Notes under the pieces: model-generated
Seen by the model: only the letters and a program-made list of their open reading frames with translations
The model's database searches: none
Told to the model about the DNA's origin: nothing
Part shown: positions 1-64,000 of the stretch, piece by piece
How the letters are laid out: each line of letters opens with the position of its first letter
Numbering within the stretch: the stretch's first letter is position 1
IMG/VR virus record: IMGVR_UViG_3300013132_006127
Source: a virus
Direction: 5' to 3' (one strand)
Length of the DNA stretch: 64,000 nucleotides
Made by a program: the position numbers and the translations under genes

Positions 1-1224
1 TTAATATATTTTGTACAAGTATTAAATCCAGATAATATTAGCGACTCAACAGGGTACGGATCTGTTCCATACGAATACCAAATAGCCCAGTATGCTGTAA
101 CTAATTGTGAATATGCTTCATTCTTAAATGCTATAGCATCAACAGATACTTACGGTGTTTATGATATTCTCTTAAGAAATAATATTAGAGGAGGTATTAT
201 AAGAAATGGAGATAGTGGAAACTATACATATAGTATAAAAAACAACATGGAAAATAAACCAGTAGTATTTATTACTTGGTTTAATGCTGCCAGATATTGC
301 AATTGGCTTCATAATGGCAAGCCTTTGGGATCACAAAATGCTAATACAACAGAAGACGGAGCTTATGCTCTTAATGGAGCTGTGGATGGTGTAGCTGTAG
401 CTAAAAATTTGAATGCAAAATATCATATTCCTACCGAAAACGAATGGTATAAGGCAGCGTATTTTGATGGAAATAGTTATTGGGATTATGCAACCCAAAG
501 CAATTCAGAACCAGAATGTATTAATGCTAGTAATACCGGCGATGGACTATCGGATTCTACATACTACGACTGCGCCCTTTCTGTACCAACCCCTACTCCT
601 ACGCCTACTCCTAGCCCAACACCAATACCATGTGATAGAAAAATTATTAAGTTGTATTTACCTGGAACTCTTATAGAGCCGGGTGGTATTAGAGCGACAA
701 ATATAAAACTAAAACTTAAAGGAGATGATCCAAAATGCTGCGGTGAATCAAATGAGGTAAATGTACCAATTCCTCCAGTACCTCCTCCTAATCCAACTAG
801 TCCACCAGAGAAGTGTATTAGTGATGGACTGGACTTGTATGGATATACCGCTATAGTGTCTTATGATCCAGAAAAATGTTCGGCAGGCCATGTGTGTAAT
901 CGTGCTATATTTGATTTTTATCTAGATAATTATTATATAGGGCAGGCCAATCTTAATAATTTAAATACAGACGGAGGCTCGCAGGGTGGGTATAGAGAAA
1001 GCGTTTTTACAATTAATGAACATATAATTGTAGGTAATAGCACAACATTTGAAATAAGATGCGCTCTTAGTAATTGCCATAAAGGTATAGGTAGATTAAC
1101 TATTATAAATGGTGATAATGAAGTAGTCTTTGCTGCTTGTATGCCGAACGATGTGGTGTTATTAGGAGAGAATTATATTTGTCCAACACCAACACCTTCG
1201 AATACTCCAACCAATGGATCTTAA
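1..1224 (+). CDS. 5'-truncated putative virion protein: FGE/SUMF1-type (C-type lectin fold) domain, Pro/Thr linkers and a Cys-rich beta domain
   Basis: The frame is open from base 1 (LIYFVQVLNPDNISDSTGYGSVPYEYQIAQYAVTNCEYASFLN...), so the ATG at 247 is internal. FGE-family motifs: GYGSVxYEYxI, KPVxxITWFNAARYCNWLHNG, PTENEWYKAAY. PTPTPT linkers follow. Confidence 0.8.
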   Translation, partial: LIYFVQVLNPDNISDSTGYGSVPYEYQIAQYAVTNCEYASFLNAIASTDTYGVYDILLRNNIRGGIIRNGDSGNYTYSIKNNMENKPVVFITWFNAARYCNWLHNGKPLGSQNANTTEDGAYALNGAVDGVAVAKNLNAKYHIPTENEWYKAAYFDGNSYWDYATQSNSEPECINASNTGDGLSDSTYYDCALSVPTPTPTPTPSPTPIPCDRKIIKLYLPGTLIEPGGIRATNIKLKLKGDDPKCCGESNEVNVPIPPVPPPNPTSPPEKCISDGLDLYGYTAIVSYDPEKCSAGHVCNRAIFDFYLDNYYIGQANLNNLNTDGGSQGGYRESVFTINEHIIVGNSTTFEIRCALSNCHKGIGRLTIINGDNEVVFAACMPNDVVLLGENYICPTPTPSNTPTNGS

Positions 1225-1226
1225 TT

Positions 1227-2564
1227 ATGATTTTAATTCCGACTAATAATAAAAATTGTATAATATTACAACCAGAGCCTAAACCATCGCCAACAGCTAC
1301 TCCTACGATTACTCGTACTGGTACTAAAACGCCTACACCTACCCCTACTCTAACAGCTCAACCAACTTCTACTCCAACAAAAACCCCTACCTCTACTACT
1401 ACCAACACAAAAACTTCGTCTCAAACCCCAACTACCACAAACACTAGAACAGCAACACACACCCCGTCAAAAACAGCAACAAATACTCCGACTACCACTA
1501 CTAGTATAACACCGACACCAAGTATAACCTCAACCACTACCACAACGGCGACTATTAGTAATACTCCTACAAAAACAGGAAGACCCACGCCAACCCCAAC
1601 CACAACATCTACTTTATCACCAACCCCAACAACTACAAATACCACCACGGCCACACACACCCCCACCTCCTCTGTAACTCCATCAACTTCTCCAACTCCT
1701 ACACCAACAACTACATTCGTTAACTGTGCTGAACCAGTATGTATCAACGAAGAAGCTATTACCTATGGAACTATTGGCCCAGGGGATTGTTCTCAGCCTA
1801 TAGAATATGGAACAAAAATTATTAATATACCAGAAGGAATGACACTTCCTGTATATGTTACCATGACAGGATTCGCTGATGATGTGTTGATGATTAATGG
1901 TCAAGTTGTTGATGCTGGACAAACAACTGATTATTTTGGTGGTTGTGCTGTAGGAGCTGGTAATTATAGTTTCGTTCTCTATGATCTTTCTTTTACTATA
2001 GGATCAGGAGATACCATTACCGGTAATAGCGGATATTCGTACAATATTTGTTTTTCTCAATGCATACCAGAAACTTCTCCAACACCAACTGCTACCAACA
2101 CACTTACTCCAACACCAACACTAACTCCTACGACAACTACCACACTTACTACAACACAAACTCCAACGACCACAACAACATCATCAGAAACACCAACACC
2201 CACTAAGAGCGCTACCCCTACTACCACGGCTAGCCTCACTGCAACTCCAACTGTTACTCCAACAATGACACCCACATCTCCAGTTGCACCAGGACCTGTT
2301 ACTATTTTAGCGGCTAATTCTGGACCAGAAACAGGAGAGATATTAATAACTTGGGCCGAACCAGATAATGGAGGATCGCCAATACTTCAGTATTCTATAG
2401 CTTATCAAAGACCCGGATCGTTATCGGTTAGAGCTGTATCTGGTTCGCTAACCTCTTTTACTTTAAGTAATTTACTGGAAGGTTATGAGTATACATTAAA
2501 CATAAGCGCTACAAATGCCGTTGGTACTGGTCCTTACGGACCATCTATAATAGTTATATTATAA
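1227..2564 (+). CDS. Thr/Pro-rich mucin-like protein with a central Cys-containing beta domain and a C-terminal fibronectin type III domain
   Basis: An in-frame ATG at 1227, just after the upstream stop at 1224, is preferred to 1137. Two long T/P tracts. FN3 signature PGP...ITWAEPDNGGSPILQY...LSNL..G.EY...SATNAVGTGP. Confidence 0.8.
   Translation: MILIPTNNKNCIILQPEPKPSPTATPTITRTGTKTPTPTPTLTAQPTSTPTKTPTSTTTNTKTSSQTPTTTNTRTATHTPSKTATNTPTTTTSITPTPSITSTTTTTATISNTPTKTGRPTPTPTTTSTLSPTPTTTNTTTATHTPTSSVTPSTSPTPTPTTTFVNCAEPVCINEEAITYGTIGPGDCSQPIEYGTKIINIPEGMTLPVYVTMTGFADDVLMINGQVVDAGQTTDYFGGCAVGAGNYSFVLYDLSFTIGSGDTITGNSGYSYNICFSQCIPETSPTPTATNTLTPTPTLTPTTTTTLTTTQTPTTTTTSSETPTPTKSATPTTTASLTATPTVTPTMTPTSPVAPGPVTILAANSGPETGEILITWAEPDNGGSPILQYSIAYQRPGSLSVRAVSGSLTSFTLSNLLEGYEYTLNISATNAVGTGPYGPSIIVIL
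1272..2282 (+). repeat. Low-complexity Thr/Pro-coding tracts (about 1272-1715 and 2070-2282)
   Basis: Runs of ACN/CCN codons encoding TPTPTTT..., with synonymous variation rather than perfect DNA tandem repeats. Confidence 0.9.
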
Positions 2565-2585
2565 AATTAAATAAAGAAAGAAACC

Positions 2586-3359
2586 ATGATCAATTTACTC
2601 AACAATAGCAGTCAGCCGTATCTATTTACTCATATAAATAATGATATTTGTATGCTATATTGTTTTTGCGAGCATCCTATCACCAGAAGTTTTGGTTCCA
2701 GTTCGTATTCTTTTAGACCTTGGAAAATTAAATATATCAATTTATCAAGCTCGGAGCCTTCACAAATAAATACTCCTAATTATCATCCTAATTTTGGCAC
2801 TGTTGTTATAGAGTGTAACCCTCATCTGAGTGTGGATAGTAATGGAAGCGGTAAAATTTATTATACCGCCGGATTCACAACAAGCGAAACATCCCATATT
2901 AAATACTATATTTGTTCGATGAATATACAAAATTTTGATTTTGGCAATTTATTAGATTTTCAAGTGCTATATCCTGCTTTTACAGGTATTAGAATAAGTG
3001 AAAATGAATTCGTTTACGCTAATAAAAAAGACTATATGCCAAAAGATAAATTAGTAAAAATAAACATTATAAATAATGAAACATTGGTATATGATATTGT
3101 TTTTGATGAAATATTGCGATTAGTTACTATATATGGTAGCGACCAGTTAATAGTTACAGGTAGAAACGGCAGCTTATATCAGTCTTATTTATTAAACAAT
3201 AATTTTACTATAAATAGTACAATTACTAACAATAATAATGAAGATATTTATAAGTGCAGTTTATTGAGTACAAATAATCAAAATTTGTTAGCATACACTC
3301 TGATGCAAACAAACGGATCCGAAGACAGATCGATTGTGATTGAAAATAGATCAATATAA
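2586..3359 (+). CDS. Hypothetical protein (beta-rich, Asn-rich)
   Basis: 257-aa ORF packed within the + strand module; no recognised motif. Confidence 0.7.
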   Translation: MINLLNNSSQPYLFTHINNDICMLYCFCEHPITRSFGSSSYSFRPWKIKYINLSSSEPSQINTPNYHPNFGTVVIECNPHLSVDSNGSGKIYYTAGFTTSETSHIKYYICSMNIQNFDFGNLLDFQVLYPAFTGIRISENEFVYANKKDYMPKDKLVKINIINNETLVYDIVFDEILRLVTIYGSDQLIVTGRNGSLYQSYLLNNNFTINSTITNNNNEDIYKCSLLSTNNQNLLAYTLMQTNGSEDRSIVIENRSI

Positions 3360-3429
3360 AACGTTATATACGTTATGATACTATCGGTGTATATTAATAA
3401 ATATGGATAATCTATAATAAGGCCAAAAC

Positions 3430-6400
3430 ATGCAAGAAATAGTTGTAGATAATTGTCAATGTCCAGCCGAAGTTACTCTAGGAATAGAAATTATTAATTT
3501 AACTCCCGGAGTTAAATATACATATACATTAAAAGCACTAAATAATCAATTAATTTCTTTTAGGCCAGAATCTGATGAATTTGTAGCAGAATCTAGTGTT
3601 TATAGATTTAATACCATAGCTTTTATACAAGAAGCCCCTGTTAGTGGTCTGTCTTACATTATAGCTGTAGAAGTATTTGATCCTTTTTATAACAAAGTTA
3701 GACAGGACACACTCTGCTTAAAAGTCTGTTCTTCTGTGCCTTTGTGTTCTCCTACTCCAACAGTTACTCCGAGTACTACCCCGTCTTATGATAGTAGTAT
3801 ACTTCTTTCGAATTATGGTGTTGTTGGAGATTTAGATAACAGTGCTGATTCAGATACCGGTAAAGGTCAAGTTAATTATTTTTATGCGCTTAGTAAAAGT
3901 CCTATTACTGTTAATCAATGGATAGAATTTCTAAATTCTGTAGCTTTTTATGATGATCCTCATGGGTTATGGAAAGAAGAGTGGGCGACGAATGATGTAG
4001 TTATTGTGCAAAAGTTTAATGGTGCTGAGTACTGTTACTCTCTTGCTTCTTGCTCCGATCCCAATAGTGCAGATGGCGGATGTTTACCCGAGGACGATCT
4101 ATTGGCTGGTAATTATGCTGTTACAGGACTAACATGGCAAGATACTGTTAGATATTGTAACTGGTTACATAATGGTAAACCAAAAGATTATCCTGGAGTT
4201 GGAGTCACAGAAACAGGTGCATATAACATATATTTAAAAACTAATGTTATAGAAAAAACTGAAAATGCAAAGTTTTGGCTTCCCACCGAAAACGAACTAT
4301 ACAAAGCAGCATATTATGAAAATTCCACAAAACAATATTACCAGTATGCAACCATATCTGACAATCCTCCCGGTCTTTCGTGTCTAGATTCTTCTAGGGT
4401 TTTGGATTTATTGTTAACAGAATTAGAATATAACGAATTAAAAGATCAATACAATTTTAGTACTCCTGTAAACGTTAATGCTGATTTGATGTATAAGCTT
4501 AGAGACTACGTTGAGAGAAGATTGGGTAGAACCTACGACGATTTTGATGAGGTATTTTCTGACGGTAAATACATCTTTAGACTTAGAAATGATTATTTCA
4601 TACTATTTACATCTGGAGATAATCCAACCCTATTACAAATAGATGGTAATAAGTCTATAACCAATGATGCTACATTACAAAATGTATATTGGGGTAATAT
4701 CAAAAATAGTCTAAAATCATACGTAGCTTGTGACACTAGGCCAAAAGCATATTCTCCCTATGGGTTATATCATTTAGCTGGCAATATACAAGAACTTACA
4801 GATACAAATACGGATAATAGTAAAACAGCTAAGGTTTTGTTTGGGTCTTCTTTTCAAACTCCGGTTAGCGAGTATAAAAAACTATCTAAACTATATAGTG
4901 ATAGTATACCATATACTTCTGGAGCTACAGATACCGGATTCCGTATTGGGGTTAATATCTATTCTCTGGTTAGATATCCATTGAGAGTATATTGTGTTGG
5001 AGGAGCAGCGTCATTAGAAAATGAAAACGGACAATCTAAAACACTATTCCCGGGTAAAGATAATCTAGGAGGTGTTCCATTTTTAGTTGGAGAGCTTAGT
5101 TATCCTAATTTATCGATTAATTATAGCTATGAGGATGATATAGAAACATTTAAAGATAATAATCCTGGTTATAATAATCTAAAGTATGCTAGTTTAGAAT
5201 TAGTAATGCTTGATAGTAACAATCAAGTTGTAGCTTATGTTACTACCAATAATAATGGTTTTGCGAGCCCTTGTGTAGTTGCTTGTGGATATTCTATAGG
5301 TTTATCATTTGGTTACTTACCGAGATTAAGAGGAAAAATTATTCCATCAACATGGATTATTGGTAATTCTGTATCTTGGTCATCTAGTATTTTTAGGAAT
5401 ATTCAACCATACTCTGTTGTAGAGCAGCAGTCTTTGGTTGCTCCTACTCCGACACCAACACCATCTATAACTAGTACTACTACTCAAACCCCAACTACAA
5501 CGGTCACTCTAACAAAAACTCCTACATCTACTCCAACAAGAACACCTAGGTCTACCAATACTCCCACAACAACACTGACTTTATCTGCAACTCCCACCAA
5601 AACAAAAACACCCACAAAGACATCAACACCAACAACAACTAAGACAGTAACGCCAACACAAACACCTACAACTACCACAACATTAACCAAGACGCCTACT
5701 CCCACAACCACAGAAACCGTTACAAGAACGCCAACCACAACCACAACCCTAACCTCTACACAAACACAAACTCCGACCAACACTCAAACACCAACAGTAA
5801 CACCAACGCACACCCCAACACAAACATCTACAAATACTCCGACACCTAGCGTAACGCCAACAATGGCTGGAATAAAATCAAATGTTTATGTTTGGGGATA
5901 TAACGGAGATAACCAGTTAAGTTTTGTAGATAATCTAAAATTCGTATTACCTATGGATCTAGAAAAAGATACCTCTGGTAAGTTTTTGAATTATGATAAT
6001 GTAATTAGATATACAAAAAATGGAAATGGACAATCTATTTATTTTGATTATGTTTCTACTGGTACAAATTTTAGTGCTGGCATAGACTCATTAGGTAAAA
6101 TTCATTCTGTTGGTAATAACGCTTGGGGCCAATTAGGTCTAGGTAACTATATTGGCAAGAAAAACTTTACTCCTGTGGTTATGCCCTCTGGATACGAATC
6201 AACAATCTTTAAGGAAATTAGTCTAGGTTCGTCTCACACACTAGCTTTAGACACATCAGGAAAGGTATGGTCTTGGGGTAGAAATTCTGATGGACAATTA
6301 GGACAGCACTACTTACTGAGACCTATATCCAGTATAACTCAAATCAGTCAAGATCTACAAACTTACGAATTAAAAGTATATGGTAATTGTATTAATGAAT

Positions 6401-8514
6401 ATATAGTACAAGATAATCTAGAAATAGAATATTATAATGGTATAGCAAATATTAAAGTTTATGCAAAACTATATGGTGAGCCGTCCTTAGAAGATGAAGA
6501 TGAACCGAATGTTAAGACTGTATTGAATGTGAGACTATTAGAAACAGATAATCCTGATATCTTAGATATAGATACTTTTGATCTGACTCAAGATATAAAT
6601 ACTACAGTGGTATCAACTGTTGTATCAGTTACTAGATTAAATACTGATCCGGGATTATTAGCTTCAGCATTCCCAAGACTTATAAATGTATATAAGGAGT
6701 ATCGCTATTGCCTATACAATAAACAGCTTTTCAACACTACACCAACACCTACTACAACCCAAACCTATACTGCTACAACAACAAATACCCTGTCGTCTAC
6801 TCCAACACCAACAACTACTACTACTTTAACCAGTACTCCGACAACATCTTTAACAGAATCTCCAACACCAACAACCACAAGTACTGGAACTCTACCCCCA
6901 GATACCACAAAAACACCGACACCAACTAATACTCCAACTAGAACTCAAACAGGAACTAGAACTCCTACTCCTAGCGTAACTAGAACCAATGATCCTACTG
7001 GCACACCAACACAAACTGTAACTTCAACACCAACACTATCTGGAACAAATACTCCTACTCCTAGTGTTACTCCTACTAAGGAAGCTTTTAATGTTTTATG
7101 GTTAGCTGGAGATATAACAGATGTTATTAATAATGACAACAAACATTTATGTGAAGTTAATGCTTTAGGCGCTCATAGTTATCCTTATCTATACAGAAGA
7201 TTAAAAGTTTTAAGTATAGTTTACGATGCCAATAAAGATGCGACAAAGATTACCATAGATCATGAAAATATTAAGAGTTCTAGCGATCCTATGGTTAATG
7301 ATATCAAGTTTGTTAGCGTTATACCTTTTGTTAATAGTTATGATGATAGTGACTATTCATATCGTTATCAATCGTTTAAACATGTATATGCTAGTGAAGC
7401 TCACTCGTATGCTTTAGATACAGACGATAGACTTTACGCTTGTGGTAGTGGTAAATTTGGTCAGTTAGGTCTAGGTAAAGTACAAGATGTAGACGCTTCC
7501 GGCAACCCAATACTGCCACCAATCATCACTCTTGCACCACGTTTCTTAATGATGAACATGCCCTATGTTGATAAAATTGATTGTAGAGCATTTGCATGGA
7601 AAAAGATATCTCTAGGCAGATTCCATGCAGCAGGCTTAGACAATTTTGGTAGAATATGGTGCTGGGGCCTTAATCAAGAGCAACAAGCCGGTCTAGCGAA
7701 TAATGCCGCAAACACTTTATCTGGTAAAATTTTAACACTAAATGTCACAGCTGACCCATATCCTGTTATTACAGATTTCTTAAAAGCAGATCTAAATATT
7801 AGAACAGGAAGATTTTCTTATGCCCCATTGCCTGTAATGTTATATCGTATATCTGACAATACTTCTAGCTCTTTATTGTTCGAACAAGATTTATGGATTG
7901 ACGTATCTTGTGGAGCGTATCATACATTGGCTATTAAGAAAGAATTCCAAGATAATAGCAATTATGGTTCTTTATGGGGTTGGGGTAACAATCAGTACGC
8001 CCAAGTAGCACCAATCTCTGGAGGAACAAGGGTTATTACTGGTCCAACAGATGCTATTGTTCAAGAGATACTTCTAGTAAGACAAGACAACACCAGAAAC
8101 TATTGGTCTAGAGTATTCGGAGGAAGAGTGAATTCCTTTGCTATACAATCATTAGATAATAGATTATATTCTTGGGGAAGTTTAGAATACGGACAAACAG
8201 GTAATGCTAGAAAGAGCGCCGGTGGTCAGCCTACTCTTAGTATACCAACGGCTATCATTAATGATAACTGGGGAGATACCAGCTCAATATACTATAGTTC
8301 TGATGTGTCGGATGTGTCGTTATTTGGTATGAGTGCCATATCTAATCATTCGTTATTCATCCCCATCCCGAGATCTGTTCAACCAGAACCAACATCTACC
8401 ACAACATCAACACCAGGATTCACTCAATCTATAACTCCTTCTCAAACCGTAACTTCCACACCGTCCACAACACCAACGCTAACATCAACACCAACGCCAA
8501 CTGAGTCTGAATGA
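3430..8514 (+). CDS. Large multidomain putative tail-fibre/adhesin: FGE-type domain, Thr/Pro linkers and a 7-repeat RCC1 beta-propeller
   Basis: FGE motifs RYCNWLHNG, LPTENELYKAAYY, SPYGLYHLAGNIQE and DTGFRI. Seven RCC1 repeats, e.g. GKVWSWGRNSDGQLG, ISLGSSHTLALD, VSCGAYHTLAI. T/P tracts at about 5440-5865, 6735-7080 and 8380-8510. Confidence 0.8.
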   Translation: MQEIVVDNCQCPAEVTLGIEIINLTPGVKYTYTLKALNNQLISFRPESDEFVAESSVYRFNTIAFIQEAPVSGLSYIIAVEVFDPFYNKVRQDTLCLKVCSSVPLCSPTPTVTPSTTPSYDSSILLSNYGVVGDLDNSADSDTGKGQVNYFYALSKSPITVNQWIEFLNSVAFYDDPHGLWKEEWATNDVVIVQKFNGAEYCYSLASCSDPNSADGGCLPEDDLLAGNYAVTGLTWQDTVRYCNWLHNGKPKDYPGVGVTETGAYNIYLKTNVIEKTENAKFWLPTENELYKAAYYENSTKQYYQYATISDNPPGLSCLDSSRVLDLLLTELEYNELKDQYNFSTPVNVNADLMYKLRDYVERRLGRTYDDFDEVFSDGKYIFRLRNDYFILFTSGDNPTLLQIDGNKSITNDATLQNVYWGNIKNSLKSYVACDTRPKAYSPYGLYHLAGNIQELTDTNTDNSKTAKVLFGSSFQTPVSEYKKLSKLYSDSIPYTSGATDTGFRIGVNIYSLVRYPLRVYCVGGAASLENENGQSKTLFPGKDNLGGVPFLVGELSYPNLSINYSYEDDIETFKDNNPGYNNLKYASLELVMLDSNNQVVAYVTTNNNGFASPCVVACGYSIGLSFGYLPRLRGKIIPSTWIIGNSVSWSSSIFRNIQPYSVVEQQSLVAPTPTPTPSITSTTTQTPTTTVTLTKTPTSTPTRTPRSTNTPTTTLTLSATPTKTKTPTKTSTPTTTKTVTPTQTPTTTTTLTKTPTPTTTETVTRTPTTTTTLTSTQTQTPTNTQTPTVTPTHTPTQTSTNTPTPSVTPTMAGIKSNVYVWGYNGDNQLSFVDNLKFVLPMDLEKDTSGKFLNYDNVIRYTKNGNGQSIYFDYVSTGTNFSAGIDSLGKIHSVGNNAWGQLGLGNYIGKKNFTPVVMPSGYESTIFKEISLGSSHTLALDTSGKVWSWGRNSDGQLGQHYLLRPISSITQISQDLQTYELKVYGNCINEYIVQDNLEIEYYNGIANIKVYAKLYGEPSLEDEDEPNVKTVLNVRLLETDNPDILDIDTFDLTQDINTTVVSTVVSVTRLNTDPGLLASAFPRLINVYKEYRYCLYNKQLFNTTPTPTTTQTYTATTTNTLSSTPTPTTTTTLTSTPTTSLTESPTPTTTSTGTLPPDTTKTPTPTNTPTRTQTGTRTPTPSVTRTNDPTGTPTQTVTSTPTLSGTNTPTPSVTPTKEAFNVLWLAGDITDVINNDNKHLCEVNALGAHSYPYLYRRLKVLSIVYDANKDATKITIDHENIKSSSDPMVNDIKFVSVIPFVNSYDDSDYSYRYQSFKHVYASEAHSYALDTDDRLYACGSGKFGQLGLGKVQDVDASGNPILPPIITLAPRFLMMNMPYVDKIDCRAFAWKKISLGRFHAAGLDNFGRIWCWGLNQEQQAGLANNAANTLSGKILTLNVTADPYPVITDFLKADLNIRTGRFSYAPLPVMLYRISDNTSSSLLFEQDLWIDVSCGAYHTLAIKKEFQDNSNYGSLWGWGNNQYAQVAPISGGTRVITGPTDAIVQEILLVRQDNTRNYWSRVFGGRVNSFAIQSLDNRLYSWGSLEYGQTGNARKSAGGQPTLSIPTAIINDNWGDTSSIYYSSDVSDVSLFGMSAISNHSLFIPIPRSVQPEPTSTTTSTPGFTQSITPSQTVTSTPSTTPTLTSTPTPTESE
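5440..7080 (+). repeat. Two Thr/Pro mucin-like tracts (about 5440-5865 and 6735-7080), both ending NTPTPSVTPT
   Basis: Read directly from the translation. Confidence 0.9.
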
Positions 8515-8539
8515 ACATCGGAATAGGAAATAGGAAATT

Positions 8540-10441
8540 ATGGCCGTTAAGATACTTTTTAAAAATCAAGATCTAAATTATTTCGGTCCAACGCCACTGG
8601 TATCTATCAATTCCGGTACCGGAGAGAATAATAGCGTTATTAATACTATCACTTTAGAAGGTAAGATTTTTTTACCAAGAGTTGGTCAAAACGATACCAC
8701 AATAGGTATTAGTGTTTTAATACCCTTAGAAAATCAATTACGTACTTTATTTCAGCCAAATACTGGTGGACAATTAAAAATACAGTGCGATAATACAGAT
8801 CTTAAATTTTTAAGTTGTGATAATCAGCCTGTAGTTTGTAATGTTAAAAGTTACAATGCTAATAAAACAAGTGATAATTGGACTTTTAGTATAGATTATA
8901 GCGTAGAATTAGAATACATCAATACTCATGCCGACATAGGAAATCCTTGTCCAAATATTCCTATTAGAAGCTATTCTGATTCTTGGGAAATTATTCCAGA
9001 ACAGGATGAGTCATGGTATAACTTACAAATATTACCAACTCAGAATGCTGATCAAATTATAACAGCAGGAAATGGAGTTAATCAAGCAGGAGTTAAAAAT
9101 AATGCTCTTAAATATACAATAACACATAGAATAGGTGCCGTTAGTTATAATGCTGCTACCGGGGTAAAACCAGCAGGAAACGCTCCAGACAATAGACCAT
9201 TATCTGCCGCTTGGATGAACGCTAAATCTTTTGTGCATTGTTATTTATCTAAAGGGTCTTTATCCTCCTCGTATCCTTTCGCAAATACTAATACTAATAA
9301 TATGGGTGTTTTAGAAAGAGATACAGCAGGAACGTCCTTCAATTTTTATAACCACATTAGATCATTTAATATAGACAAAACAAATGGATCGTATGAAATT
9401 ACAGACACTTGGTTAGCTCTTACCAAAGACGTATCCTACTTGGAGGATTACACTGTTGAATATGCTAGTGAAAGTCAGTTTGATAGCACCATGGCTAATC
9501 CACCATGCACTGTAACTATAAATGGTTCTGTTCAGGGACTATCAATAGCAACAACAGGATCATTGGACTCCAACCCTTTTTCTGTTACTCCTCCTTCTGG
9601 TACTGGCGTAACAACAGAAAATGCTAGAAAAATAGATGGCAGTGGTTTATTACCAAACAAAGTAATAGCTATTACTAAAGCAGAAACAGCATTGCACGGG
9701 TGGTACAATTATGTTGAACCAGCATTACACACTAGAGCAATTGCGTTAGCTTCTGTGTTACGATCAGAGAATCTTAATCAGGCTAATCAATCTACAATCA
9801 GAAATCCTAATGTTATAACGGTAAGAAATCAGAACAGACTACCAAATACTGCTACACAAACTGGTCTTAACTCTATTAATCCTAGCGGAGTATATCTAAA
9901 TCGTAATCCTGTTAGTAAAACTTTCGGTTTTAATCCTAAAACTGGTCAAATAACATATTCATATAGATACGCTAGTCAACCTAATAATTCTATGCAGCGT
10001 ATTACTAGATTATCTATTAATGATGATGTTCCATCGTCTGTAGTTAATGAAATTTTTATTCTAGGAAGAAAAAGAGGACCATTATTACAAGATACGGGAG
10101 CTAGTACCGGTAAGTCTAGAACTTTAAGTATTGAAATGCAAACTGATATTCCTAGAAGAATTGATCAGTTGAGTCCTTTATTCACAGGATGTCCTGCGCA
10201 TAGTGGACATCCAGATTATAAGAGATTATTAGATTATGTTGATTTGATGAGACCAATATTACCAGCCAATTGGACACCAACATTGGTTTCAGAAGCTTTA
10301 CAAGACCCGGCAAATAGAGGACAAGGGATAAGTATGCCACGAGGACAATTAAACGGAGAATTGTATATTACATCCGATACTGATAGTTGGGATCCTTTGA
10401 CTGGTAGATTAGGGAAAACTGTAACGTGGAAATGGGATTAA
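8540..10441 (+). CDS. Putative virion structural (tail/baseplate-region) protein
   Basis: 633-aa beta-strand-rich ORF with an AGGA SD, located among the large + strand genes. Function inferred from context only. Confidence 0.5.
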   Translation: MAVKILFKNQDLNYFGPTPLVSINSGTGENNSVINTITLEGKIFLPRVGQNDTTIGISVLIPLENQLRTLFQPNTGGQLKIQCDNTDLKFLSCDNQPVVCNVKSYNANKTSDNWTFSIDYSVELEYINTHADIGNPCPNIPIRSYSDSWEIIPEQDESWYNLQILPTQNADQIITAGNGVNQAGVKNNALKYTITHRIGAVSYNAATGVKPAGNAPDNRPLSAAWMNAKSFVHCYLSKGSLSSSYPFANTNTNNMGVLERDTAGTSFNFYNHIRSFNIDKTNGSYEITDTWLALTKDVSYLEDYTVEYASESQFDSTMANPPCTVTINGSVQGLSIATTGSLDSNPFSVTPPSGTGVTTENARKIDGSGLLPNKVIAITKAETALHGWYNYVEPALHTRAIALASVLRSENLNQANQSTIRNPNVITVRNQNRLPNTATQTGLNSINPSGVYLNRNPVSKTFGFNPKTGQITYSYRYASQPNNSMQRITRLSINDDVPSSVVNEIFILGRKRGPLLQDTGASTGKSRTLSIEMQTDIPRRIDQLSPLFTGCPAHSGHPDYKRLLDYVDLMRPILPANWTPTLVSEALQDPANRGQGISMPRGQLNGELYITSDTDSWDPLTGRLGKTVTWKWD

Positions 10442-10463
10442 TTTAAAACTATAAGGAAAAATT

Positions 10464-13400
10464 ATGTCAGGAATAAATTTTGATCCAGCAGATTTGCCAT
10501 CAGATAAAGATAATGTATGTACTCCTTTTCCCATGCCAACTATGAGTGGCCTTCATGTTGGAGCACGAATAGCTGTTATTAATGCTGTTCCTGATGCTTC
10601 GTGTCAACCAAAAACTGATCCTGCTCCTACTCCAGTACCACAAGCCACTCCGGCCACTATAATACCCACACCGCATCCTCAATTAACACAAACCCGTAGG
10701 GCTCCCAGTCCGAATAGAACAGTTGCTAAACTAGAAAGACCACCATTAGATTGGAGAGTTAGCGGTCCTTTTCCTCAGACATTATTTTTAGGATGTAGCG
10801 TAGTTGACTTTAATTTGAGTCTTGGGTGGGGTAGTGGTGACGGTTCTACTTTAACTGTTACTCTAGTTAGAGACCCCATGCCAACGTTCTCTGTATCGGC
10901 TGAGAGCATAGCAGACAAAAGCTCTAGATATGCTGGCATGAATTATGGTGCTTTAAAAGCAGCAGCAGAAGGAGTAAGAGATACCGCTAATCATTACTAC
11001 AACTCAATGAAGCCTCCAAAAGCATTAGTAGAAAGCTTACAACGAGCACTAGCAGCTTTACCAGTAAATTATACTGAAGCACAATACAGAGCTATTATGG
11101 AGGCTCATAGGTGGACAGCCCCAGCTGCTTTTACAGATGTTAATGGTGGACCTATTATTCCTGGTAAACTATATTACGAATTTAATACATCAACTAAGAG
11201 CTATGAGCAAAAGTACTGGCTTGGTCCAGATCCTGGTTTTATAGGAGACAAATTTAATAATAACTTTGATTATCAGCAATTAAATGGCTGGCCAATTAAT
11301 ATTATAGGAGCACCCGCAAGATTTGTTGTTGATGAATTTGTTTTTTGTGGAATTATTACTGATTGGAAAAAAAATATAAGCTCTGGAGGCACGCAATATA
11401 CTGTTACCTTACAAACACCTGTAAATCTACTAAGAAATTCTAAATTAATATTAGGTCATTATGCCGGTAGTGTTTTTACAAAAAATACGGCTGTGCCTGT
11501 TATAGCCCCTCCACCAAGAGTAGAATACGATAATAGCATACCTTTAACACCATGGGAAACATACTATCAACAAGCATATCCATCGGCGTTTGCTTCATTT
11601 ACAAAAACATACAAAGCATATATTTCTGGTCCAGTTAATATCACTGATACATATGTATCCAATCAAGCTGCTTATAACTACTTTGTTAATCAAAGCTGGA
11701 AAGGAGATATTAAGAATGACGGTAATTTACCTAATGTTATTAATATTTATGGATTTTTAGAAAGTTTAGGTCCAGGATTTTTCGGAGGCTCTAGACAAAA
11801 CGAATTAGGAATCAAATATAATGTAATTACTGGTACCTTGGGAGCAATGCTTGGTTCTCCAAATTCCAATAGTCCGTTTAATCCTTTTGGTGCTTTGGTT
11901 GGAGTTAGCGCAGAACCTCCTTTCAAAAGACCCGATGCTGCGGGTTCAAACCACGAATGGACAGAAGTATTTAGTCTTAACGACAAACCAACGGTTCAAG
12001 ATAAGATATCGGTACCAAATGCTAATGCTGCTCTTGGAAATGTTGCGGGAGCGGACACTCCCGCATTAAAGAACGCATCGGCCGTTTTTACTGAACAAAC
12101 TTATCCGGGCGTAAAAAGCATTTGGGATTTTGGATTAATAGTACCAAAACTTTCTGTTGCTTCTAATACTTTCAAGCAATTATATTATTTAGATCTAACA
12201 GAATTACCGGTTATGCCGGATTTATTAAGATATGATTCTCATAGTACTCCAACAATTAGTATATCAGAATTTGTTGATGATGTGTGTGACAAAGGAGGGT
12301 GTGAATATTTTTGGGAGATGTTACATGTTTCTGGAAACACGTTTGGTATAATAGGAGATACAACAACATACAATATTCTAAAGTTAAGAACAGTTTCTAG
12401 AAAAACTCAGCCTCCAGAAACTGCTGTTGAAGAGTATCTAAGAGGCTTTATTGGAGCCAAAACACAACTAGACTATGGTAAAGAGTTTAATGCTGATGCT
12501 AGAACAAGAGTAATGCATATCGGAGGGAAACAAAAACGATTAATTCAAGTTAAGAATTTTCGTTTAGGAAAAACTCAGTCTGTGCATATATATTCTCCTA
12601 TTACTCGACGTTTTATGATATTGGATGTAAAAGAAAAAAATAAGATTAGAATACCAAATGTTGGATCCACCAGACATCCTTTAAACTTAATTAGAGGAGC
12701 AGAAAATACTAATTTGAATGAAATTTCTACAGCTTTTTTTGCTAATGATATTAATTGGAATCAAACTGATTATGGATCAGGAGGGGGTGGTGGGGTAACA
12801 AATCCAACCGCGGCAACTAAACAAGCGGAAACTGATGATGAAAATCCTGGAGTTAGTAAACCTCAACCATCAAGAGGTAATCTAAAATTAAAATCTGCTA
12901 GAGAAAGAGGAAACAAGTTTCAAGTTACAGAATCTCCAATAACATTTTTAGGTAGCTATTTGCCAAGTGCAACTCTAGTTTTTAATAGATATAGAGATAT
13001 CGTTGTTTATAAAACTAGAATGAATGCCAACGAAACAGCGGCACCAACCAAAAAAACATTTTCCTATACAATGCAAAAAACCATCGATAGTGCTTATAAC
13101 AAAGTTGCAGGCTTCGCCGTCTCCGCTGCTCAATTGGGTCTTAATTCTGTTGCAAAATGGTTCGGTATGAAGACCGTCAACCTCACCTGGAAAAATAAAA
13201 CGACAACACCGCAACAAACAAATGTCTATGGTCAAGGTGATACTTCAAATATAGGTGTTAATTCGGAAAAAAATAAAGACAATGTTAAATTAAAAATTAC
13301 AACTATAAATAGATTTTTCCCATTAATGCATGATGTTATATGTCCATATTTTGGATCCTACAAATACCTACCTATTGATGGTTTTGCAAATTCTGCTAAT

Positions 13401-14537
13401 AGTGCAGAATATATAAAAACACCAAGACCGGTATGGTATGATATGTGGACAAATCAAGTTTTAGTTGTTTTTGGCATAAATGATCTTCCAAGAACACGTA
13501 TGACTTTACGAGGTACTTATGCTAATGGAACATCGTTTGTTGTTACAGAATCAGAAATACGAGCAGCCTTAAGAGGATTCGATGCATGGATAGCGTATCT
13601 TAGTGCAAGACTATATAAACCCGATATAGTACACATGATTAAAAAATTTTTATGTCCATCTGCTAGTACGGTACCAGTACCACCAACTGACCCACCGACA
13701 CAAAGAGGTAGTGCCGCAGCAGATCCTAATAGAAGGGGAGACCCAGCTGCTGCTGATCAAGCAGCACAAGTGGATAACGATGGAGGATCAGGATCATCAG
13801 TACCATCTAGTACATCTATTTTTGATTTGGATAATCTTAATGAGTGTGATTTTTGTAAAATTTTTATGGCAATATTTAAGATGCCAAAAATTAATTTGAT
13901 GAACGGTTCCGTTTTACAAGCCAACAATCCTATTAATCTTAAGGCTGGTTTGGCTGGGGCCCTTTATGATGACATGAGAATATTACATAGTTTTTTTGAA
14001 AATATTGGTAAAGAGTTTTATGGTAAACAATTTATGGTTAAATTACCAATGATTAGAACATATATAGATAGAAGCGTATATATTATAGATGATGGATTTA
14101 ATGATTCTTTATTGTATAATACCGATATGAGAATCATGGAAGGAGACGGTAAAGTTTATTCTAACTATAAGATTAGTCCTCAAGGAGCCTGGGAAGAGGC
14201 CGGAAACATGATTGATGATCAGATGGTAATTGGAGGTTGGTATGCTAATATATTTCAGAATGAACAAGGATTACTTGGTCCTATTTTAGGGTTCTGGTCT
14301 AGTATGGGTTTTGATTATGAATCTTATTTTATTTGTAAATTACTAAAAGAAGGAAATGGTCAAAGAGTTGATCCAGAAAAGACAAAGGGTTCTTTATTTA
14401 AGATTGGAGACATGATTCATTCTCCAAGAGTATGTTTAGATAATGTTGCTGGTACAACTAACAATGATACTACGGATAACAGCTCCGTACAACCTGTTCC
14501 GGATCCAAGAACCCAACCATTAAGACATGGAACATAA
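10464..14537 (+). CDS. Large putative tail/baseplate protein (part 1)
   Basis: 1357 aa, AAGGA SD. The N-terminal FLGCSVVDFNLSLGWG..STLTVTL and FVFCGIITDW..YTVTL patterns resemble baseplate-hub-like beta barrels (inference). Confidence 0.5.
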   Translation: MSGINFDPADLPSDKDNVCTPFPMPTMSGLHVGARIAVINAVPDASCQPKTDPAPTPVPQATPATIIPTPHPQLTQTRRAPSPNRTVAKLERPPLDWRVSGPFPQTLFLGCSVVDFNLSLGWGSGDGSTLTVTLVRDPMPTFSVSAESIADKSSRYAGMNYGALKAAAEGVRDTANHYYNSMKPPKALVESLQRALAALPVNYTEAQYRAIMEAHRWTAPAAFTDVNGGPIIPGKLYYEFNTSTKSYEQKYWLGPDPGFIGDKFNNNFDYQQLNGWPINIIGAPARFVVDEFVFCGIITDWKKNISSGGTQYTVTLQTPVNLLRNSKLILGHYAGSVFTKNTAVPVIAPPPRVEYDNSIPLTPWETYYQQAYPSAFASFTKTYKAYISGPVNITDTYVSNQAAYNYFVNQSWKGDIKNDGNLPNVINIYGFLESLGPGFFGGSRQNELGIKYNVITGTLGAMLGSPNSNSPFNPFGALVGVSAEPPFKRPDAAGSNHEWTEVFSLNDKPTVQDKISVPNANAALGNVAGADTPALKNASAVFTEQTYPGVKSIWDFGLIVPKLSVASNTFKQLYYLDLTELPVMPDLLRYDSHSTPTISISEFVDDVCDKGGCEYFWEMLHVSGNTFGIIGDTTTYNILKLRTVSRKTQPPETAVEEYLRGFIGAKTQLDYGKEFNADARTRVMHIGGKQKRLIQVKNFRLGKTQSVHIYSPITRRFMILDVKEKNKIRIPNVGSTRHPLNLIRGAENTNLNEISTAFFANDINWNQTDYGSGGGGGVTNPTAATKQAETDDENPGVSKPQPSRGNLKLKSARERGNKFQVTESPITFLGSYLPSATLVFNRYRDIVVYKTRMNANETAAPTKKTFSYTMQKTIDSAYNKVAGFAVSAAQLGLNSVAKWFGMKTVNLTWKNKTTTPQQTNVYGQGDTSNIGVNSEKNKDNVKLKITTINRFFPLMHDVICPYFGSYKYLPIDGFANSANSAEYIKTPRPVWYDMWTNQVLVVFGINDLPRTRMTLRGTYANGTSFVVTESEIRAALRGFDAWIAYLSARLYKPDIVHMIKKFLCPSASTVPVPPTDPPTQRGSAAADPNRRGDPAAADQAAQVDNDGGSGSSVPSSTSIFDLDNLNECDFCKIFMAIFKMPKINLMNGSVLQANNPINLKAGLAGALYDDMRILHSFFENIGKEFYGKQFMVKLPMIRTYIDRSVYIIDDGFNDSLLYNTDMRIMEGDGKVYSNYKISPQGAWEEAGNMIDDQMVIGGWYANIFQNEQGLLGPILGFWSSMGFDYESYFICKLLKEGNGQRVDPEKTKGSLFKIGDMIHSPRVCLDNVAGTTNNDTTDNSSVQPVPDPRTQPLRHGT

Positions 14538-14564
14538 GATCATGCAAAATAATGGAGAAATTAA

Positions 14565-17500
14565 ATGACTAGAAGATTTGTATTCGAAGGTAATAGGTCA
14601 ACACAGGCTCCAAATGCTAAAGATCCTCAACAAGCAGTAAATAGGAGTTGGAATTGTAGTGCTGAAGATTTCTTTTTTCCTATTCTGGATATGTCAAGCT
14701 ATGATAATGGTACTGATAGAAATTATATTCAAATGCATGCGGCTAATTATGATCATGTGGACCCTCTTCATTCTGATGGTTATAGAATAGGAATAACAGA
14801 ACTATCTTCAATAACAAATAATATTTATATCAAAAAAACATATGTTAAAGCAGGAATAGAGGAAGAGCTTGTTTATGATGATCCGGAAAATGTATTTTGT
14901 GGATTCGGTTTCCCTAGAGCTATTCTTAATATAGCTTCACCTATACCAATCAATGCTTCCACCTACTTAGGAACAGGCGATGCAAAGTCTCCATACAATA
15001 AAGTTTCAGCCGTATCTGCCGCAGAAGACTTTTCTATATTAGCATATATTAATAATGGTAATCTAAACACAGAATTACACGATGCGTTAGTCCAGCTTTT
15101 TTCTCATTATTATGGATTATGGTTAAAGAATGGTAACTTATCATTTATAGGAGCTAATGGAACAGCTGCCCCGGTTAATGGACCGGCTCAACCCACGTCT
15201 GCTACACAAGTTACTCCAGATGGAGGAGGTTTAACTCCAGACTCTACTACTTTTGGCAGTTTTGCTGATTTAAGAAAAAGCCCATTCAATAAAGAAATGG
15301 CTCCAAAAGCAGCCATGGCAGGATTCGCTGGTGTACCTGTTGAATCACAACAATTTGTATATGGTCCGTGGGTAAACTATCCGGATCTACAAAGACATAA
15401 AATTTTCCCACACTTAAATAATAATCAAAGAATATCAGCTATAGAAAATATGATAGGCGGTAGTCATGTGGAGGTGCAAAATGATTTTGTGCCAGAAAAC
15501 TATGGTGGGATGTATTTATTGGATCAAGCAGCTTCGGAGCTTATCGAATCTGAGACTAGCTATCAACAAAGATTTGAAACAGGAAGTCTTAGCATACCTG
15601 GATTGCCCCTATTCTCTTTAGGAGACGAATTATCTATTCATGGATCATCTATAAATTATTATGTCCCATTAGATGCTCAATATATTGGTTATGGAGTTAT
15701 GAGAAGAAAAGCCACGGTTAATACCGGGCCAAATATCACAAACATATCTGTTCAATTAAATAGATCTCCTGAAACAAGATATACTTTTAAAACATATTCT
15801 TCTAGACTAAATATTTTTAACAAGAAAAATGCCGATAATATGAGGCTTGCGGCGCAAAAACAACAAAAAGCCAGAAGAGATTTATTTACTCAGCTAAATA
15901 ATGTTGAACACAAATTTAGTAAAAAACTTAGTATGTACTCTACTTTTAGAGACAAGTTTTATGCCAATATGAATGGGGAACAGAGCGCCACCAGTTCCGC
16001 TAGTCCTGTAGAAGTTTTGGTAGGCAATGTCTATGATTATGCTGGTAGAATTACCGGGTCTACAACAGGCGTTTATATTACTAAAAGGTCTAACGTAGGT
16101 TTATTTGATGCCAAAGAAGTACCTAGAGAAATGACCTCTAGTTATAGCTTAAAATCATTTATGAGTTTGGATGGTTTTTATTCTCCTGTGTCTTTCTTTC
16201 CGACAAAATGGGGTCATACAGTACCGTACTCTAAATTTGAAAAAAATAAATGTCCAATTTGTAACGGTACTAAGAAATATAAAGAAATACGCTTCCATCC
16301 CGGTGGAGCGACTCAAGGTGAAGTAGAATTATATTGTGATTATTGTGAAGAAACGCCTTTCTATAAAGCATCAAATAAAAAGTTAAAACCACCCAAGATA
16401 CCCCCATTCATATTAGCCTCTGGTTTGAATGTAACTGTAAGAGAATCATCCGATGGCGCTGCACAGAATGCTGTTGTGTATGAATATGTTACCGATAAAA
16501 ATTTAATTCAAAACCCCAAGAATTTTCTTAAAACATTAACTGGTGGAGATGGTTCTGGCATAGATTTAATAACACTAAATCCTATAATCGCAGTTAGTGG
16601 TACTTTTAGAAATAAAAATGCCAACCCTGATGATTTTTGTGGTCATTCGATAGAGGTTGTAGGAAGAGGATATGTTGCTCCCCAAAATTCGCTAAGGATA
16701 GTGGAAGATATAGTAGATGGAGCAGTAGTAGGAACAAATTTAACAGGTAATTCTAGAGTCCCTAGATTAGATACTGCTGCGAGTCAAGTTCTAAATAAGA
16801 TAGTTCCCAAAGCATTTTTAGATATAGATTATGTATCTTACGATTTTAGAAATTTGATGGGCAATACTCCTATTAATAAAATACATGAATTAAATCAAAG
16901 ATTTTTTAGTTTCAAAGGCCCTATGGTAATGCATGGTTGGGGTTATGATATCGATGGGTTTCCGGTGCCTAATGCTTCTGGCAATCCTATCAACAGCGGT
17001 CAATTTAAGCCACATCCGACTACCGGTGCTCTTTGGAGAACAAGAGCGTTGGATGTTATGGGTGCTAACGACATCAATAGTCCAGATTATGGAGATATTA
17101 TTGTTGGACAAAATATGGAGTGGAAGGATGGTTTATGGTCTGAGCCTTATAGAGAAAAAGAATTTTTAGACGGTTGGGGACTAAAACAGAGCAATTGGCC
17201 TGTTGGACCGATAGATCTAAGGTGGGATGAATCCAGAAGAGTTTGGGTGGCACATTCTGATAAAACGTATGATAATGTTTATGTAACACTAGAAGAAGAT
17301 CTAATATTAGAAAGAAATTCTAGACATACTTATCCAGCTAGAGGTTTCTTAGATGAAATAGATTTTGATAAAGAACCAATACCTCGCGGAACAAGAAGAG
17401 TTGTTTTCGTTAAAGATAGATCCGGATACACAGCACCAAGAGGAGCTAAACTATATTGTTCTTATGATACTAACAGTGGATTTTATCAACCTATAAGTAA

Positions 17501-17714
17501 ACCCAATATAATTTGTTCTGGTATTATTAAACAAGGATTAAATGCTGATATTTTTGCTAATTACGCTGAACCAACAACGGGTATGATACAAGATGTTTCT
17601 AGAATTAGTGTTAAATTTACTAATAATTTAAATTTGGAATTAAAGCCCAACCATAGGGCCATGTTTATATACATGGACGGCGTGTGGAATTTAATGAATA
17701 TAGGAAGACCATAA
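14565..17714 (+). CDS. Large putative tail protein (part 2) with an inserted CxxC...CxxC zinc finger
   Basis: 1049 aa, GGAGA SD at about 14554; CPICNG...CDYC motif. Confidence 0.5.
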   Translation: MTRRFVFEGNRSTQAPNAKDPQQAVNRSWNCSAEDFFFPILDMSSYDNGTDRNYIQMHAANYDHVDPLHSDGYRIGITELSSITNNIYIKKTYVKAGIEEELVYDDPENVFCGFGFPRAILNIASPIPINASTYLGTGDAKSPYNKVSAVSAAEDFSILAYINNGNLNTELHDALVQLFSHYYGLWLKNGNLSFIGANGTAAPVNGPAQPTSATQVTPDGGGLTPDSTTFGSFADLRKSPFNKEMAPKAAMAGFAGVPVESQQFVYGPWVNYPDLQRHKIFPHLNNNQRISAIENMIGGSHVEVQNDFVPENYGGMYLLDQAASELIESETSYQQRFETGSLSIPGLPLFSLGDELSIHGSSINYYVPLDAQYIGYGVMRRKATVNTGPNITNISVQLNRSPETRYTFKTYSSRLNIFNKKNADNMRLAAQKQQKARRDLFTQLNNVEHKFSKKLSMYSTFRDKFYANMNGEQSATSSASPVEVLVGNVYDYAGRITGSTTGVYITKRSNVGLFDAKEVPREMTSSYSLKSFMSLDGFYSPVSFFPTKWGHTVPYSKFEKNKCPICNGTKKYKEIRFHPGGATQGEVELYCDYCEETPFYKASNKKLKPPKIPPFILASGLNVTVRESSDGAAQNAVVYEYVTDKNLIQNPKNFLKTLTGGDGSGIDLITLNPIIAVSGTFRNKNANPDDFCGHSIEVVGRGYVAPQNSLRIVEDIVDGAVVGTNLTGNSRVPRLDTAASQVLNKIVPKAFLDIDYVSYDFRNLMGNTPINKIHELNQRFFSFKGPMVMHGWGYDIDGFPVPNASGNPINSGQFKPHPTTGALWRTRALDVMGANDINSPDYGDIIVGQNMEWKDGLWSEPYREKEFLDGWGLKQSNWPVGPIDLRWDESRRVWVAHSDKTYDNVYVTLEEDLILERNSRHTYPARGFLDEIDFDKEPIPRGTRRVVFVKDRSGYTAPRGAKLYCSYDTNSGFYQPISKPNIICSGIIKQGLNADIFANYAEPTTGMIQDVSRISVKFTNNLNLELKPNHRAMFIYMDGVWNLMNIGRP

Positions 17715-18151
17715 TGAATAATCAAGAAAGAGAAGTTCTTAGTCCAGACTATTATGAGATTCTCACCAACCCAAACTCTAATGTGGTAGTAAATGATATT
17801 AGATTTATAAATAGTGTTTTATTGGTGATAGATTCAAAATATGAAGAATATAAAACTTCTCTTAAAAGAGCAATAGTTAATGAACAGGCTTATAGAGGTC
17901 TAGACCCTAAAATAGGCACAGAATTGTATAATGAACTATTATCTTTAATGGAAGAAAAAAAAGAAATTTTGAAAAAAGATATTATTGTATCTGGGCACTT
18001 GTCTAATATAAGTAATAAAACCAATATTAGAACAGCCGTATTTTTCTATAACAATCTCAAGTCTTCGGTTGCTCAACAGTTGGATTTGGCTTATTCATTA
18101 ATTGTTAGTAGACTAAGGAACTTTTATTTAAGAGATATTAACGATGGATAG
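17714..18151 (+). CDS. Hypothetical alpha-helical protein
   Basis: A TAATG overlap with the upstream stop places the start at 17714. Confidence 0.7.
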   Translation: MNNQEREVLSPDYYEILTNPNSNVVVNDIRFINSVLLVIDSKYEEYKTSLKRAIVNEQAYRGLDPKIGTELYNELLSLMEEKKEILKKDIIVSGHLSNISNKTNIRTAVFFYNNLKSSVAQQLDLAYSLIVSRLRNFYLRDINDG

Positions 18152-21100
18152 ATTTGATACCGTTAGCGCATTTACAAATAATGCGGCAGGAGTTATAGAT
18201 AGCGCTAATAATAATATTATTAGATCTTTTCCACCTTATGATACGGATATATATAACTCTTTAGAAATTCTAACCGCCCAAGTTCCACCTACTAGGATCA
18301 ATGTTCCTCCACCAGTAGCTACTGTCGAACCTATAAGTTTTCTCAACAAAAAAACCAACACCAACGTAACAGAGTCTACGGTTTTATCAACAGAAAGCTC
18401 TAATTTTTGGTTTAAAGGTTTAAAAGCTGATCTAGACTGGGACAGGATAAGAGAAGATGATATAACATTAAACTATGATCTAAATAATTATATTACTCCT
18501 TTTAATCCTACTATTAGTGGTGTGTGGCGCCCATGTATTATGTATGTCGATCCTATAACTGGTGCCAAAAATACAAATATAGAGTTTTCTGATACTGGTA
18601 GCGATGAAGATTGTGAGGCCGGTTTAGGCTTAGAAAATTTCATCACCATATCTACTCCATTTTTTAAAAGCTGGACCATTGATCCGGGATTACAAGCTAA
18701 AATAGACTGGAAAATACCTAAAACACTAGGAACATGTAGTGTTATGGGTGTTCTATTTTGGTATAGACATTACGACATAGGAAGAGAAACGACAATCAAG
18801 CAAACTTTTAATATGCCGATGGGAGGATTTAACGAAACAAGAAATACTGCTATTTTACCAAAACAATTAGTAAGAATTGATGGTAAACTAATAGAGTTAA
18901 GGGAACAACACGAAGATCATACATATATTTCTCAAGCAAATAATACTAATATAATACCATTATATGGTTTGCATTCTGGTTTAAAAGAAGGAGACTATGT
19001 TCTTGTAATTCGCAACAATGCTTCTGGAAAAGTTTCTGAGGATGTATATAAGGTTACAGAGGGTTTATGGGTTTGTATGGGGCCAAAGAGATTTTTACCA
19101 GGAGTAGATATATATCTATCTGATGGTTTTTGTACTATTGAATATGATTCATATTATTTAATACAATCTATAAAGAGAGAGCCCAATACAGAAGAACCCG
19201 AGTCTATTTTTGAGTATTATCCAAAAACCCATCTTATAACCAACGATCTATCAAAATACAGAGGCTGTTTAACCAGTCTATTGAACTTAAGTAATAATAC
19301 AACCCTAGAAAAGCTTATAGAAGCTGATGGATTAGGTACTACAGAAGAGAATTTACCTATTCATATTTATATGAACAAAGAAAAGAGAAACAAGTATGTC
19401 GGTTTAAAAAATTTAGCAAGAATTTTATCCACAGGGCCTTTGGTGGATATGGCTGCTATATACGCATACAATAAATTTTTAGACACTATAGATTTAAATG
19501 TATATAAAACTGGTAATTTTATTACTTTAAAAAATCAAATAGAAGATGTTTATGGTAGATTAACATTAAAGACCTTACCACCAATTATCAGTCCTATCAA
19601 TAGTAGAATATACGATTTACCCGCAGGGGTTTTTGCTGATGATGATATTACAATCTCTATTAATAATGTAAATATTGCTAAAACACAATGGAAAAAAATA
19701 ACTAATGTTCGAATAGAAATAGATAACGGTGTTATTTTTCAACCAGATAATAATACCATTTCTATTGTTAAAAACATATATGTTAATGATGATATAACAT
19801 CAGCTATTTTTGATAAAGTATCTAGATCTTTATACAATAACATAGAACATAACGATGTTCAGTCTATACAAGATAATTTAAGAATTATTAAAACTAAAAA
19901 AGATTTAGCTTTAGCTTTAACTGTATTTGATAATGTTTCAAAAAACTTTTATTTACAGTTTAATTCTGGACAATCATTAAAAATGATGTCTTCTAAGACT
20001 ATCTCGGTACCTCAAGTTTATCTTAAAATGGATTTTGAACATAAAAGAAGACTAGGTATTCAAACAGAGGAATTTTGGTATAAACAAAGAATTAATGTCG
20101 GAGGAACAGAAGTTTATACTAAATTAAAAGTACCAGACGATACCGAATTTGATCCTGGAGAAAATGAATCATTGGTTCTTTCTATTACCGATGATACTTT
20201 TACAACAGCAGCAGCTCCTGGGGGTGGATTAGCACAAGAAAAAATTATGATCTATGATTTTTTAGGTTTTGATGCTAATAAATCTGAATTGTACAATAGT
20301 ACTCTTACTTCGATGTATGATGCTTTTGGGGTAAATCAGCAATTTTATAAGGTGATAGAATTACAAAAAACACTTAATAATTCTTTAAGAGACCCCTCAG
20401 AAACTTATAATTTGGGATTAATTAATGGAGAACCATACAGATTAACCAAAAGATTGAATAATTGGACATGGGATTTCGATAAAGCCTTACGAAGTAAACA
20501 GGAACTGATAGAGGATTTAAATAAAGATAATCCAGTATTTAAAAATAGTTTAAATTTATTAGATGATAGATTTTTAGAAGCTAACACTAATAATAAAACT
20601 ATCTATCCAGATATTAAAGAAGTATATTTTCATCGTTTAGGGGGCGTGGTATTTCCAAATTTATTCCTATTTACAATAGGCAAGAGTCTTTATTGGAATT
20701 ATAGAACTGGTCCAGTGCCAATTCAAAATGCTCAATACTTTGTTGAAAAATTGCCAGGCCCCAATATTACAAGACCAAACAAGGTGCTCATTGAGTTTGA
20801 ATGTAATGAATTTTTGCATGTTAGGCTGTATGATATAGAGATAGAAAATTTACGTATAGACACGTATGAATCCTCCGGCTTTAGACCCTTTCCAAATAAA
20901 GTACCAATAAGGTCGGATGAAACCAGGGTATACGACCAGGTTATAGGATACGAATTTAATGAGGAAATACATCTGCTAACTACTCAATTCTCTCCACCGA
21001 TTGTGGCCTACGGAGCCCACAGAAAAGAAGATGTAGAAAGCCTAGGAGTAACAATATTAAACCATCCCAAACCTATTCAAAAAAACCCAATAACACAACT

Positions 21101-24100
21101 TTACGAAGTTCTACCAGAAAACACCCTACCATTTACTGCAAAAAACTCCAAATACTTGACAGAAAATACTGTTCAAAGAACTCTGGCTTTTCAAGAAGCA
21201 GGAGCAGGATCTTTAAGGGATAAGTCTTCGGTTAAATGTTTCTTATCTCCACAATATTTTTACAATGAAGTGGTATTCCGTAAAGGATTTTTTCATCCAA
21301 ATCAAGGCTGGATAGATAATAAATTTTTGATTGGCAGTAATGCTTCATTAAAAAATAAAACCCCTGTTATAGGTAGTGGAATTTCTAATTGTCTAACATA
21401 TGGTTCATATGGAAAAAGGTTCTACCCCGAGTTGGTTACAGGTGCTACAGCAGACGCTATGAAAGAGTGTAAACCTAAACCATTAAAAGGTAAAGACTAT
21501 CTAGTAATACTAGATCCTATGAAAGAATACGACGCTGATCAGTTAAAAAGATTCAGAGTATTTCCTAATATTATAACAACTAATATTAATAATGATGTAT
21601 CTTTTATATCATTAATATCAGCTAAATTATCGTTTTTAAATCATCCTTTTCCTAAAGATTTAAGAATAGCGTTATTTGATCCTAGAGAATATAGATTTAT
21701 AGCAGGAAATATAGTCGATAAAACTATAGCTTATGATCTTCATACCAGACAATGCCAAGAGCCGCCTCCACCAGAAGCTGAAATTAAAAAACTATTGGAA
21801 TTGCGAATTAAAGAGAATAACAGCTGGATGGGTCCATTATCTATGCAGGCAAGAACATCACCAAGAAATTTATTATTTAATAATAGCTTATTAAACTATC
21901 AAAAAAACTTTCATTTAACATTTAATAATTATGGAAGAGATTTAAAGTATGCCGTAAGTAATGATATTGTATTACCAGAAGACAGTTTGGATTATTATAT
22001 AGGTTCTAGCGGTATTATAAGAGGATTTGGAGAATTTAGCACAGACAGCGAGGCTGTATCTCCTGATTCAGACAATACTTGGGGTTTGCAAATATCTGAT
22101 ATGGGCGGACTAGATACCGGTTCAACCTGTTTTCAACTTCAGGTTTGTACGGGTTGTCCTGTTCCTAATTATGATACTATGGGTGGCACCACAGGTACCG
22201 CTATTACTCCTTATAATTTATTAGCTTATAATGCTAGAGCTTTTGATTTTCCTCAAAATCCGGAAGCATATCCAAGTGGTTATTGTTTTATAGCGGACTT
22301 TACTAATAAAAAACACCTAATCCCTCCTATTAATATAGATGCTCCATATAATTCTCAGGTAACTGAATTTGGAGATTTTCCTTGTCAAGAGCAACCAGAT
22401 CCACCCGGTCCTAGAGAGTTTATCAAACCCATAATACCTCCAGAACCAGTATTTATACCTCCTATACATTTTCCATTAGTAGGTTTACTTACTCATATTA
22501 GTATTATGAATCAGATGATGGCCATGGGTTATGATATGCCGTACGGGGCTTTTGGAGGCGTATGGACACCAAATCCATTTACTGATAACGTGTCTATCAA
22601 AGCTAAAAATAGAGCATATTTAGCTAATAAGGGCTATCTTCAAGTAGAAGGCACCACAGCCTCATTTCTAAGAGGTTATGGTTATATGAAGGGCTTGTCT
22701 TTGTCTAAAGATTATAAATATGGAATACCCAATAAAGTAGAAGTAGATGTAAAATATAGAAATTGTTTATGGTATACTATTGAAGCTGATATTTTTAAGT
22801 ATACAGAACAGTGCTCACCAGTATTAGAAAATACTAAGTTTAAATATTTAGTGTACAAAGGCTACGAAAATTATCCCAGTTTTGATTTTCAATTCAGACT
22901 ATCTAAAGATAGGTTTGGAGTAGAATATGCTGCTATAGATGGGGCAAGAGCTTTTTATTCATTTACAAGAAATGAGCCTGTTAGATTAGTATATACTGTT
23001 CTAAGAGCCCAGAATCAGAATGGAACGACTGTATATTCTCCAATTAAATTAAGCGGAGTGTTTAATATAGGAAATATTATTGTTCCTCCTCTAAAAAATC
23101 CTCAATATGTTCCTAGTGTTATAGATAATAGTTTTTTTAATGAGATAAACGATAGAGCTAGTAATGCCCCATTGGTTTTAACAGACGGGGATTTGGATAG
23201 ACAGTTATTACCTGGCACTACCACTCATTTATATTTAGGAACAAATCTATTGTCAGGACAAGATAAATTTGTAAGTGGTCATATTGAAAAAATAAATAAT
23301 AATACGGTGATGTTATACAACTCAACATATACAGAAAATGATCCACTTGTGGCTTTCGGAAAATGGCGAAATACCGATAGTTTAAACATGGGTAATTTGA
23401 TATCTACATACATAAAAGACCAATTGTTCTCGGAGGGTTCATATGGCTGGGGATCTGACAAAAATAATCCTCAAATACACCCAATAGTAAAAACGCCAGA
23501 CCTACTAGGACTACATAATTTTGATTATCATTTTGGTAAAGCTGATTATTGTGGTAGAATTAAAATAATTAACAATAATAATATTAATAAAATTGTTAGA
23601 TTCAAATATGATCCTAGAATTAAATATTCTAACATGCCACCAAATCCATATGCTCAGTCTGTTAATAATGAATATATTAGATATACTGGCTATCCAACAG
23701 ATATTAGGGATATTAAAAATAGAATTTATGCTCATAATATCTTTAGTATTACAGACGCAAATAGAAAGTTATTTGATTTTGAGCTCGGTTCTTCTAAATA
23801 TGAAAAGTATTATTTAGATAAAAATATAGCAAAATATTATTTGCCATATTATGATTTAACTTTAGATCCAGCATTATTGTCTGGGGTCTGGAATAATGAT
23901 AATCCGTCTGGAGATATTGTTGTAGTACCAAGCGGTCAGGTTTTACCAAAAGTAGGAACAGCAGGAAGATATTATAAACAAGAAATTATACCTAATGAAA
24001 CATATATAATATATAGATGGAATAATAAAGAAAGAATTTATGAAGATGTTAACAATCTAAGAACTGCCGATAAGGACTTTTTATTAGAGTCTACTACATT

Positions 24101-25010
24101 ATCTAGTGGAGTGATACAATTTGAGAATATTTTTTCAAAAGTAAAACTTGGACCAAGCAATATTTTCTCTAGAGCGACAGGATCAAATGCTCCGACATCA
24201 ACAGAAGAAGCATCAGAAGGAGGCGCTGTAGCCAGAAATAATATTCTGAATTATAACGATAATTATTATTGGATTTCTATACCTATGGATGCTAGTGGAG
24301 CACTAGCTTCTAGTTCTAAGATACCATATTCTATTAAGCAGGGGTGTGATTATCTTGGCGCTAATTGGGCTTCTTTAGCTTGTCAAAACGTATGTAATAC
24401 TCAGATGGTCGGGCCGTTAACCCCAGAAGATGCTGCTGCTGGAACAACATCCTCGTCACAAAATTTATCTGTTTTCTATTTGGAGTCTGGTAATCAAAAA
24501 TGTCCACAAGTAAATTATGAATTAAGAGAGACTACTCAAAATTTTTATATGGGCTGTGGGGAGTTTAAGAATGATTCTATTGTCAGACTTGATTTGGCTT
24601 TTAGATATTATGTTCCCGAAGCCGCACACGGTTTTATATCAGCAAGGGAGCTTTTAGGAAATAGCGAAGAGATTAGAGTAAGATTTAAATATATACCTAG
24701 AAAAATACAAACAGATTTTACAATAACGCTTGGTCAAAATGCTGTCAATCAAAGTCAATTATATTTCTGGGAATGCCATGAAACAAATCCTAAAAATCTT
24801 TATAATGAAAGAACTAGAATTAATAAGACTCCTCCATTTTATCAAGTGCTTAATGAGATGATATTTAGAGCTTGGTTTGGAGAGAGACAGAAGATATCAA
24901 CTCAAGATACCTTTGGAGTTGACACATTTGTAACACAAAATCATTATAAGTGGGTGCCGTATGAGTATGATAATTCTGGATTCTTTGATAGAGAAAGATC
25001 TGCCCTATGA
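18144..25010 (+). CDS. Giant (2288 aa) putative virion protein with a possible proprotein-convertase P-domain-like segment
   Basis: Very long ORF overlapping both neighbours. LSFLNHPFPKDLRIALFDP and WGLQISDMGGLDTG resemble the P-domain motifs H..DL.I.L.SP and W.L.V.D....D.G. Confidence 0.55.
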   Translation: MDRFDTVSAFTNNAAGVIDSANNNIIRSFPPYDTDIYNSLEILTAQVPPTRINVPPPVATVEPISFLNKKTNTNVTESTVLSTESSNFWFKGLKADLDWDRIREDDITLNYDLNNYITPFNPTISGVWRPCIMYVDPITGAKNTNIEFSDTGSDEDCEAGLGLENFITISTPFFKSWTIDPGLQAKIDWKIPKTLGTCSVMGVLFWYRHYDIGRETTIKQTFNMPMGGFNETRNTAILPKQLVRIDGKLIELREQHEDHTYISQANNTNIIPLYGLHSGLKEGDYVLVIRNNASGKVSEDVYKVTEGLWVCMGPKRFLPGVDIYLSDGFCTIEYDSYYLIQSIKREPNTEEPESIFEYYPKTHLITNDLSKYRGCLTSLLNLSNNTTLEKLIEADGLGTTEENLPIHIYMNKEKRNKYVGLKNLARILSTGPLVDMAAIYAYNKFLDTIDLNVYKTGNFITLKNQIEDVYGRLTLKTLPPIISPINSRIYDLPAGVFADDDITISINNVNIAKTQWKKITNVRIEIDNGVIFQPDNNTISIVKNIYVNDDITSAIFDKVSRSLYNNIEHNDVQSIQDNLRIIKTKKDLALALTVFDNVSKNFYLQFNSGQSLKMMSSKTISVPQVYLKMDFEHKRRLGIQTEEFWYKQRINVGGTEVYTKLKVPDDTEFDPGENESLVLSITDDTFTTAAAPGGGLAQEKIMIYDFLGFDANKSELYNSTLTSMYDAFGVNQQFYKVIELQKTLNNSLRDPSETYNLGLINGEPYRLTKRLNNWTWDFDKALRSKQELIEDLNKDNPVFKNSLNLLDDRFLEANTNNKTIYPDIKEVYFHRLGGVVFPNLFLFTIGKSLYWNYRTGPVPIQNAQYFVEKLPGPNITRPNKVLIEFECNEFLHVRLYDIEIENLRIDTYESSGFRPFPNKVPIRSDETRVYDQVIGYEFNEEIHLLTTQFSPPIVAYGAHRKEDVESLGVTILNHPKPIQKNPITQLYEVLPENTLPFTAKNSKYLTENTVQRTLAFQEAGAGSLRDKSSVKCFLSPQYFYNEVVFRKGFFHPNQGWIDNKFLIGSNASLKNKTPVIGSGISNCLTYGSYGKRFYPELVTGATADAMKECKPKPLKGKDYLVILDPMKEYDADQLKRFRVFPNIITTNINNDVSFISLISAKLSFLNHPFPKDLRIALFDPREYRFIAGNIVDKTIAYDLHTRQCQEPPPPEAEIKKLLELRIKENNSWMGPLSMQARTSPRNLLFNNSLLNYQKNFHLTFNNYGRDLKYAVSNDIVLPEDSLDYYIGSSGIIRGFGEFSTDSEAVSPDSDNTWGLQISDMGGLDTGSTCFQLQVCTGCPVPNYDTMGGTTGTAITPYNLLAYNARAFDFPQNPEAYPSGYCFIADFTNKKHLIPPINIDAPYNSQVTEFGDFPCQEQPDPPGPREFIKPIIPPEPVFIPPIHFPLVGLLTHISIMNQMMAMGYDMPYGAFGGVWTPNPFTDNVSIKAKNRAYLANKGYLQVEGTTASFLRGYGYMKGLSLSKDYKYGIPNKVEVDVKYRNCLWYTIEADIFKYTEQCSPVLENTKFKYLVYKGYENYPSFDFQFRLSKDRFGVEYAAIDGARAFYSFTRNEPVRLVYTVLRAQNQNGTTVYSPIKLSGVFNIGNIIVPPLKNPQYVPSVIDNSFFNEINDRASNAPLVLTDGDLDRQLLPGTTTHLYLGTNLLSGQDKFVSGHIEKINNNTVMLYNSTYTENDPLVAFGKWRNTDSLNMGNLISTYIKDQLFSEGSYGWGSDKNNPQIHPIVKTPDLLGLHNFDYHFGKADYCGRIKIINNNNINKIVRFKYDPRIKYSNMPPNPYAQSVNNEYIRYTGYPTDIRDIKNRIYAHNIFSITDANRKLFDFELGSSKYEKYYLDKNIAKYYLPYYDLTLDPALLSGVWNNDNPSGDIVVVPSGQVLPKVGTAGRYYKQEIIPNETYIIYRWNNKERIYEDVNNLRTADKDFLLESTTLSSGVIQFENIFSKVKLGPSNIFSRATGSNAPTSTEEASEGGAVARNNILNYNDNYYWISIPMDASGALASSSKIPYSIKQGCDYLGANWASLACQNVCNTQMVGPLTPEDAAAGTTSSSQNLSVFYLESGNQKCPQVNYELRETTQNFYMGCGEFKNDSIVRLDLAFRYYVPEAAHGFISARELLGNSEEIRVRFKYIPRKIQTDFTITLGQNAVNQSQLYFWECHETNPKNLYNERTRINKTPPFYQVLNEMIFRAWFGERQKISTQDTFGVDTFVTQNHYKWVPYEYDNSGFFDRERSAL

Positions 25011-25474
25011 ATATTTATGATTTTACGTGTGACTTTGTTAGAGTCGATCACAATGAATATAGATGCAATACGTGCGGAATACTTATATCTTATAGTGGAT
25101 TAGAGAAACCCATAATGATATGTCCTAAAAAAATGAGTTTAAATAATCCAGAAAATTATGGTATTAGAGTCTCTGAAGTCGAGGTACAAGATAAAAAAGT
25201 AGAAACACCACTACAACCTCCTTCTCTAATGGAAAAAGTTCTTAACTTTACTAAATCTGCCACTAAACACGCTTTGGCTGGTAGTCCCAAATGTACAGAT
25301 GAACAAATACATTATAGATACAATATATGTACTCAGTGTGAGTTTTTCAAAAATAATACATGCACTAAATGTGGATGTAATCTAGTTAGAGAAAAAATCT
25401 ATATGAATAAACTAGCTTGGGCAGATCAATCTTGTCCTGTTGGGAAATGGGGGCCGGTAGACCCAACTAGCTAA
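25007..25474 (+). CDS. Cys-rich zinc-binding protein (DUF6171-like C-terminus)
   Basis: RYNICTQCEFF...CTKCGC...K.AW...SCPVGKW, plus an N-terminal CNTCG; ATGA overlap with the upstream gene. Confidence 0.65.
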   Translation: MNIYDFTCDFVRVDHNEYRCNTCGILISYSGLEKPIMICPKKMSLNNPENYGIRVSEVEVQDKKVETPLQPPSLMEKVLNFTKSATKHALAGSPKCTDEQIHYRYNICTQCEFFKNNTCTKCGCNLVREKIYMNKLAWADQSCPVGKWGPVDPTS

Positions 25475-26178
25475 TTGAGAAACTTAGGATTCTGCCTAAT
25501 AATAGCGGGTTGTAGCCAATACGAATTAATTTGTGGATTATTTTTTAACCAAAAATTATATTCCCAATCTATCGGATAAGATATTTTATATATTTCTGCT
25601 TCTTTTAAAAATTTTTCTGCTACGGAATTCTTTAATAGAACACAGTCAGCATATCGAGATTCTGACACTTTGAAAAATCTAGTATCACACTTATAATTTA
25701 ATGAACTACTAGGATCCTCTCCCGTAATGTTTCTATATGTGCAGTTTAGATCTCTCTTTCCGGATGAAACCCATAATATGTCCGAGTCTTGAGGTTTATC
25801 GTTAAATATCAGTTCTAAATTATTAGCAAAATTATTTTTATCATCTATAAGTATATCATCTTCACAAATCATAGACCAGTTGTTTGGATCTTTTTTTGAT
25901 ACTATCTTAAAAGATTCTAAATGATTTAAGACAACAGCAAAAGCCCTAGTAGAAAAGTATTCTTTATATGATAGCTTATATACTGGGTTTCTATTAAATG
26001 GAGGTAAACCATAATAACTATAGAAAAGATTATTATCTATATTGGATTCATTATATTTGTAAGTATAGCAAATACTCCCACAAATACCTTGTATAATAGA
26101 TATTTGTTCCAAAAGGTCCTGAAATCTCACAGAACCCTTATCTGCTATGAAACAAACATGATCCAACAAAAAAGACAT
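25471..26178 (-). CDS. Glycosyltransferase family 25-like protein
   Basis: LNHLESF...MICEDDIL and PIDW motifs. The likely start is the ATG at 26178, directly after the upstream stop, not 26310. Confidence 0.7.
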   Translation of the reverse strand: MSFLLDHVCFIADKGSVRFQDLLEQISIIQGICGSICYTYKYNESNIDNNLFYSYYGLPPFNRNPVYKLSYKEYFSTRAFAVVLNHLESFKIVSKKDPNNWSMICEDDILIDDKNNFANNLELIFNDKPQDSDILWVSSGKRDLNCTYRNITGEDPSSSLNYKCDTRFFKVSESRYADCVLLKNSVAEKFLKEAEIYKISYPIDWEYNFWLKNNPQINSYWLQPAIIRQNPKFLN

Positions 26179-26179
26179 T

Positions 26180-26509
26180 TTACTTAGCGTCTTTTTCTTT
26201 ACTCCATTTGTGCCATCCTCTATTCGGTAGATAATTACCTTCATCATCTTTGCGCTTAGGAAATAATGTGCCGCCTTTTTTGTGTTGACCGAAAGCCAAT
26301 ACAGCACCACAATCTGCGCATCTTAGTTCGAAGTAATCATTACCATCAACATTTCTCACAACGAATCTCAGATTATGGCTTTTACATAATCCACAAGATT
26401 CTTCACCGAAGATTTCTTGTATCGCTGCTAATTCCTTAAATACTTCTTTTTGTCCAGCTCCTTCAAGCTCGAACTCTAATCTATCACCAACTTTATACCT
26501 TAATTTCAT
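26180..26509 (-). CDS. Small zinc-ribbon protein
   Basis: CGLC...CADCGA; basic, aromatic C-terminus. Confidence 0.75.
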   Translation of the reverse strand: MKLRYKVGDRLEFELEGAGQKEVFKELAAIQEIFGEESCGLCKSHNLRFVVRNVDGNDYFELRCADCGAVLAFGQHKKGGTLFPKRKDDEGNYLPNRGWHKWSKEKDAK

Positions 26510-26511
26510 AG

Positions 26512-27261
26512 TTATCTCCAGTTTGCGTCATAGCCCATAATATCAGTAGGTATATCATTCAAATTTTGTTGTAATTTTGATAGTTCTCTCAATACCACAA
26601 CAGCGTTTTCATGAGATATTTCATAAATATTCGAATGTTCTATGCCAAGATTTGACAATAGACCCTTCACATTTATATTAACTCTTTTTGAGATAACGTC
26701 AATGAAATTAATTTGATTAGGACTAATTTTACTAACATTTAACCCATCCGGATGATCCTCTATTTCTTTTGCTACCTCTTCCGCTGCTACAACCTTTCTT
26801 AATCTTAACCCTCTGCGTAAAGCCCTACCCTCCGCTCGGGTTTCTGCAACAGCGACCGGATGGTTACGGTATATCTTGTCACAGTTACCCCAATAAACGT
26901 CCGCAGCGCCCTCTACAACCAATGTATTTAAATTATTGGGGTCCGAGGACTCAGGATTTAAACGATAGGTTATGGAGTGTACCACGGTAGCTCTTTTTTC
27001 GTTTTCTGGTGAAGGAGATTGGGCCACTTGGGTAGTAGAAGCCAAAACTCTACAATTAAGAGCAATTTCAAATACTCTTCTTAATCCGTCTGTTGTGGGA
27101 TTCCCACTAATCTTTTCGTCATCGGTCAAAAGACTAAGAACATGGTCCGTCCATTCAATATCATGAATAGTAACGGGTCTTTTTACTACCACATCCCCGC
27201 TCTCCGTCGATGCCGCCTGTACAACCTCTTCTTTACTAACACTGTCCTTTTTCTTACTCAT
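26512..27261 (-). CDS. Putative Rad52-like single-strand annealing protein
   Basis: DGLRRV...GAAD...AVAETRAEGRALRR helix resembles Rad52/Sak-type annealases; small C-terminal helical domain (SPNQINFI). Confidence 0.45.
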   Translation of the reverse strand: MSKKKDSVSKEEVVQAASTESGDVVVKRPVTIHDIEWTDHVLSLLTDDEKISGNPTTDGLRRVFEIALNCRVLASTTQVAQSPSPENEKRATVVHSITYRLNPESSDPNNLNTLVVEGAADVYWGNCDKIYRNHPVAVAETRAEGRALRRGLRLRKVVAAEEVAKEIEDHPDGLNVSKISPNQINFIDVISKRVNINVKGLLSNLGIEHSNIYEISHENAVVVLRELSKLQQNLNDIPTDIMGYDANWR

Positions 27262-28058
27262 TATTCATCCTCTATATTAATTGATCTTTTACTAGGGTCC
27301 GGAAAATTTTTCTTTATGTTCTTAAGGGTTTCTTCTAATTTAGTATAGATTAATTCAGCTCTAGTTGGAGAAAAATCCTTGAGCTGTTTTATTCTAATCA
27401 AGGCCAAACCTTTACCTAATATTAGTCCTGTTTTTTTATTATCATACTTGATATTCTTTTTTAGAGATTCATCACCCCATACAGGAACAAAATGAGAAGG
27501 TCCATCAACCTCTATTGCTGTATTTATGGTAGGTAGAAACAGGTCTATTTGCAACTTGGTATTTAGTAGCATTTGCTCCTTATGAAAATCCACCTTCCAA
27601 CCATTCTCCAAGAGTTTATTCAGTAGATACTTCTCTAGCTTTGATCCTGTTTTACTAGATTGTCTTACTGCTTCTTGGGCGCTGTGTTTCATATTTTCTT
27701 TTTCATCTTCCGACAGTTTGTTCCAATTGTCTTTTGCTTTTTGTTTTATTTGGGCTAACTCGTTTTCTGATAAATTTTGCCAATGGTTCATTATGGACAT
27801 GCCTATTTTTGTTTTAACTGAGGCATCTCTGGTTTTACCTTTGGTTGGATGTTTATGCTTTCCTTTTTGTAAAGCGTTCTTTTGAGCAGAGCTTTTATCT
27901 CTTATTGGTATTTTAAATTTTTGTGCGTCTCTTCTAATTTTATTAGCATAAGTACCACAGTTTTGAGCAATGTCTGCAAAGCTTAATTGTTTGGTCACAT
28001 AAAGATCTTGAATTATCTTTTTTTTATCGGTATCTGTTAATTTGTTATAGTTTTGCAT
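27261..28058 (-). CDS. HTH + NUMOD3-like + Vsr-like PD-(D/E)XK endonuclease (homing-endonuclease architecture)
   Basis: N-terminal LSFADIAQNCG HTH; KGKTRDASVKTKI basic motif; C-terminal SKLE...IDLFLP...AIEVDGPSH...D.KK...G..LIRI. Confidence 0.7.
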   Translation of the reverse strand: MQNYNKLTDTDKKKIIQDLYVTKQLSFADIAQNCGTYANKIRRDAQKFKIPIRDKSSAQKNALQKGKHKHPTKGKTRDASVKTKIGMSIMNHWQNLSENELAQIKQKAKDNWNKLSEDEKENMKHSAQEAVRQSSKTGSKLEKYLLNKLLENGWKVDFHKEQMLLNTKLQIDLFLPTINTAIEVDGPSHFVPVWGDESLKKNIKYDNKKTGLILGKGLALIRIKQLKDFSPTRAELIYTKLEETLKNIKKNFPDPSKRSINIEDE

Positions 28059-28509
28059 ATTCCATTACTTTCTGATAATTTGATGGCTCGACAACCTCCG
28101 GTTTCTTCCAACACAAAGAATATAATTCTTGATCCTCTTGGTTAGGAATCATTAAAACATCGCAAGATTCTTCGTATAAAGCCTTCAGGTCTGTATAGTT
28201 AATACTTTTGTTCATTACTAACCACTCGGGCCTTAAGGCGTAGAAAATTTTCTTACAAATACAATGTTTTAGAAAAAGCATATTTTTTAGATTAAAAGCA
28301 ATAATTGGGGATGTAAAAAACTTTGCTTCATTAATGTGTAATGTCGAGAATTTGTTTAATGATTCATCTTGTCTGTTGTATACGGAATTAAATAGTATCA
28401 TATCAGTATATGGATATTTTGTTGCTAAACTATTTATATAGTTAACAATAAAATTAGATTCTGTACTATTATCAATTTCTATAGATAGAAAACCAATCGA
28501 TTGTTTCAT
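28045..28509 (-). CDS. Hypothetical protein (possible glycosyltransferase-derived fragment)
   Basis: Coupled ORF in the glycosyltransferase cassette; Rossmann-like pattern only. Confidence 0.55.
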   Translation of the reverse strand: MKQSIGFLSIEIDNSTESNFIVNYINSLATKYPYTDMILFNSVYNRQDESLNKFSTLHINEAKFFTSPIIAFNLKNMLFLKHCICKKIFYALRPEWLVMNKSINYTDLKALYEESCDVLMIPNQEDQELYSLCWKKPEVVEPSNYQKVMEYAKL

Positions 28510-29291
28510 AATATATGCTTTTGTATAAAATTTTTATAAGAGTTTTTGACTATATCATTAATTTGTAATTTAGATTTATCCACAGACGATATGACATCCT
28601 CTGTTATTTCTTTTGTTTTTTTCAAAAAGCTATTATTTTCTAAAGCTATTGTTTGTTTATCTAGTATAAGAGCATATAAAAGATAATTTAAATTAGTATC
28701 AATATATAGTTTGCAACTATCTATCATCCTTACCATCGTCTCATCATCCACAAAACCTAAGTTTTGAGAGACATTAATAGTAGAACTATTAAAAAGTTTA
28801 ATTTTAAGTTTACTATTAGGATATAAGATCTTTTCTAAAGATTCCTGTAGTTTCTCTATATCAGATATATCTGCTAAAATATCTTCTGTCTCTATTCTAT
28901 TATCTGGTAATTTTACACTATTAATTAGTTGTTCGCTATACATAGCATTAGCCTTGATAGTGTTTTTCTGTTTGATTTGAGATTGTTTGGATGTTGCCAA
29001 ATCTTCTCTAATTATACATCTGATCATAGAAGAGGCATCATTGTATAGTTGTAAGTTAAATTTATCGAAGTATAAATAAATTTTGGTATATTTGTTAAAT
29101 TTTTGAATAAAGTCTATAATTTCTTTATTGATCATTGAAGACTGAAATAAATAACCCGATATATCTTTTTTATGCATATGATACTGATCGAATAATTTTC
29201 CTGGAACTATAGCCATTGGCTGTTCGATCAAGGACATATCATATATAAAATGCTTAGTAAAAATATTGCTTGTTGACTGTAATAAGAACAT
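28506..29291 (-). CDS. Degenerate GT-B-like protein
   Basis: QNLGFVDDETMVRMIDSCKLYID...YALILDK resembles the GT-B C-terminal lobe but lacks the ExFG/E motif. Confidence 0.45.
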   Translation of the reverse strand: MFLLQSTSNIFTKHFIYDMSLIEQPMAIVPGKLFDQYHMHKKDISGYLFQSSMINKEIIDFIQKFNKYTKIYLYFDKFNLQLYNDASSMIRCIIREDLATSKQSQIKQKNTIKANAMYSEQLINSVKLPDNRIETEDILADISDIEKLQESLEKILYPNSKLKIKLFNSSTINVSQNLGFVDDETMVRMIDSCKLYIDTNLNYLLYALILDKQTIALENNSFLKKTKEITEDVISSVDKSKLQINDIVKNSYKNFIQKHIL

Positions 29292-29292
29292 A

Positions 29293-29970
29293 TTATTTAA
29301 CTAATTTGTGTTTTTGGTTTTTAATATAGTAGACTTTACTATCAATTGGTATGAATTTGGTATTGCATTCTTTTAAGGAATAGTTGATAATTTCGAATAT
29401 ATTTGAATTCTTATGTAATTTTGAAAGGGTCTGTATTTTTGTTTTATATTTTGGACAAATCGATAGCATATTAATCCATTTAGGATTTAGATCATAAAAC
29501 ATATACTCTACATTTGTATCATGTACAGTACATCCTATATCAAATTCTTTGTTAGACTTGTTGGTAAATATAATGTTATTATCTAAACTTAAGTTCTCTG
29601 CAAATGAAAATGGTTTTTGTAACAAAACACCAGAATCCATTATAAGAGTTGGCAGATCATTGTCTATTTGTTGTAATCCTAGCATCATAGCGTATGACTG
29701 ATTCCATTTTTTATATTCTGTATTATCTACTATAATAGTGTTTTTATGCTTTTTAGAAATGTCCAATTTTTTTATTAGTCTTTCTTTATCAAAACCAACA
29801 ACGATAACTATTCTTGATTCTTTGTCAATATTAGAGCTTGTTTGTTCTAATTGATGATTAATAACTATGTCTGTTTTATTATGCAGTTTGATTTTAAGAA
29901 GGGCTTTGGGCCCAAAAGATTTCATGCCTTTGGTTTGTTCATGATGTAATAAAACCAAATTATACTTCAT
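29293..29970 (-). CDS. Degenerate sugar-phosphate nucleotidyltransferase (NTP transferase / LicC-like)
   Basis: GMKSFGPKALLKI, IVIVVGF and N..Y...N..Y are present, but the canonical LAAGxGxR is replaced by LHHEQTKG. Confidence 0.6.
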   Translation of the reverse strand: MKYNLVLLHHEQTKGMKSFGPKALLKIKLHNKTDIVINHQLEQTSSNIDKESRIVIVVGFDKERLIKKLDISKKHKNTIIVDNTEYKKWNQSYAMMLGLQQIDNDLPTLIMDSGVLLQKPFSFAENLSLDNNIIFTNKSNKEFDIGCTVHDTNVEYMFYDLNPKWINMLSICPKYKTKIQTLSKLHKNSNIFEIINYSLKECNTKFIPIDSKVYYIKNQKHKLVK

Positions 29971-30466
29971 ATATTTTTCGGTCTAAAGCTTTGATTTTAC
30001 TCAATATATCACAATCTCTATTTTTTTCATTAGAATTATAAATAGATACTGCTGTACAGAAAATATCATATGGATTATTAGAGCTGATAGCTCCGAATAG
30101 ATCTGATGAATATTTAGAATTTGTAATGATTTCATTAGCTTGATTAATAAAGTTATTATTTAGTAGCTTAGGAGATTTGGAAATAATTAAATGAGATGTG
30201 TGACTTTGATTATAGTTTGTATCTAAAATTGTGTCTACAATTTCGCCGTCGCTTATTTCGGACCTAACAATACTATGCACTTTCCATCTATATGGCGTTT
30301 TTTTAGGTTCTAAATATTTGACTAAATTATTGAGCCCATAAAGATAGTTAGGTTTATAAACTATAGATAAATAATTTACATCTTGTAATGACAATAACTG
30401 TTCTAGTATATTTTCATTAAAGAATTCTAGAAAAACTATACAATAATAAGATATCTTGTTATTCAT
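29960..30466 (-). CDS. Hypothetical protein (possible GT-A remnant)
   Basis: Coupled ORF; the ATG at 30466 is preferred as start. Confidence 0.55.
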   Translation of the reverse strand: MNNKISYYCIVFLEFFNENILEQLLSLQDVNYLSIVYKPNYLYGLNNLVKYLEPKKTPYRWKVHSIVRSEISDGEIVDTILDTNYNQSHTSHLIISKSPKLLNNNFINQANEIITNSKYSSDLFGAISSNNPYDIFCTAVSIYNSNEKNRDCDILSKIKALDRKIYEV

Positions 30467-30875
30467 TACTGACGCTCTTAACAATTTCTAGTTTAATTAA
30501 ATATTCATCATATACTAAATGCTTAATATAAAAACCCACATTAGTTATGATTGATATCATTGATGTTTCGTTCAAAAGGTTCCTTCTACCTTTAAATATT
30601 AATTCATTTAGTTTCTGTTCATTAATTTTATTGAAATTATAGTCATTGATAATAGACTCTAAATGATTAAACTGTATAAAGCATGAGCCCCCATAGGCGG
30701 TTTTATCAAAAAGCAGAGACAATAAGCTAGAGACATCCTCAAAATCAATATAATTAATCTCTTGAAAAATTATACTTTCACATGTACCATTGGTTAATTC
30801 CTGAGCCTCTTGTATAGATAACTGATATTCCTCTTTATTACTAGGTTCTGCTATATAAATATGTATGTTGCTCAT
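30459..30875 (-). CDS. Degenerate class I methyltransferase-like protein
   Basis: CESIIFQEINYI..EDV..LL..L..K...GGSCFI resembles MTase motifs IV-VI; no N-terminal GxG SAM-binding motif. Confidence 0.45.
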   Translation of the reverse strand: MSNIHIYIAEPSNKEEYQLSIQEAQELTNGTCESIIFQEINYIDFEDVSSLLSLLFDKTAYGGSCFIQFNHLESIINDYNFNKINEQKLNELIFKGRRNLLNETSMISIITNVGFYIKHLVYDEYLIKLEIVKSVSNE

Positions 30876-31777
30876 AATGCTAGTCCTCTATTATTAATAT
30901 TTTCTAGTATACTGTCTATATCCGAAGCCCCTTCTTCTGCAAAACCTATTTTAGGTAAACTCGTTGTGTTATTAGTGAAATGTGTAATTTTTGATACCAT
31001 TTCATCAAAATCACGATAAACATAATCTTGTTTGCCTTGATGGTCTTTGTTATAAATTAATGCTGGGGTTCCACAATTAATTGAGTAAATAATATTGTAT
31101 ATATTAGTTGGATTTAATTCAATAATAATCTTAGACGTTTCGAATATATTTATTAATGTATTAGATGAAAAATTATTACGACAAATATTTACTTTTAGAT
31201 TCAAATTTTTAAGTCTATTTACTATAGATGTTGTTTGCTTAATATCTTGACCACCTAAAAAGATAGATACATCTACTGTTTTTCCCTTATTTTGTATCCT
31301 GTTTTCTAAATCGTCTTGAACAGTGAAGGGTAGGTAGAAGATTCGATTAATATCTAAATCTAAAGATAATGCTATATCATATAATGCTTTATTAGCTATT
31401 AGCATAATATATGGATAATTACCCAAAATATTGCTTTCTAAATCTATCAGATCCTCCTTGGTGTGGATAAGATATATTAGCGGTATATGTGACGTTAGCG
31501 TTGCTTCTATGTTTTTATTAACATTGCTACACATCTGAAAATTATATGGCACAACCAATCTTGTATTTAGTAATTCTTCAAGACTATAACTATCAATTAG
31601 ATTGATGGCTTTATCTACTATTACTTTGTTAGATATGAAAAACTTTTCTGTTTTTTGGGCAACACTGTGTCTGATAAAATGATCAAAACAGCTACCATGA
31701 GGTCTATAAAGAATACGATATAAACTAGTGTTTGTTAATCTTTGTATAGTATTGCCTACATTATCTCCAAAGAACAT
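30872..31777 (-). CDS. Degenerate GT-B-like protein
   Basis: IFYLPF, VDVSIF and IFETSKIIIE...YSINCGTPAL resemble GT4 without the catalytic EGFG motif. Confidence 0.5.
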   Translation of the reverse strand: MFFGDNVGNTIQRLTNTSLYRILYRPHGSCFDHFIRHSVAQKTEKFFISNKVIVDKAINLIDSYSLEELLNTRLVVPYNFQMCSNVNKNIEATLTSHIPLIYLIHTKEDLIDLESNILGNYPYIMLIANKALYDIALSLDLDINRIFYLPFTVQDDLENRIQNKGKTVDVSIFLGGQDIKQTTSIVNRLKNLNLKVNICRNNFSSNTLINIFETSKIIIELNPTNIYNIIYSINCGTPALIYNKDHQGKQDYVYRDFDEMVSKITHFTNNTTSLPKIGFAEEGASDIDSILENINNRGLAL

Positions 31778-32907
31778 ATCTTCTCTCCTATAGCTTGATA
31801 AGTAAAAGCCTCAGTTGTTTCTCTGGCTTTTTGTTTCTTAGATAGCATTAGATCTCGATTGCTTAGTAGATCAAGTCTAGCTTTTCTAAGAACTTGTACT
31901 ATATCGTATATTGTTGGATGCATCCACGTCTCATTACTGCTATATGTATCAAGAGTAGCGGAACCATCATCACTTAAACAGATTTCTGGTTTTGCAGGAA
32001 TGATGTATCCGTTTGCGTCATTAACAAAAGAGACCGGTCCGGTATTTTCTACAACTATCGGAACATTACCAAATCTCATACCTTCTGCTAATGGTATACA
32101 GAAAGCTTCTCCCTGAGAAGGACAAATAAAAATATCTGATACATTATGAAGATTTAGTAGCTCTTCTCTTGGTAGCCTTTTATTAAGAAATACTATGTTA
32201 TGATTTAATGAACCGTGTTTTAAAGAATCAAAACGTTCTTTAAGAGTAGTATTTAATTGCTCTATATTAGCAGAGCTGGATGTTTTGATAAACAATACCG
32301 TTTTATCACTGGACTTAAAAGCTAGTGAAAATGCTATCATAAGATCAATAATATTTTTTCTTGGAACAAATTCACCTATAAAATAGAACTTAACATAATT
32401 AGCGTATTTATTCCTTGGTAATTCATGATTTTTCTGTATATAGTTATCTATCTCTTGAGTATCTATAGGCTCTAAAATATTTTGTATGTTTGTGATTACC
32501 CCAGCTTTTTGCAGAGTTGTTTTTTCTACTGTGCTTGGTACCAGTATGTGGTTGAATTTATTTAATATGTGTTTGTTTTTTGTATGCTGTAAATTTTGTG
32601 TTTCAAGTACTGTTATGGCTATATTATTTGTATTATTATTATACCATAAAGACTCTGGTAAACCCTTTTGAATAATTGTATCAAACTTGTCTATGTTTGC
32701 GTTTTCAAAACTAGATAAATGAGATAATTCGTCTTTTTGTTTTGTTTTTAGCGATTCCCATACTTGTCCAGTAAAATAAACAGGGGCGATTTTTAGACTA
32801 TATCCAAGCTTTTCTTTAGCATAAATTATACTTTGTAGATAATTATACGCTGCTTGTCCCCACCCGTCTTTTTGTCTATATGGAGCTATATAGAGTATAT
32901 TCTTCAT
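31756..32907 (-). CDS. Glycosyltransferase family 4 (GT-B)
   Basis: DGWGQAA, FYFIGEFVPRKN, DIFICPSQGEAFCIPLAEGMRFG. Confidence 0.85.
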   Translation of the reverse strand: MKNILYIAPYRQKDGWGQAAYNYLQSIIYAKEKLGYSLKIAPVYFTGQVWESLKTKQKDELSHLSSFENANIDKFDTIIQKGLPESLWYNNNTNNIAITVLETQNLQHTKNKHILNKFNHILVPSTVEKTTLQKAGVITNIQNILEPIDTQEIDNYIQKNHELPRNKYANYVKFYFIGEFVPRKNIIDLMIAFSLAFKSSDKTVLFIKTSSSANIEQLNTTLKERFDSLKHGSLNHNIVFLNKRLPREELLNLHNVSDIFICPSQGEAFCIPLAEGMRFGNVPIVVENTGPVSFVNDANGYIIPAKPEICLSDDGSATLDTYSSNETWMHPTIYDIVQVLRKARLDLLSNRDLMLSKKQKARETTEAFTYQAIGEKICSLEIM

Positions 32908-34598
32908 TTTTTGTTATTAATTTGGATTAACTTTTGTTTTTTATTGAGTCTAGAGTGGGCATAAACTAAATAATCTTCTGTATTGGCTTTAACAGATTCG
33001 TTCATTAACTGATAGCCAACATTATTGGCTTTAATATAATCATTCAGAAGACTAATGTAGTTATTGATATTATAAGGCTTTATTTCTCCTCCGTCAACAA
33101 CAAAACCATAATCAATATGCTTCAACATATATAAATTTAAATGATCATAAAAACCGGAAGGGTTTCTTAAGTTGTTATCAAAAATATATGATAATAGCTC
33201 ATAATTATTATTGAATTTTGGTAAATTGTCTTTATCTATTGGTTTCATAATATGAAGTTTATGATTCCACGTTTTTTTATTTGGCTGTGCTAAGATATGA
33301 TCAAATACTGTTTCCCATTTTTTAGCAACAATATCCCAATTGTAAAATTCCTCAACCAATCTTCTTGTTTCAAACCCTCTTTTTTGTCTTACTGGAGTTG
33401 GTAGAACTAGAAACTGTTGTAGTATTTGAATTAAATGATTATTGTCTGGATATGCTCTATATGCTTCTGTTTCCATTTCCTTGAAGTATCTTTCAACTCT
33501 AATCGGATAGCCATTTAATTTTCTTACAATGTCTGACATGGCACTATAATCTACAGAAGCTACCGGCACTCCGCAGGCAGCAGCTTCGACTTGAGGCATA
33601 CCAAAACCCTCACAAATAGCATACTGTACATAAATATCGAAAGTATTATATATAACAGATAATTGATCGTTAGATACGCCATTATTGGAAGAAGGAAATC
33701 TACAAGCTTCGGCTTTGCAAAATGGACAATGTTTAATAGCATGAGTAAATGTGGATGCGTGTGTTCTATCGCAAGATTTACAGTGATATGTAAACAATAC
33801 CTTATTTGATATAGAATTTTCTTTTAGTAATGCTGGTATATCCCAGCCCATATCAGGATAGGATGTGTGCAAATATAGATATAAATTTTCTCCTATATCA
33901 TTTTCTTCTGTCTGATATCTATTAAGCAGATCTCTGAATGCTTTGAATAAGTCTGGTAGTAGTTTTCTTTTTTGGTTTCTCATTACAGAACCCACTAGAG
34001 TAAAAGATTCTGGTATCCCTAGCGACTCCTTACATTTGGTTTTATTTAGAGGTCTAAAAACATCCAGATCTACTCCTGGAGAAGCTTCTCCAACATAATT
34101 AATATGAGTATTGGATTGATCTTTTAAGACAGTACCAGCCCACTCAGAATAGCCAAGAACAGCATCGGCTTGACCATATATATCGATCCATCCTTCTTGT
34201 TGAGGAGCAGAATCAACAGTTGGCATTACAACCCAATTATAGCAGGGCCTGAATATGGACTTTGATTGATAAGAATTCATCCAGAAATCTCTAATATCAA
34301 AAACTATATCTGGTTTAAAATCAAATACAACCCTGTCGAACCTCCACTTTCCGAATACATTATCAGCAGCCGATGCGTATTCCTTATATCTTTTGTCAGA
34401 AGGTGTTACTGCATTTGGATAGAATAACCATGGCACCGAGGACTCTCTTTCGTCACCCATCATTCCATAAGATGCGAATTCTGCTATCTCGTATTTATTG
34501 GTCTTATACAGTCTCGATAGCACCTCTTTACTATAAGTACTGTATCCTGTTTGAAGATAAGAAGCCTCAGAGCACATCAGGATTTTGGGTTTATTCAT
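32904..34598 (-). CDS. Glycosyltransferase family 4 with an inserted zinc ribbon
   Basis: TGYS, PGVDLDVFRP, MRNQKRK, EGFGMPQVEAAACGVP; insert CKSC...CPFC. Confidence 0.85.
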   Translation of the reverse strand: MNKPKILMCSEASYLQTGYSTYSKEVLSRLYKTNKYEIAEFASYGMMGDERESSVPWLFYPNAVTPSDKRYKEYASAADNVFGKWRFDRVVFDFKPDIVFDIRDFWMNSYQSKSIFRPCYNWVVMPTVDSAPQQEGWIDIYGQADAVLGYSEWAGTVLKDQSNTHINYVGEASPGVDLDVFRPLNKTKCKESLGIPESFTLVGSVMRNQKRKLLPDLFKAFRDLLNRYQTEENDIGENLYLYLHTSYPDMGWDIPALLKENSISNKVLFTYHCKSCDRTHASTFTHAIKHCPFCKAEACRFPSSNNGVSNDQLSVIYNTFDIYVQYAICEGFGMPQVEAAACGVPVASVDYSAMSDIVRKLNGYPIRVERYFKEMETEAYRAYPDNNHLIQILQQFLVLPTPVRQKRGFETRRLVEEFYNWDIVAKKWETVFDHILAQPNKKTWNHKLHIMKPIDKDNLPKFNNNYELLSYIFDNNLRNPSGFYDHLNLYMLKHIDYGFVVDGGEIKPYNINNYISLLNDYIKANNVGYQLMNESVKANTEDYLVYAHSRLNKKQKLIQINNKK

Positions 34599-34618
34599 AA
34601 TTGTACCTTTAGGATACT

Positions 34619-34644
34619 AAAAAGGCTGCATGGTTAGTGCAGCC
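34619..34644 (-). terminator. Rho-independent terminator after ssb
   Basis: Minus strand GGCTGCA-CTAACCA-TGCAGCC-TTTTT: perfect 7-bp stem followed by a U tract. Confidence 0.8.
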
Positions 34645-34673
34645 ATCTTAGCATTCGGACTACTATTCCTTGA

Positions 34674-35048
34674 TCAGAAGGCCACAGATTCGGTGGATGC
34701 GTTCTGAGTGGTCTTGTTAACCTTAGCAATCTTAGAAAAATTATTAACTCTAACCTTAAGAGTGCTATGCTTAACCCCGTCCTTTTCCCACGAGTCATTT
34801 CTAATAGAACCCTCGACAAATACCAAATCGCCCTTCTTGAAAGAAGAAGCGATAAGCTGGGCTCCACTATCCCATGCTTCGCAGTTGATGAAAGACGTAA
34901 TCTTATCCTTCGTTCCATCAGACTTTACAAAGTCACGAGATACAGCCACGGTAAAATTAACTACCGATGTCTCCCTGTCTGTTCCGCCATTGATAGTTCT
35001 TAACTCTGGATCCCTAGCTAGATTGCCGCGTAAAATCACAATATTCAT
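34674..35048 (-). CDS. ssb: Single-stranded DNA-binding protein
   Basis: MNIVILRGNLARDPELR, FINCEAW, KGDLVFVEG; AAGGAG SD at 35056-35061. Confidence 0.95.
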   Translation of the reverse strand: MNIVILRGNLARDPELRTINGGTDRETSVVNFTVAVSRDFVKSDGTKDKITSFINCEAWDSGAQLIASSFKKGDLVFVEGSIRNDSWEKDGVKHSTLKVRVNNFSKIAKVNKTTQNASTESVAF

Positions 35049-35093
35049 TTAAAATCTCCTTGAAGTAGTAAACCAAAACCAAACCGCTGTCTT

Positions 35094-35121
35094 ATAGTAT
35101 GCGACGGGCCGAGAATGTCAA
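35094..35121 (-). promoter_or_regulatory. Sigma70-type promoter for ssb
   Basis: TTGACA (35121-35116), 16-nt spacer, TACTAT (35099-35094). Confidence 0.7.
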
Positions 35122-36668
35122 GAACTCGGCATCACGCATCTTTCTATGATAAAACTGTTATCGCTCTTACTGGATTTTGTACCAGAAAAAACCAAAACAG
35201 CTTCGTCTGTGAGAAAATTTTTATATTTTTGATATTGTTCAGGGAATAATACTGCCGACTTTATTGTTCCTGTACTATCCCCTAGTTCTAAAAAAGCCAT
35301 ATCCATTCCTGGATTCTGTCCCTTTTTGGTTTTTATAACACTAATTCTCTGTATTTCTGCTATAACTGATAGCTTTTTCTTTGCTATCTGATGTTTATAT
35401 TCTTGACAGGATATTGTATTGATTTCGCTATAATAAGCATCAGATTTATTACAAGTTATAGATACTCCAAATAGATATGTTTCGTTCTCTGCAATCCATT
35501 GTAGATTATCCATTAATGAATATGGAGGATTTTTTAAATTATTAATATGGTTATGAAAGATTTCTTTTCTATTTTTTGTTAGTTTATAGTTAAGATAGAC
35601 ATGCTCCATAATACCTAAAAAAGTGTTAAATTTATTCAGGTCTAGCGTATGGATGTACTCTTTCTCTTTCTTAGTCAAATTACTTAGAACATCTAAGCAA
35701 AAACATAATTCCTTTCTAGACTTTTTATATATGTTTAATGCCCCAGATGTCACGATAGCTTTTGCTGCATTAATATTTATATTGGAAAGTATCAATATCA
35801 ATAATTTCCAAACATTGTCTTTCTTATAATTAAAATTATTTTCATTTATTAAAAGGATTAACTTGTCATATACCGATTCGCCAACACCCTTAATATTTGT
35901 GAAACCAAAAACTATTGTGTCTTCAAATAATTCAAATTCTTTATTTAGTTTAACAATCGATGGACCTGAAACATTTATGCCCATCTCTATAGCATTGTTA
36001 ACAAGTTCTTTTACTTCTTCTTGTGGATTGATTTTATCCTTAGAGAATCTAAGATAAGATGTAAAAAAAACTAATGGATTATGAGCTTTATAATAAGCCG
36101 ATAAATAACCATTGATAGCATAACTTACAGCATGTGATTTATTAAATGAGTATCTCTGTGATTTTTCAATCCAGCTAAAAATTTGTTCGGCTTCTGATTC
36201 TTTAACCATACCTAGTTTTTTGGCTCCTAATAAAAACTTACCTTTAACTTTTGCCATAAGCTGGGTGTTTTTCTTTCCGATACTTTTTCTTAGTTCGTCG
36301 GCTTCTTGTAGGTTAAAGCCTGCTATTTTTTGTGCTATTTGCATTGCCTGCTCTTGATAAACCATTTCTCCATATGTACTCTCTAATATAGATTCTAGAG
36401 ATGTATGAAAATAATCAATAGATTCCTGTCCGTTTTTCTTATCTATAAAATGCTGACTCACTGTTTTACCATCTCTGACAGCTTCCAAGCATCCCGGCCT
36501 CATAATAGAGATCAAAGCCGCCAACTCTTCTATATTAGAAGGTTTAAGTTTCTTAGACATAGATTGACCAAGCCTAGATTCTAATTGGAAACATCCTTTT
36601 GTGTTACCTTCGGATAAAAGAGCCCAGGTTTTTGGACAATTAGTATCTATACTATCTAGCTTCAGCAT
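35118..36668 (-). CDS. dnaE: DNA polymerase III alpha, C-terminal half (fingers/HhH/OB)
   Basis: TKGCFQLES, ALISIMRPG, TYGEMVYQEQAMQIA, ADELRKSIGKK, YSFNKSHA, FGFTNIKGVG; OB-fold MAFLELGDSTG. Confidence 0.92.
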   Translation of the reverse strand: MLKLDSIDTNCPKTWALLSEGNTKGCFQLESRLGQSMSKKLKPSNIEELAALISIMRPGCLEAVRDGKTVSQHFIDKKNGQESIDYFHTSLESILESTYGEMVYQEQAMQIAQKIAGFNLQEADELRKSIGKKNTQLMAKVKGKFLLGAKKLGMVKESEAEQIFSWIEKSQRYSFNKSHAVSYAINGYLSAYYKAHNPLVFFTSYLRFSKDKINPQEEVKELVNNAIEMGINVSGPSIVKLNKEFELFEDTIVFGFTNIKGVGESVYDKLILLINENNFNYKKDNVWKLLILILSNININAAKAIVTSGALNIYKKSRKELCFCLDVLSNLTKKEKEYIHTLDLNKFNTFLGIMEHVYLNYKLTKNRKEIFHNHINNLKNPPYSLMDNLQWIAENETYLFGVSITCNKSDAYYSEINTISCQEYKHQIAKKKLSVIAEIQRISVIKTKKGQNPGMDMAFLELGDSTGTIKSAVLFPEQYQKYKNFLTDEAVLVFSGTKSSKSDNSFIIERCVMPSS

Positions 36669-37356
36669 AATTTAAAAAAGCGTCCTTAAACTTAACTTTT
36701 TGAGATAAATTCCTATGTAATTTTAAAAATCGACATAATATTCCAGCACAATCTTTAACATCTTTTAGGGCATCGTGAGCCCCATCTTTTGAAATACCCA
36801 AATAATCCCTCATATTATCTAAACTTAGACTTTTGACCTCTGAGATATTTTCAAACCAATAAAATACTAAATTCATAATATCCAAAACGTCTCTAGGATA
36901 AAAAATAGAAGACGTATTTTCTTTATTGACATAACCGAATTGCTTACTATATCTATCCACAATTTTAAGATCGAACCTATGTATATTATACCCGGCTGCT
37001 ATAGGTGCTGTAAATTGGCTTTTTTTACCACTATTACTATAGTGATACATCAATAGGTAACTGTTGAATGCTTGCCAAGCCTGTTGCTGGGATACACTAT
37101 TTTTCCATGAGTTAAGTATTTCCTCAGAAGAACATCCTCTGACCCTAGAATGAAAATCTAATATATCGCTGGAGCTATAATCATGATCAGGGTCTTTTTC
37201 TAATAGATCGGGTTTAACTGATATGTTAAATTCAGAATCCTTTACCACCTCTAATGTATAGGGATCAATAATAATAGCAGCTATCTGTACAGGACTACAA
37301 ACAGTGGGATCCGAACCATCTGTTTCAAAATCAAAAACGCAAATTTTATTTTTCAT
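36652..37356 (-). CDS. DEDDh 3'-5' exonuclease (DnaQ/epsilon-like)
   Basis: ExoI VFDFETDG, ExoII AGYNIHRFD, ExoIII HDALKD. Confidence 0.9.
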   Translation of the reverse strand: MKNKICVFDFETDGSDPTVCSPVQIAAIIIDPYTLEVVKDSEFNISVKPDLLEKDPDHDYSSSDILDFHSRVRGCSSEEILNSWKNSVSQQQAWQAFNSYLLMYHYSNSGKKSQFTAPIAAGYNIHRFDLKIVDRYSKQFGYVNKENTSSIFYPRDVLDIMNLVFYWFENISEVKSLSLDNMRDYLGISKDGAHDALKDVKDCAGILCRFLKLHRNLSQKVKFKDAFLNYAEAR

Positions 37357-39944
37357 GTTACTAATGGAGCTGGTACGCTCTGTAGTTTCTCCGTAATAGA
37401 GGCTATAGAATTAAAATATATGAATGGCATAGCTTGGTAGGAAGCGTCTTTACCAAATAAAAGATTACCCATAAGATAGTTATTTAAAAATGGATTCCTC
37501 AATTGTACAATTGTTCTATATTCGGATGGGTCATAGGATGCTTCGATAATGTCAACAGTTGTGGAATGTTCTTGATATGCGTCTTTAGCGATAATAACAC
37601 CCCCAAGTGGAGTAAAAGTTTTTACATCATTTCCGGCTTTCGTTTTAGAAGAATCACCAGACCAAGTTTCGTATCTCAATATTGTTTTTCCTGGTTTAAA
37701 ATTTTCTATATAATTCCCGAAAATAATTAATTTTGATCTATCAGCCCTATCTGTCCAACAAGAAGCACCGAGATAAGGTAAGTTAATACTTCCTTCAAAA
37801 AAGAAACAAGTTATAACTCTTCCTGTATTACAAGTTTTTTGCAAAGTGCCGTAGTTATAAAATTGATCTCTATTACTAGTGTCTATACCTGTTTGTACAA
37901 CATCCTCCGCCAGCTCATTGATAACTGGCTGATCCTTTAGTTTATTATAGAACAAGGAGCTGAGTCTGGCAAATGCTGTTTTTTCGTCAGTTTTATAAGG
38001 ATAAGTTGCATTTTTTACCAGCGTCCACATTTGATCCAATGTAACCTTACTAATTCCAAAATAATCGTGAACCTCTCTTGCTGGTGTGTCTTCGTCTAAT
38101 AAAATTTCTATCAAAGACCTAGTGACATCACCAATATAAAAGACTTGAATTTTTGGAGGTGATGCCGCTATACCTGTGTATGTTGGGTCCGGTACTAGAG
38201 TATAAAACATCATAGGATCTCCAGCAGTGTCTTCAATAACAGTATTAATATTGCCATTATATTTAGTAGAAATTCTTTTGGTAGGATCCATAAAAGCTTG
38301 TTTAAAAGAACTACCAGTAAGTTCCATTGAGTATCTAACCAGATACGGACTATTAACAATATATTTAGCAGATATTATCTGGCCCGTTTCATCTATGGGA
38401 AGATCTATAATATGTGTTAGCAGTTCTTTGGTATACAAAGAATCGTCTTGTTCCAAATCCCTAATATATTTGGGTTCTCCGTCATATGGGGCTCCTAGTA
38501 TTCCTTGATGTTTTTTGTTATCGTCATAATAAATCTCAGCAGGATTATCACTATCAAAATCTGTTAGCTTGCCTGTTTTGGATCTATAAACCGGTATACC
38601 ATAGCCGTATCTTGTACTAAAAGTAAATCTCATAGGCTTATTTGTAATAGGATTTTTTTTATATAGATACGGATACTGAGTAGAAGACCACTGAGTATTT
38701 CTACTAGTACCACCGAAAGGAGTAGAATACACTTTACGATTGTTCATATCTTGATCTGTATTAAAATATGTATCTTTTAAAGAACTAAGAGCCATATCAT
38801 TTCCTAGAGTATAACTAGATAACTTTACCTCGTAACCAGATTTTTGCAATAAATAAGGAGGTAAATCAAATTCATTATATGGCTCAAAAATTTCTTTAGC
38901 TGATATTTTTTCTACTAGTGTTTGTTCATTTAATGGTTCGTTTAAATCATCAGAGAAATATAAACTATCATATAGTATCATATCTAATGTGTTTATAGAG
39001 TTAGTCATCATAAACATAGCATTCATTGTCCACGGATCGATGCCTTTATACTTGGATAAACTAGCATGACGAGAAATTGCAGATTTGAAAATAAAATCTG
39101 TACCATATTTTTCACGAACAGATAAGAGTGGTTTGCCAAACTCTTCTCTAGCTTCAGGATCTAACATATCAAAAACACTAATTTGACTCTCTAATATAAA
39201 AATATTTGGAGGAACATTACTTACTAATTCTCTATACATTCTATGTAGACATAATGCATTAACAGGACAACATCCTCTTCCTTTAGAAAAAGTTCTTACC
39301 TTTTTATACAAAGCCCTATCCCTATTGCCTGGATCGTATAATGTAAATATATCTCCTAATTTAAGAGATTCATATCTCACGTATGTTTTTGAAAAAAGTT
39401 CTCCAGACCAGTCCGAGTATTTATATCCGCCCTGACCATTTAAACCAACTATAGTTTTGGGGCCGGTATCTATAGTAACCCAGCTGTTAACACCGTTTGA
39501 TGGTATTAGAGGGGTTATCTCTCTGTACTGGCCTACAAAATCAGAATCAAAGTTTTCAAATTCTCCAAAACCATAACCCTTTTCCAAGTATTGATAGAAG
39601 AGAGTGAAATAATGACCAGTAATTAATTCTATTTTTTTAGTTATATTTTCTAATTGAGGGATATTTATTTTTATAGGTTTATTAGAAAATTCTACATTAA
39701 TATCTTGTGCTAATTGACCAAATCTATTATCTCCCCAAACCCATAGAGAATTATCCTGTTTTAACCCAACAGAATGAAAGCGACCCACAGCATAATTTAT
39801 CCACGATATGTTGTCGCTGGGTGTGTCTGTTAATACTATGGATTTCTCCATAACTCTTCTATTGTGGCCTAACCCCAGTTGGCCAAAAGAATTATCTCCA
39901 TACGCATATAACTTACCGTCTAATATCTCTAAAGTATGAGGCAT
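37353..39944 (-). CDS. 863-aa protein with N-terminal RCC1 repeats
   Basis: GKLYAYGDNSFGQLG, VGRFHSVGLK, SLWVWGDNRFGQL; ATGA overlap with the exonuclease start. Confidence 0.75.
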   Translation of the reverse strand: MPHTLEILDGKLYAYGDNSFGQLGLGHNRRVMEKSIVLTDTPSDNISWINYAVGRFHSVGLKQDNSLWVWGDNRFGQLAQDINVEFSNKPIKINIPQLENITKKIELITGHYFTLFYQYLEKGYGFGEFENFDSDFVGQYREITPLIPSNGVNSWVTIDTGPKTIVGLNGQGGYKYSDWSGELFSKTYVRYESLKLGDIFTLYDPGNRDRALYKKVRTFSKGRGCCPVNALCLHRMYRELVSNVPPNIFILESQISVFDMLDPEAREEFGKPLLSVREKYGTDFIFKSAISRHASLSKYKGIDPWTMNAMFMMTNSINTLDMILYDSLYFSDDLNEPLNEQTLVEKISAKEIFEPYNEFDLPPYLLQKSGYEVKLSSYTLGNDMALSSLKDTYFNTDQDMNNRKVYSTPFGGTSRNTQWSSTQYPYLYKKNPITNKPMRFTFSTRYGYGIPVYRSKTGKLTDFDSDNPAEIYYDDNKKHQGILGAPYDGEPKYIRDLEQDDSLYTKELLTHIIDLPIDETGQIISAKYIVNSPYLVRYSMELTGSSFKQAFMDPTKRISTKYNGNINTVIEDTAGDPMMFYTLVPDPTYTGIAASPPKIQVFYIGDVTRSLIEILLDEDTPAREVHDYFGISKVTLDQMWTLVKNATYPYKTDEKTAFARLSSLFYNKLKDQPVINELAEDVVQTGIDTSNRDQFYNYGTLQKTCNTGRVITCFFFEGSINLPYLGASCWTDRADRSKLIIFGNYIENFKPGKTILRYETWSGDSSKTKAGNDVKTFTPLGGVIIAKDAYQEHSTTVDIIEASYDPSEYRTIVQLRNPFLNNYLMGNLLFGKDASYQAMPFIYFNSIASITEKLQSVPAPLVT

Positions 39945-39972
39945 TCCTAAAACTAATTCCTATTAACTATAA

Positions 39973-40152
39973 TTAATTTACTTGAACAGATGCGTCATCG
40001 GGTATGTAAATTCTTTCTGAACTCTGAGTATTCACAGCATTAACAGTTTTGCAGCATGACACTCTTACCGTTTCTGTTTTTACACAATTAACACCGTTAT
40101 ATACAAAAGCGGAATTAACGGCTAATGAACCAAATGTTACGCTGTTTGACAT
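39973..40152 (-). CDS. 59-aa protein missed by the ORF track
   Basis: MSNSVTFGSLAVNSAFVYNGVNCVKTETVRVSCCKTVNAVNTQSSERIYIPDDASVQVN*; strong AAAGGAG SD upstream; fills the gap between its neighbours. Confidence 0.8.
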   Translation of the reverse strand: MSNSVTFGSLAVNSAFVYNGVNCVKTETVRVSCCKTVNAVNTQSSERIYIPDDASVQVN

Positions 40153-42029
40153 TGACTATTCTCCTTTAATAAAGACTGTATATACATAATTTTATCTAGC
40201 ATACCTATGCCTAAAATATCAAACTTAACAATACCTAAAGACTCTAAATCTTGCATTTCCATACCGGCTATCGTGTTACCTGTTTTAGTATCATACACCA
40301 TTGGGCATATCTCACTAAGACTAGAAGCAGATATAGCTATTCCTGCGGCATGTTTGGATTGAGTACATTTGATACCTTCTAATCTCATAGCTTGTTCAAA
40401 TCTTTTAGCAAATGGTCCTGTGCATGTACCGTCTTCTTGTAATTCGCACCAATCTCTGAATTTTTCTGGGGAGTTTTCTAAAGCCCATCTTATAATTGAT
40501 GCTTCTCCGGTGTCTTCTTTCATTTCTTGAAGATCATCGGCAATCTTAGATTCTTCTGGTATATTTTTAGTAATTTGATTCATTTCATCGAATGTTATAT
40601 TGTTGTATACTCTCAATACTTCTTTTAGAGCCCCTCTTCCCTTTAGAGTATTAAAAGTAATCATTTGTGATACGTTTTGAGCACCATACTTGTCTTTAAT
40701 ATATTGAATAATTTGATCTCTATAAGTCATAGGAACGTCAATATCTATATCTGGCATGGAAATTCTATCTGATGTATTTCTACCAGCATTATAAAATCTT
40801 TCGAATAGTAGATTATATTTAATCGGATCTACAGATGTGATACCTATCAGGTATGAAACTAAACACCCAGCGGCGCTACCTCTACCTGGGCCGGGTAATA
40901 AATTTTGAGATCTAACATAGTTCACAATATCTTGAACAATTAAGAAATAGCCAGACAAACCCGCTCCCTGTAAAACGCCTAGTTCTTCTTTGATTCTTTC
41001 TACATATATATCTTGTTGTTCTTTAGATAGATTGTTCATTCCCCTATCCAACCAACCCTGTCTACATAGCTGTCTTAATCTTTCATCTTCTTGGTCTATA
41101 AATTTTGGTAGCTGTGGTTTCTTTAAAATATCATAATTTTCACATAGACTATCAACATATAGAGTGTTCTCTATTTCTTCCTCGGTGTGCAATGCGTTCA
41201 TTTCATCGGGAGACAATATATAAAAATTATCCGATCTAAAAAAGCATCCTAAAGGCACACTTTCATTATTCAGGATTTTTTTATTAATTTCCGGTATAGT
41301 AGTTTTTAAAGTATTGCATAATAATACTCTTTGATCTATAGCATCTTCTTTTTCAGCATAGTGGGCGTCGTTGGTAGCGATAACCTTAAGGTTATGTTTC
41401 TTACCCAAATCTCTTATTATTTCTGTTAATTTTATTTGATTGGTATAATATTCTTTATCCATTAACTGTGCCTCTAGAAAGATATTATTGGCACCAAATA
41501 AATTTTTTAATTGACTAATAATTCTGTTTGTTTTATTGATATAGTCAGGATCTAGTGACCCTGTTTCTGGATTATCCATAATAGCATCGGCTAAATTTGA
41601 TCCAGCATGACCCGTTATACATAGTAGCCCGTCTAATGACAGATTTGAAAACTCATCTAATGAAAGTCTGGGCTTGTAATAGTAGTTGTCTTCAAAGTTA
41701 GAAGTAGACACTAGTTTAATCAGATTGTGCCAACCTGTTAAATTTTTCGCTAATACCAGCATATGAGATAAATCAGCATTATTTTTAGTTTTATTCTTAG
41801 ATGTTTGCTTGGATATATACATTTCACATCCCAAAATTGGTTTAATCCCGGCTGATCTCATTTCTTTGTAAAAAGAAACAGCTCCTGATATAGAACCATG
41901 ATCAGTTAATGCACAGGATGTTATTCCATTAGATTTGCACCTTTCCGCTATTTGATTAGGTTTACTGATGCCGTCTAATAAACTATAATGTGAGTGAGCG
42001 TGTAGAGGTACATAAATTTTAGAAGACAT
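40137..42029 (-). CDS. dnaE: DNA polymerase III alpha, N-terminal half (PHP + palm/thumb)
   Basis: LHAHSHYSLLDG, ALTDHG, ATNDAHY, GPGRGSAAG, catalytic MPDIDID and KFDILG. The ATG at 42029 is preferred as start. Confidence 0.93.
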   Translation of the reverse strand: MSSKIYVPLHAHSHYSLLDGISKPNQIAERCKSNGITSCALTDHGSISGAVSFYKEMRSAGIKPILGCEMYISKQTSKNKTKNNADLSHMLVLAKNLTGWHNLIKLVSTSNFEDNYYYKPRLSLDEFSNLSLDGLLCITGHAGSNLADAIMDNPETGSLDPDYINKTNRIISQLKNLFGANNIFLEAQLMDKEYYTNQIKLTEIIRDLGKKHNLKVIATNDAHYAEKEDAIDQRVLLCNTLKTTIPEINKKILNNESVPLGCFFRSDNFYILSPDEMNALHTEEEIENTLYVDSLCENYDILKKPQLPKFIDQEDERLRQLCRQGWLDRGMNNLSKEQQDIYVERIKEELGVLQGAGLSGYFLIVQDIVNYVRSQNLLPGPGRGSAAGCLVSYLIGITSVDPIKYNLLFERFYNAGRNTSDRISMPDIDIDVPMTYRDQIIQYIKDKYGAQNVSQMITFNTLKGRGALKEVLRVYNNITFDEMNQITKNIPEESKIADDLQEMKEDTGEASIIRWALENSPEKFRDWCELQEDGTCTGPFAKRFEQAMRLEGIKCTQSKHAAGIAISASSLSEICPMVYDTKTGNTIAGMEMQDLESLGIVKFDILGIGMLDKIMYIQSLLKENSQCQTA

Positions 42030-42031
42030 AT

Positions 42032-43072
42032 TCAAGCCTCGCCTGGGGATTTATAGAAACCAAATGAATGTTGTTTATTTTTGTAATTGTTTACCACATC
42101 AGGCATTCCATGCAAATCGATGTCGTGTTTAACCTGTTCGCACTTTGTCATAGTGGAACCCAATGTACAAGTTTGACCAGAGCGATATTCTTGTAACGGT
42201 TCTATATGAGTGTTTTCAAATGTTGTTTTACCAAAATGACATAACTTGCTACACATCCAGCTTTTATTTAATAAAGGTCTTTTTGTATTTTTTATAATGT
42301 CGAATTTTCTACGAAGCATATCTTCAGTCTTATGCATGTCAAATTGATCGAAACATATCGAGTAAGGACCACCATCATTAATAAAATATATAGAGAATAT
42401 TATGTGTTTAATTTCTGGATACAGGTGCCTGATAGCATAGTAGTATATCATAAGCTGTGGGTCGTTTTCAAGTTTTTCTTGGGTTTTTTCTTGACCAGTA
42501 GCCCAGTCTAATCTTTTACCGGTTTTCCAGTCTATTACCTCTATGGTATCGTCCCCAACTTTGGTTACTAGGTCTATGGTTCCTTTTAGAGCTAAATATC
42601 CTTCTAGTTTTCCTTCTGATGTATCATAAGAATATTTTGCCCACGGTTTTTTTATTTCGAAATCGAAGTGTTGTTCTGGTTCTAGAATATCTCTATTTCT
42701 AGGATCAAACATACCATTATTAAGAGTAATAGCCTTATCAACCCATGCTTTACAGTCTTTGGCATCTTTTTCTGTCCATTTATGATGAGGGCTAGCTTTG
42801 ACATAATACTCGTAAACCATTTTATTAATAGTATCTAGACTATAGTTTTCAGTATCTATCTGACCAACTACATCATCCAGTATATATCTTTTTTTATCTT
42901 GTTGAGCTTTTTTGATAACGGCTAATATTTCTAAAACTTTATGTGTTATAGTTCCTTTATCTGCTTTTTGTCCTGACGGACCTCTCCAACCTAGCACATA
43001 TTCAAGAAAATATTGCTGTTGGCAAAGACTATGAGTATTGTACGATGAACTACGAAAATATGTTATTATCAT
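42032..43072 (-). CDS. PD-(D/E)XK exonuclease, Cas4/RecB/AddB-like
   Basis: SSYNTHSLC..QY, GTITHKVLE, GTIDLV...IDWKTG, QLMIY; C-terminal Cys cluster. Confidence 0.85.
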   Translation of the reverse strand: MIITYFRSSSYNTHSLCQQQYFLEYVLGWRGPSGQKADKGTITHKVLEILAVIKKAQQDKKRYILDDVVGQIDTENYSLDTINKMVYEYYVKASPHHKWTEKDAKDCKAWVDKAITLNNGMFDPRNRDILEPEQHFDFEIKKPWAKYSYDTSEGKLEGYLALKGTIDLVTKVGDDTIEVIDWKTGKRLDWATGQEKTQEKLENDPQLMIYYYAIRHLYPEIKHIIFSIYFINDGGPYSICFDQFDMHKTEDMLRRKFDIIKNTKRPLLNKSWMCSKLCHFGKTTFENTHIEPLQEYRSGQTCTLGSTMTKCEQVKHDIDLHGMPDVVNNYKNKQHSFGFYKSPGEA

Positions 43073-43308
43073 GAGTTTTTAGCTACCATTTTACAAAGTT
43101 TTATAAATTCTTGGTCTGTCATATCCATTTTCATGCTATTAATTGTTTTGTGTACCCATTGAGGATTACCTTTCACATACCCTTTAGCTGAATCGATCCT
43201 ATCCAAAGAAGCTGTGATTTGTGTTTTTGATTTAGCTCCCCATGCAGGAGGGAAGGAAATGTCTAAACCAGATAAAGCACATTTTTTGTTTTGTCTAATA
43301 TAAACACA
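43069..43308 (-). pseudogene. Start-less C-terminal remnant of an HNH-type homing endonuclease
   Basis: 79 open codons: CVYIRQNKKCALSGLDI...ASLDRIDSAKGYVKGNPQWVHKTINSMKMDMTDQEFIKLCKMVAKNS*. In frame immediately after the kinase TAA. Confidence 0.75.
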
Positions 43309-43908
43309 TTAACTTATATTCAGTATTCCTTTATCAGAAAGAAAACGTAAAATAGCTTCATTTTTTTGATTAATAGTCATTCCGCTATTATGAATGATGC
43401 AACTAAAATTTGACCAAAAGTAATTATTTTTATCTAGAGCTGATTCGCTATTTGATTTTGCATTAAATGGATCAAGATCTAATCGAATCACATACCCTCC
43501 ATATTTTAGAATTGTATCTACTTCGTTTGGAAATCTACAATCTGGAATAATAGCTAAGTCTAAATTATCTCTTTGTATTTTATTTATAGTAGCATCGACC
43601 CAGACATTATTTTTTAATCTACGAAAAATGTCTGTGCCTATAATCTCCATGGCTTCTCTGGCAGTTAATCTCTTACCATCCCATTCTAAATCGGTAAGTG
43701 TATTTTTTTCTTCATCTGACCCATAACATTGCTCATATGTTAAACCTAAAATATTCATACATATGTCCTGTTTGAGAGGATCGGCAAAACTATATATTTG
43801 ATAATTGATATTTAATGAATGATTAGTAATAATAGATTCAACATATTCAGCACCCGTGCTTTTTCCAGATTGTTTTCTGCCAGAGAAAGCCAATATTTTA
43901 GTTTTCAT
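43309..43908 (-). CDS. Deoxynucleoside monophosphate kinase (T4 gp1-like)
   Basis: P-loop GRKQSGKST, FADPLK, PDCRFPNE. Confidence 0.85.
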   Translation of the reverse strand: MKTKILAFSGRKQSGKSTGAEYVESIITNHSLNINYQIYSFADPLKQDICMNILGLTYEQCYGSDEEKNTLTDLEWDGKRLTAREAMEIIGTDIFRRLKNNVWVDATINKIQRDNLDLAIIPDCRFPNEVDTILKYGGYVIRLDLDPFNAKSNSESALDKNNYFWSNFSCIIHNSGMTINQKNEAILRFLSDKGILNIS

Positions 43909-44975
43909 AACAATTCCTTAATTTCTTTATTTATTTCATCTTTCGACATGTCTGCTATATCATTCTTGGATACTCTAATGTGCTTAATATTGTATGTTTT
44001 AGAGCACTTTTTTTCTATCTGTTTTCTTGCTTCTTCTCCTGCTTCGTCAGAATCCATTATTACAATAATGGTCATAGCGCCAGATGTGTCTAGTAACATT
44101 TTTTGCTTATCTGTTAGATGAGCGCCAAACGTAGCTACAGAGTTATGTATACCATTTTCTTCTAGTCTCCAGACATTGCCTGGGCTCTCAACAAGTATAA
44201 CCTCATTATCTCTTTTGATAAAGTCTTTTGCAAACCAGAAGTTGTATAAATTTTCCTCTGCTTTAAAATCTCCACTATGTTTCCATTTGGGTTTTATATT
44301 GTCATCAATTGATCTGCCTGAGCATCCTACCATATACTCATAGTCTAAGTTGTAAATTGGTACAACCGCACGGTTGAACATGGTCTTTCCCGGCGTCTGA
44401 CACTCTCCTACGTCGTACTTTTTTAATATTTCGGAAGAGAACCCTCTACTTATAAAGTAAGGGCTAGGGATCGATAAAGATCTCTTTATGCTAGATCTGG
44501 TTATATTTTGGTGTGCCGGTTTTAGATTATGAGAAAGTATCTTTGCATTTGCTATAAACTGATCTTTTTCTTTTTGGTTTTTAGAAATTTTGACATTTTT
44601 TAAATCTAGGTTCAGAAATTTAAGAGCAAAAGAAATAGTATCTTGAAAGGAGTACATATCGTCTCCTTCTTTGGTCCATCCTAATTCCCTTCTAGACAAT
44701 AAGCCTCTAAGAAATCCAATAATTGATCCTTTAAAGATTTTATCACACTGATGTGTTCTACATTTCCAATTACCTCTATACGTATCCCCAGTATGATATA
44801 TATTTAAGGCTGAATCATTATCTCCTTCATGAATAGGACATGGCATAGATACAAATTTTGTATTATGTCTATACTCTAGATCAAAATGATCCAAAAGTTC
44901 TTCTATTCTATCACAAAGCTGATCGCAAACAATCTTTAGTTTGTTTTGATCAAGTAAAGCTGATTTCTTCTTCAT
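43905..44975 (-). CDS. dnaG: DNA primase
   Basis: Zn finger CPIH...CRTHQC; TOPRIM VESPGNV and DSDEAG. Start placed at the ATG at 44975. Confidence 0.88.
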   Translation of the reverse strand: MKKKSALLDQNKLKIVCDQLCDRIEELLDHFDLEYRHNTKFVSMPCPIHEGDNDSALNIYHTGDTYRGNWKCRTHQCDKIFKGSIIGFLRGLLSRRELGWTKEGDDMYSFQDTISFALKFLNLDLKNVKISKNQKEKDQFIANAKILSHNLKPAHQNITRSSIKRSLSIPSPYFISRGFSSEILKKYDVGECQTPGKTMFNRAVVPIYNLDYEYMVGCSGRSIDDNIKPKWKHSGDFKAEENLYNFWFAKDFIKRDNEVILVESPGNVWRLEENGIHNSVATFGAHLTDKQKMLLDTSGAMTIIVIMDSDEAGEEARKQIEKKCSKTYNIKHIRVSKNDIADMSKDEINKEIKELL

Positions 44976-46428
44976 TTGTTGTTGTATCATCAAATCCACC
45001 AATAAATTTCCCAGAGCCGCTGTTTCCACTATTCATGGTTTCAATTTTTGTTTTACCTTCGGTTATTTTAGCACACCAACCTTTCATATGACAATTGATA
45101 TAGTCATTGTCATCAAGACCTCCTCCGTGGCGACTAATGATCGGTATCAGTTTTCTATTACCACTAGCTCCACCATCTTCTGCTATCTCTTCATCTGATT
45201 TTCTTTTGAAGATAGTAAAATTACTACATAACCAAATAATTCTATCAGAACCGCTAGCAGTATCCGTAGTCTCTTTTGTTATACCATCTCTATTTAACTG
45301 TATAAATGCTACTATTGGTACCTGATATTGACAAGCAAAATTGTGTAGCGCCGTCATCATAAAACCTAAAACTTGATATTCTTTTAGATCTTGTGTCATT
45401 CCTTGCGTGTCCATGAGTTTTAAATAATCGTAGAAAATTACACACTTTTTTGCTGTTCCATCGGAATTCATACCGACTTCTTTTATTAGCCATCTTCTCA
45501 TTAGAGCTAATTGTTCTTCGAAAGATTTTCCCGCTATAGATTTATAGTATAGCGGTGTTTCCTTAAGCTCACCCACACACTGATCAACCTTGGCTTTTAG
45601 TGCTGCTGATTCGGTAAACTTACCCGTTTCAATTTTATTGATCTCTATTTCTGTTAACATCGCAATTAGTCTGTTAATATGGTCGTTTCTAGTCATTTCT
45701 GTATCCATATTCAAAACAGGTATTTTAAGCTTATGAGCTATATGGATACCCATGTTGTCCGATAATAGAGTTTTACCAGTTTTTGGTCTTGCTGCTATAA
45801 CATTGATCGTACTTTTTCTTAAGCCTCCACCTATAGCGTGATCGTATACAGGAAACCCTGTGGATATACCGATTTGATCTATAGGACTATCTTCTAATTC
45901 TTTAACATAGTTTTCTAGGTCTCCGAACATATGCACAGGATTATTGTCTGAGTCCTCAAGAGTGGAAGAAAAATTAAAAACAGCGTCTTCGGCCAAACTC
46001 AGAATTTGTGTTATGGATTCGGAACCCTTAACATCTAAAATTTTATCTTGTACATCTTCTAGTTTTTCATGTAGTTTTCTAGCTATATGAAGCTTTTTAA
46101 TTTTAGCAGCGAACTTCTTGACATTTTCTATGTTAGCAGGAAAATCTATAATAGCTTTTAAATGTTGTGTTTCTTCCTTCTTGTTCAGAATGTGGCCTAT
46201 TCCGAGTTCTTTCGCTGCCGAATATACGGAAGCGATATCCATTACGGCCGTTGGGTTTTGCTCTTTTTCTAAGAGATACTTGAAACACGCATAAATATGC
46301 GTATTGCTATCTATGGTAAAACTATTACCATCGACTAGATCGGAAACTTCCGAATAAGCCTTATTGCCAAAATGATAAATAGCAGATAGTAAACCTCTTT
46401 CTGCTGACGGATCGCTCAATACAATCAT
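44950..46428 (-). CDS. dnaB: Replicative DNA helicase
   Basis: AERGLL, GISTGF..YD..IGGG, Walker A ARPKTGKT, YDYLKLM, QLNR. TAATG-coupled start at 46428. Confidence 0.93.
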   Translation of the reverse strand: MIVLSDPSAERGLLSAIYHFGNKAYSEVSDLVDGNSFTIDSNTHIYACFKYLLEKEQNPTAVMDIASVYSAAKELGIGHILNKKEETQHLKAIIDFPANIENVKKFAAKIKKLHIARKLHEKLEDVQDKILDVKGSESITQILSLAEDAVFNFSSTLEDSDNNPVHMFGDLENYVKELEDSPIDQIGISTGFPVYDHAIGGGLRKSTINVIAARPKTGKTLLSDNMGIHIAHKLKIPVLNMDTEMTRNDHINRLIAMLTEIEINKIETGKFTESAALKAKVDQCVGELKETPLYYKSIAGKSFEEQLALMRRWLIKEVGMNSDGTAKKCVIFYDYLKLMDTQGMTQDLKEYQVLGFMMTALHNFACQYQVPIVAFIQLNRDGITKETTDTASGSDRIIWLCSNFTIFKRKSDEEIAEDGGASGNRKLIPIISRHGGGLDDNDYINCHMKGWCAKITEGKTKIETMNSGNSGSGKFIGGFDDTTTNEEEISFT

Positions 46429-46835
46429 TAGCCTGCCGCTCCTGAACACTTGTTACACTTATATCTGTCCATTTCTGTTGTCATATAACCTGGACTAACA
46501 TTTTCTGTTCTACCACAAACCCTGCATGTGGCTTTTATTGGTCTAAACTTTCTGCTTCTAGGAGTTGGTGGTAGTTTTTGAAGCTTTCTATCTATCTCGA
46601 TATCTTCTTTATGAAGATTTATTTCTGGCATATCCAAAAATTTATTTTCTCTATGATTAGACTGTTTGTTTATTTTAGTTCTAGTTGTTGAACTGGTTCT
46701 TTTGTTTCTTGTCTTTCTAGCTACAGGCTCCGGTGTTTGATTCGTTGGTTGCTGCTGACTATCAACCAGTGTTTGCAGAAGAGTTATGAGACTTTTTATC
46801 TGCTCTGGATTTTTTACTAAATCATTAAGATCCAT
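46428..46835 (-). CDS. Hypothetical protein with a C-terminal zinc ribbon
   Basis: CRVCG...YKCNKC. Confidence 0.75.
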   Translation of the reverse strand: MDLNDLVKNPEQIKSLITLLQTLVDSQQQPTNQTPEPVARKTRNKRTSSTTRTKINKQSNHRENKFLDMPEINLHKEDIEIDRKLQKLPPTPRSRKFRPIKATCRVCGRTENVSPGYMTTEMDRYKCNKCSGAAG

Positions 46836-47316
46836 GTTTCACCTTAACCTTTTGAACTGCTAGAAATACATCGGATAAATTTTTGATATTATTAGCCAAA
46901 TATGATAGTCTATCCATACGTTGTTTAGCGTATTTTCTAATCTTATTTAGAGAGGTAGCCTTTTCATTATGTTTTATGGCCTGTAAAGATTTTTCTATAT
47001 ATCCATACCCCTTATAATTATTTATCTCATCAGCTATCACCTCTTTAATAGTTTCATCAGCCCAATTATATCGGGCAATCTCCCTATTTAAAGTTCTTTG
47101 TATAAAAAAAGAATATTGAACCAGTCTCGCTGCTATTTCCGCACAACTTTCGGGGGTTTGTTTTTCTATAACATCCCTAGTCATAGAAAAGTATCCGTTT
47201 AATTCATCTTCTGTAAAACTATGAGATGTACTATAATTAGATAGAGATAAGGACTTTTCATATTCGTCTAAAACCTTATCCCATTCGTTTACTTGATCTT
47301 TAGTTGATTGTGTCAT
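46825..47316 (-). CDS. Helical protein, possibly a UvsY-like recombination mediator
   Basis: All-helical, about 160 aa, two genes downstream of recA. The UvsY analogy is inference. Confidence 0.35.
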   Translation of the reverse strand: MTQSTKDQVNEWDKVLDEYEKSLSLSNYSTSHSFTEDELNGYFSMTRDVIEKQTPESCAEIAARLVQYSFFIQRTLNREIARYNWADETIKEVIADEINNYKGYGYIEKSLQAIKHNEKATSLNKIRKYAKQRMDRLSYLANNIKNLSDVFLAVQKVKVKHGS

Positions 47317-47717
47317 TTATTTATCCTTTGTTTCCAATCTTCGTCTGTTTCATTATATGGTAATGCTATATATTTGATACCATTAATCTCACACCAAGCT
47401 TGCTTATCCTTGTCTCTTTTTTGAGATTTCAAAAACGCTAATCTATTATTATGATAGTGCGGAGTAAAATTATAGTGTTGCTCTCCATGCGTTTCTATAC
47501 AGGCTCGAATTAATGGAAGATAGAAATCCAAATACAAAGTCTCAGATTTTCTGGTCTGTATAGATACTTCTTCTAAAATTTGCATCGTAGGATATAGATC
47601 TTTTAAAATTAGCCTACATCTTAGATGCAACGAGGACTTTCCATCGATTCTACCCTTTACAATGTTTCCTGTCAAGTGCCAAGTGGTAAGATTACCATCC
47701 AAATCCCTAACTTGCAT
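47313..47717 (-). CDS. Vsr/DUF559-like PD-(D/E)XK endonuclease
   Basis: LYLDFYLP...IETHGEQHY...RDKDK..WC..NGI. Confidence 0.75.
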   Translation of the reverse strand: MQVRDLDGNLTTWHLTGNIVKGRIDGKSSLHLRCRLILKDLYPTMQILEEVSIQTRKSETLYLDFYLPLIRACIETHGEQHYNFTPHYHNNRLAFLKSQKRDKDKQAWCEINGIKYIALPYNETDEDWKQRINK

Positions 47718-48734
47718 TTATTTTAATCCCATCATTTTTTTAACTTCAATATATAATTGATCATATACTTTAGGGTTTTCTAACAAAAAAGCTCTAATTT
47801 TTTCAGTGCCTTGGAATTTTGTTTTTTCATCATTTAAAAAGGCTAGGTTATACCAAGCCCCAGCTTTATTAATTAAACCAGTATCTATACCCAAAGACAT
47901 TAGTTCCATATGTTTATCTATACCTTGTCCGTATCTAATATAACTGGTAATGTTACCGCCCGGAGGACCAAGAGCAGAGCATAGGGTTTGCCACTCGACT
48001 TCTTGACCAACCTGAGTATTATCGGAACTTAGCACCCAAGGCTTGAAACTCTTTGCTCTTAATTTTATATCTGTTTGATAGGCTATTGCTTGTCCAGACT
48101 TCTCTTTAAATTCCGCACCATAACCTGTTGGATTGCCCATTAAATGAGTAATACCTATTACTATGTTTTTATTTACTGGTATTACATTAGCTACCTTGCG
48201 GCAAAATTTAGCCAATAGCTTGGCACCATCTGCTCTTTGCATTTTATCCATATCGCTAGTGATTTCAGCTTCTGTACATAGAGCAGAATAAGAGTCTATG
48301 ATTAGAACAGCTCCGGGTTCTTCATTAATAATTCTCTCAGCAATTTGTAGATACTCCTCCGCATGTAAAATTTTCCCGGTTTGTGAACCTATTACATGAA
48401 ACTTATCTAGGTTAATATTAGGTATACCTTGTAGATCTCTCTTTTTCAATCTACCCTCAATATTTAGGTAATACACATTTCTTCCAGCGGAGTATGTGCC
48501 CGACCCGTATTCTTCTCTTTGTGCGGTTGCTGCGAAATCTAATGAGGTTGTTGTTTTACCGCATTTGGGTTGACCTGTTAATACGACAAAACTCCCTTCT
48601 GGGATTCCACCATTAAGGATAATATCTAAGGCTGGACTTACAGGGATAGTCAAACACTGTTTGTCCACTATGGCGCTTCCGTCTAAAATAATATTGGCGC
48701 CGAAGTCTTTAGTAACACTTTCTTTAAGTCCCAT
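47718..48734 (-). CDS. recA: RecA/UvsX-family recombinase
   Basis: LDIILNGGIPEG, Walker A GQPKCGKTT, IIDS, GLINKAGAWY, KFQG. Confidence 0.9.
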   Translation of the reverse strand: MGLKESVTKDFGANIILDGSAIVDKQCLTIPVSPALDIILNGGIPEGSFVVLTGQPKCGKTTTSLDFAATAQREEYGSGTYSAGRNVYYLNIEGRLKKRDLQGIPNINLDKFHVIGSQTGKILHAEEYLQIAERIINEEPGAVLIIDSYSALCTEAEITSDMDKMQRADGAKLLAKFCRKVANVIPVNKNIVIGITHLMGNPTGYGAEFKEKSGQAIAYQTDIKLRAKSFKPWVLSSDNTQVGQEVEWQTLCSALGPPGGNITSYIRYGQGIDKHMELMSLGIDTGLINKAGAWYNLAFLNDEKTKFQGTEKIRAFLLENPKVYDQLYIEVKKMMGLK

Positions 48735-49152
48735 TATCGATATCCTTTAGCTTATCTAGTATATTTGATTTGTAAGTTTGATTTTTACCAATATTATTTG
48801 TATGTCTAATGATATTGACTTCTTTAATCTCTTTCTCTTTTTCTGTTTCCCATAGCTTCTGTTGCTCCTTTATTGTATTGATGAGACTTGGGGCTCGCAA
48901 AGAGTAAATTTTAGAAGATTTGGGACTACTTAATGCTCGTATAACAGCTGTTTCAGCATATTTTTTCAATAGAGCATTTGCGGTAGCTATCTGATTTCTA
49001 TAAAAAGCTGCCCACTGTTTATTTGTCCAAAATCTAAAATGCAAATCTTTTTTTTCTAACTTTGCTTTTTTTTCACATATAATTTCTGTAATATACTGTG
49101 CTGCTGAAACAGATTTACCATTAGAATACTTCGATGGATATCTTTTAGTCAT
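48724..49152 (-). CDS. Hypothetical protein
   Basis: Coupled 142-aa ORF in the operon. Confidence 0.75.
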   Translation of the reverse strand: MTKRYPSKYSNGKSVSAAQYITEIICEKKAKLEKKDLHFRFWTNKQWAAFYRNQIATANALLKKYAETAVIRALSSPKSSKIYSLRAPSLINTIKEQQKLWETEKEKEIKEVNIIRHTNNIGKNQTYKSNILDKLKDIDNGT

Positions 49153-49508
49153 TTGTTAGAGTTGGGCCTATAGATAGAGTTCTTAAAAGATTTACTAATA
49201 GGAGCACTATTGGTTTGTCTATTTGCATCCGATACTTCTGATGCTTCTTTAGTCATAATAGACACAGAGCTAATTTTTTTATTGGATGTTTTTGTGATCA
49301 TCAGATCCGAAACAGAAGTTTTTTTATTAGCTTTTTCTGTTGCGTTTTTTATATTGGTTTTTTTATCGGTAGATACATGATTTTTTTCTAATGTAGATTG
49401 TACCTGTTTTTCTAGAAGCTTTAATTCTTCGCAAATTTCTTGCAAATTTTTACCTTGACTATTCAACCATCTTATAGCGTATATTTCTGTTTTTGTTAAA
49501 CGAGGCAT
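49149..49508 (-). CDS. Hypothetical protein with an N-terminal helix-turn-helix
   Basis: LTKTEIYAI...GKNLQEICEELKL.EKQV. Confidence 0.6.
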   Translation of the reverse strand: MPRLTKTEIYAIRWLNSQGKNLQEICEELKLLEKQVQSTLEKNHVSTDKKTNIKNATEKANKKTSVSDLMITKTSNKKISSVSIMTKEASEVSDANRQTNSAPISKSFKNSIYRPNSNK

Positions 49509-49906
49509 TATATCATCTCTCTTTCTGTATTATGTAACCATGATGCATTTTTTGTTCTTAGAAAACTTAGATACATATTAAAAACTCTATGGTTGACTTC
49601 ATAAAATTGTGCAATGTCTTTACCTATTGTCTTTAATAGAGTTGCAGTTTTAACATTTAAATATTGGTCAACCGGATTATACGGTTTACCATTTCCGGTC
49701 ACCTTGATATAATAATGGATTGAACCGTCGGTTCTATTAAGAGCTTTAGCTTGAGTATTTATATCTTCTTGATTTTGTCTAGGATTATTTTCATAATCTA
49801 TAAAATCTTCATGACCTTTCAGGGTATAAAACTTAGATGATGGATTATGAGAGTTTTTTCTCTTGTCTGGCGCGAATATAAAATCATCACTCTTTGTTGT
49901 CATCAT
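49508..49906 (-). CDS. Hypothetical protein
   Basis: Start moved to the ATG at 49906, which avoids a long overlap with the upstream gene. Confidence 0.65.
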   Translation of the reverse strand: MMTTKSDDFIFAPDKRKNSHNPSSKFYTLKGHEDFIDYENNPRQNQEDINTQAKALNRTDGSIHYYIKVTGNGKPYNPVDQYLNVKTATLLKTIGKDIAQFYEVNHRVFNMYLSFLRTKNASWLHNTEREMI

Positions 49907-50282
49907 TAATAATCTCTTGAGCTTGTTTTTCCATTTTTTCATGAAACTTATTGAAGAATCCTTCAATATATCTTTCAACTTGTTTTTTATTTTCCAGTGG
50001 GACATGGTAGTTCTTTACTATTACTTTTTCAGAATTCTCAACTTCTCCTTTTTGGTTCTTGTTTAAGACATTGCAAGTTACAGTGAACACCATCTCTACA
50101 GGACTATCCAGTAAAGGCTCGTCTTGACTAAATAAACCACTATATTGATTTTCAGAGGTGTCATGCGCCTCCTGTTCCAGCTTTTCTGGATTTATTTCGG
50201 TAGCCATAACCTTATTAAACATCTGCATTAAGGTTGCCATTTCTTCTTCTGATAGATTCTTAAAAAATTCTGGAGAATTCAT
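49887..50282 (-). CDS. Hypothetical protein
   Basis: Coupled 131-aa ORF. Confidence 0.7.
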   Translation of the reverse strand: MNSPEFFKNLSEEEMATLMQMFNKVMATEINPEKLEQEAHDTSENQYSGLFSQDEPLLDSPVEMVFTVTCNVLNKNQKGEVENSEKVIVKNYHVPLENKKQVERYIEGFFNKFHEKMEKQAQEIINDDNKE

Positions 50283-50283
50283 A

Positions 50284-50631
50284 TTATATCCATTTTGTTT
50301 TTGGTTGCTTTTTTATCCTTGACATTCCTTTTGGTAAAGGCTTATCCGGTTTATTGTCTTTGTAGTCGTTATGTTTCCTATAAAGAGATACTTTTTCATC
50401 TTCACTGAGCTTATCTCTATTTCTATTGGCCAAGTCCCCAAGAGTTTTAAGCTCCGAATCAGATTTTTTTACTGAAGCGTTTTGTGTTAAGATATCATCA
50501 ACATAATTTCTTTGTGTATTATTATTACAGCAGCATTCTGGACAATTTGGCTTATCTATATAATCCTTGATATAGAAAAATAACTCAAATTTAATTTGAC
50601 ATTTTTCACAAAAATAAGAATAAGTTGGCAT
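50284..50631 (-). CDS. FmdB-family zinc-ribbon protein
   Basis: MPTYSYFCEKC...CPEC; TAATG-coupled start at 50631. Confidence 0.85.
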   Translation of the reverse strand: MPTYSYFCEKCQIKFELFFYIKDYIDKPNCPECCCNNNTQRNYVDDILTQNASVKKSDSELKTLGDLANRNRDKLSEDEKVSLYRKHNDYKDNKPDKPLPKGMSRIKKQPKTKWI

Positions 50632-51212
50632 TATAAATAAGACTCTGGTAGATAACACTTCCACTCGTCTGGAATCTCTTTTCTTATTCTAAGCAGCCAG
50701 TAGGTTATAGGCAAGTATTTATGACTCTTTTTGGGAGCCACTGGTAAATTTTGTAATGGCATATTGGCTTGTTTAGGTGTTCTATTGCCTTTCTTTCTAT
50801 TGCAGTCAACGCAGGCTGTAACTATATTAGTCCAACAGGTTGGTGACCCTATCTTGTTTTTCCACACAGACTTTGGAATAACATGATCATATGTTAACTT
50901 GTTTATTTCTTTTCTAGAATTACAATACTGGCAAGTATAATTATCTCTGATAAATAGATTTTTTCTAGAAAAATTAACATTTTGATTGTATATCCTAAAA
51001 TATTTACAGGTTTTTACAACGGCCGGTATAGGTATTTTCCGATCATTAACACCAACTATCCAGTCATTCTTGTAAAAGTCTATAATATCTACGCCACAAT
51101 TACTATGTAATTCATGTCTCATCGACCATACTAGTGCTCTCTTCCAGCTTATCACTCCTAGTGGCGTATAATCTGAGTTTAAAACTAAGCATTTACTGTT
51201 TTCGGTTCTCAT
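50631..51212 (-). CDS. HNH endonuclease (McrA-like)
   Basis: LVLNSDYTPL, RDNYTCQYC, TYDHVIPKS, NIVTACVDCNRKKG. Confidence 0.9.
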   Translation of the reverse strand: MRTENSKCLVLNSDYTPLGVISWKRALVWSMRHELHSNCGVDIIDFYKNDWIVGVNDRKIPIPAVVKTCKYFRIYNQNVNFSRKNLFIRDNYTCQYCNSRKEINKLTYDHVIPKSVWKNKIGSPTCWTNIVTACVDCNRKKGNRTPKQANMPLQNLPVAPKKSHKYLPITYWLLRIRKEIPDEWKCYLPESYL

Positions 51213-51921
51213 TTTCGTAAGATTCTAAACGTCCTAAAATTTTACCTATAATCGGATTCCTTACAATATCAGAAAAGTCCAACATAGAAACACCGATACC
51301 ATCCACACCTTTTAAAGCCTGGATCATATTTATGAATCCACCTCTCATATGTCTAATTAAATCTGACTGACTTACATCTCCAGTTAAAACCATCTTACTA
51401 TTATTGCCAAGACGAGTTAATAACATTTTTAATTGATCATATGAAGCGTTCTGACATTCATCAGCAACAATAAATGTATCATGAAAATTTCTACCTCTCA
51501 TTAAACCAAGAGGAACTATCTCTATCTTGCCATTGGTCTTTAAAGAAGCAAACTCTCCATTAGATATAAAATGTCTTACTTCGTCCAATAAAGGAAGAAG
51601 ATACGGGTGTAGTTTTTCTTCTGCCGTACCGGGTAAATAACCTATTTTTTCTCCTGATTCAACAATTGGTCTTGTAATTACTATTCTTTTGATTTTTTCA
51701 TCCAATAAATAATCCAAAGCCATACCTATAGCAATATGTGTCTTACCACTACCGGCAACACCTTGACAAAAAGTAATACTATTTTCAGCAATAGTTCTTA
51801 TGTATTCATTTTGATTAGATGTTCTAGGTTTAACTCTATTTCTATATATAACAGGGGTCTGTATATTGTTTGTTAAATCTATAACTTTTTTCTTTTTTGA
51901 GTTTTTATTATTTTTTCTCAA
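51193..51921 (-). CDS. phoH: PhoH-family ATPase
   Basis: GVAGSGKT, GYLPG, MRGRNF, ADECQN, LTRLG, GDVSQSD. Confidence 0.95.
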   Translation of the reverse strand: MRKNNKNSKKKKVIDLTNNIQTPVIYRNRVKPRTSNQNEYIRTIAENSITFCQGVAGSGKTHIAIGMALDYLLDEKIKRIVITRPIVESGEKIGYLPGTAEEKLHPYLLPLLDEVRHFISNGEFASLKTNGKIEIVPLGLMRGRNFHDTFIVADECQNASYDQLKMLLTRLGNNSKMVLTGDVSQSDLIRHMRGGFINMIQALKGVDGIGVSMLDFSDIVRNPIIGKILGRLESYENENRKQ

Positions 51922-51944
51922 GTTTTACCCTTTATGAATAGTGG

Positions 51945-54137
51945 TTAAATTAGACATGCACCGCCAGCGCAACTAATTTCCTCTATTCCTACGGTATTAT
52001 CCTCTGTCTCTGCAAGTTGCGTGTAATCAACCTTCTTAAAACTATTATACAAATCGCAGTATATCTTCCAATTATAGACATCTTTCATACAATAAGTAAG
52101 TCTTCTGAGATCACTATCAAAATACTTACCAGCAAAATTTTTCATTTTGGTAACAAATAACAGTTTTTCTTGAGTATCTACTTCTTTTGCTTGGTTTAAT
52201 GCTACGTAATCACATGCGGCCCATAGGTTATTATTGAAAGCATTTAATCCCAACTCTATAAGACCAGAACACCACAATGCAGCATCGCCGTACTCTTTAA
52301 CTATTTCACGACTAGTATATACTGTAGTAAATGGAGCTTGCGGATAGTCTTTATCACCACTTTGAGGTATAAGACTTATACCGGCAAAATATTTTCTATT
52401 ATCGTAGATGTATTTTGTAACCTCATCCCATTCGTCTGGTTTTACTGTTACTGTATTGCTAACATTATGACTAAGATAATCTTGAGTGCATAATGCCCTA
52501 TTTTTACCAGAATTGACCCAATTTTTTTGAGTATCTTTTACAACGGACAGCATCTCGACTGCTGGTAATTGATTCTTTAATTTTGCACCGTCTGGTACTT
52601 CGACTGGGAATTTGATTACCTCATCGGTATTGTTAGCTGACCACGATGATTTCTCGCAGGCTTGCGGGTTTACTTTTTTAAAGTGTTGGTATGGAGCTTC
52701 TAAAACATTGGCTTGTACATGCCTGATATAGCGTTTAGCGTGGTGTGGATGGATACCAGAGCTAGTTCCTAACATACTAGATGAGGTTCCTTCTGGTTTT
52801 AGACAAGTAACTCGTGCCGCTTGATTAATATTGATCTTTTTGCACAGAGCTTTGTTAGTGTCTACGGCTATTTTTGCTCCTTTGGTCAATACTTTTTCTG
52901 TTAGTACAAGATCGTGTTTTTCCATTGTTCCAGTAAGAGATACTCCCAATAAAGCTTCTCTCTCAAAGATTTTTTGGCTAATATTACCTAGATATTCTAG
53001 ATTAGTAAATCCTGCTTGTAAAGTTCCTATAATTGCTGCTGCTTTGCATCTTTCAAAGAAATCTTCTTCGTCTGTAACACTGGAGCAATTAATTGTTGAT
53101 AGATTACATCCTTGCCATCCGCTTTTACCAGTTTCTTCGTCAACAGGCCACATACCTATCTCTACACAAGGATTAAAAATCATTTCTGTTGATTCGCTCC
53201 AAATAAACCCAGGTTCTCCAAATTCCTTAACAGATTGCATTAAAGTTTCGAATTCTTCAAATGTTGTTTCATTTTTTAGTAGAAGAGCTGAGTTATTACT
53301 TCTGGCTCTTTGTGGATTATCTATAAACCAATTTCCAGTTTTAGCTTTAGTCATTTCTTCATCATCATGACTAAATAATGCGAGACTAGCTGATCTACGA
53401 ACACCACCACTTAACACAGCATCGCTACTATGCATAACAATATCATAAGCATCTATTGGTCTTAGTTTCTTTTGACCGTTAGCTATACATCTATCTAATA
53501 GAACTCTAATTTTCTCAAGACCATTTTGCAGAGGCTCGAAACCTGGGGCTTTGCCAACTCCGGAGCTTAAAGTTGAACCTTTTGGTCTTATATTACTATA
53601 ATCGAATACAACATATGTATTCTTATACATTTTAAATTCTTCAATAGGCTTACTAAAATAGCTGCTTAACAATACTCCTAAAGCATCGGCCCAGCCTTCT
53701 ATGTTATCTTCTATGACATATTTAGTTCCTTGATCATCTATAACGTTATGTTCAAGTGTAGGTAGTTTTGACACATGATGTTTTTGAACGCTAAATCCTG
53801 TACCACTACCGCAAAGAAGTAACCAAAAACATTCTTGGAAAAATCTGAGTCTATCACAATAAGAGCTTGTACAGTTATATATTTTTGCATGTCTCTTAAG
53901 AATTGGTTCTCCTCCAAACTGTAAAGCCCTTTGGGATCCTAATACTTTCTTTTTATACATCATATCGTATGCCCAATCAATATATTCCGATATATCGCAT
54001 GAAGCATACTTCGTATGCATCATTTCTTTAACTCTTTCAACGGCTTCTTTCCATGTCTCTCTTCTGTTTTTTGTTTCTAACCAACGAGCGTATTTGCTGA
54101 CAAATGTATAATTCTGTAGTTCTTGAAGAGCAGACAT
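51945..54137 (-). CDS. nrdJ: Class II (adenosylcobalamin-dependent) ribonucleotide reductase
   Basis: YNC, GGVRRSA, NPCVEI, CNL, KPEGT, C-terminal CAGGAC; no ATP cone and no nrdB nearby. Confidence 0.85.
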   Translation of the reverse strand: MSALQELQNYTFVSKYARWLETKNRRETWKEAVERVKEMMHTKYASCDISEYIDWAYDMMYKKKVLGSQRALQFGGEPILKRHAKIYNCTSSYCDRLRFFQECFWLLLCGSGTGFSVQKHHVSKLPTLEHNVIDDQGTKYVIEDNIEGWADALGVLLSSYFSKPIEEFKMYKNTYVVFDYSNIRPKGSTLSSGVGKAPGFEPLQNGLEKIRVLLDRCIANGQKKLRPIDAYDIVMHSSDAVLSGGVRRSASLALFSHDDEEMTKAKTGNWFIDNPQRARSNNSALLLKNETTFEEFETLMQSVKEFGEPGFIWSESTEMIFNPCVEIGMWPVDEETGKSGWQGCNLSTINCSSVTDEEDFFERCKAAAIIGTLQAGFTNLEYLGNISQKIFEREALLGVSLTGTMEKHDLVLTEKVLTKGAKIAVDTNKALCKKININQAARVTCLKPEGTSSSMLGTSSGIHPHHAKRYIRHVQANVLEAPYQHFKKVNPQACEKSSWSANNTDEVIKFPVEVPDGAKLKNQLPAVEMLSVVKDTQKNWVNSGKNRALCTQDYLSHNVSNTVTVKPDEWDEVTKYIYDNRKYFAGISLIPQSGDKDYPQAPFTTVYTSREIVKEYGDAALWCSGLIELGLNAFNNNLWAACDYVALNQAKEVDTQEKLLFVTKMKNFAGKYFDSDLRRLTYCMKDVYNWKIYCDLYNSFKKVDYTQLAETEDNTVGIEEISCAGGACLI

Positions 54138-54138
54138 T

Positions 54139-54273
54139 TTATCTCCTATAAAGAATGTTTAGTAATTCAAGCAACACAGTAGTTTGAAAAGAGATATCGA
54201 TCATATCTATGTTGCCACTTAATCTATTTAATAAATATATCAAAAGACTGATATAGAACGCTAGTAACATCAT
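54139..54273 (-). CDS. 44-aa hydrophobic peptide missed by the ORF track
   Basis: MMLLAFYISLLIYLLNRLSGNIDMIDISFQTTVLLELLNILYRR*; ATGA overlap with the dCMP deaminase stop; ends just before the nrdJ ATG. Confidence 0.6.
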   Translation of the reverse strand: MMLLAFYISLLIYLLNRLSGNIDMIDISFQTTVLLELLNILYRR

Positions 54274-54740
54274 AATACACCACGCAAATCTCTCAACCAA
54301 GAAAGATCTGGTGTTATTTTATGAATTTGCATCCCGCTCATTTCGATAAATAAATCAAATCTTGTTTTTGCATCCTGATCAAACAATTTTGTGCCATGAT
54401 CATCGATCATATAAACGGTCTTGATACCTTCTTGCCATAGAGCCATAATACAATCATTACAACATTGACCAGTAACATATGCTATACCGTTGTCCGGTCT
54501 AATTACGCAATTCGACAATGCGTTACGCTCAGAGTGTACCATCCAATGATATTTGTCTGGTCTACTGGTTGGCAAATTAGAATCGTCCAGACCTTTTGGA
54601 AAACCGTTGTAACCAACACCTAGAATCCTGTTATTTTGATCTGTAATAACACACCCATGTTGAGTATGAATATCGTGACTCCTTTGAGCTACGATTTTTG
54701 CTAATCCTAAAAAGTAATCAGTCCATGATGGTCTATTCAT
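54270..54740 (-). CDS. dCMP deaminase
   Basis: RPSWTDYF, GYNG, HSERNA, CCNDC. True start is the ATG at 54740. Confidence 0.9.
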   Translation of the reverse strand: MNRPSWTDYFLGLAKIVAQRSHDIHTQHGCVITDQNNRILGVGYNGFPKGLDDSNLPTSRPDKYHWMVHSERNALSNCVIRPDNGIAYVTGQCCNDCIMALWQEGIKTVYMIDDHGTKLFDQDAKTRFDLFIEMSGMQIHKITPDLSWLRDLRGVL

Positions 54741-54746
54741 ACTATC

Positions 54747-54775
54747 ATTGTATCTGCTGATCTTGAGCTTGTCAA
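54747..54775 (-). promoter_or_regulatory. Near-consensus sigma70 promoter, leaderless
   Basis: TTGACA (54775-54770), 17-nt spacer, TACAAT (54752-54747), 6 nt, then ATG. Confidence 0.85.
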
Positions 54776-54821
54776 TATTGTTTTTTATAGAGTTGTGTTC
54801 GCACAACGTTTGACATATATA

Positions 54822-55541
54822 TCAAAATTTTCTATTTTCCTGTATACCATGAGCTAGAAAATGATCTAAAACACCATCAATATGCAGAGGATGTAAATCT
54901 TCATTTATATATTGGTATTTTTTTACATCAAAACTGTCTGGTAATTGGTATGTTTCAATATCATTAAATAAATTTAAATTTTCTTGATGATTTTGTTCAT
55001 ACCATTCTATTTTAGATAAATGTTTATTTTTATACTTTTCATTAAGATTGTTGTCGTTTATAAAGTATTTTAGTTTATTTAGTCTAGTCTCTTTTGATTC
55101 AATATGTATTTTATTTTCAAGCAAAATGTTTTGATTATTTTTTTTAATATGTGGTAACACTAGCGGCTTGTTCCAATAAATAGATTTATATTTATCAACA
55201 TCGGAATAAAAATTAAAATCTAATGCTATTCCAAATATATATAAATGAGAAGAGTATTTATGGGTAAAAGTATTAAAATTTTTATATGTGGTTATATGTC
55301 TATTAAAATTCCTTATCCCAGGATAGGTGTTACACAGTCTTATGTGGTAGTTTTGTTTTCCGGGTATAAAAAATGAACTGTAAAACAATTTATTAAAAAA
55401 CAAATAGCGATTATTATAATTTATTAATAAATCTATATCTTTAGTTTTTTCTAAAGGATACGACATATGTAAGTAATCGCATAAGCTTCCACAAAAAATA
55501 ACATCAGATTTAAATATATTAATTAAATTTAACCAGACCAA
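54822..55541 (-). CDS. Putative Pol-beta-fold nucleotidyltransferase with a C-terminal FD..Y...HY..G..E.R motif
   Basis: IFCGSL...KDIDLLI (GS...DxD). The TTG start is uncertain. Confidence 0.5.
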   Translation of the reverse strand: MVWLNLINIFKSDVIFCGSLCDYLHMSYPLEKTKDIDLLINYNNRYLFFNKLFYSSFFIPGKQNYHIRLCNTYPGIRNFNRHITTYKNFNTFTHKYSSHLYIFGIALDFNFYSDVDKYKSIYWNKPLVLPHIKKNNQNILLENKIHIESKETRLNKLKYFINDNNLNEKYKNKHLSKIEWYEQNHQENLNLFNDIETYQLPDSFDVKKYQYINEDLHPLHIDGVLDHFLAHGIQENRKF

Positions 55542-55565
55542 TTTTTTATGCTATTTTTAGTTTTA

Positions 55566-57707
55566 TCATCCATAATTATATTCCTCTATATTTGTATGTT
55601 TAAATTTTTTAAGAAAAAGTTTTTTATTTATTTCCTGATATTTTTTTGCTCCTTTGCTAGTATCGTTGCCGCTAGAAGATCCTTCGTCGTGTATAATTTC
55701 ACATCTAGGTTCGTACAATGTTTTTAATCCATTGATATGAGCCCTATATTGCCATTCGCTATCTTCGTAATACATTTTTTCTAAAGAAGAGTCTAAAACT
55801 CCAATTTTGTTTATAGCATCTCTTCTCATATACAATAAACACCCAGAACAATATCCAACGTATCTAGGAAGATTATACTCCCTTTTATTTGGATCGTGAC
55901 CCCTTCCTATATTTCTACCCGATCCATTGTTGTATAATTCTGATCCTGCTTCGGCCAACAATCCATTTGGGTATATACTTTTGCCTCCAACACATGCTAT
56001 ATAGTCTGAGCTATAAGCGCTACTATATAAATAATTAAGCCAATATTCTGACAATATTTCAACATCATCATTTAATAAAACAACATCTGAGTCTTTATAC
56101 AAAGGATCTTTTAAGATGTTATTGTTTGCTTCTATAAAGTAAAGATTTTTTTTATTTTTAATGTATCTGATTTTATTTTTGTATTTAGTCAGATAAGATT
56201 TGATGTAATTTTTAATTTTATCATTGGGGCTGTTGTCTGAAATGACTATAGAATAATTATCATATTTGGTTTTAGATATTATGCTTTCTAGACATTTAGC
56301 TAGTTTTTCTGTTTGGCTATAAGCAACAATGCTAATGATTACATGTTTAGATTTTAGAGTGTGAGCTAATACTTTTTTTGCTGCCTCTACTGATACGATT
56401 TTATCTAGGTGATTTTGTGCTGCTAGTCCTAATTGTTGTTTTTCTTTTTGAGACAAACTAAAGAAATATTCCATACTTTCTATAAATTCTTCATCAGTAT
56501 TTGCTATTAAAGAGTTTCCTTTATCTTTAAAATTTATGCCTTCGTTTCCAATATCTGATGTTAAAATAGGTACTCCGCACATTCCAGCATCACAAATTTT
56601 ACCTTTTATTCCTGCTCCCCAGTTTAATGGAGATAATAATAAACAACACTTTGAATATAAATCCTTTAAAGAGTCAACGTGCCCTAATAATTCGATATTT
56701 TTATATTGTGATGCTGATTCGATGTCCTTATCTGTGCCAGGACCAGCAAGATATAATTTGGGTTTGCGTCTTAATTTTTTATAAGCATTTGTTTTTTGAA
56801 ATTTCTTGTACAACTCTACGCATCTCAAAACAGCATCAACATTTGGTCCATGATTATAATTGCCAATAAAAAATATATCATTACCTAAAGTAACTTTTTT
56901 CTTGTGATGTATATTGCTTAATATTTTAATATTATTATGATAACCTATTTCTTTTTGAATTTCTCTTTTATCATTTTCCGTTACCGCAAATACAACATCA
57001 GCCTCGCTATATATTTTTTTTTCTAATTCTTTTTTATAATTCAATATCTCTTCAGAAGTTTTTATCCTTTGATCCTTCGCGCCCCTACTTTCTCTTAGCC
57101 AATGAACATCAACACTATCAACTATAATTTTACATTTTGGATAATATTCTTTAACAATATCAACATACTGAACGGCCATATCATACCACGAGAAAATAGC
57201 ATAATCGAAAATTAATTTTTGTTTTTTGAGTTCTGCTAAAGTGGCTATGTGATAATTTTTTTTATCTGGCAAAAAACATGGAATGTTTATGCTTCTAACA
57301 ATATCCAGGTATTTAGAATCGCTTGTTCCGTTACATAAAAAATATACATTATATTCTAGATCATTTTTTAGTATTTTAAGAATTTCTAACAATCTATTGC
57401 CGCCACTGCTCTTATCATAATCCGGAGCATGAGGAGAGAAATATAATAAGTTTTTAGAATCGCTCCAAAATTCTGGTTTGTGTTCTTGTATTTTTAAATC
57501 TTGATTTATTTTGATTTTTTTATACGGCCTATTTTCTTTTATACCAAACAGCAAGTAATGTTCTTTGGCTTTTTGTTCATTGTCTATAGCGGCTTGTTGT
57601 AAATCTGGATGATATTCTATATAAAATTGATAGTCAAAATCCTTTGGTATTAAAAAAGAATAAGTTTCTACTAATTTAACGAGTTGTGGTGAGGTGGTCC
57701 ATTTCAT
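55566..57707 (-). CDS. Bifunctional GT4 + GT2 glycosyltransferase
   Basis: SSGGNR, GAGIKGKI..A...GVP (GT4); LLNDDVE, GCLLYMRR, YYEDSE, IIHDEG (GT2). Confidence 0.88.
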   Translation of the reverse strand: MKWTTSPQLVKLVETYSFLIPKDFDYQFYIEYHPDLQQAAIDNEQKAKEHYLLFGIKENRPYKKIKINQDLKIQEHKPEFWSDSKNLLYFSPHAPDYDKSSGGNRLLEILKILKNDLEYNVYFLCNGTSDSKYLDIVRSINIPCFLPDKKNYHIATLAELKKQKLIFDYAIFSWYDMAVQYVDIVKEYYPKCKIIVDSVDVHWLRESRGAKDQRIKTSEEILNYKKELEKKIYSEADVVFAVTENDKREIQKEIGYHNNIKILSNIHHKKKVTLGNDIFFIGNYNHGPNVDAVLRCVELYKKFQKTNAYKKLRRKPKLYLAGPGTDKDIESASQYKNIELLGHVDSLKDLYSKCCLLLSPLNWGAGIKGKICDAGMCGVPILTSDIGNEGINFKDKGNSLIANTDEEFIESMEYFFSLSQKEKQQLGLAAQNHLDKIVSVEAAKKVLAHTLKSKHVIISIVAYSQTEKLAKCLESIISKTKYDNYSIVISDNSPNDKIKNYIKSYLTKYKNKIRYIKNKKNLYFIEANNNILKDPLYKDSDVVLLNDDVEILSEYWLNYLYSSAYSSDYIACVGGKSIYPNGLLAEAGSELYNNGSGRNIGRGHDPNKREYNLPRYVGYCSGCLLYMRRDAINKIGVLDSSLEKMYYEDSEWQYRAHINGLKTLYEPRCEIIHDEGSSSGNDTSKGAKKYQEINKKLFLKKFKHTNIEEYNYG

Positions 57708-58333
57708 AAATATGTTCTCTTATTATAACCAATATAGTTTTCTGTTTGCCAGTTTAGTTTATGATTTATTGTGTTTAGTTCCAATAAATCTAAATTATAT
57801 TGAGATGGTATAAAATTATTTGATAAAAATTTATATTTTGGAAGTTTAAAATTTGATGCTATTTCATTAAAAATAATATCAATATTAAGTAAACTTTCAT
57901 AGTTAAGCAATAAATAATTTTCACATATATTAGGCGTTATGTTTAATAGGTGTTGATTTTTTGTTTCTCTAAGATTAAAAATATTATCATATTCTTCTAA
58001 AAGAGTATCGTGTGGACCTGTCGAGACTATCTTATGGTTAAGAAATTTTAAAAATGTAGTGTCTTTATTAAAAGATATATGATATGGGTTTTTATACATG
58101 GCCGACATCCAATCGTATGGATTTCTTACTATTCCTATAAATAAAGTATTTTGACTATCTGGTATTGTTTTAGTATGATGTGTCCAAAAATGTTTCCATC
58201 CATATTTCCAAACAATAGGAATATCAAAAGAATTTTTAATCCATTTTTCTAAAAAATTAGTTCCAGAATGTCTTTCTGCAAAGATGGTGAAGTTTTTAAT
58301 AGGCTCTTTATTTGTTTGTATTATTATACTCAT
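57704..58333 (-). CDS. Sulfotransferase-like protein
   Basis: ERHSGTNFL (5'-PSB-like), VRNPYDW.S.Y (3'-PB-like), YESL. Confidence 0.65.
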   Translation of the reverse strand: MSIIIQTNKEPIKNFTIFAERHSGTNFLEKWIKNSFDIPIVWKYGWKHFWTHHTKTIPDSQNTLFIGIVRNPYDWMSAMYKNPYHISFNKDTTFLKFLNHKIVSTGPHDTLLEEYDNIFNLRETKNQHLLNITPNICENYLLLNYESLLNIDIIFNEIASNFKLPKYKFLSNNFIPSQYNLDLLELNTINHKLNWQTENYIGYNKRTYL

Positions 58334-59760
58334 AAAACATATTCCAACTTAGTAAAATTTATATTTGGATCAAAATCCCAAAAATAGTCTGGGTTCTTGT
58401 TTTTATTTAATTCTTTTAACTTTTCACCAGACAAACAATTTTGTTGGAGTAAGGAGTATAGTTCTTCATGAGTTAAAGGTTTTTCGAATAATGATGATTG
58501 CCCCCTACTATCACCGTGGATATGATTTGCACTCCACCCGTAGATCCCTACGTGAGCATGACGATTACTCTCTGGTGCTATGGTTGTCATATTGTTGATT
58601 TTTAGTACATTTTGTAGATCTATGTCTAAGCCCGATATTGTTTTATTCTTCAAAGAATCGTAATATGGCTCAACATATTTATAAAATTTATATCTATTTA
58701 TCATACAAGATCTAATGGAATTTTCACTTCTAACTATTTTATTAGGATTTCCTTTGGGTTTCTCCCATGCTCCAATATGAAAATATAATATATTATCGTC
58801 TTTGTTTAATGCATGATCATGAAGTAACTGCTCACAAAGTCTTAAATAATCTTTACTAATCAACACATCATCTTCTACGCTCAAAACATAATCATAATTT
58901 GTATTCTCAAATATATACTTTACACTATCATACCAAGAGTATTTACCACTATTTTTAGGCCAATTTATTCTATTATATTCATCGGTTATAACTTTGTCAT
59001 AATCTGATACTATTCCATAGTCAGGATGAGGATCAACAAAAACGTAAGTTTCAAAATTTTCACTATTAGTAGCATCTTTTTGATACTCTAGAGAAAGCTG
59101 CAACATTGCTGATCTGTCGTAATATGTTGGTCTAACTATGCAGATTTCGCTTAACGGAGGCGTATTATGTCCTATTGTCATTCTGTCTTCTGTATTATAG
59201 GTCCTATAGTTTGAAGTGTGATTATGTAAAGCTATTAGTTGCTTACAAGGATTTAGAGTTTCATAACCACTCTTTTTAGCCATATATGCCAATGCAGTAT
59301 CACACCCCAGTTTTCCCATATTAAAATTGCAATTTTTTATTTTATTAAAACCTTTCCATGCCCAAATATCTTGAGAAATACTAGGAATATGTATTAATTC
59401 ACCATCTTTCTCATATCTGCTGATGCACAGAAAAATATTGTTTCTGTTAAAAAAAATACAAATTTTATCAAATTTTTTTAAGATAATATCGCTATTTATA
59501 AGTATGTTAATGTCATCTTTGTTAGTATTTTCATTAGATTTTTGAAAAACATCGTCATATGTAATTCTTTGGTTTTGTAATATTAGAACTGTTTTTTCAT
59601 TAGTATATCTTTTTATAAAATCTAAACTCTCTTGAGTCTCACATAATAAATAAATTTTATCAATATAATTTAATTTTAAATTACTAACTATTGTATCTAG
59701 TATTTCTTTATTTCGTTCTTCATTATCAAATTTAAAATAAGGTATGTACAAATTAATCAT
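58330..59760 (-). CDS. Fusion of two GT-A-like glycosyltransferase domains
   Basis: N-domain NSDI, SQDIWAW, GKLGCD; C-domain PTYYDR, VEDDVL. Confidence 0.6.
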   Translation of the reverse strand: MINLYIPYFKFDNEERNKEILDTIVSNLKLNYIDKIYLLCETQESLDFIKRYTNEKTVLILQNQRITYDDVFQKSNENTNKDDINILINSDIILKKFDKICIFFNRNNIFLCISRYEKDGELIHIPSISQDIWAWKGFNKIKNCNFNMGKLGCDTALAYMAKKSGYETLNPCKQLIALHNHTSNYRTYNTEDRMTIGHNTPPLSEICIVRPTYYDRSAMLQLSLEYQKDATNSENFETYVFVDPHPDYGIVSDYDKVITDEYNRINWPKNSGKYSWYDSVKYIFENTNYDYVLSVEDDVLISKDYLRLCEQLLHDHALNKDDNILYFHIGAWEKPKGNPNKIVRSENSIRSCMINRYKFYKYVEPYYDSLKNKTISGLDIDLQNVLKINNMTTIAPESNRHAHVGIYGWSANHIHGDSRGQSSLFEKPLTHEELYSLLQQNCLSGEKLKELNKNKNPDYFWDFDPNINFTKLEYVL

Positions 59761-60647
59761 AATGATATAATGTCTTGTTTAAACTTTTCTATATTAAATA
59801 TATCTAATGTGCTGCGTTCTTTAAGATAGTTACTACAATCTGCTATGTATTTTTCATCTAAAAGATAATGATCTGGATCGTGCTTTATATCTTCATAAAA
59901 CAATGGATAGTCTTTTCCTATATACTCAACAACTGCGGGGAGTTTGTTTATTATAATAGGAGTGTGACTAACAATGTATTCTAATAAAGAATTACTCGCA
60001 GCAACATCACCATAATATACAAATCCTATGCCACAAACAAGATTAAAAATGTAATCGGTATTGTTCAAAAAAACATTTTTTATTTCTATATTGTGCGATT
60101 TATTTGACAAATATTTATTTATATAATTCTTGTCCCATTCTTTGTCTGCATATATCTTTTTTTTAATTTTAGTATTTAAATCTGCAAATTTTTCTATATT
60201 CCTACCATGAAATCCGGCTTGGTTCAGAACTGGATCTGCAAAATATTTTTGTATATTAAAACTGGTTTCACATGTTTTTGGATGATAGGTATGAGACACC
60301 GGAATATCAACTAAATTTTGTAAAATATCTGCTGTATATTTAGATAGAGTTAATAGTTTGATGCATTTGTCTTTATTATTTATAAACCAGGAGTGTTGCA
60401 CAAAATTATGTAGAGTTTGGTGATGTGTCCTGTCTGGGTCGCTGGCTACAGCATGAACTATACCTACCCATCTTGAATCAATGTTTGGCTTGTTATTCTC
60501 CCAAAAGCAACTATCTGCAAAAGAGTCTAAAACAATATCTGAGTTAGTATCGACTATATCATTTTTTATGGAGTTCACAATAAATTCCCATCCGTTGTAA
60601 TGGGCGCCGTACAAAGAGTAGGGAATTATAATTTTATTGAATTTCAT
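59757..60647 (-). CDS. GT-B-like glycan-modifying protein
   Basis: HYNGW, WVGIVH, ASNSLLEYI...TPIIINKLPAVVEYIGKDYPLFY. Confidence 0.5.
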   Translation of the reverse strand: MKFNKIIIPYSLYGAHYNGWEFIVNSIKNDIVDTNSDIVLDSFADSCFWENNKPNIDSRWVGIVHAVASDPDRTHHQTLHNFVQHSWFINNKDKCIKLLTLSKYTADILQNLVDIPVSHTYHPKTCETSFNIQKYFADPVLNQAGFHGRNIEKFADLNTKIKKKIYADKEWDKNYINKYLSNKSHNIEIKNVFLNNTDYIFNLVCGIGFVYYGDVAASNSLLEYIVSHTPIIINKLPAVVEYIGKDYPLFYEDIKHDPDHYLLDEKYIADCSNYLKERSTLDIFNIEKFKQDIISL

Positions 60648-60654
60648 ATATTTT

Positions 60655-61386
60655 CTAATTAATATAAGAGTAAGATTCTGCCCATTTGCGCCATTTTAGC
60701 AATTCAGGATACAAATCTTTTTTTTGAAAATATTCATGCATTTCTTTCTCTGCTAGCTGATTATAGTTGCTAAGGTGAGAATTGTCTTTTATGGTGCCGT
60801 GTCCAACATGAATAACAGGCAACCAATCTGCCACAGATATTTTCCATCCATTATTTTCACATATAATTCCAGACATTATATCTTGTACCCAACCATATGA
60901 TGAACGAAATGCTTTAACGGTTTCTATAAATTGTCTTCTAAGTAAGACGCATGTATAGTCAACCCATTTAACATATCTTAGCTCGGTACTATTCCAACAG
61001 TGCATTTGTGGCCAATAAGGTTGTTTCAATTCAGGTTGTATAATACACGAAGATAGCATATGCAAATCCGCATTAAATAGCTGTTTTCTCATTTCTTTTA
61101 TAAAGTTTTTACCTTGTATAATTAAATCAGAATTCAATACTATTAAAGAATCATACCGATGGTCTTTAATAAACAAATTAAAAATATAGTCCAGCCCTCC
61201 TCCGTAATAGAGATTGGTATCTAAACGATATGTGTTGTATTTGCTTTTTTTATCAAGATCGGAGCCGTTGTCAAGAACAATCAAATCATAATCCTCGCCT
61301 TCATACGGTTTCATTAATTCATACAATGTATCAGTGTATTTGGTACTATTATAGTGCAATATCACGGCCAGTGTTTTATGATTCAT
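60655..61386 (-). CDS. Glycosyltransferase family 2
   Basis: VILHYNS, VLDNGSD, VLNSDL. Confidence 0.8.
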   Translation of the reverse strand: MNHKTLAVILHYNSTKYTDTLYELMKPYEGEDYDLIVLDNGSDLDKKSKYNTYRLDTNLYYGGGLDYIFNLFIKDHRYDSLIVLNSDLIIQGKNFIKEMRKQLFNADLHMLSSCIIQPELKQPYWPQMHCWNSTELRYVKWVDYTCVLLRRQFIETVKAFRSSYGWVQDIMSGIICENNGWKISVADWLPVIHVGHGTIKDNSHLSNYNQLAEKEMHEYFQKKDLYPELLKWRKWAESYSYIN

Positions 61387-61399
61387 GTTTTATTAGTAT

Positions 61400-62440
61400 T
61401 TATTTATACTTTTGGGTTGTTCGTTTGATTATTTGTAAATAAGCATATCCATTTTTAACATCCGGTTCGATATGACATCCTTCGGCCCACTCATTCCAAG
61501 CATTTATGCAAAATATCCCGTGATCATGATTTTTATTTGTGTATTCTATAGCATTTTTTAAAGATAATTCAAAAGTCTCTAGACATGAATTTGAAAATAT
61601 GGTATGACATTTTTTATTTTCTGATTTTCTAGCCGTGTTGTCCCACGCAGGAAATGTTGTTTTTATGACAGGATATTCATATTTATTTTCTATTGATTTT
61701 AACATTGTTTTTTTATAGTCACATTGATTATGGTCTATTCTAACTACATTCTGAAAATTTGGTAAAAATTCCATATTCATATCAAAGTTTATATTTTTTG
61801 CATTTGTATAATCGCCAAAGGAATTAATTTTAATTAAATATAAGTCTTTAAAACCATAAGACCTAGATATTTTTCTCCACATAATAGATGTTTTATGAAT
61901 ATCTGGGAACAACCCAGTCCTGTAGACGGCAAATACGGGTTTGTTGTTTATTTTAATATACCTATCGTCTGAAAAAACATTTTCACACAAAAATTTCATG
62001 TGATTAACGTCATCTTCTATATTATGAACTTGTTCTTGGATGTATCCATTCTTGTTTGGATCAACTAATCCATCCCAATTTGTTGTCCAGGGTTCGTTGG
62101 CCCAAATATAAAAAAAGGGAAAGTTTGGTTTTTTAAACTTCAACATATTATCTAATGGGGTTTGAAGAAGTCTCTCGCCATTAAACCAATAATGATAAAA
62201 GGCAAAACCATATATTCCATATGATCGTGCCATTTCCGCTTGTCTTACCAAAACATCTGGATCACTTAAATCATAGTATCCAACAGACTCGTGAGGGACA
62301 TGAGGCTGATAATGACCCTCGAAAGAGGGCTTCGCCTTTTTGACATTGTGCCAATCGGTAAATCCTGCTCCCCAAAATCTTTCATTAATCGGAATAACAT
62401 GATACTGAGGAAAATATATAGCTATTGGCTTAATGTTCAT
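61400..62440 (-). CDS. WbsX-like glycosyltransferase / GH99-like domain protein
   Basis: IAIYFPQYH..P.N..FWG.GFTDW, GYYDL, YHYWF, WANEPW, WDNTAR, NAWNEWAEG..IEPD. Confidence 0.88.
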   Translation of the reverse strand: MNIKPIAIYFPQYHVIPINERFWGAGFTDWHNVKKAKPSFEGHYQPHVPHESVGYYDLSDPDVLVRQAEMARSYGIYGFAFYHYWFNGERLLQTPLDNMLKFKKPNFPFFYIWANEPWTTNWDGLVDPNKNGYIQEQVHNIEDDVNHMKFLCENVFSDDRYIKINNKPVFAVYRTGLFPDIHKTSIMWRKISRSYGFKDLYLIKINSFGDYTNAKNINFDMNMEFLPNFQNVVRIDHNQCDYKKTMLKSIENKYEYPVIKTTFPAWDNTARKSENKKCHTIFSNSCLETFELSLKNAIEYTNKNHDHGIFCINAWNEWAEGCHIEPDVKNGYAYLQIIKRTTQKYK

Positions 62441-62442
62441 AA

Positions 62443-63099
62443 TTATTCGTACTTATTATTTTCTAGTCTAAAATTAATAAAAGGATTAATACTGTGGACA
62501 TTGATACCAAGAGATCTTATTTTTTCACATATTTTTATGGTACTAGAATCTAGTGTTTTTACCCATTTTTTATATTCGTCCCAATTATCCTGCCAGATCT
62601 CTTTGATATCAGTATAATAATCATCAAAATTCATTTTATTATTAAGTAATCCGTGATCCGCCCCCACCAATAATATGTTGCGAGCACCTAAATAATATGC
62701 AAAATGTATACCTGTTGTTACGGTCGAGTGACTAACACATAAATAGCTTTCTTTATCAAAAGCAGATAAGTCTATATCTTCTTTGTTTGGTAAATGATCG
62801 TACACACATAAGTTTTGAATGTTTTTATATTTAGATATATCAATTTCTTCATAATATGCTGCGTGTTTTTTAGATACTAAAATGATTCCCTGGTAATTAT
62901 CTAATGTTTGTTGTAATAAATTATGATCTTTTTTAACTATGTATTTTGTATTGTATTTTTTGTATACCTGGTTAATTCCAACTGTTATTTTGTCATAAAA
63001 AAATGACGGGTCTACATAGTCACAGCTTGGTCCTGATCCTATGACATAAATATCTTTTCCTGTATGTATGTTGTGTAAATCTTTTAAATTGATTGTCAT
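62443..63099 (-). CDS. Maf/DUF115 (MptE-like) glycosyltransferase
   Basis: YVIGSGPS, TVGIN, STVTTGIHFAYYLGARNILLVGAD. Confidence 0.75.
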   Translation of the reverse strand: MTINLKDLHNIHTGKDIYVIGSGPSCDYVDPSFFYDKITVGINQVYKKYNTKYIVKKDHNLLQQTLDNYQGIILVSKKHAAYYEEIDISKYKNIQNLCVYDHLPNKEDIDLSAFDKESYLCVSHSTVTTGIHFAYYLGARNILLVGADHGLLNNKMNFDDYYTDIKEIWQDNWDEYKKWVKTLDSSTIKICEKIRSLGINVHSINPFINFRLENNKYE

Positions 63100-63519
63100 T
63101 TATTCACCCGGCACACCTAGTACGCTCCTTAACAGAAAAATTGCTCTATCAAGAAAAATTCTTTCAGAACCATGATCTGCTTTATTATAATCCGAAAGAA
63201 AATTTTGAATAGTTGTTGTCATTAAAAGGTTTATCTTGTCTATACTATTTAAAGTTTTATCATCAATGAATAAATCATATACTGGTTTGTCGCACCTTAA
63301 TTCATGATACTTGCAATTCCACAAATTTAATTGATTTTTTGTTAAATTATAATAGTCAGCTCCAGAACCAACTCCCCTAGCTGTCCAATAAACAATATGG
63401 TGTCCGTCATCATATAGCTTATTAATTTTTTCTATATATTCCACAATTGGCTCACAATTTTGATAATCATAACCATTAGTTTTAGTTATAGTGTTATCTA
63501 TATCTACATATATTATCAT
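63100..63519 (-). CDS. HAD-family (capsule-biosynthesis-type) phosphatase
   Basis: YVDIDNTI, YWTARG, KP.YDLFIDDK. Confidence 0.85.
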   Translation of the reverse strand: MIIYVDIDNTITKTNGYDYQNCEPIVEYIEKINKLYDDGHHIVYWTARGVGSGADYYNLTKNQLNLWNCKYHELRCDKPVYDLFIDDKTLNSIDKINLLMTTTIQNFLSDYNKADHGSERIFLDRAIFLLRSVLGVPGE

Positions 63520-64000
63520 AATAATTTTTTAATTAACTCCAAATCTTCCATAGTGTCTATTTGAAAACTTCTATAAAATGGCATTTCTACCATTCCTATT
63601 TTGCCACTATATCTTAGTTTAGAATCTAATAAAGATTTTTTTGTTGTTATATAAAACGCCCCATTTTCTACATATTTTGCTGGCATGTCTTGTCTCATTG
63701 GTCTATCATTCATGTTCCAATTGTCTGGAGATTTGTCCATATTCCATCTTGGAATCCAATGTTCTTTATAAACACTGAAAATACTATCATAATCGGCCAT
63801 CATGCTCAAACCTTTATTAATATCTTCTGGCAATAACAATGGAGATGTCGGTTGTATAAAGACAAGTATATCGAAATCAATATTATTTGCAAAATGAATT
63901 AACGCCTCTTCGCTTTTGTTTTTATCACCAGATATTTCCTTTGGTCTGTCTATAACTTTTGCTCCATATTGTTTAGCAACAAAGGCTATGTTCTTACAGT
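63516..64000 (-). CDS. neuA: Acylneuraminate cytidylyltransferase (CMP-nonulosonate synthetase), 5'-truncated
   Basis: The frame is open to the window edge: AKQYGAKVIDRPKEISGD...FIQPTSPLL, RPMRQD, YVENGAFY, SFQIDT.EDL. Confidence 0.88.
   Translation of the reverse strand, partial: CKNIAFVAKQYGAKVIDRPKEISGDKNKSEEALIHFANNIDFDILVFIQPTSPLLLPEDINKGLSMMADYDSIFSVYKEHWIPRWNMDKSPDNWNMNDRPMRQDMPAKYVENGAFYITTKKSLLDSKLRYSGKIGMVEMPFYRSFQIDTMEDLELIKKLL

Follow-up and report, generated by a model that had tools for sequence, protein, structure and literature searches.

Does a phage with long Thr/Pro-rich stalks also encode the enzymes that glycosylate them—and, if so, which enzymes are these? The question arises from a 64,000-nucleotide stretch of DNA (the window, at its full length) from an uncultured large lake phage, in which stalk genes lie in a plus-strand tail module. 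A sequence-only reading had proposed that the phage decorates its own stalks by means of a Maf protein that transfers CMP-activated nonulosonates, possibly together with sulfation.

Thr/Pro stalks in the tail module

The tail-module genes comprise the following features.

1–1224, plus strand: tail-module protein, 3' part (5' end outside the window), with an FGE-sulfatase/C-lectin-like domain (PF03781, E 5e-13), a short TPTPTPTPSPTP linker and Cys-rich domains
1227–2564, plus strand: 445-aa stalk protein with a Thr/Pro tract of 165 aa, a small Cys-containing globular domain, a Thr/Pro tract of 90 aa and a C-terminal FN3 domain (E 2e-11)
2586–3359, plus strand: 257-aa Asn-rich protein between both stalk proteins, without Pfam or PHROG match
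3430–8514, plus strand: 1694-aa stalk protein with a C-lectin-like domain (aa 147–306), a Thr/Pro tract (659–820; 162 aa), an RCC1 propeller, a Thr/Pro tract (1096–1222; 127 aa), a second RCC1-like propeller and a C-terminal T/S/P tail (1641–1694; 54 aa)
8540–10441, plus strand: 633-aa conserved tail protein, possibly baseplate-hub-like, the anchor for finding relatives (28 homologues; 67 IMG/VR loci)
10464–25474, plus strand: large conserved tail/baseplate proteins (1357, 1049, 155, 2288 and 155 aa) without Thr/Pro tracts

Translation of the window ORFs revealed five Thr/Pro/Ser tracts of 54–165 aa, each with a T+S+P content of 68–70% and together holding 312 Ser/Thr residues (257 Thr and 55 Ser). 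All five are located in two proteins, encoded at 1227–2564 and 3430–8514. A third protein had been credited with long tracts as well; the ORF at 1–1224, however, contains short TPTPTP linkers only. The tracts connect C-lectin-like (FGE-sulfatase), FN3 and RCC1 domains, as had been proposed, and Pfam detected all three (in the larger stalk protein, FGE-sulfatase at E 1.3e-8 and the RCC1 propeller at E 5e-53). The globular parts of this protein share 41–43% identity with two genes of the syntenic relative G001, and the FGE-sulfatase/C-lectin-like domain at 1–1224 has a 44% identical counterpart in relative L035. Structural leads for the conserved protein at 8540–10441 pointed weakly to gpD/Mu-P/Dit. 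The large proteins encoded at 10464–25474, for which a Pfam search gave no matches, have homologues in Thr/Pro-positive and Thr/Pro-negative relatives alike.

In composition, and in their extended spacer role between globular modules, the tracts resemble the Pro/Thr linkers of bacterial cellulases and scaffoldins, which are O-glycosylated in their native hosts. Those proteins differ in being secreted, and it is host systems, acting outside the cytoplasm, that modify them.

Glycosyltransferase genes and the nonulosonate module

The minus strand carries the following candidate glycan genes.

25471–26310, minus strand: 279-aa protein whose GT25 match is sub-threshold (E 0.007; 16.7 bits, cut-off 24)
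31756–34598, minus strand: lineage-core GT4 pair (Pfam)
54822–61386, minus strand: variable glycan island of low GC (0.23–0.33), with a 239-aa protein of unknown family, a GT4+GT2 fusion and four ORFs without family
55566–57707, minus strand: the GT4+GT2 fusion, 713 aa
61400–62440, minus strand: WbsX-family glycosyltransferase (PF14307, E 3.5e-107)
62443–63099, minus strand: 218-aa MptE/Maf/CstII-fold protein, candidate CMP-ulosonate transferase (PF01973, 27.9 bits, below the Pfam cut-off of 34.6)
63100–63519, minus strand: small HAD-IIIA-type phosphatase, KdsC/KDN-9-P phosphatase-like (NCBIfam TIGR01689, E 3e-8; TIGR01662, E 0.008)
63516–64000, minus strand: CMP-ulosonate/nonulosonate synthetase (CTP_transf_3, 63516–63998; PF02348, 33.1 bits, cut-off 22.6), with its N-terminus past the window end

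Pfam matches confirmed the GT2, GT4 and WbsX-like genes previously claimed for this genome (GT4 pair, GT4+GT2 fusion and WbsX), and the supposed GT25 gene was recovered as a match that stays below its cut-off. A sulfotransferase-like gene had also been claimed, but no window ORF gave such a match with the E limit relaxed to 5. Transmembrane-like segments are absent from all window proteins, and the window encodes no flippase, polymerase or priming transferase; the transferases therefore look soluble. The GT4+GT2 fusion has a counterpart of 60% identity in G001, where the genes past it are different.

The first member of the core GT4 pair is a 564-aa enzyme (32904–34598) that contains a Cys4 zinc ribbon and an EX7E motif; the second is a GT4 of 383 aa (31756–32907). 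The larger enzyme is among the most conserved proteins of the lineage—found in 46 of 47 relatives at 39–54% identity, whatever their Thr/Pro status—and a second GT4-like gene follows it at all 30 loci examined. The pair lies beside the SSB and DnaE genes, with the 564-aa ORF adjoining and co-directional with the replication genes, and the window also encodes a dNMP kinase and a dCMP deaminase. These features favour an alternative in which some or most transferases, especially this pair, glycosylate the phage DNA, giving hypermodified bases that act against restriction, with the Thr/Pro proteins being unrelated; DNA-glycosylating GT-B enzymes of phages are known (Pyle et al. 2024, as cited in PMC12619734). 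We nevertheless consider it improbable: the window shows no base-hydroxymethylase or comparable enzyme, the core GT4 adopts a generic retaining GT-B fold with the chlorovirus NY-2A glycosyltransferase 3oy2 as its top structural match, and the proposal does not cover the GT60-like and nonulosonate genes, the known relatives of which have proteins or glycans as substrates.

The synthetase, phosphatase and Maf-like genes adjoin one another at the window end. That a CMP-sugar synthetase is encoded, as claimed earlier, was corroborated by a PF02348 score above its cut-off; its best NCBIfam match is PseF, far under the PseF cut-off. A 66% identical orthologue in relative G029 lies two genes from NeuB, with a polysaccharide pyruvyl transferase gene between the two, and neuB is absent from the 64-kb window. 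The proposed Maf/DUF115 assignment was confirmed only in part. Its AF2 model (pLDDT 95) matched MptE, Maf and CstII about equally, with Foldseek matches to 8sd5, 5mu5 and 2x61. As in the Maf flagellin nonulosonate transferases (DUF115/PF01973, PDB 5mu5), a central Rossmann-like fold and a CMP-nonulosonate synthetase neighbourhood are present; unlike Maf, which spans about 600 aa with flanking domains, the window protein is short, scores below the Pfam cut-off and has no substrate-binding flanks or flagellar context. Among its 706 homologues, some are fused to RgpF, GT4, GT2 or CST-I. The GT42 enzymes CstI/CstII of Campylobacter are similar in size and fold (TM about 0.5; 2x61, 1ro7, 2p2v) and use a CMP-activated donor, and CST-I domains occur in the fused homologues; identity to GT42 is, however, only about 16%, and CstII acts on lipooligosaccharide glycans.

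Could the Maf-like enzyme itself place CMP-activated nonulosonate directly on stalk Ser/Thr, as Maf does on flagellin, and thereby provide the main modification? The gene neighbourhood and the fold match to 5mu5 would agree with this, and all four synthetase carriers (the window, G029, G045 and G030) are Thr/Pro-positive. We give the proposal little credence, however, given the distribution of these genes among relatives: Thr/Pro tracts occur in 31 of the 47 related phage records, against three with a CMP-sugar synthetase, one with NeuB and one with a Maf-like gene. The expected co-occurrence of tracts with neuA, neuB and maf was not borne out, and the Maf/nonulosonate mechanism fails on this point because most Thr/Pro-bearing relatives, including the complete syntenic genome of G001, have no synthetase, NeuB or Maf-like gene. 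In view of this distribution, the lack of a Maf architecture and the polysaccharide-type fusions of its homologues, Maf-transferred CMP-nonulosonate was rejected as the explanation of the stalks.

Co-occurrence of a GT60-like enzyme with Thr/Pro tracts

The TPTPTP coding pattern was detected in 10 of 17 complete relatives, with zero matches genome-wide in the other seven and controls near 0. PF11397, the family of GT60-like polypeptide GlcNAc-transferases, occurs in all ten positive genomes (E 1e-56 to 1e-65) and in none of the seven negative ones; it is also absent from 14 control cellular genomes, bacterial and archaeal. In G001, the enzyme scores 249.6 bits and has HtrL-like and methyltransferase-like genes as neighbours, and a 1094-aa Thr/Pro protein is encoded within the transferase island. 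The phage GT60-like proteins have no hydrophobic segments and share one common DSH motif. Within the lineage, the Thr/Pro and GT60 traits map to a single branch, and their association there consequently counts as one evolutionary event.

Across 50,697 phage records, the PF11397 enzyme was found in only four: XacN1, Xoo-sp13, CM1 and RAS14. XacN1, Xoo-sp13 and RAS14, the three tested, contain 29, 26 and 19 TPTPTP matches (PF11397 E about 1e-75), and five control jumbo phages have neither TPTPTP matches nor PF11397. The Xanthomonas jumbo phage XacN1 is a myovirus of an unrelated lineage, with a family B polymerase and RaK2-like structural genes, yet has a 49% identical GT60-like enzyme (the ORF334 glycosyltransferase) and Thr/Pro tracts of 32–132 aa in ORF232–237 and ORF384, one of them within a giant protein adjoining baseplate genes. 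Its virions display at least two Schiff-positive bands, i.e., glycoproteins (PMC5852040); that paper does not tie ORF334 to GT60 or Thr/Pro proteins, nor does it match the virion glycoproteins to genes. The co-occurrence in this lineage and in unrelated cultured jumbo phages, along with the stained XacN1 virion proteins, supports the broader proposal of stalks glycosylated by the phage itself; the Maf/CMP-nonulosonate/sulfation mechanism attached to that proposal gained no such support. Judged from gene content, the eukaryote-type GT60 enzyme, seen in relatives and not in the window, is the likely partner of the stalks rather than the sialic-acid-like/Maf genes.

When 27 viral contigs were picked solely by a (TP)5 stretch, eight carried PF11397, all of them without the core GT4 of the window lineage on the contig. 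The other 19, four of which are complete small phages or proviruses, had no GT60, and Thr/Pro linkers therefore occur without it. Moreover, GT2 and GT4 genes are no fewer in Thr/Pro-negative relatives than in positive ones, and most lineage transferases must therefore have other targets. Both results favour a reading in which the tracts are extended polyproline-II-like linkers, unglycosylated or host-modified, while the island and the nonulosonate module remodel, in the infected cell, the glycans of the host envelope (LPS, capsule, S-layer)—e.g., for superinfection block or less sticking of progeny to debris. The island enzymes are of polysaccharide type (WbsX, the GT4+GT2 fusion and the fused Maf-like homologues), as is the pyruvyl transferase of G029, and the island resembles O-antigen loci in its low GC and its differences between close relatives. 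We regard envelope remodelling as possible but unlikely; the window encodes none of the membrane or lipid-carrier machinery mentioned above, and the strong, recurrent GT60–Thr/Pro co-occurrence and the Schiff-positive XacN1 proteins would be left unexplained.

A candidate route of stalk glycosylation

Our best reading, held with roughly even confidence and drawn from sequence comparisons, is a cytoplasmic mucin-type O-glycosylation of the stalks by phage enzymes. The Thr/Pro tracts would act as mucin-like stalks, keeping apart the C-lectin-like, FN3 and RCC1-propeller binding domains of tail-distal fibre proteins; the genes for these proteins occupy the variable region that separates the tape-measure gene from that of the conserved hub-like protein. 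We infer that these stalks are the acceptors and that soluble transferases encoded by the phage most likely modify them in the cytoplasm of the host, either ahead of tail assembly or as it proceeds. The GT60-like enzyme is the probable initiator—a putative polypeptide alpha-HexNAc transferase, soluble, with an invariant DSH motif, in an HtrL/methyltransferase operon and present in every complete Thr/Pro-bearing relative. The likely acceptor residue is Thr, not hydroxyproline; a prolyl-hydroxylase family was found in only two of the ten Thr/Pro-positive genomes. Glycan extension would then fall to variable accessory transferases, which in the window may include the GT4+GT2 fusion, WbsX and unassigned island genes. 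Finally, in the window strain only, the CMP-sugar synthetase, HAD phosphatase and CstII/Maf-fold transferase may supply a terminal acidic sugar, making the nonulosonate module a rare, strain-specific cap.

The closest parallels are the GT60 enzymes TcOGNT-2 of Trypanosoma cruzi and Gnt2 of Dictyostelium, which use Thr/Pro-rich repeat acceptors (KPPTTTTTTTTKPP) and belong to PF11397, against which the phage relatives score about 250 bits. Their glycans start with O-alpha-GlcNAc and are extended, and those of T. cruzi receive a sialic acid cap (PMC3769586). The known enzymes of this family are eukaryotic, and those that act on mucins are Golgi membrane proteins, whereas the phage candidate would act in the bacterial cytoplasm; cytoplasmic Gnt1, which acts on Skp1, is soluble like the phage enzymes. 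Autonomous glycosylation by virus-encoded soluble transferases and sugar-nucleotide pathways, encoded in variable gene clusters, operates in giant viruses on the chlorovirus capsid protein and Mimivirus fibrils. The chlorovirus fold match of the core GT4 adds to this likeness, although hosts there are eukaryotic and the acceptors differ. Mycobacteriophage transferases likewise decorate the phage's own structural proteins (Freeman et al. 2023, as cited in PMC12619734), but there the modification falls on short C-terminal stretches of the capsid and tail-tube subunits, the enzymes are encoded beside structural genes, and no mucin-like stalks, GT60 or nonulosonate are involved. If the proposed route is correct, the stalks of this lineage would be the product of a phage-encoded mucin-type glycosylation system.

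Thr/Pro stalks and glycosylation genes of the window

The window covers 64 kb of an uncultured large phage. The plus strand carries a tail module of ten proteins (1-25474), and the minus strand a replication and nucleotide-metabolism module together with two glycosyltransferase-rich, low-GC stretches. The features considered here are:

1-1224, plus: ORF with short TPTPTP linkers
1227-2564, plus: stalk protein (445 aa) with Thr/Pro tracts of 165 and 90 aa
3430-8514, plus: stalk protein (1694 aa) with Thr/Pro tracts of 162, 127 and 54 aa
8540-10441, plus: 633-aa tail protein, the conserved anchor used for finding relatives
31756-32907, minus: second GT4-like gene
32904-34598, minus: core GT4 (564 aa)
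35118-42035, minus: split DnaE (N-terminal half, 40137-42035; C-terminal half, 35118-36668)
62443-63099, minus: Maf-like protein (218 aa)
63100-63519, minus: small HAD phosphatase
63516-64000, minus: CMP-sugar synthetase, cut by the window end
minus strand: replication/nucleotide-metabolism module with split DnaE, exonuclease, SSB, primase, DnaB, RecA-like protein, PhoH, class II RNR, dCMP deaminase and dNMP kinase

The Thr/Pro tracts of the window are real and extreme. Each of the five (54-165 aa) consists of 68-70% T+S+P, with 257 Thr and 55 Ser in sum, and they join FGE-sulfatase (C-type-lectin-like), FN3 and RCC1 propeller domains—an arrangement matching that of mucin-like stalks, taken as Thr/Ser/Pro-dominated tracts of more than 50-100 aa between folded domains. 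The sequence-only reading had counted three proteins with long tracts; the two stalk proteins bear this out, whereas ORF 1-1224 has short linkers only. This ORF stops where a new PTPTPS tract starts (1137-1227), and the stalk gene 1227-2564 begins 3 bases after it, in a different frame whose open stretch reaches back to 1137; both may derive from what was once one gene, or a frameshift may connect them. A diversity-generating retroelement acting on the C-lectin-like domains was also considered and set aside, as the window contains no template/variable repeat pair and its repeats are the Thr/Pro tracts themselves. Further downstream, a profile of the 633-aa tail protein found no match among PDB sequences, and weak leads hint that the protein may be hub-like. 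In relatives, an Ala/Gly/Lys-rich giant ORF stands before the equivalent tail module.

The inventory of glycosylation genes first read from the window held up in part. Two GT4 genes, a GT4+GT2 fusion, a WbsX gene (Pfam, E 3.5e-107) and a CMP-sugar synthetase (PF02348, CTP_transf_3; 33.1 bits against a cut-off of 22.6) were recovered, whereas the Maf/DUF115 and GT25 assignments fell below threshold and the proposed sulfotransferase-like gene had no counterpart. Specifically, the GT25 candidate scored 16.7 bits (PF01755, E 0.007) against a cut-off of 24, and no window ORF matched a Pfam sulfotransferase family at E <=0.01, nor did any of ten unassigned ORFs at E <=5. A NeuB-type synthase is likewise absent from the window. 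No transmembrane-like segments were detected among the window proteins. The stretches 28000-32000 and 54800-60000 have a GC content of 0.23-0.30, compared with ~0.34 elsewhere, and are full of ORFs without a family match; several of these (29293-30875 region) have homologues at 25-47% identity in G001, the closest complete relative, and the genes at 57704-61386 have none there.

Nonulosonate genes and core glycosyltransferases among the relatives

Scanning viral contigs with one protein at a time turned up no relatives, and a homologue profile was required. With a profile of the 633-aa tail protein, 67 IMG/VR loci were retrieved. In about 40 of the 67, Thr/Pro-tract proteins are encoded directly upstream of the 633-aa protein gene; in the remaining loci, this slot is held by one Asn/Ser/Gly-rich protein of ~1450 aa. 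Genome-wide, 31 of 47 searchable records were positive for a TPTPTP coding pattern, and those at least 90% complete (n=17) divided into 10 positives and 7 with zero matches, controls being near zero. Membership of the 'moraphage' lineage was rejected, since those phages use a family B polymerase (PMC12619734) and the window phage has a split DnaE.

The sequence-only reading had named co-occurrence of the Thr/Pro genes with neuA, neuB and maf as a check. Against the 31 Thr/Pro-positive records, CTP_transf_3 was detected in 3 of the 47, NeuB in one and a Maf-like domain in one. Moreover, GT2 and GT4 gene counts were not higher in Thr/Pro-positive genomes. G001 is syntenic with the window (45-87% identity for replication genes, 60% for the GT4+GT2 fusion) and abounds in Thr/Pro tracts, with zero nonulosonate genes; past the fusion, the content of its island is entirely different from that of the window. 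Because Thr/Pro-bearing relatives mostly lack these genes—a pattern that the sequence-only reading had itself named as a refutation—the nonulosonate/Maf link is not retained. The nonulosonate module is real nonetheless: another relative, G029, encodes a 274-aa NeuB (E 2.4e-64) two genes from a synthetase 66% identical to that of the window, with a polysaccharide pyruvyl transferase between them. These conspicuous genes are a rare accessory and not the core of the system, which corrects the first reading.

The Maf-like protein was likewise re-examined. It reaches 27.9 bits against PF01973 (MptE-like/DUF115; cut-off 34.6) and is a single domain of 218 aa, as opposed to the ~600 aa and flanking substrate-binding domains of a multi-domain Maf. 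Many of its 706 homologues are free-standing at ~220 aa, and others form part of giant enzymes, as a C-terminal or internal domain alongside RgpF, GT4, GT2 or CST-I sialyltransferase domains. An AF2 model (pLDDT 95) came out about as close to the archaeal MptE kinase as to Maf 5mu5 and to the CstII/CstI sialyltransferases, at TM ~0.5; for 5mu5 the values were E 3.4e-4 and TM 0.44, with MptE 8sd5 and CstII 2x61 equal or better. Given these near-equal fold matches, the modelled structure places the protein in an MptE/Maf/GT42-like superfamily. Its neighbour genes make a CMP-ulosonate transferase a plausible assignment; neither a Maf identity nor a protein acceptor is demonstrable. The ORF at 54822-55541, hinted by a repeat to be a paralogue of the Maf-like gene, was dismissed at a BLASTP E of 0.07.

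The core GT4 ranks among the best-conserved proteins of the lineage, far above the tail proteins: 46 of the 47 relatives have it, with 39-54% identity versus 20-34% for the tail protein, irrespective of Thr/Pro status. It carries an EX7E motif and a Cys4 zinc-ribbon insertion, and a second GT4-like gene follows it in all 30 loci examined. Its fold is that of a generic retaining GT-B enzyme, matching a chlorovirus NY-2A transferase best and MshA and BshA next; a comparison with GtfA/GtfB of the serine-rich adhesin system gave only a marginal sequence match to 4pqg, and the fold search returned generic GT4 enzymes. The core GT4 may act on DNA, on the capsid or on another target. The gene adjoins SSB and DnaE, and between the two DnaE halves lie an 863-aa RCC1-repeat protein and an RNase T-type exonuclease, in an arrangement identical in G001. 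Elsewhere, the cyanosiphovirus Synechococcus phage S-CBS4 carries GT4, galactosyltransferase and methyltransferase genes (9916-12282) between its portal and head-protease genes, a position that suggests glycosylation of virion proteins.

A GT60-like enzyme alongside Thr/Pro tracts

PF11397, the family of the Dictyostelium and trypanosome GT60 polypeptide GlcNAc-transferases, followed the Thr/Pro split exactly: all ten complete positive genomes have it, and all seven negative ones lack it. Across the 47 records it occurred in 14, all TPTPTP-positive (E 1e-56 to 1e-65), and it was absent from 14 control cellular genomes, bacterial and archaeal. The G001 gene scores 249.6 bits against a gathering cut-off of 21, and is flanked by HtrL_YibB-like and methyltransferase-like genes; a subtilase (PF00082, E 2e-50) and a volactin-type actin homologue (PF25216, E 1e-61) are encoded at 178641-180938, a few kb from this operon. 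The phage enzymes share 63-69% identity with one another, have no hydrophobic segment and, in six sequences, display an invariant DSH motif—DxH being the metal-binding motif of GT27/GT60-type enzymes. A core-GT4 tree separates the Thr/Pro-positive genomes from the rest at a single branch (SH-aLRT 86), and the association between GT60 and Thr/Pro tracts within this lineage therefore counts as one event. Relatives of the enzyme are encoded on at least 468 IMG/VR contigs, and the best 80 of these are 63-100% identical to the G001 protein, indicating that the clade is abundant in environmental viromes.

A tblastn search with the GT60-like enzyme against 50,697 phage records returned four matches only, at 47-49% identity: Xanthomonas phages XacN1 and Xoo-sp13, and Stenotrophomonas phages CM1 and RAS14. 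All four are without the 633-aa tail protein and the core GT4 of the window lineage. XacN1, Xoo-sp13 and RAS14 contain 29, 26 and 19 TPTPTP matches, respectively, with PF11397 at E ~1e-75 each; the control jumbo phages Atu_ph07, SCTP-2, RaK2, phiKZ and G (2.05 Mb in total) yielded zero for both. In XacN1, ORF232-237 and ORF384 bear Thr/Pro tracts of 32-132 aa, and ORF325 (3,313 aa), which adjoins baseplate genes and lies less than 10 kb from the GT60-like gene, ORF334, contains TPTPTP stretches. ORF232-237 form an array of six paralogous genes (124048-133104), each with one central tract of ~64-105 aa, placed alike in all six, to which ORF236 adds two short ones; the array may encode stalked proteins of one family, serving in the virion or as decoration. 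XacN1 virions are reported to contain at least two Schiff-positive proteins, with ORF328 or ORF334 suggested as the maker (PMC5852040).

The converse test used 27 viral contigs of at least 43 kb, picked solely for a (TP)5 coding stretch. PF11397 was present on 8 of them, compared with 4 of the 50,697 phage records, and none of the eight has the core GT4 of the window lineage. Since the remaining 19, including four complete small phages or proviruses, lack PF11397, Thr/Pro linkers are not always paired with GT60.

A possible mucin-type system in large phages

We tentatively propose, as a possibility somewhat short of probable, that a complete, eukaryote-like system of mucin-type O-glycosylation is encoded by large phages from two or more unrelated lineages, among them the freshwater giant-tape-measure group and the XacN1-like Xanthomonadaceae jumbo phages. 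It would comprise a soluble GT60 polypeptide HexNAc transferase, co-evolving Thr/Pro virion stalks and strain-variable extension enzymes, with a sialic-acid-like cap in the window phage, and would yield a 'mucin-coated' tail apparatus. Literature searches found no report of GT60 or of mucin-like glycosylated proteins in phages.

Two candidate acceptors were weighed. Gnt1, a member of the GT60 family, is cytoplasmic and acts on a hydroxyproline of Skp1. Hydroxyproline was rejected as the acceptor in these phages, and Thr is the likelier one, because a prolyl-hydroxylase family occurs in just 2 of the 10 Thr/Pro-positive genomes. GT60 enzymes put alpha-GlcNAc on Thr in Thr/Pro-rich mucin repeats, the T. 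cruzi enzyme having been assayed on KPPTTTTTTTTKPP, and the resulting glycans are later galactosylated and sialylated (PMC3769586). Beyond the gene co-occurrence, which is observed, we infer each later step. With Thr as the acceptor, a soluble phage GT60-like enzyme would act in the host cytoplasm to prime the stalks, their glycans would then be extended by variable accessory transferases, and, in the window strain, the CMP-sugar synthetase, the HAD phosphatase and the CstII/Maf-fold transferase would add an acidic terminal sugar.

To our knowledge, virion self-glycosylation has been established for only a few phages, namely mycobacteriophages, in which the modified parts are short C-terminal regions of the subunits of capsid and tail tube. 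An experimental handle is already at hand in XacN1, which is cultured and whose virion bands are Schiff-positive. If the proposal is true, widespread environmental phages would possess a different system, built on mucin-like stalks, a eukaryote-type initiating enzyme and exchangeable capping sugars. They would have stiff tail fibres that resist proteases and vary in antigenicity, and ideas on how GT60/GT27-type protein glycosylation arose and spread would need rethinking.
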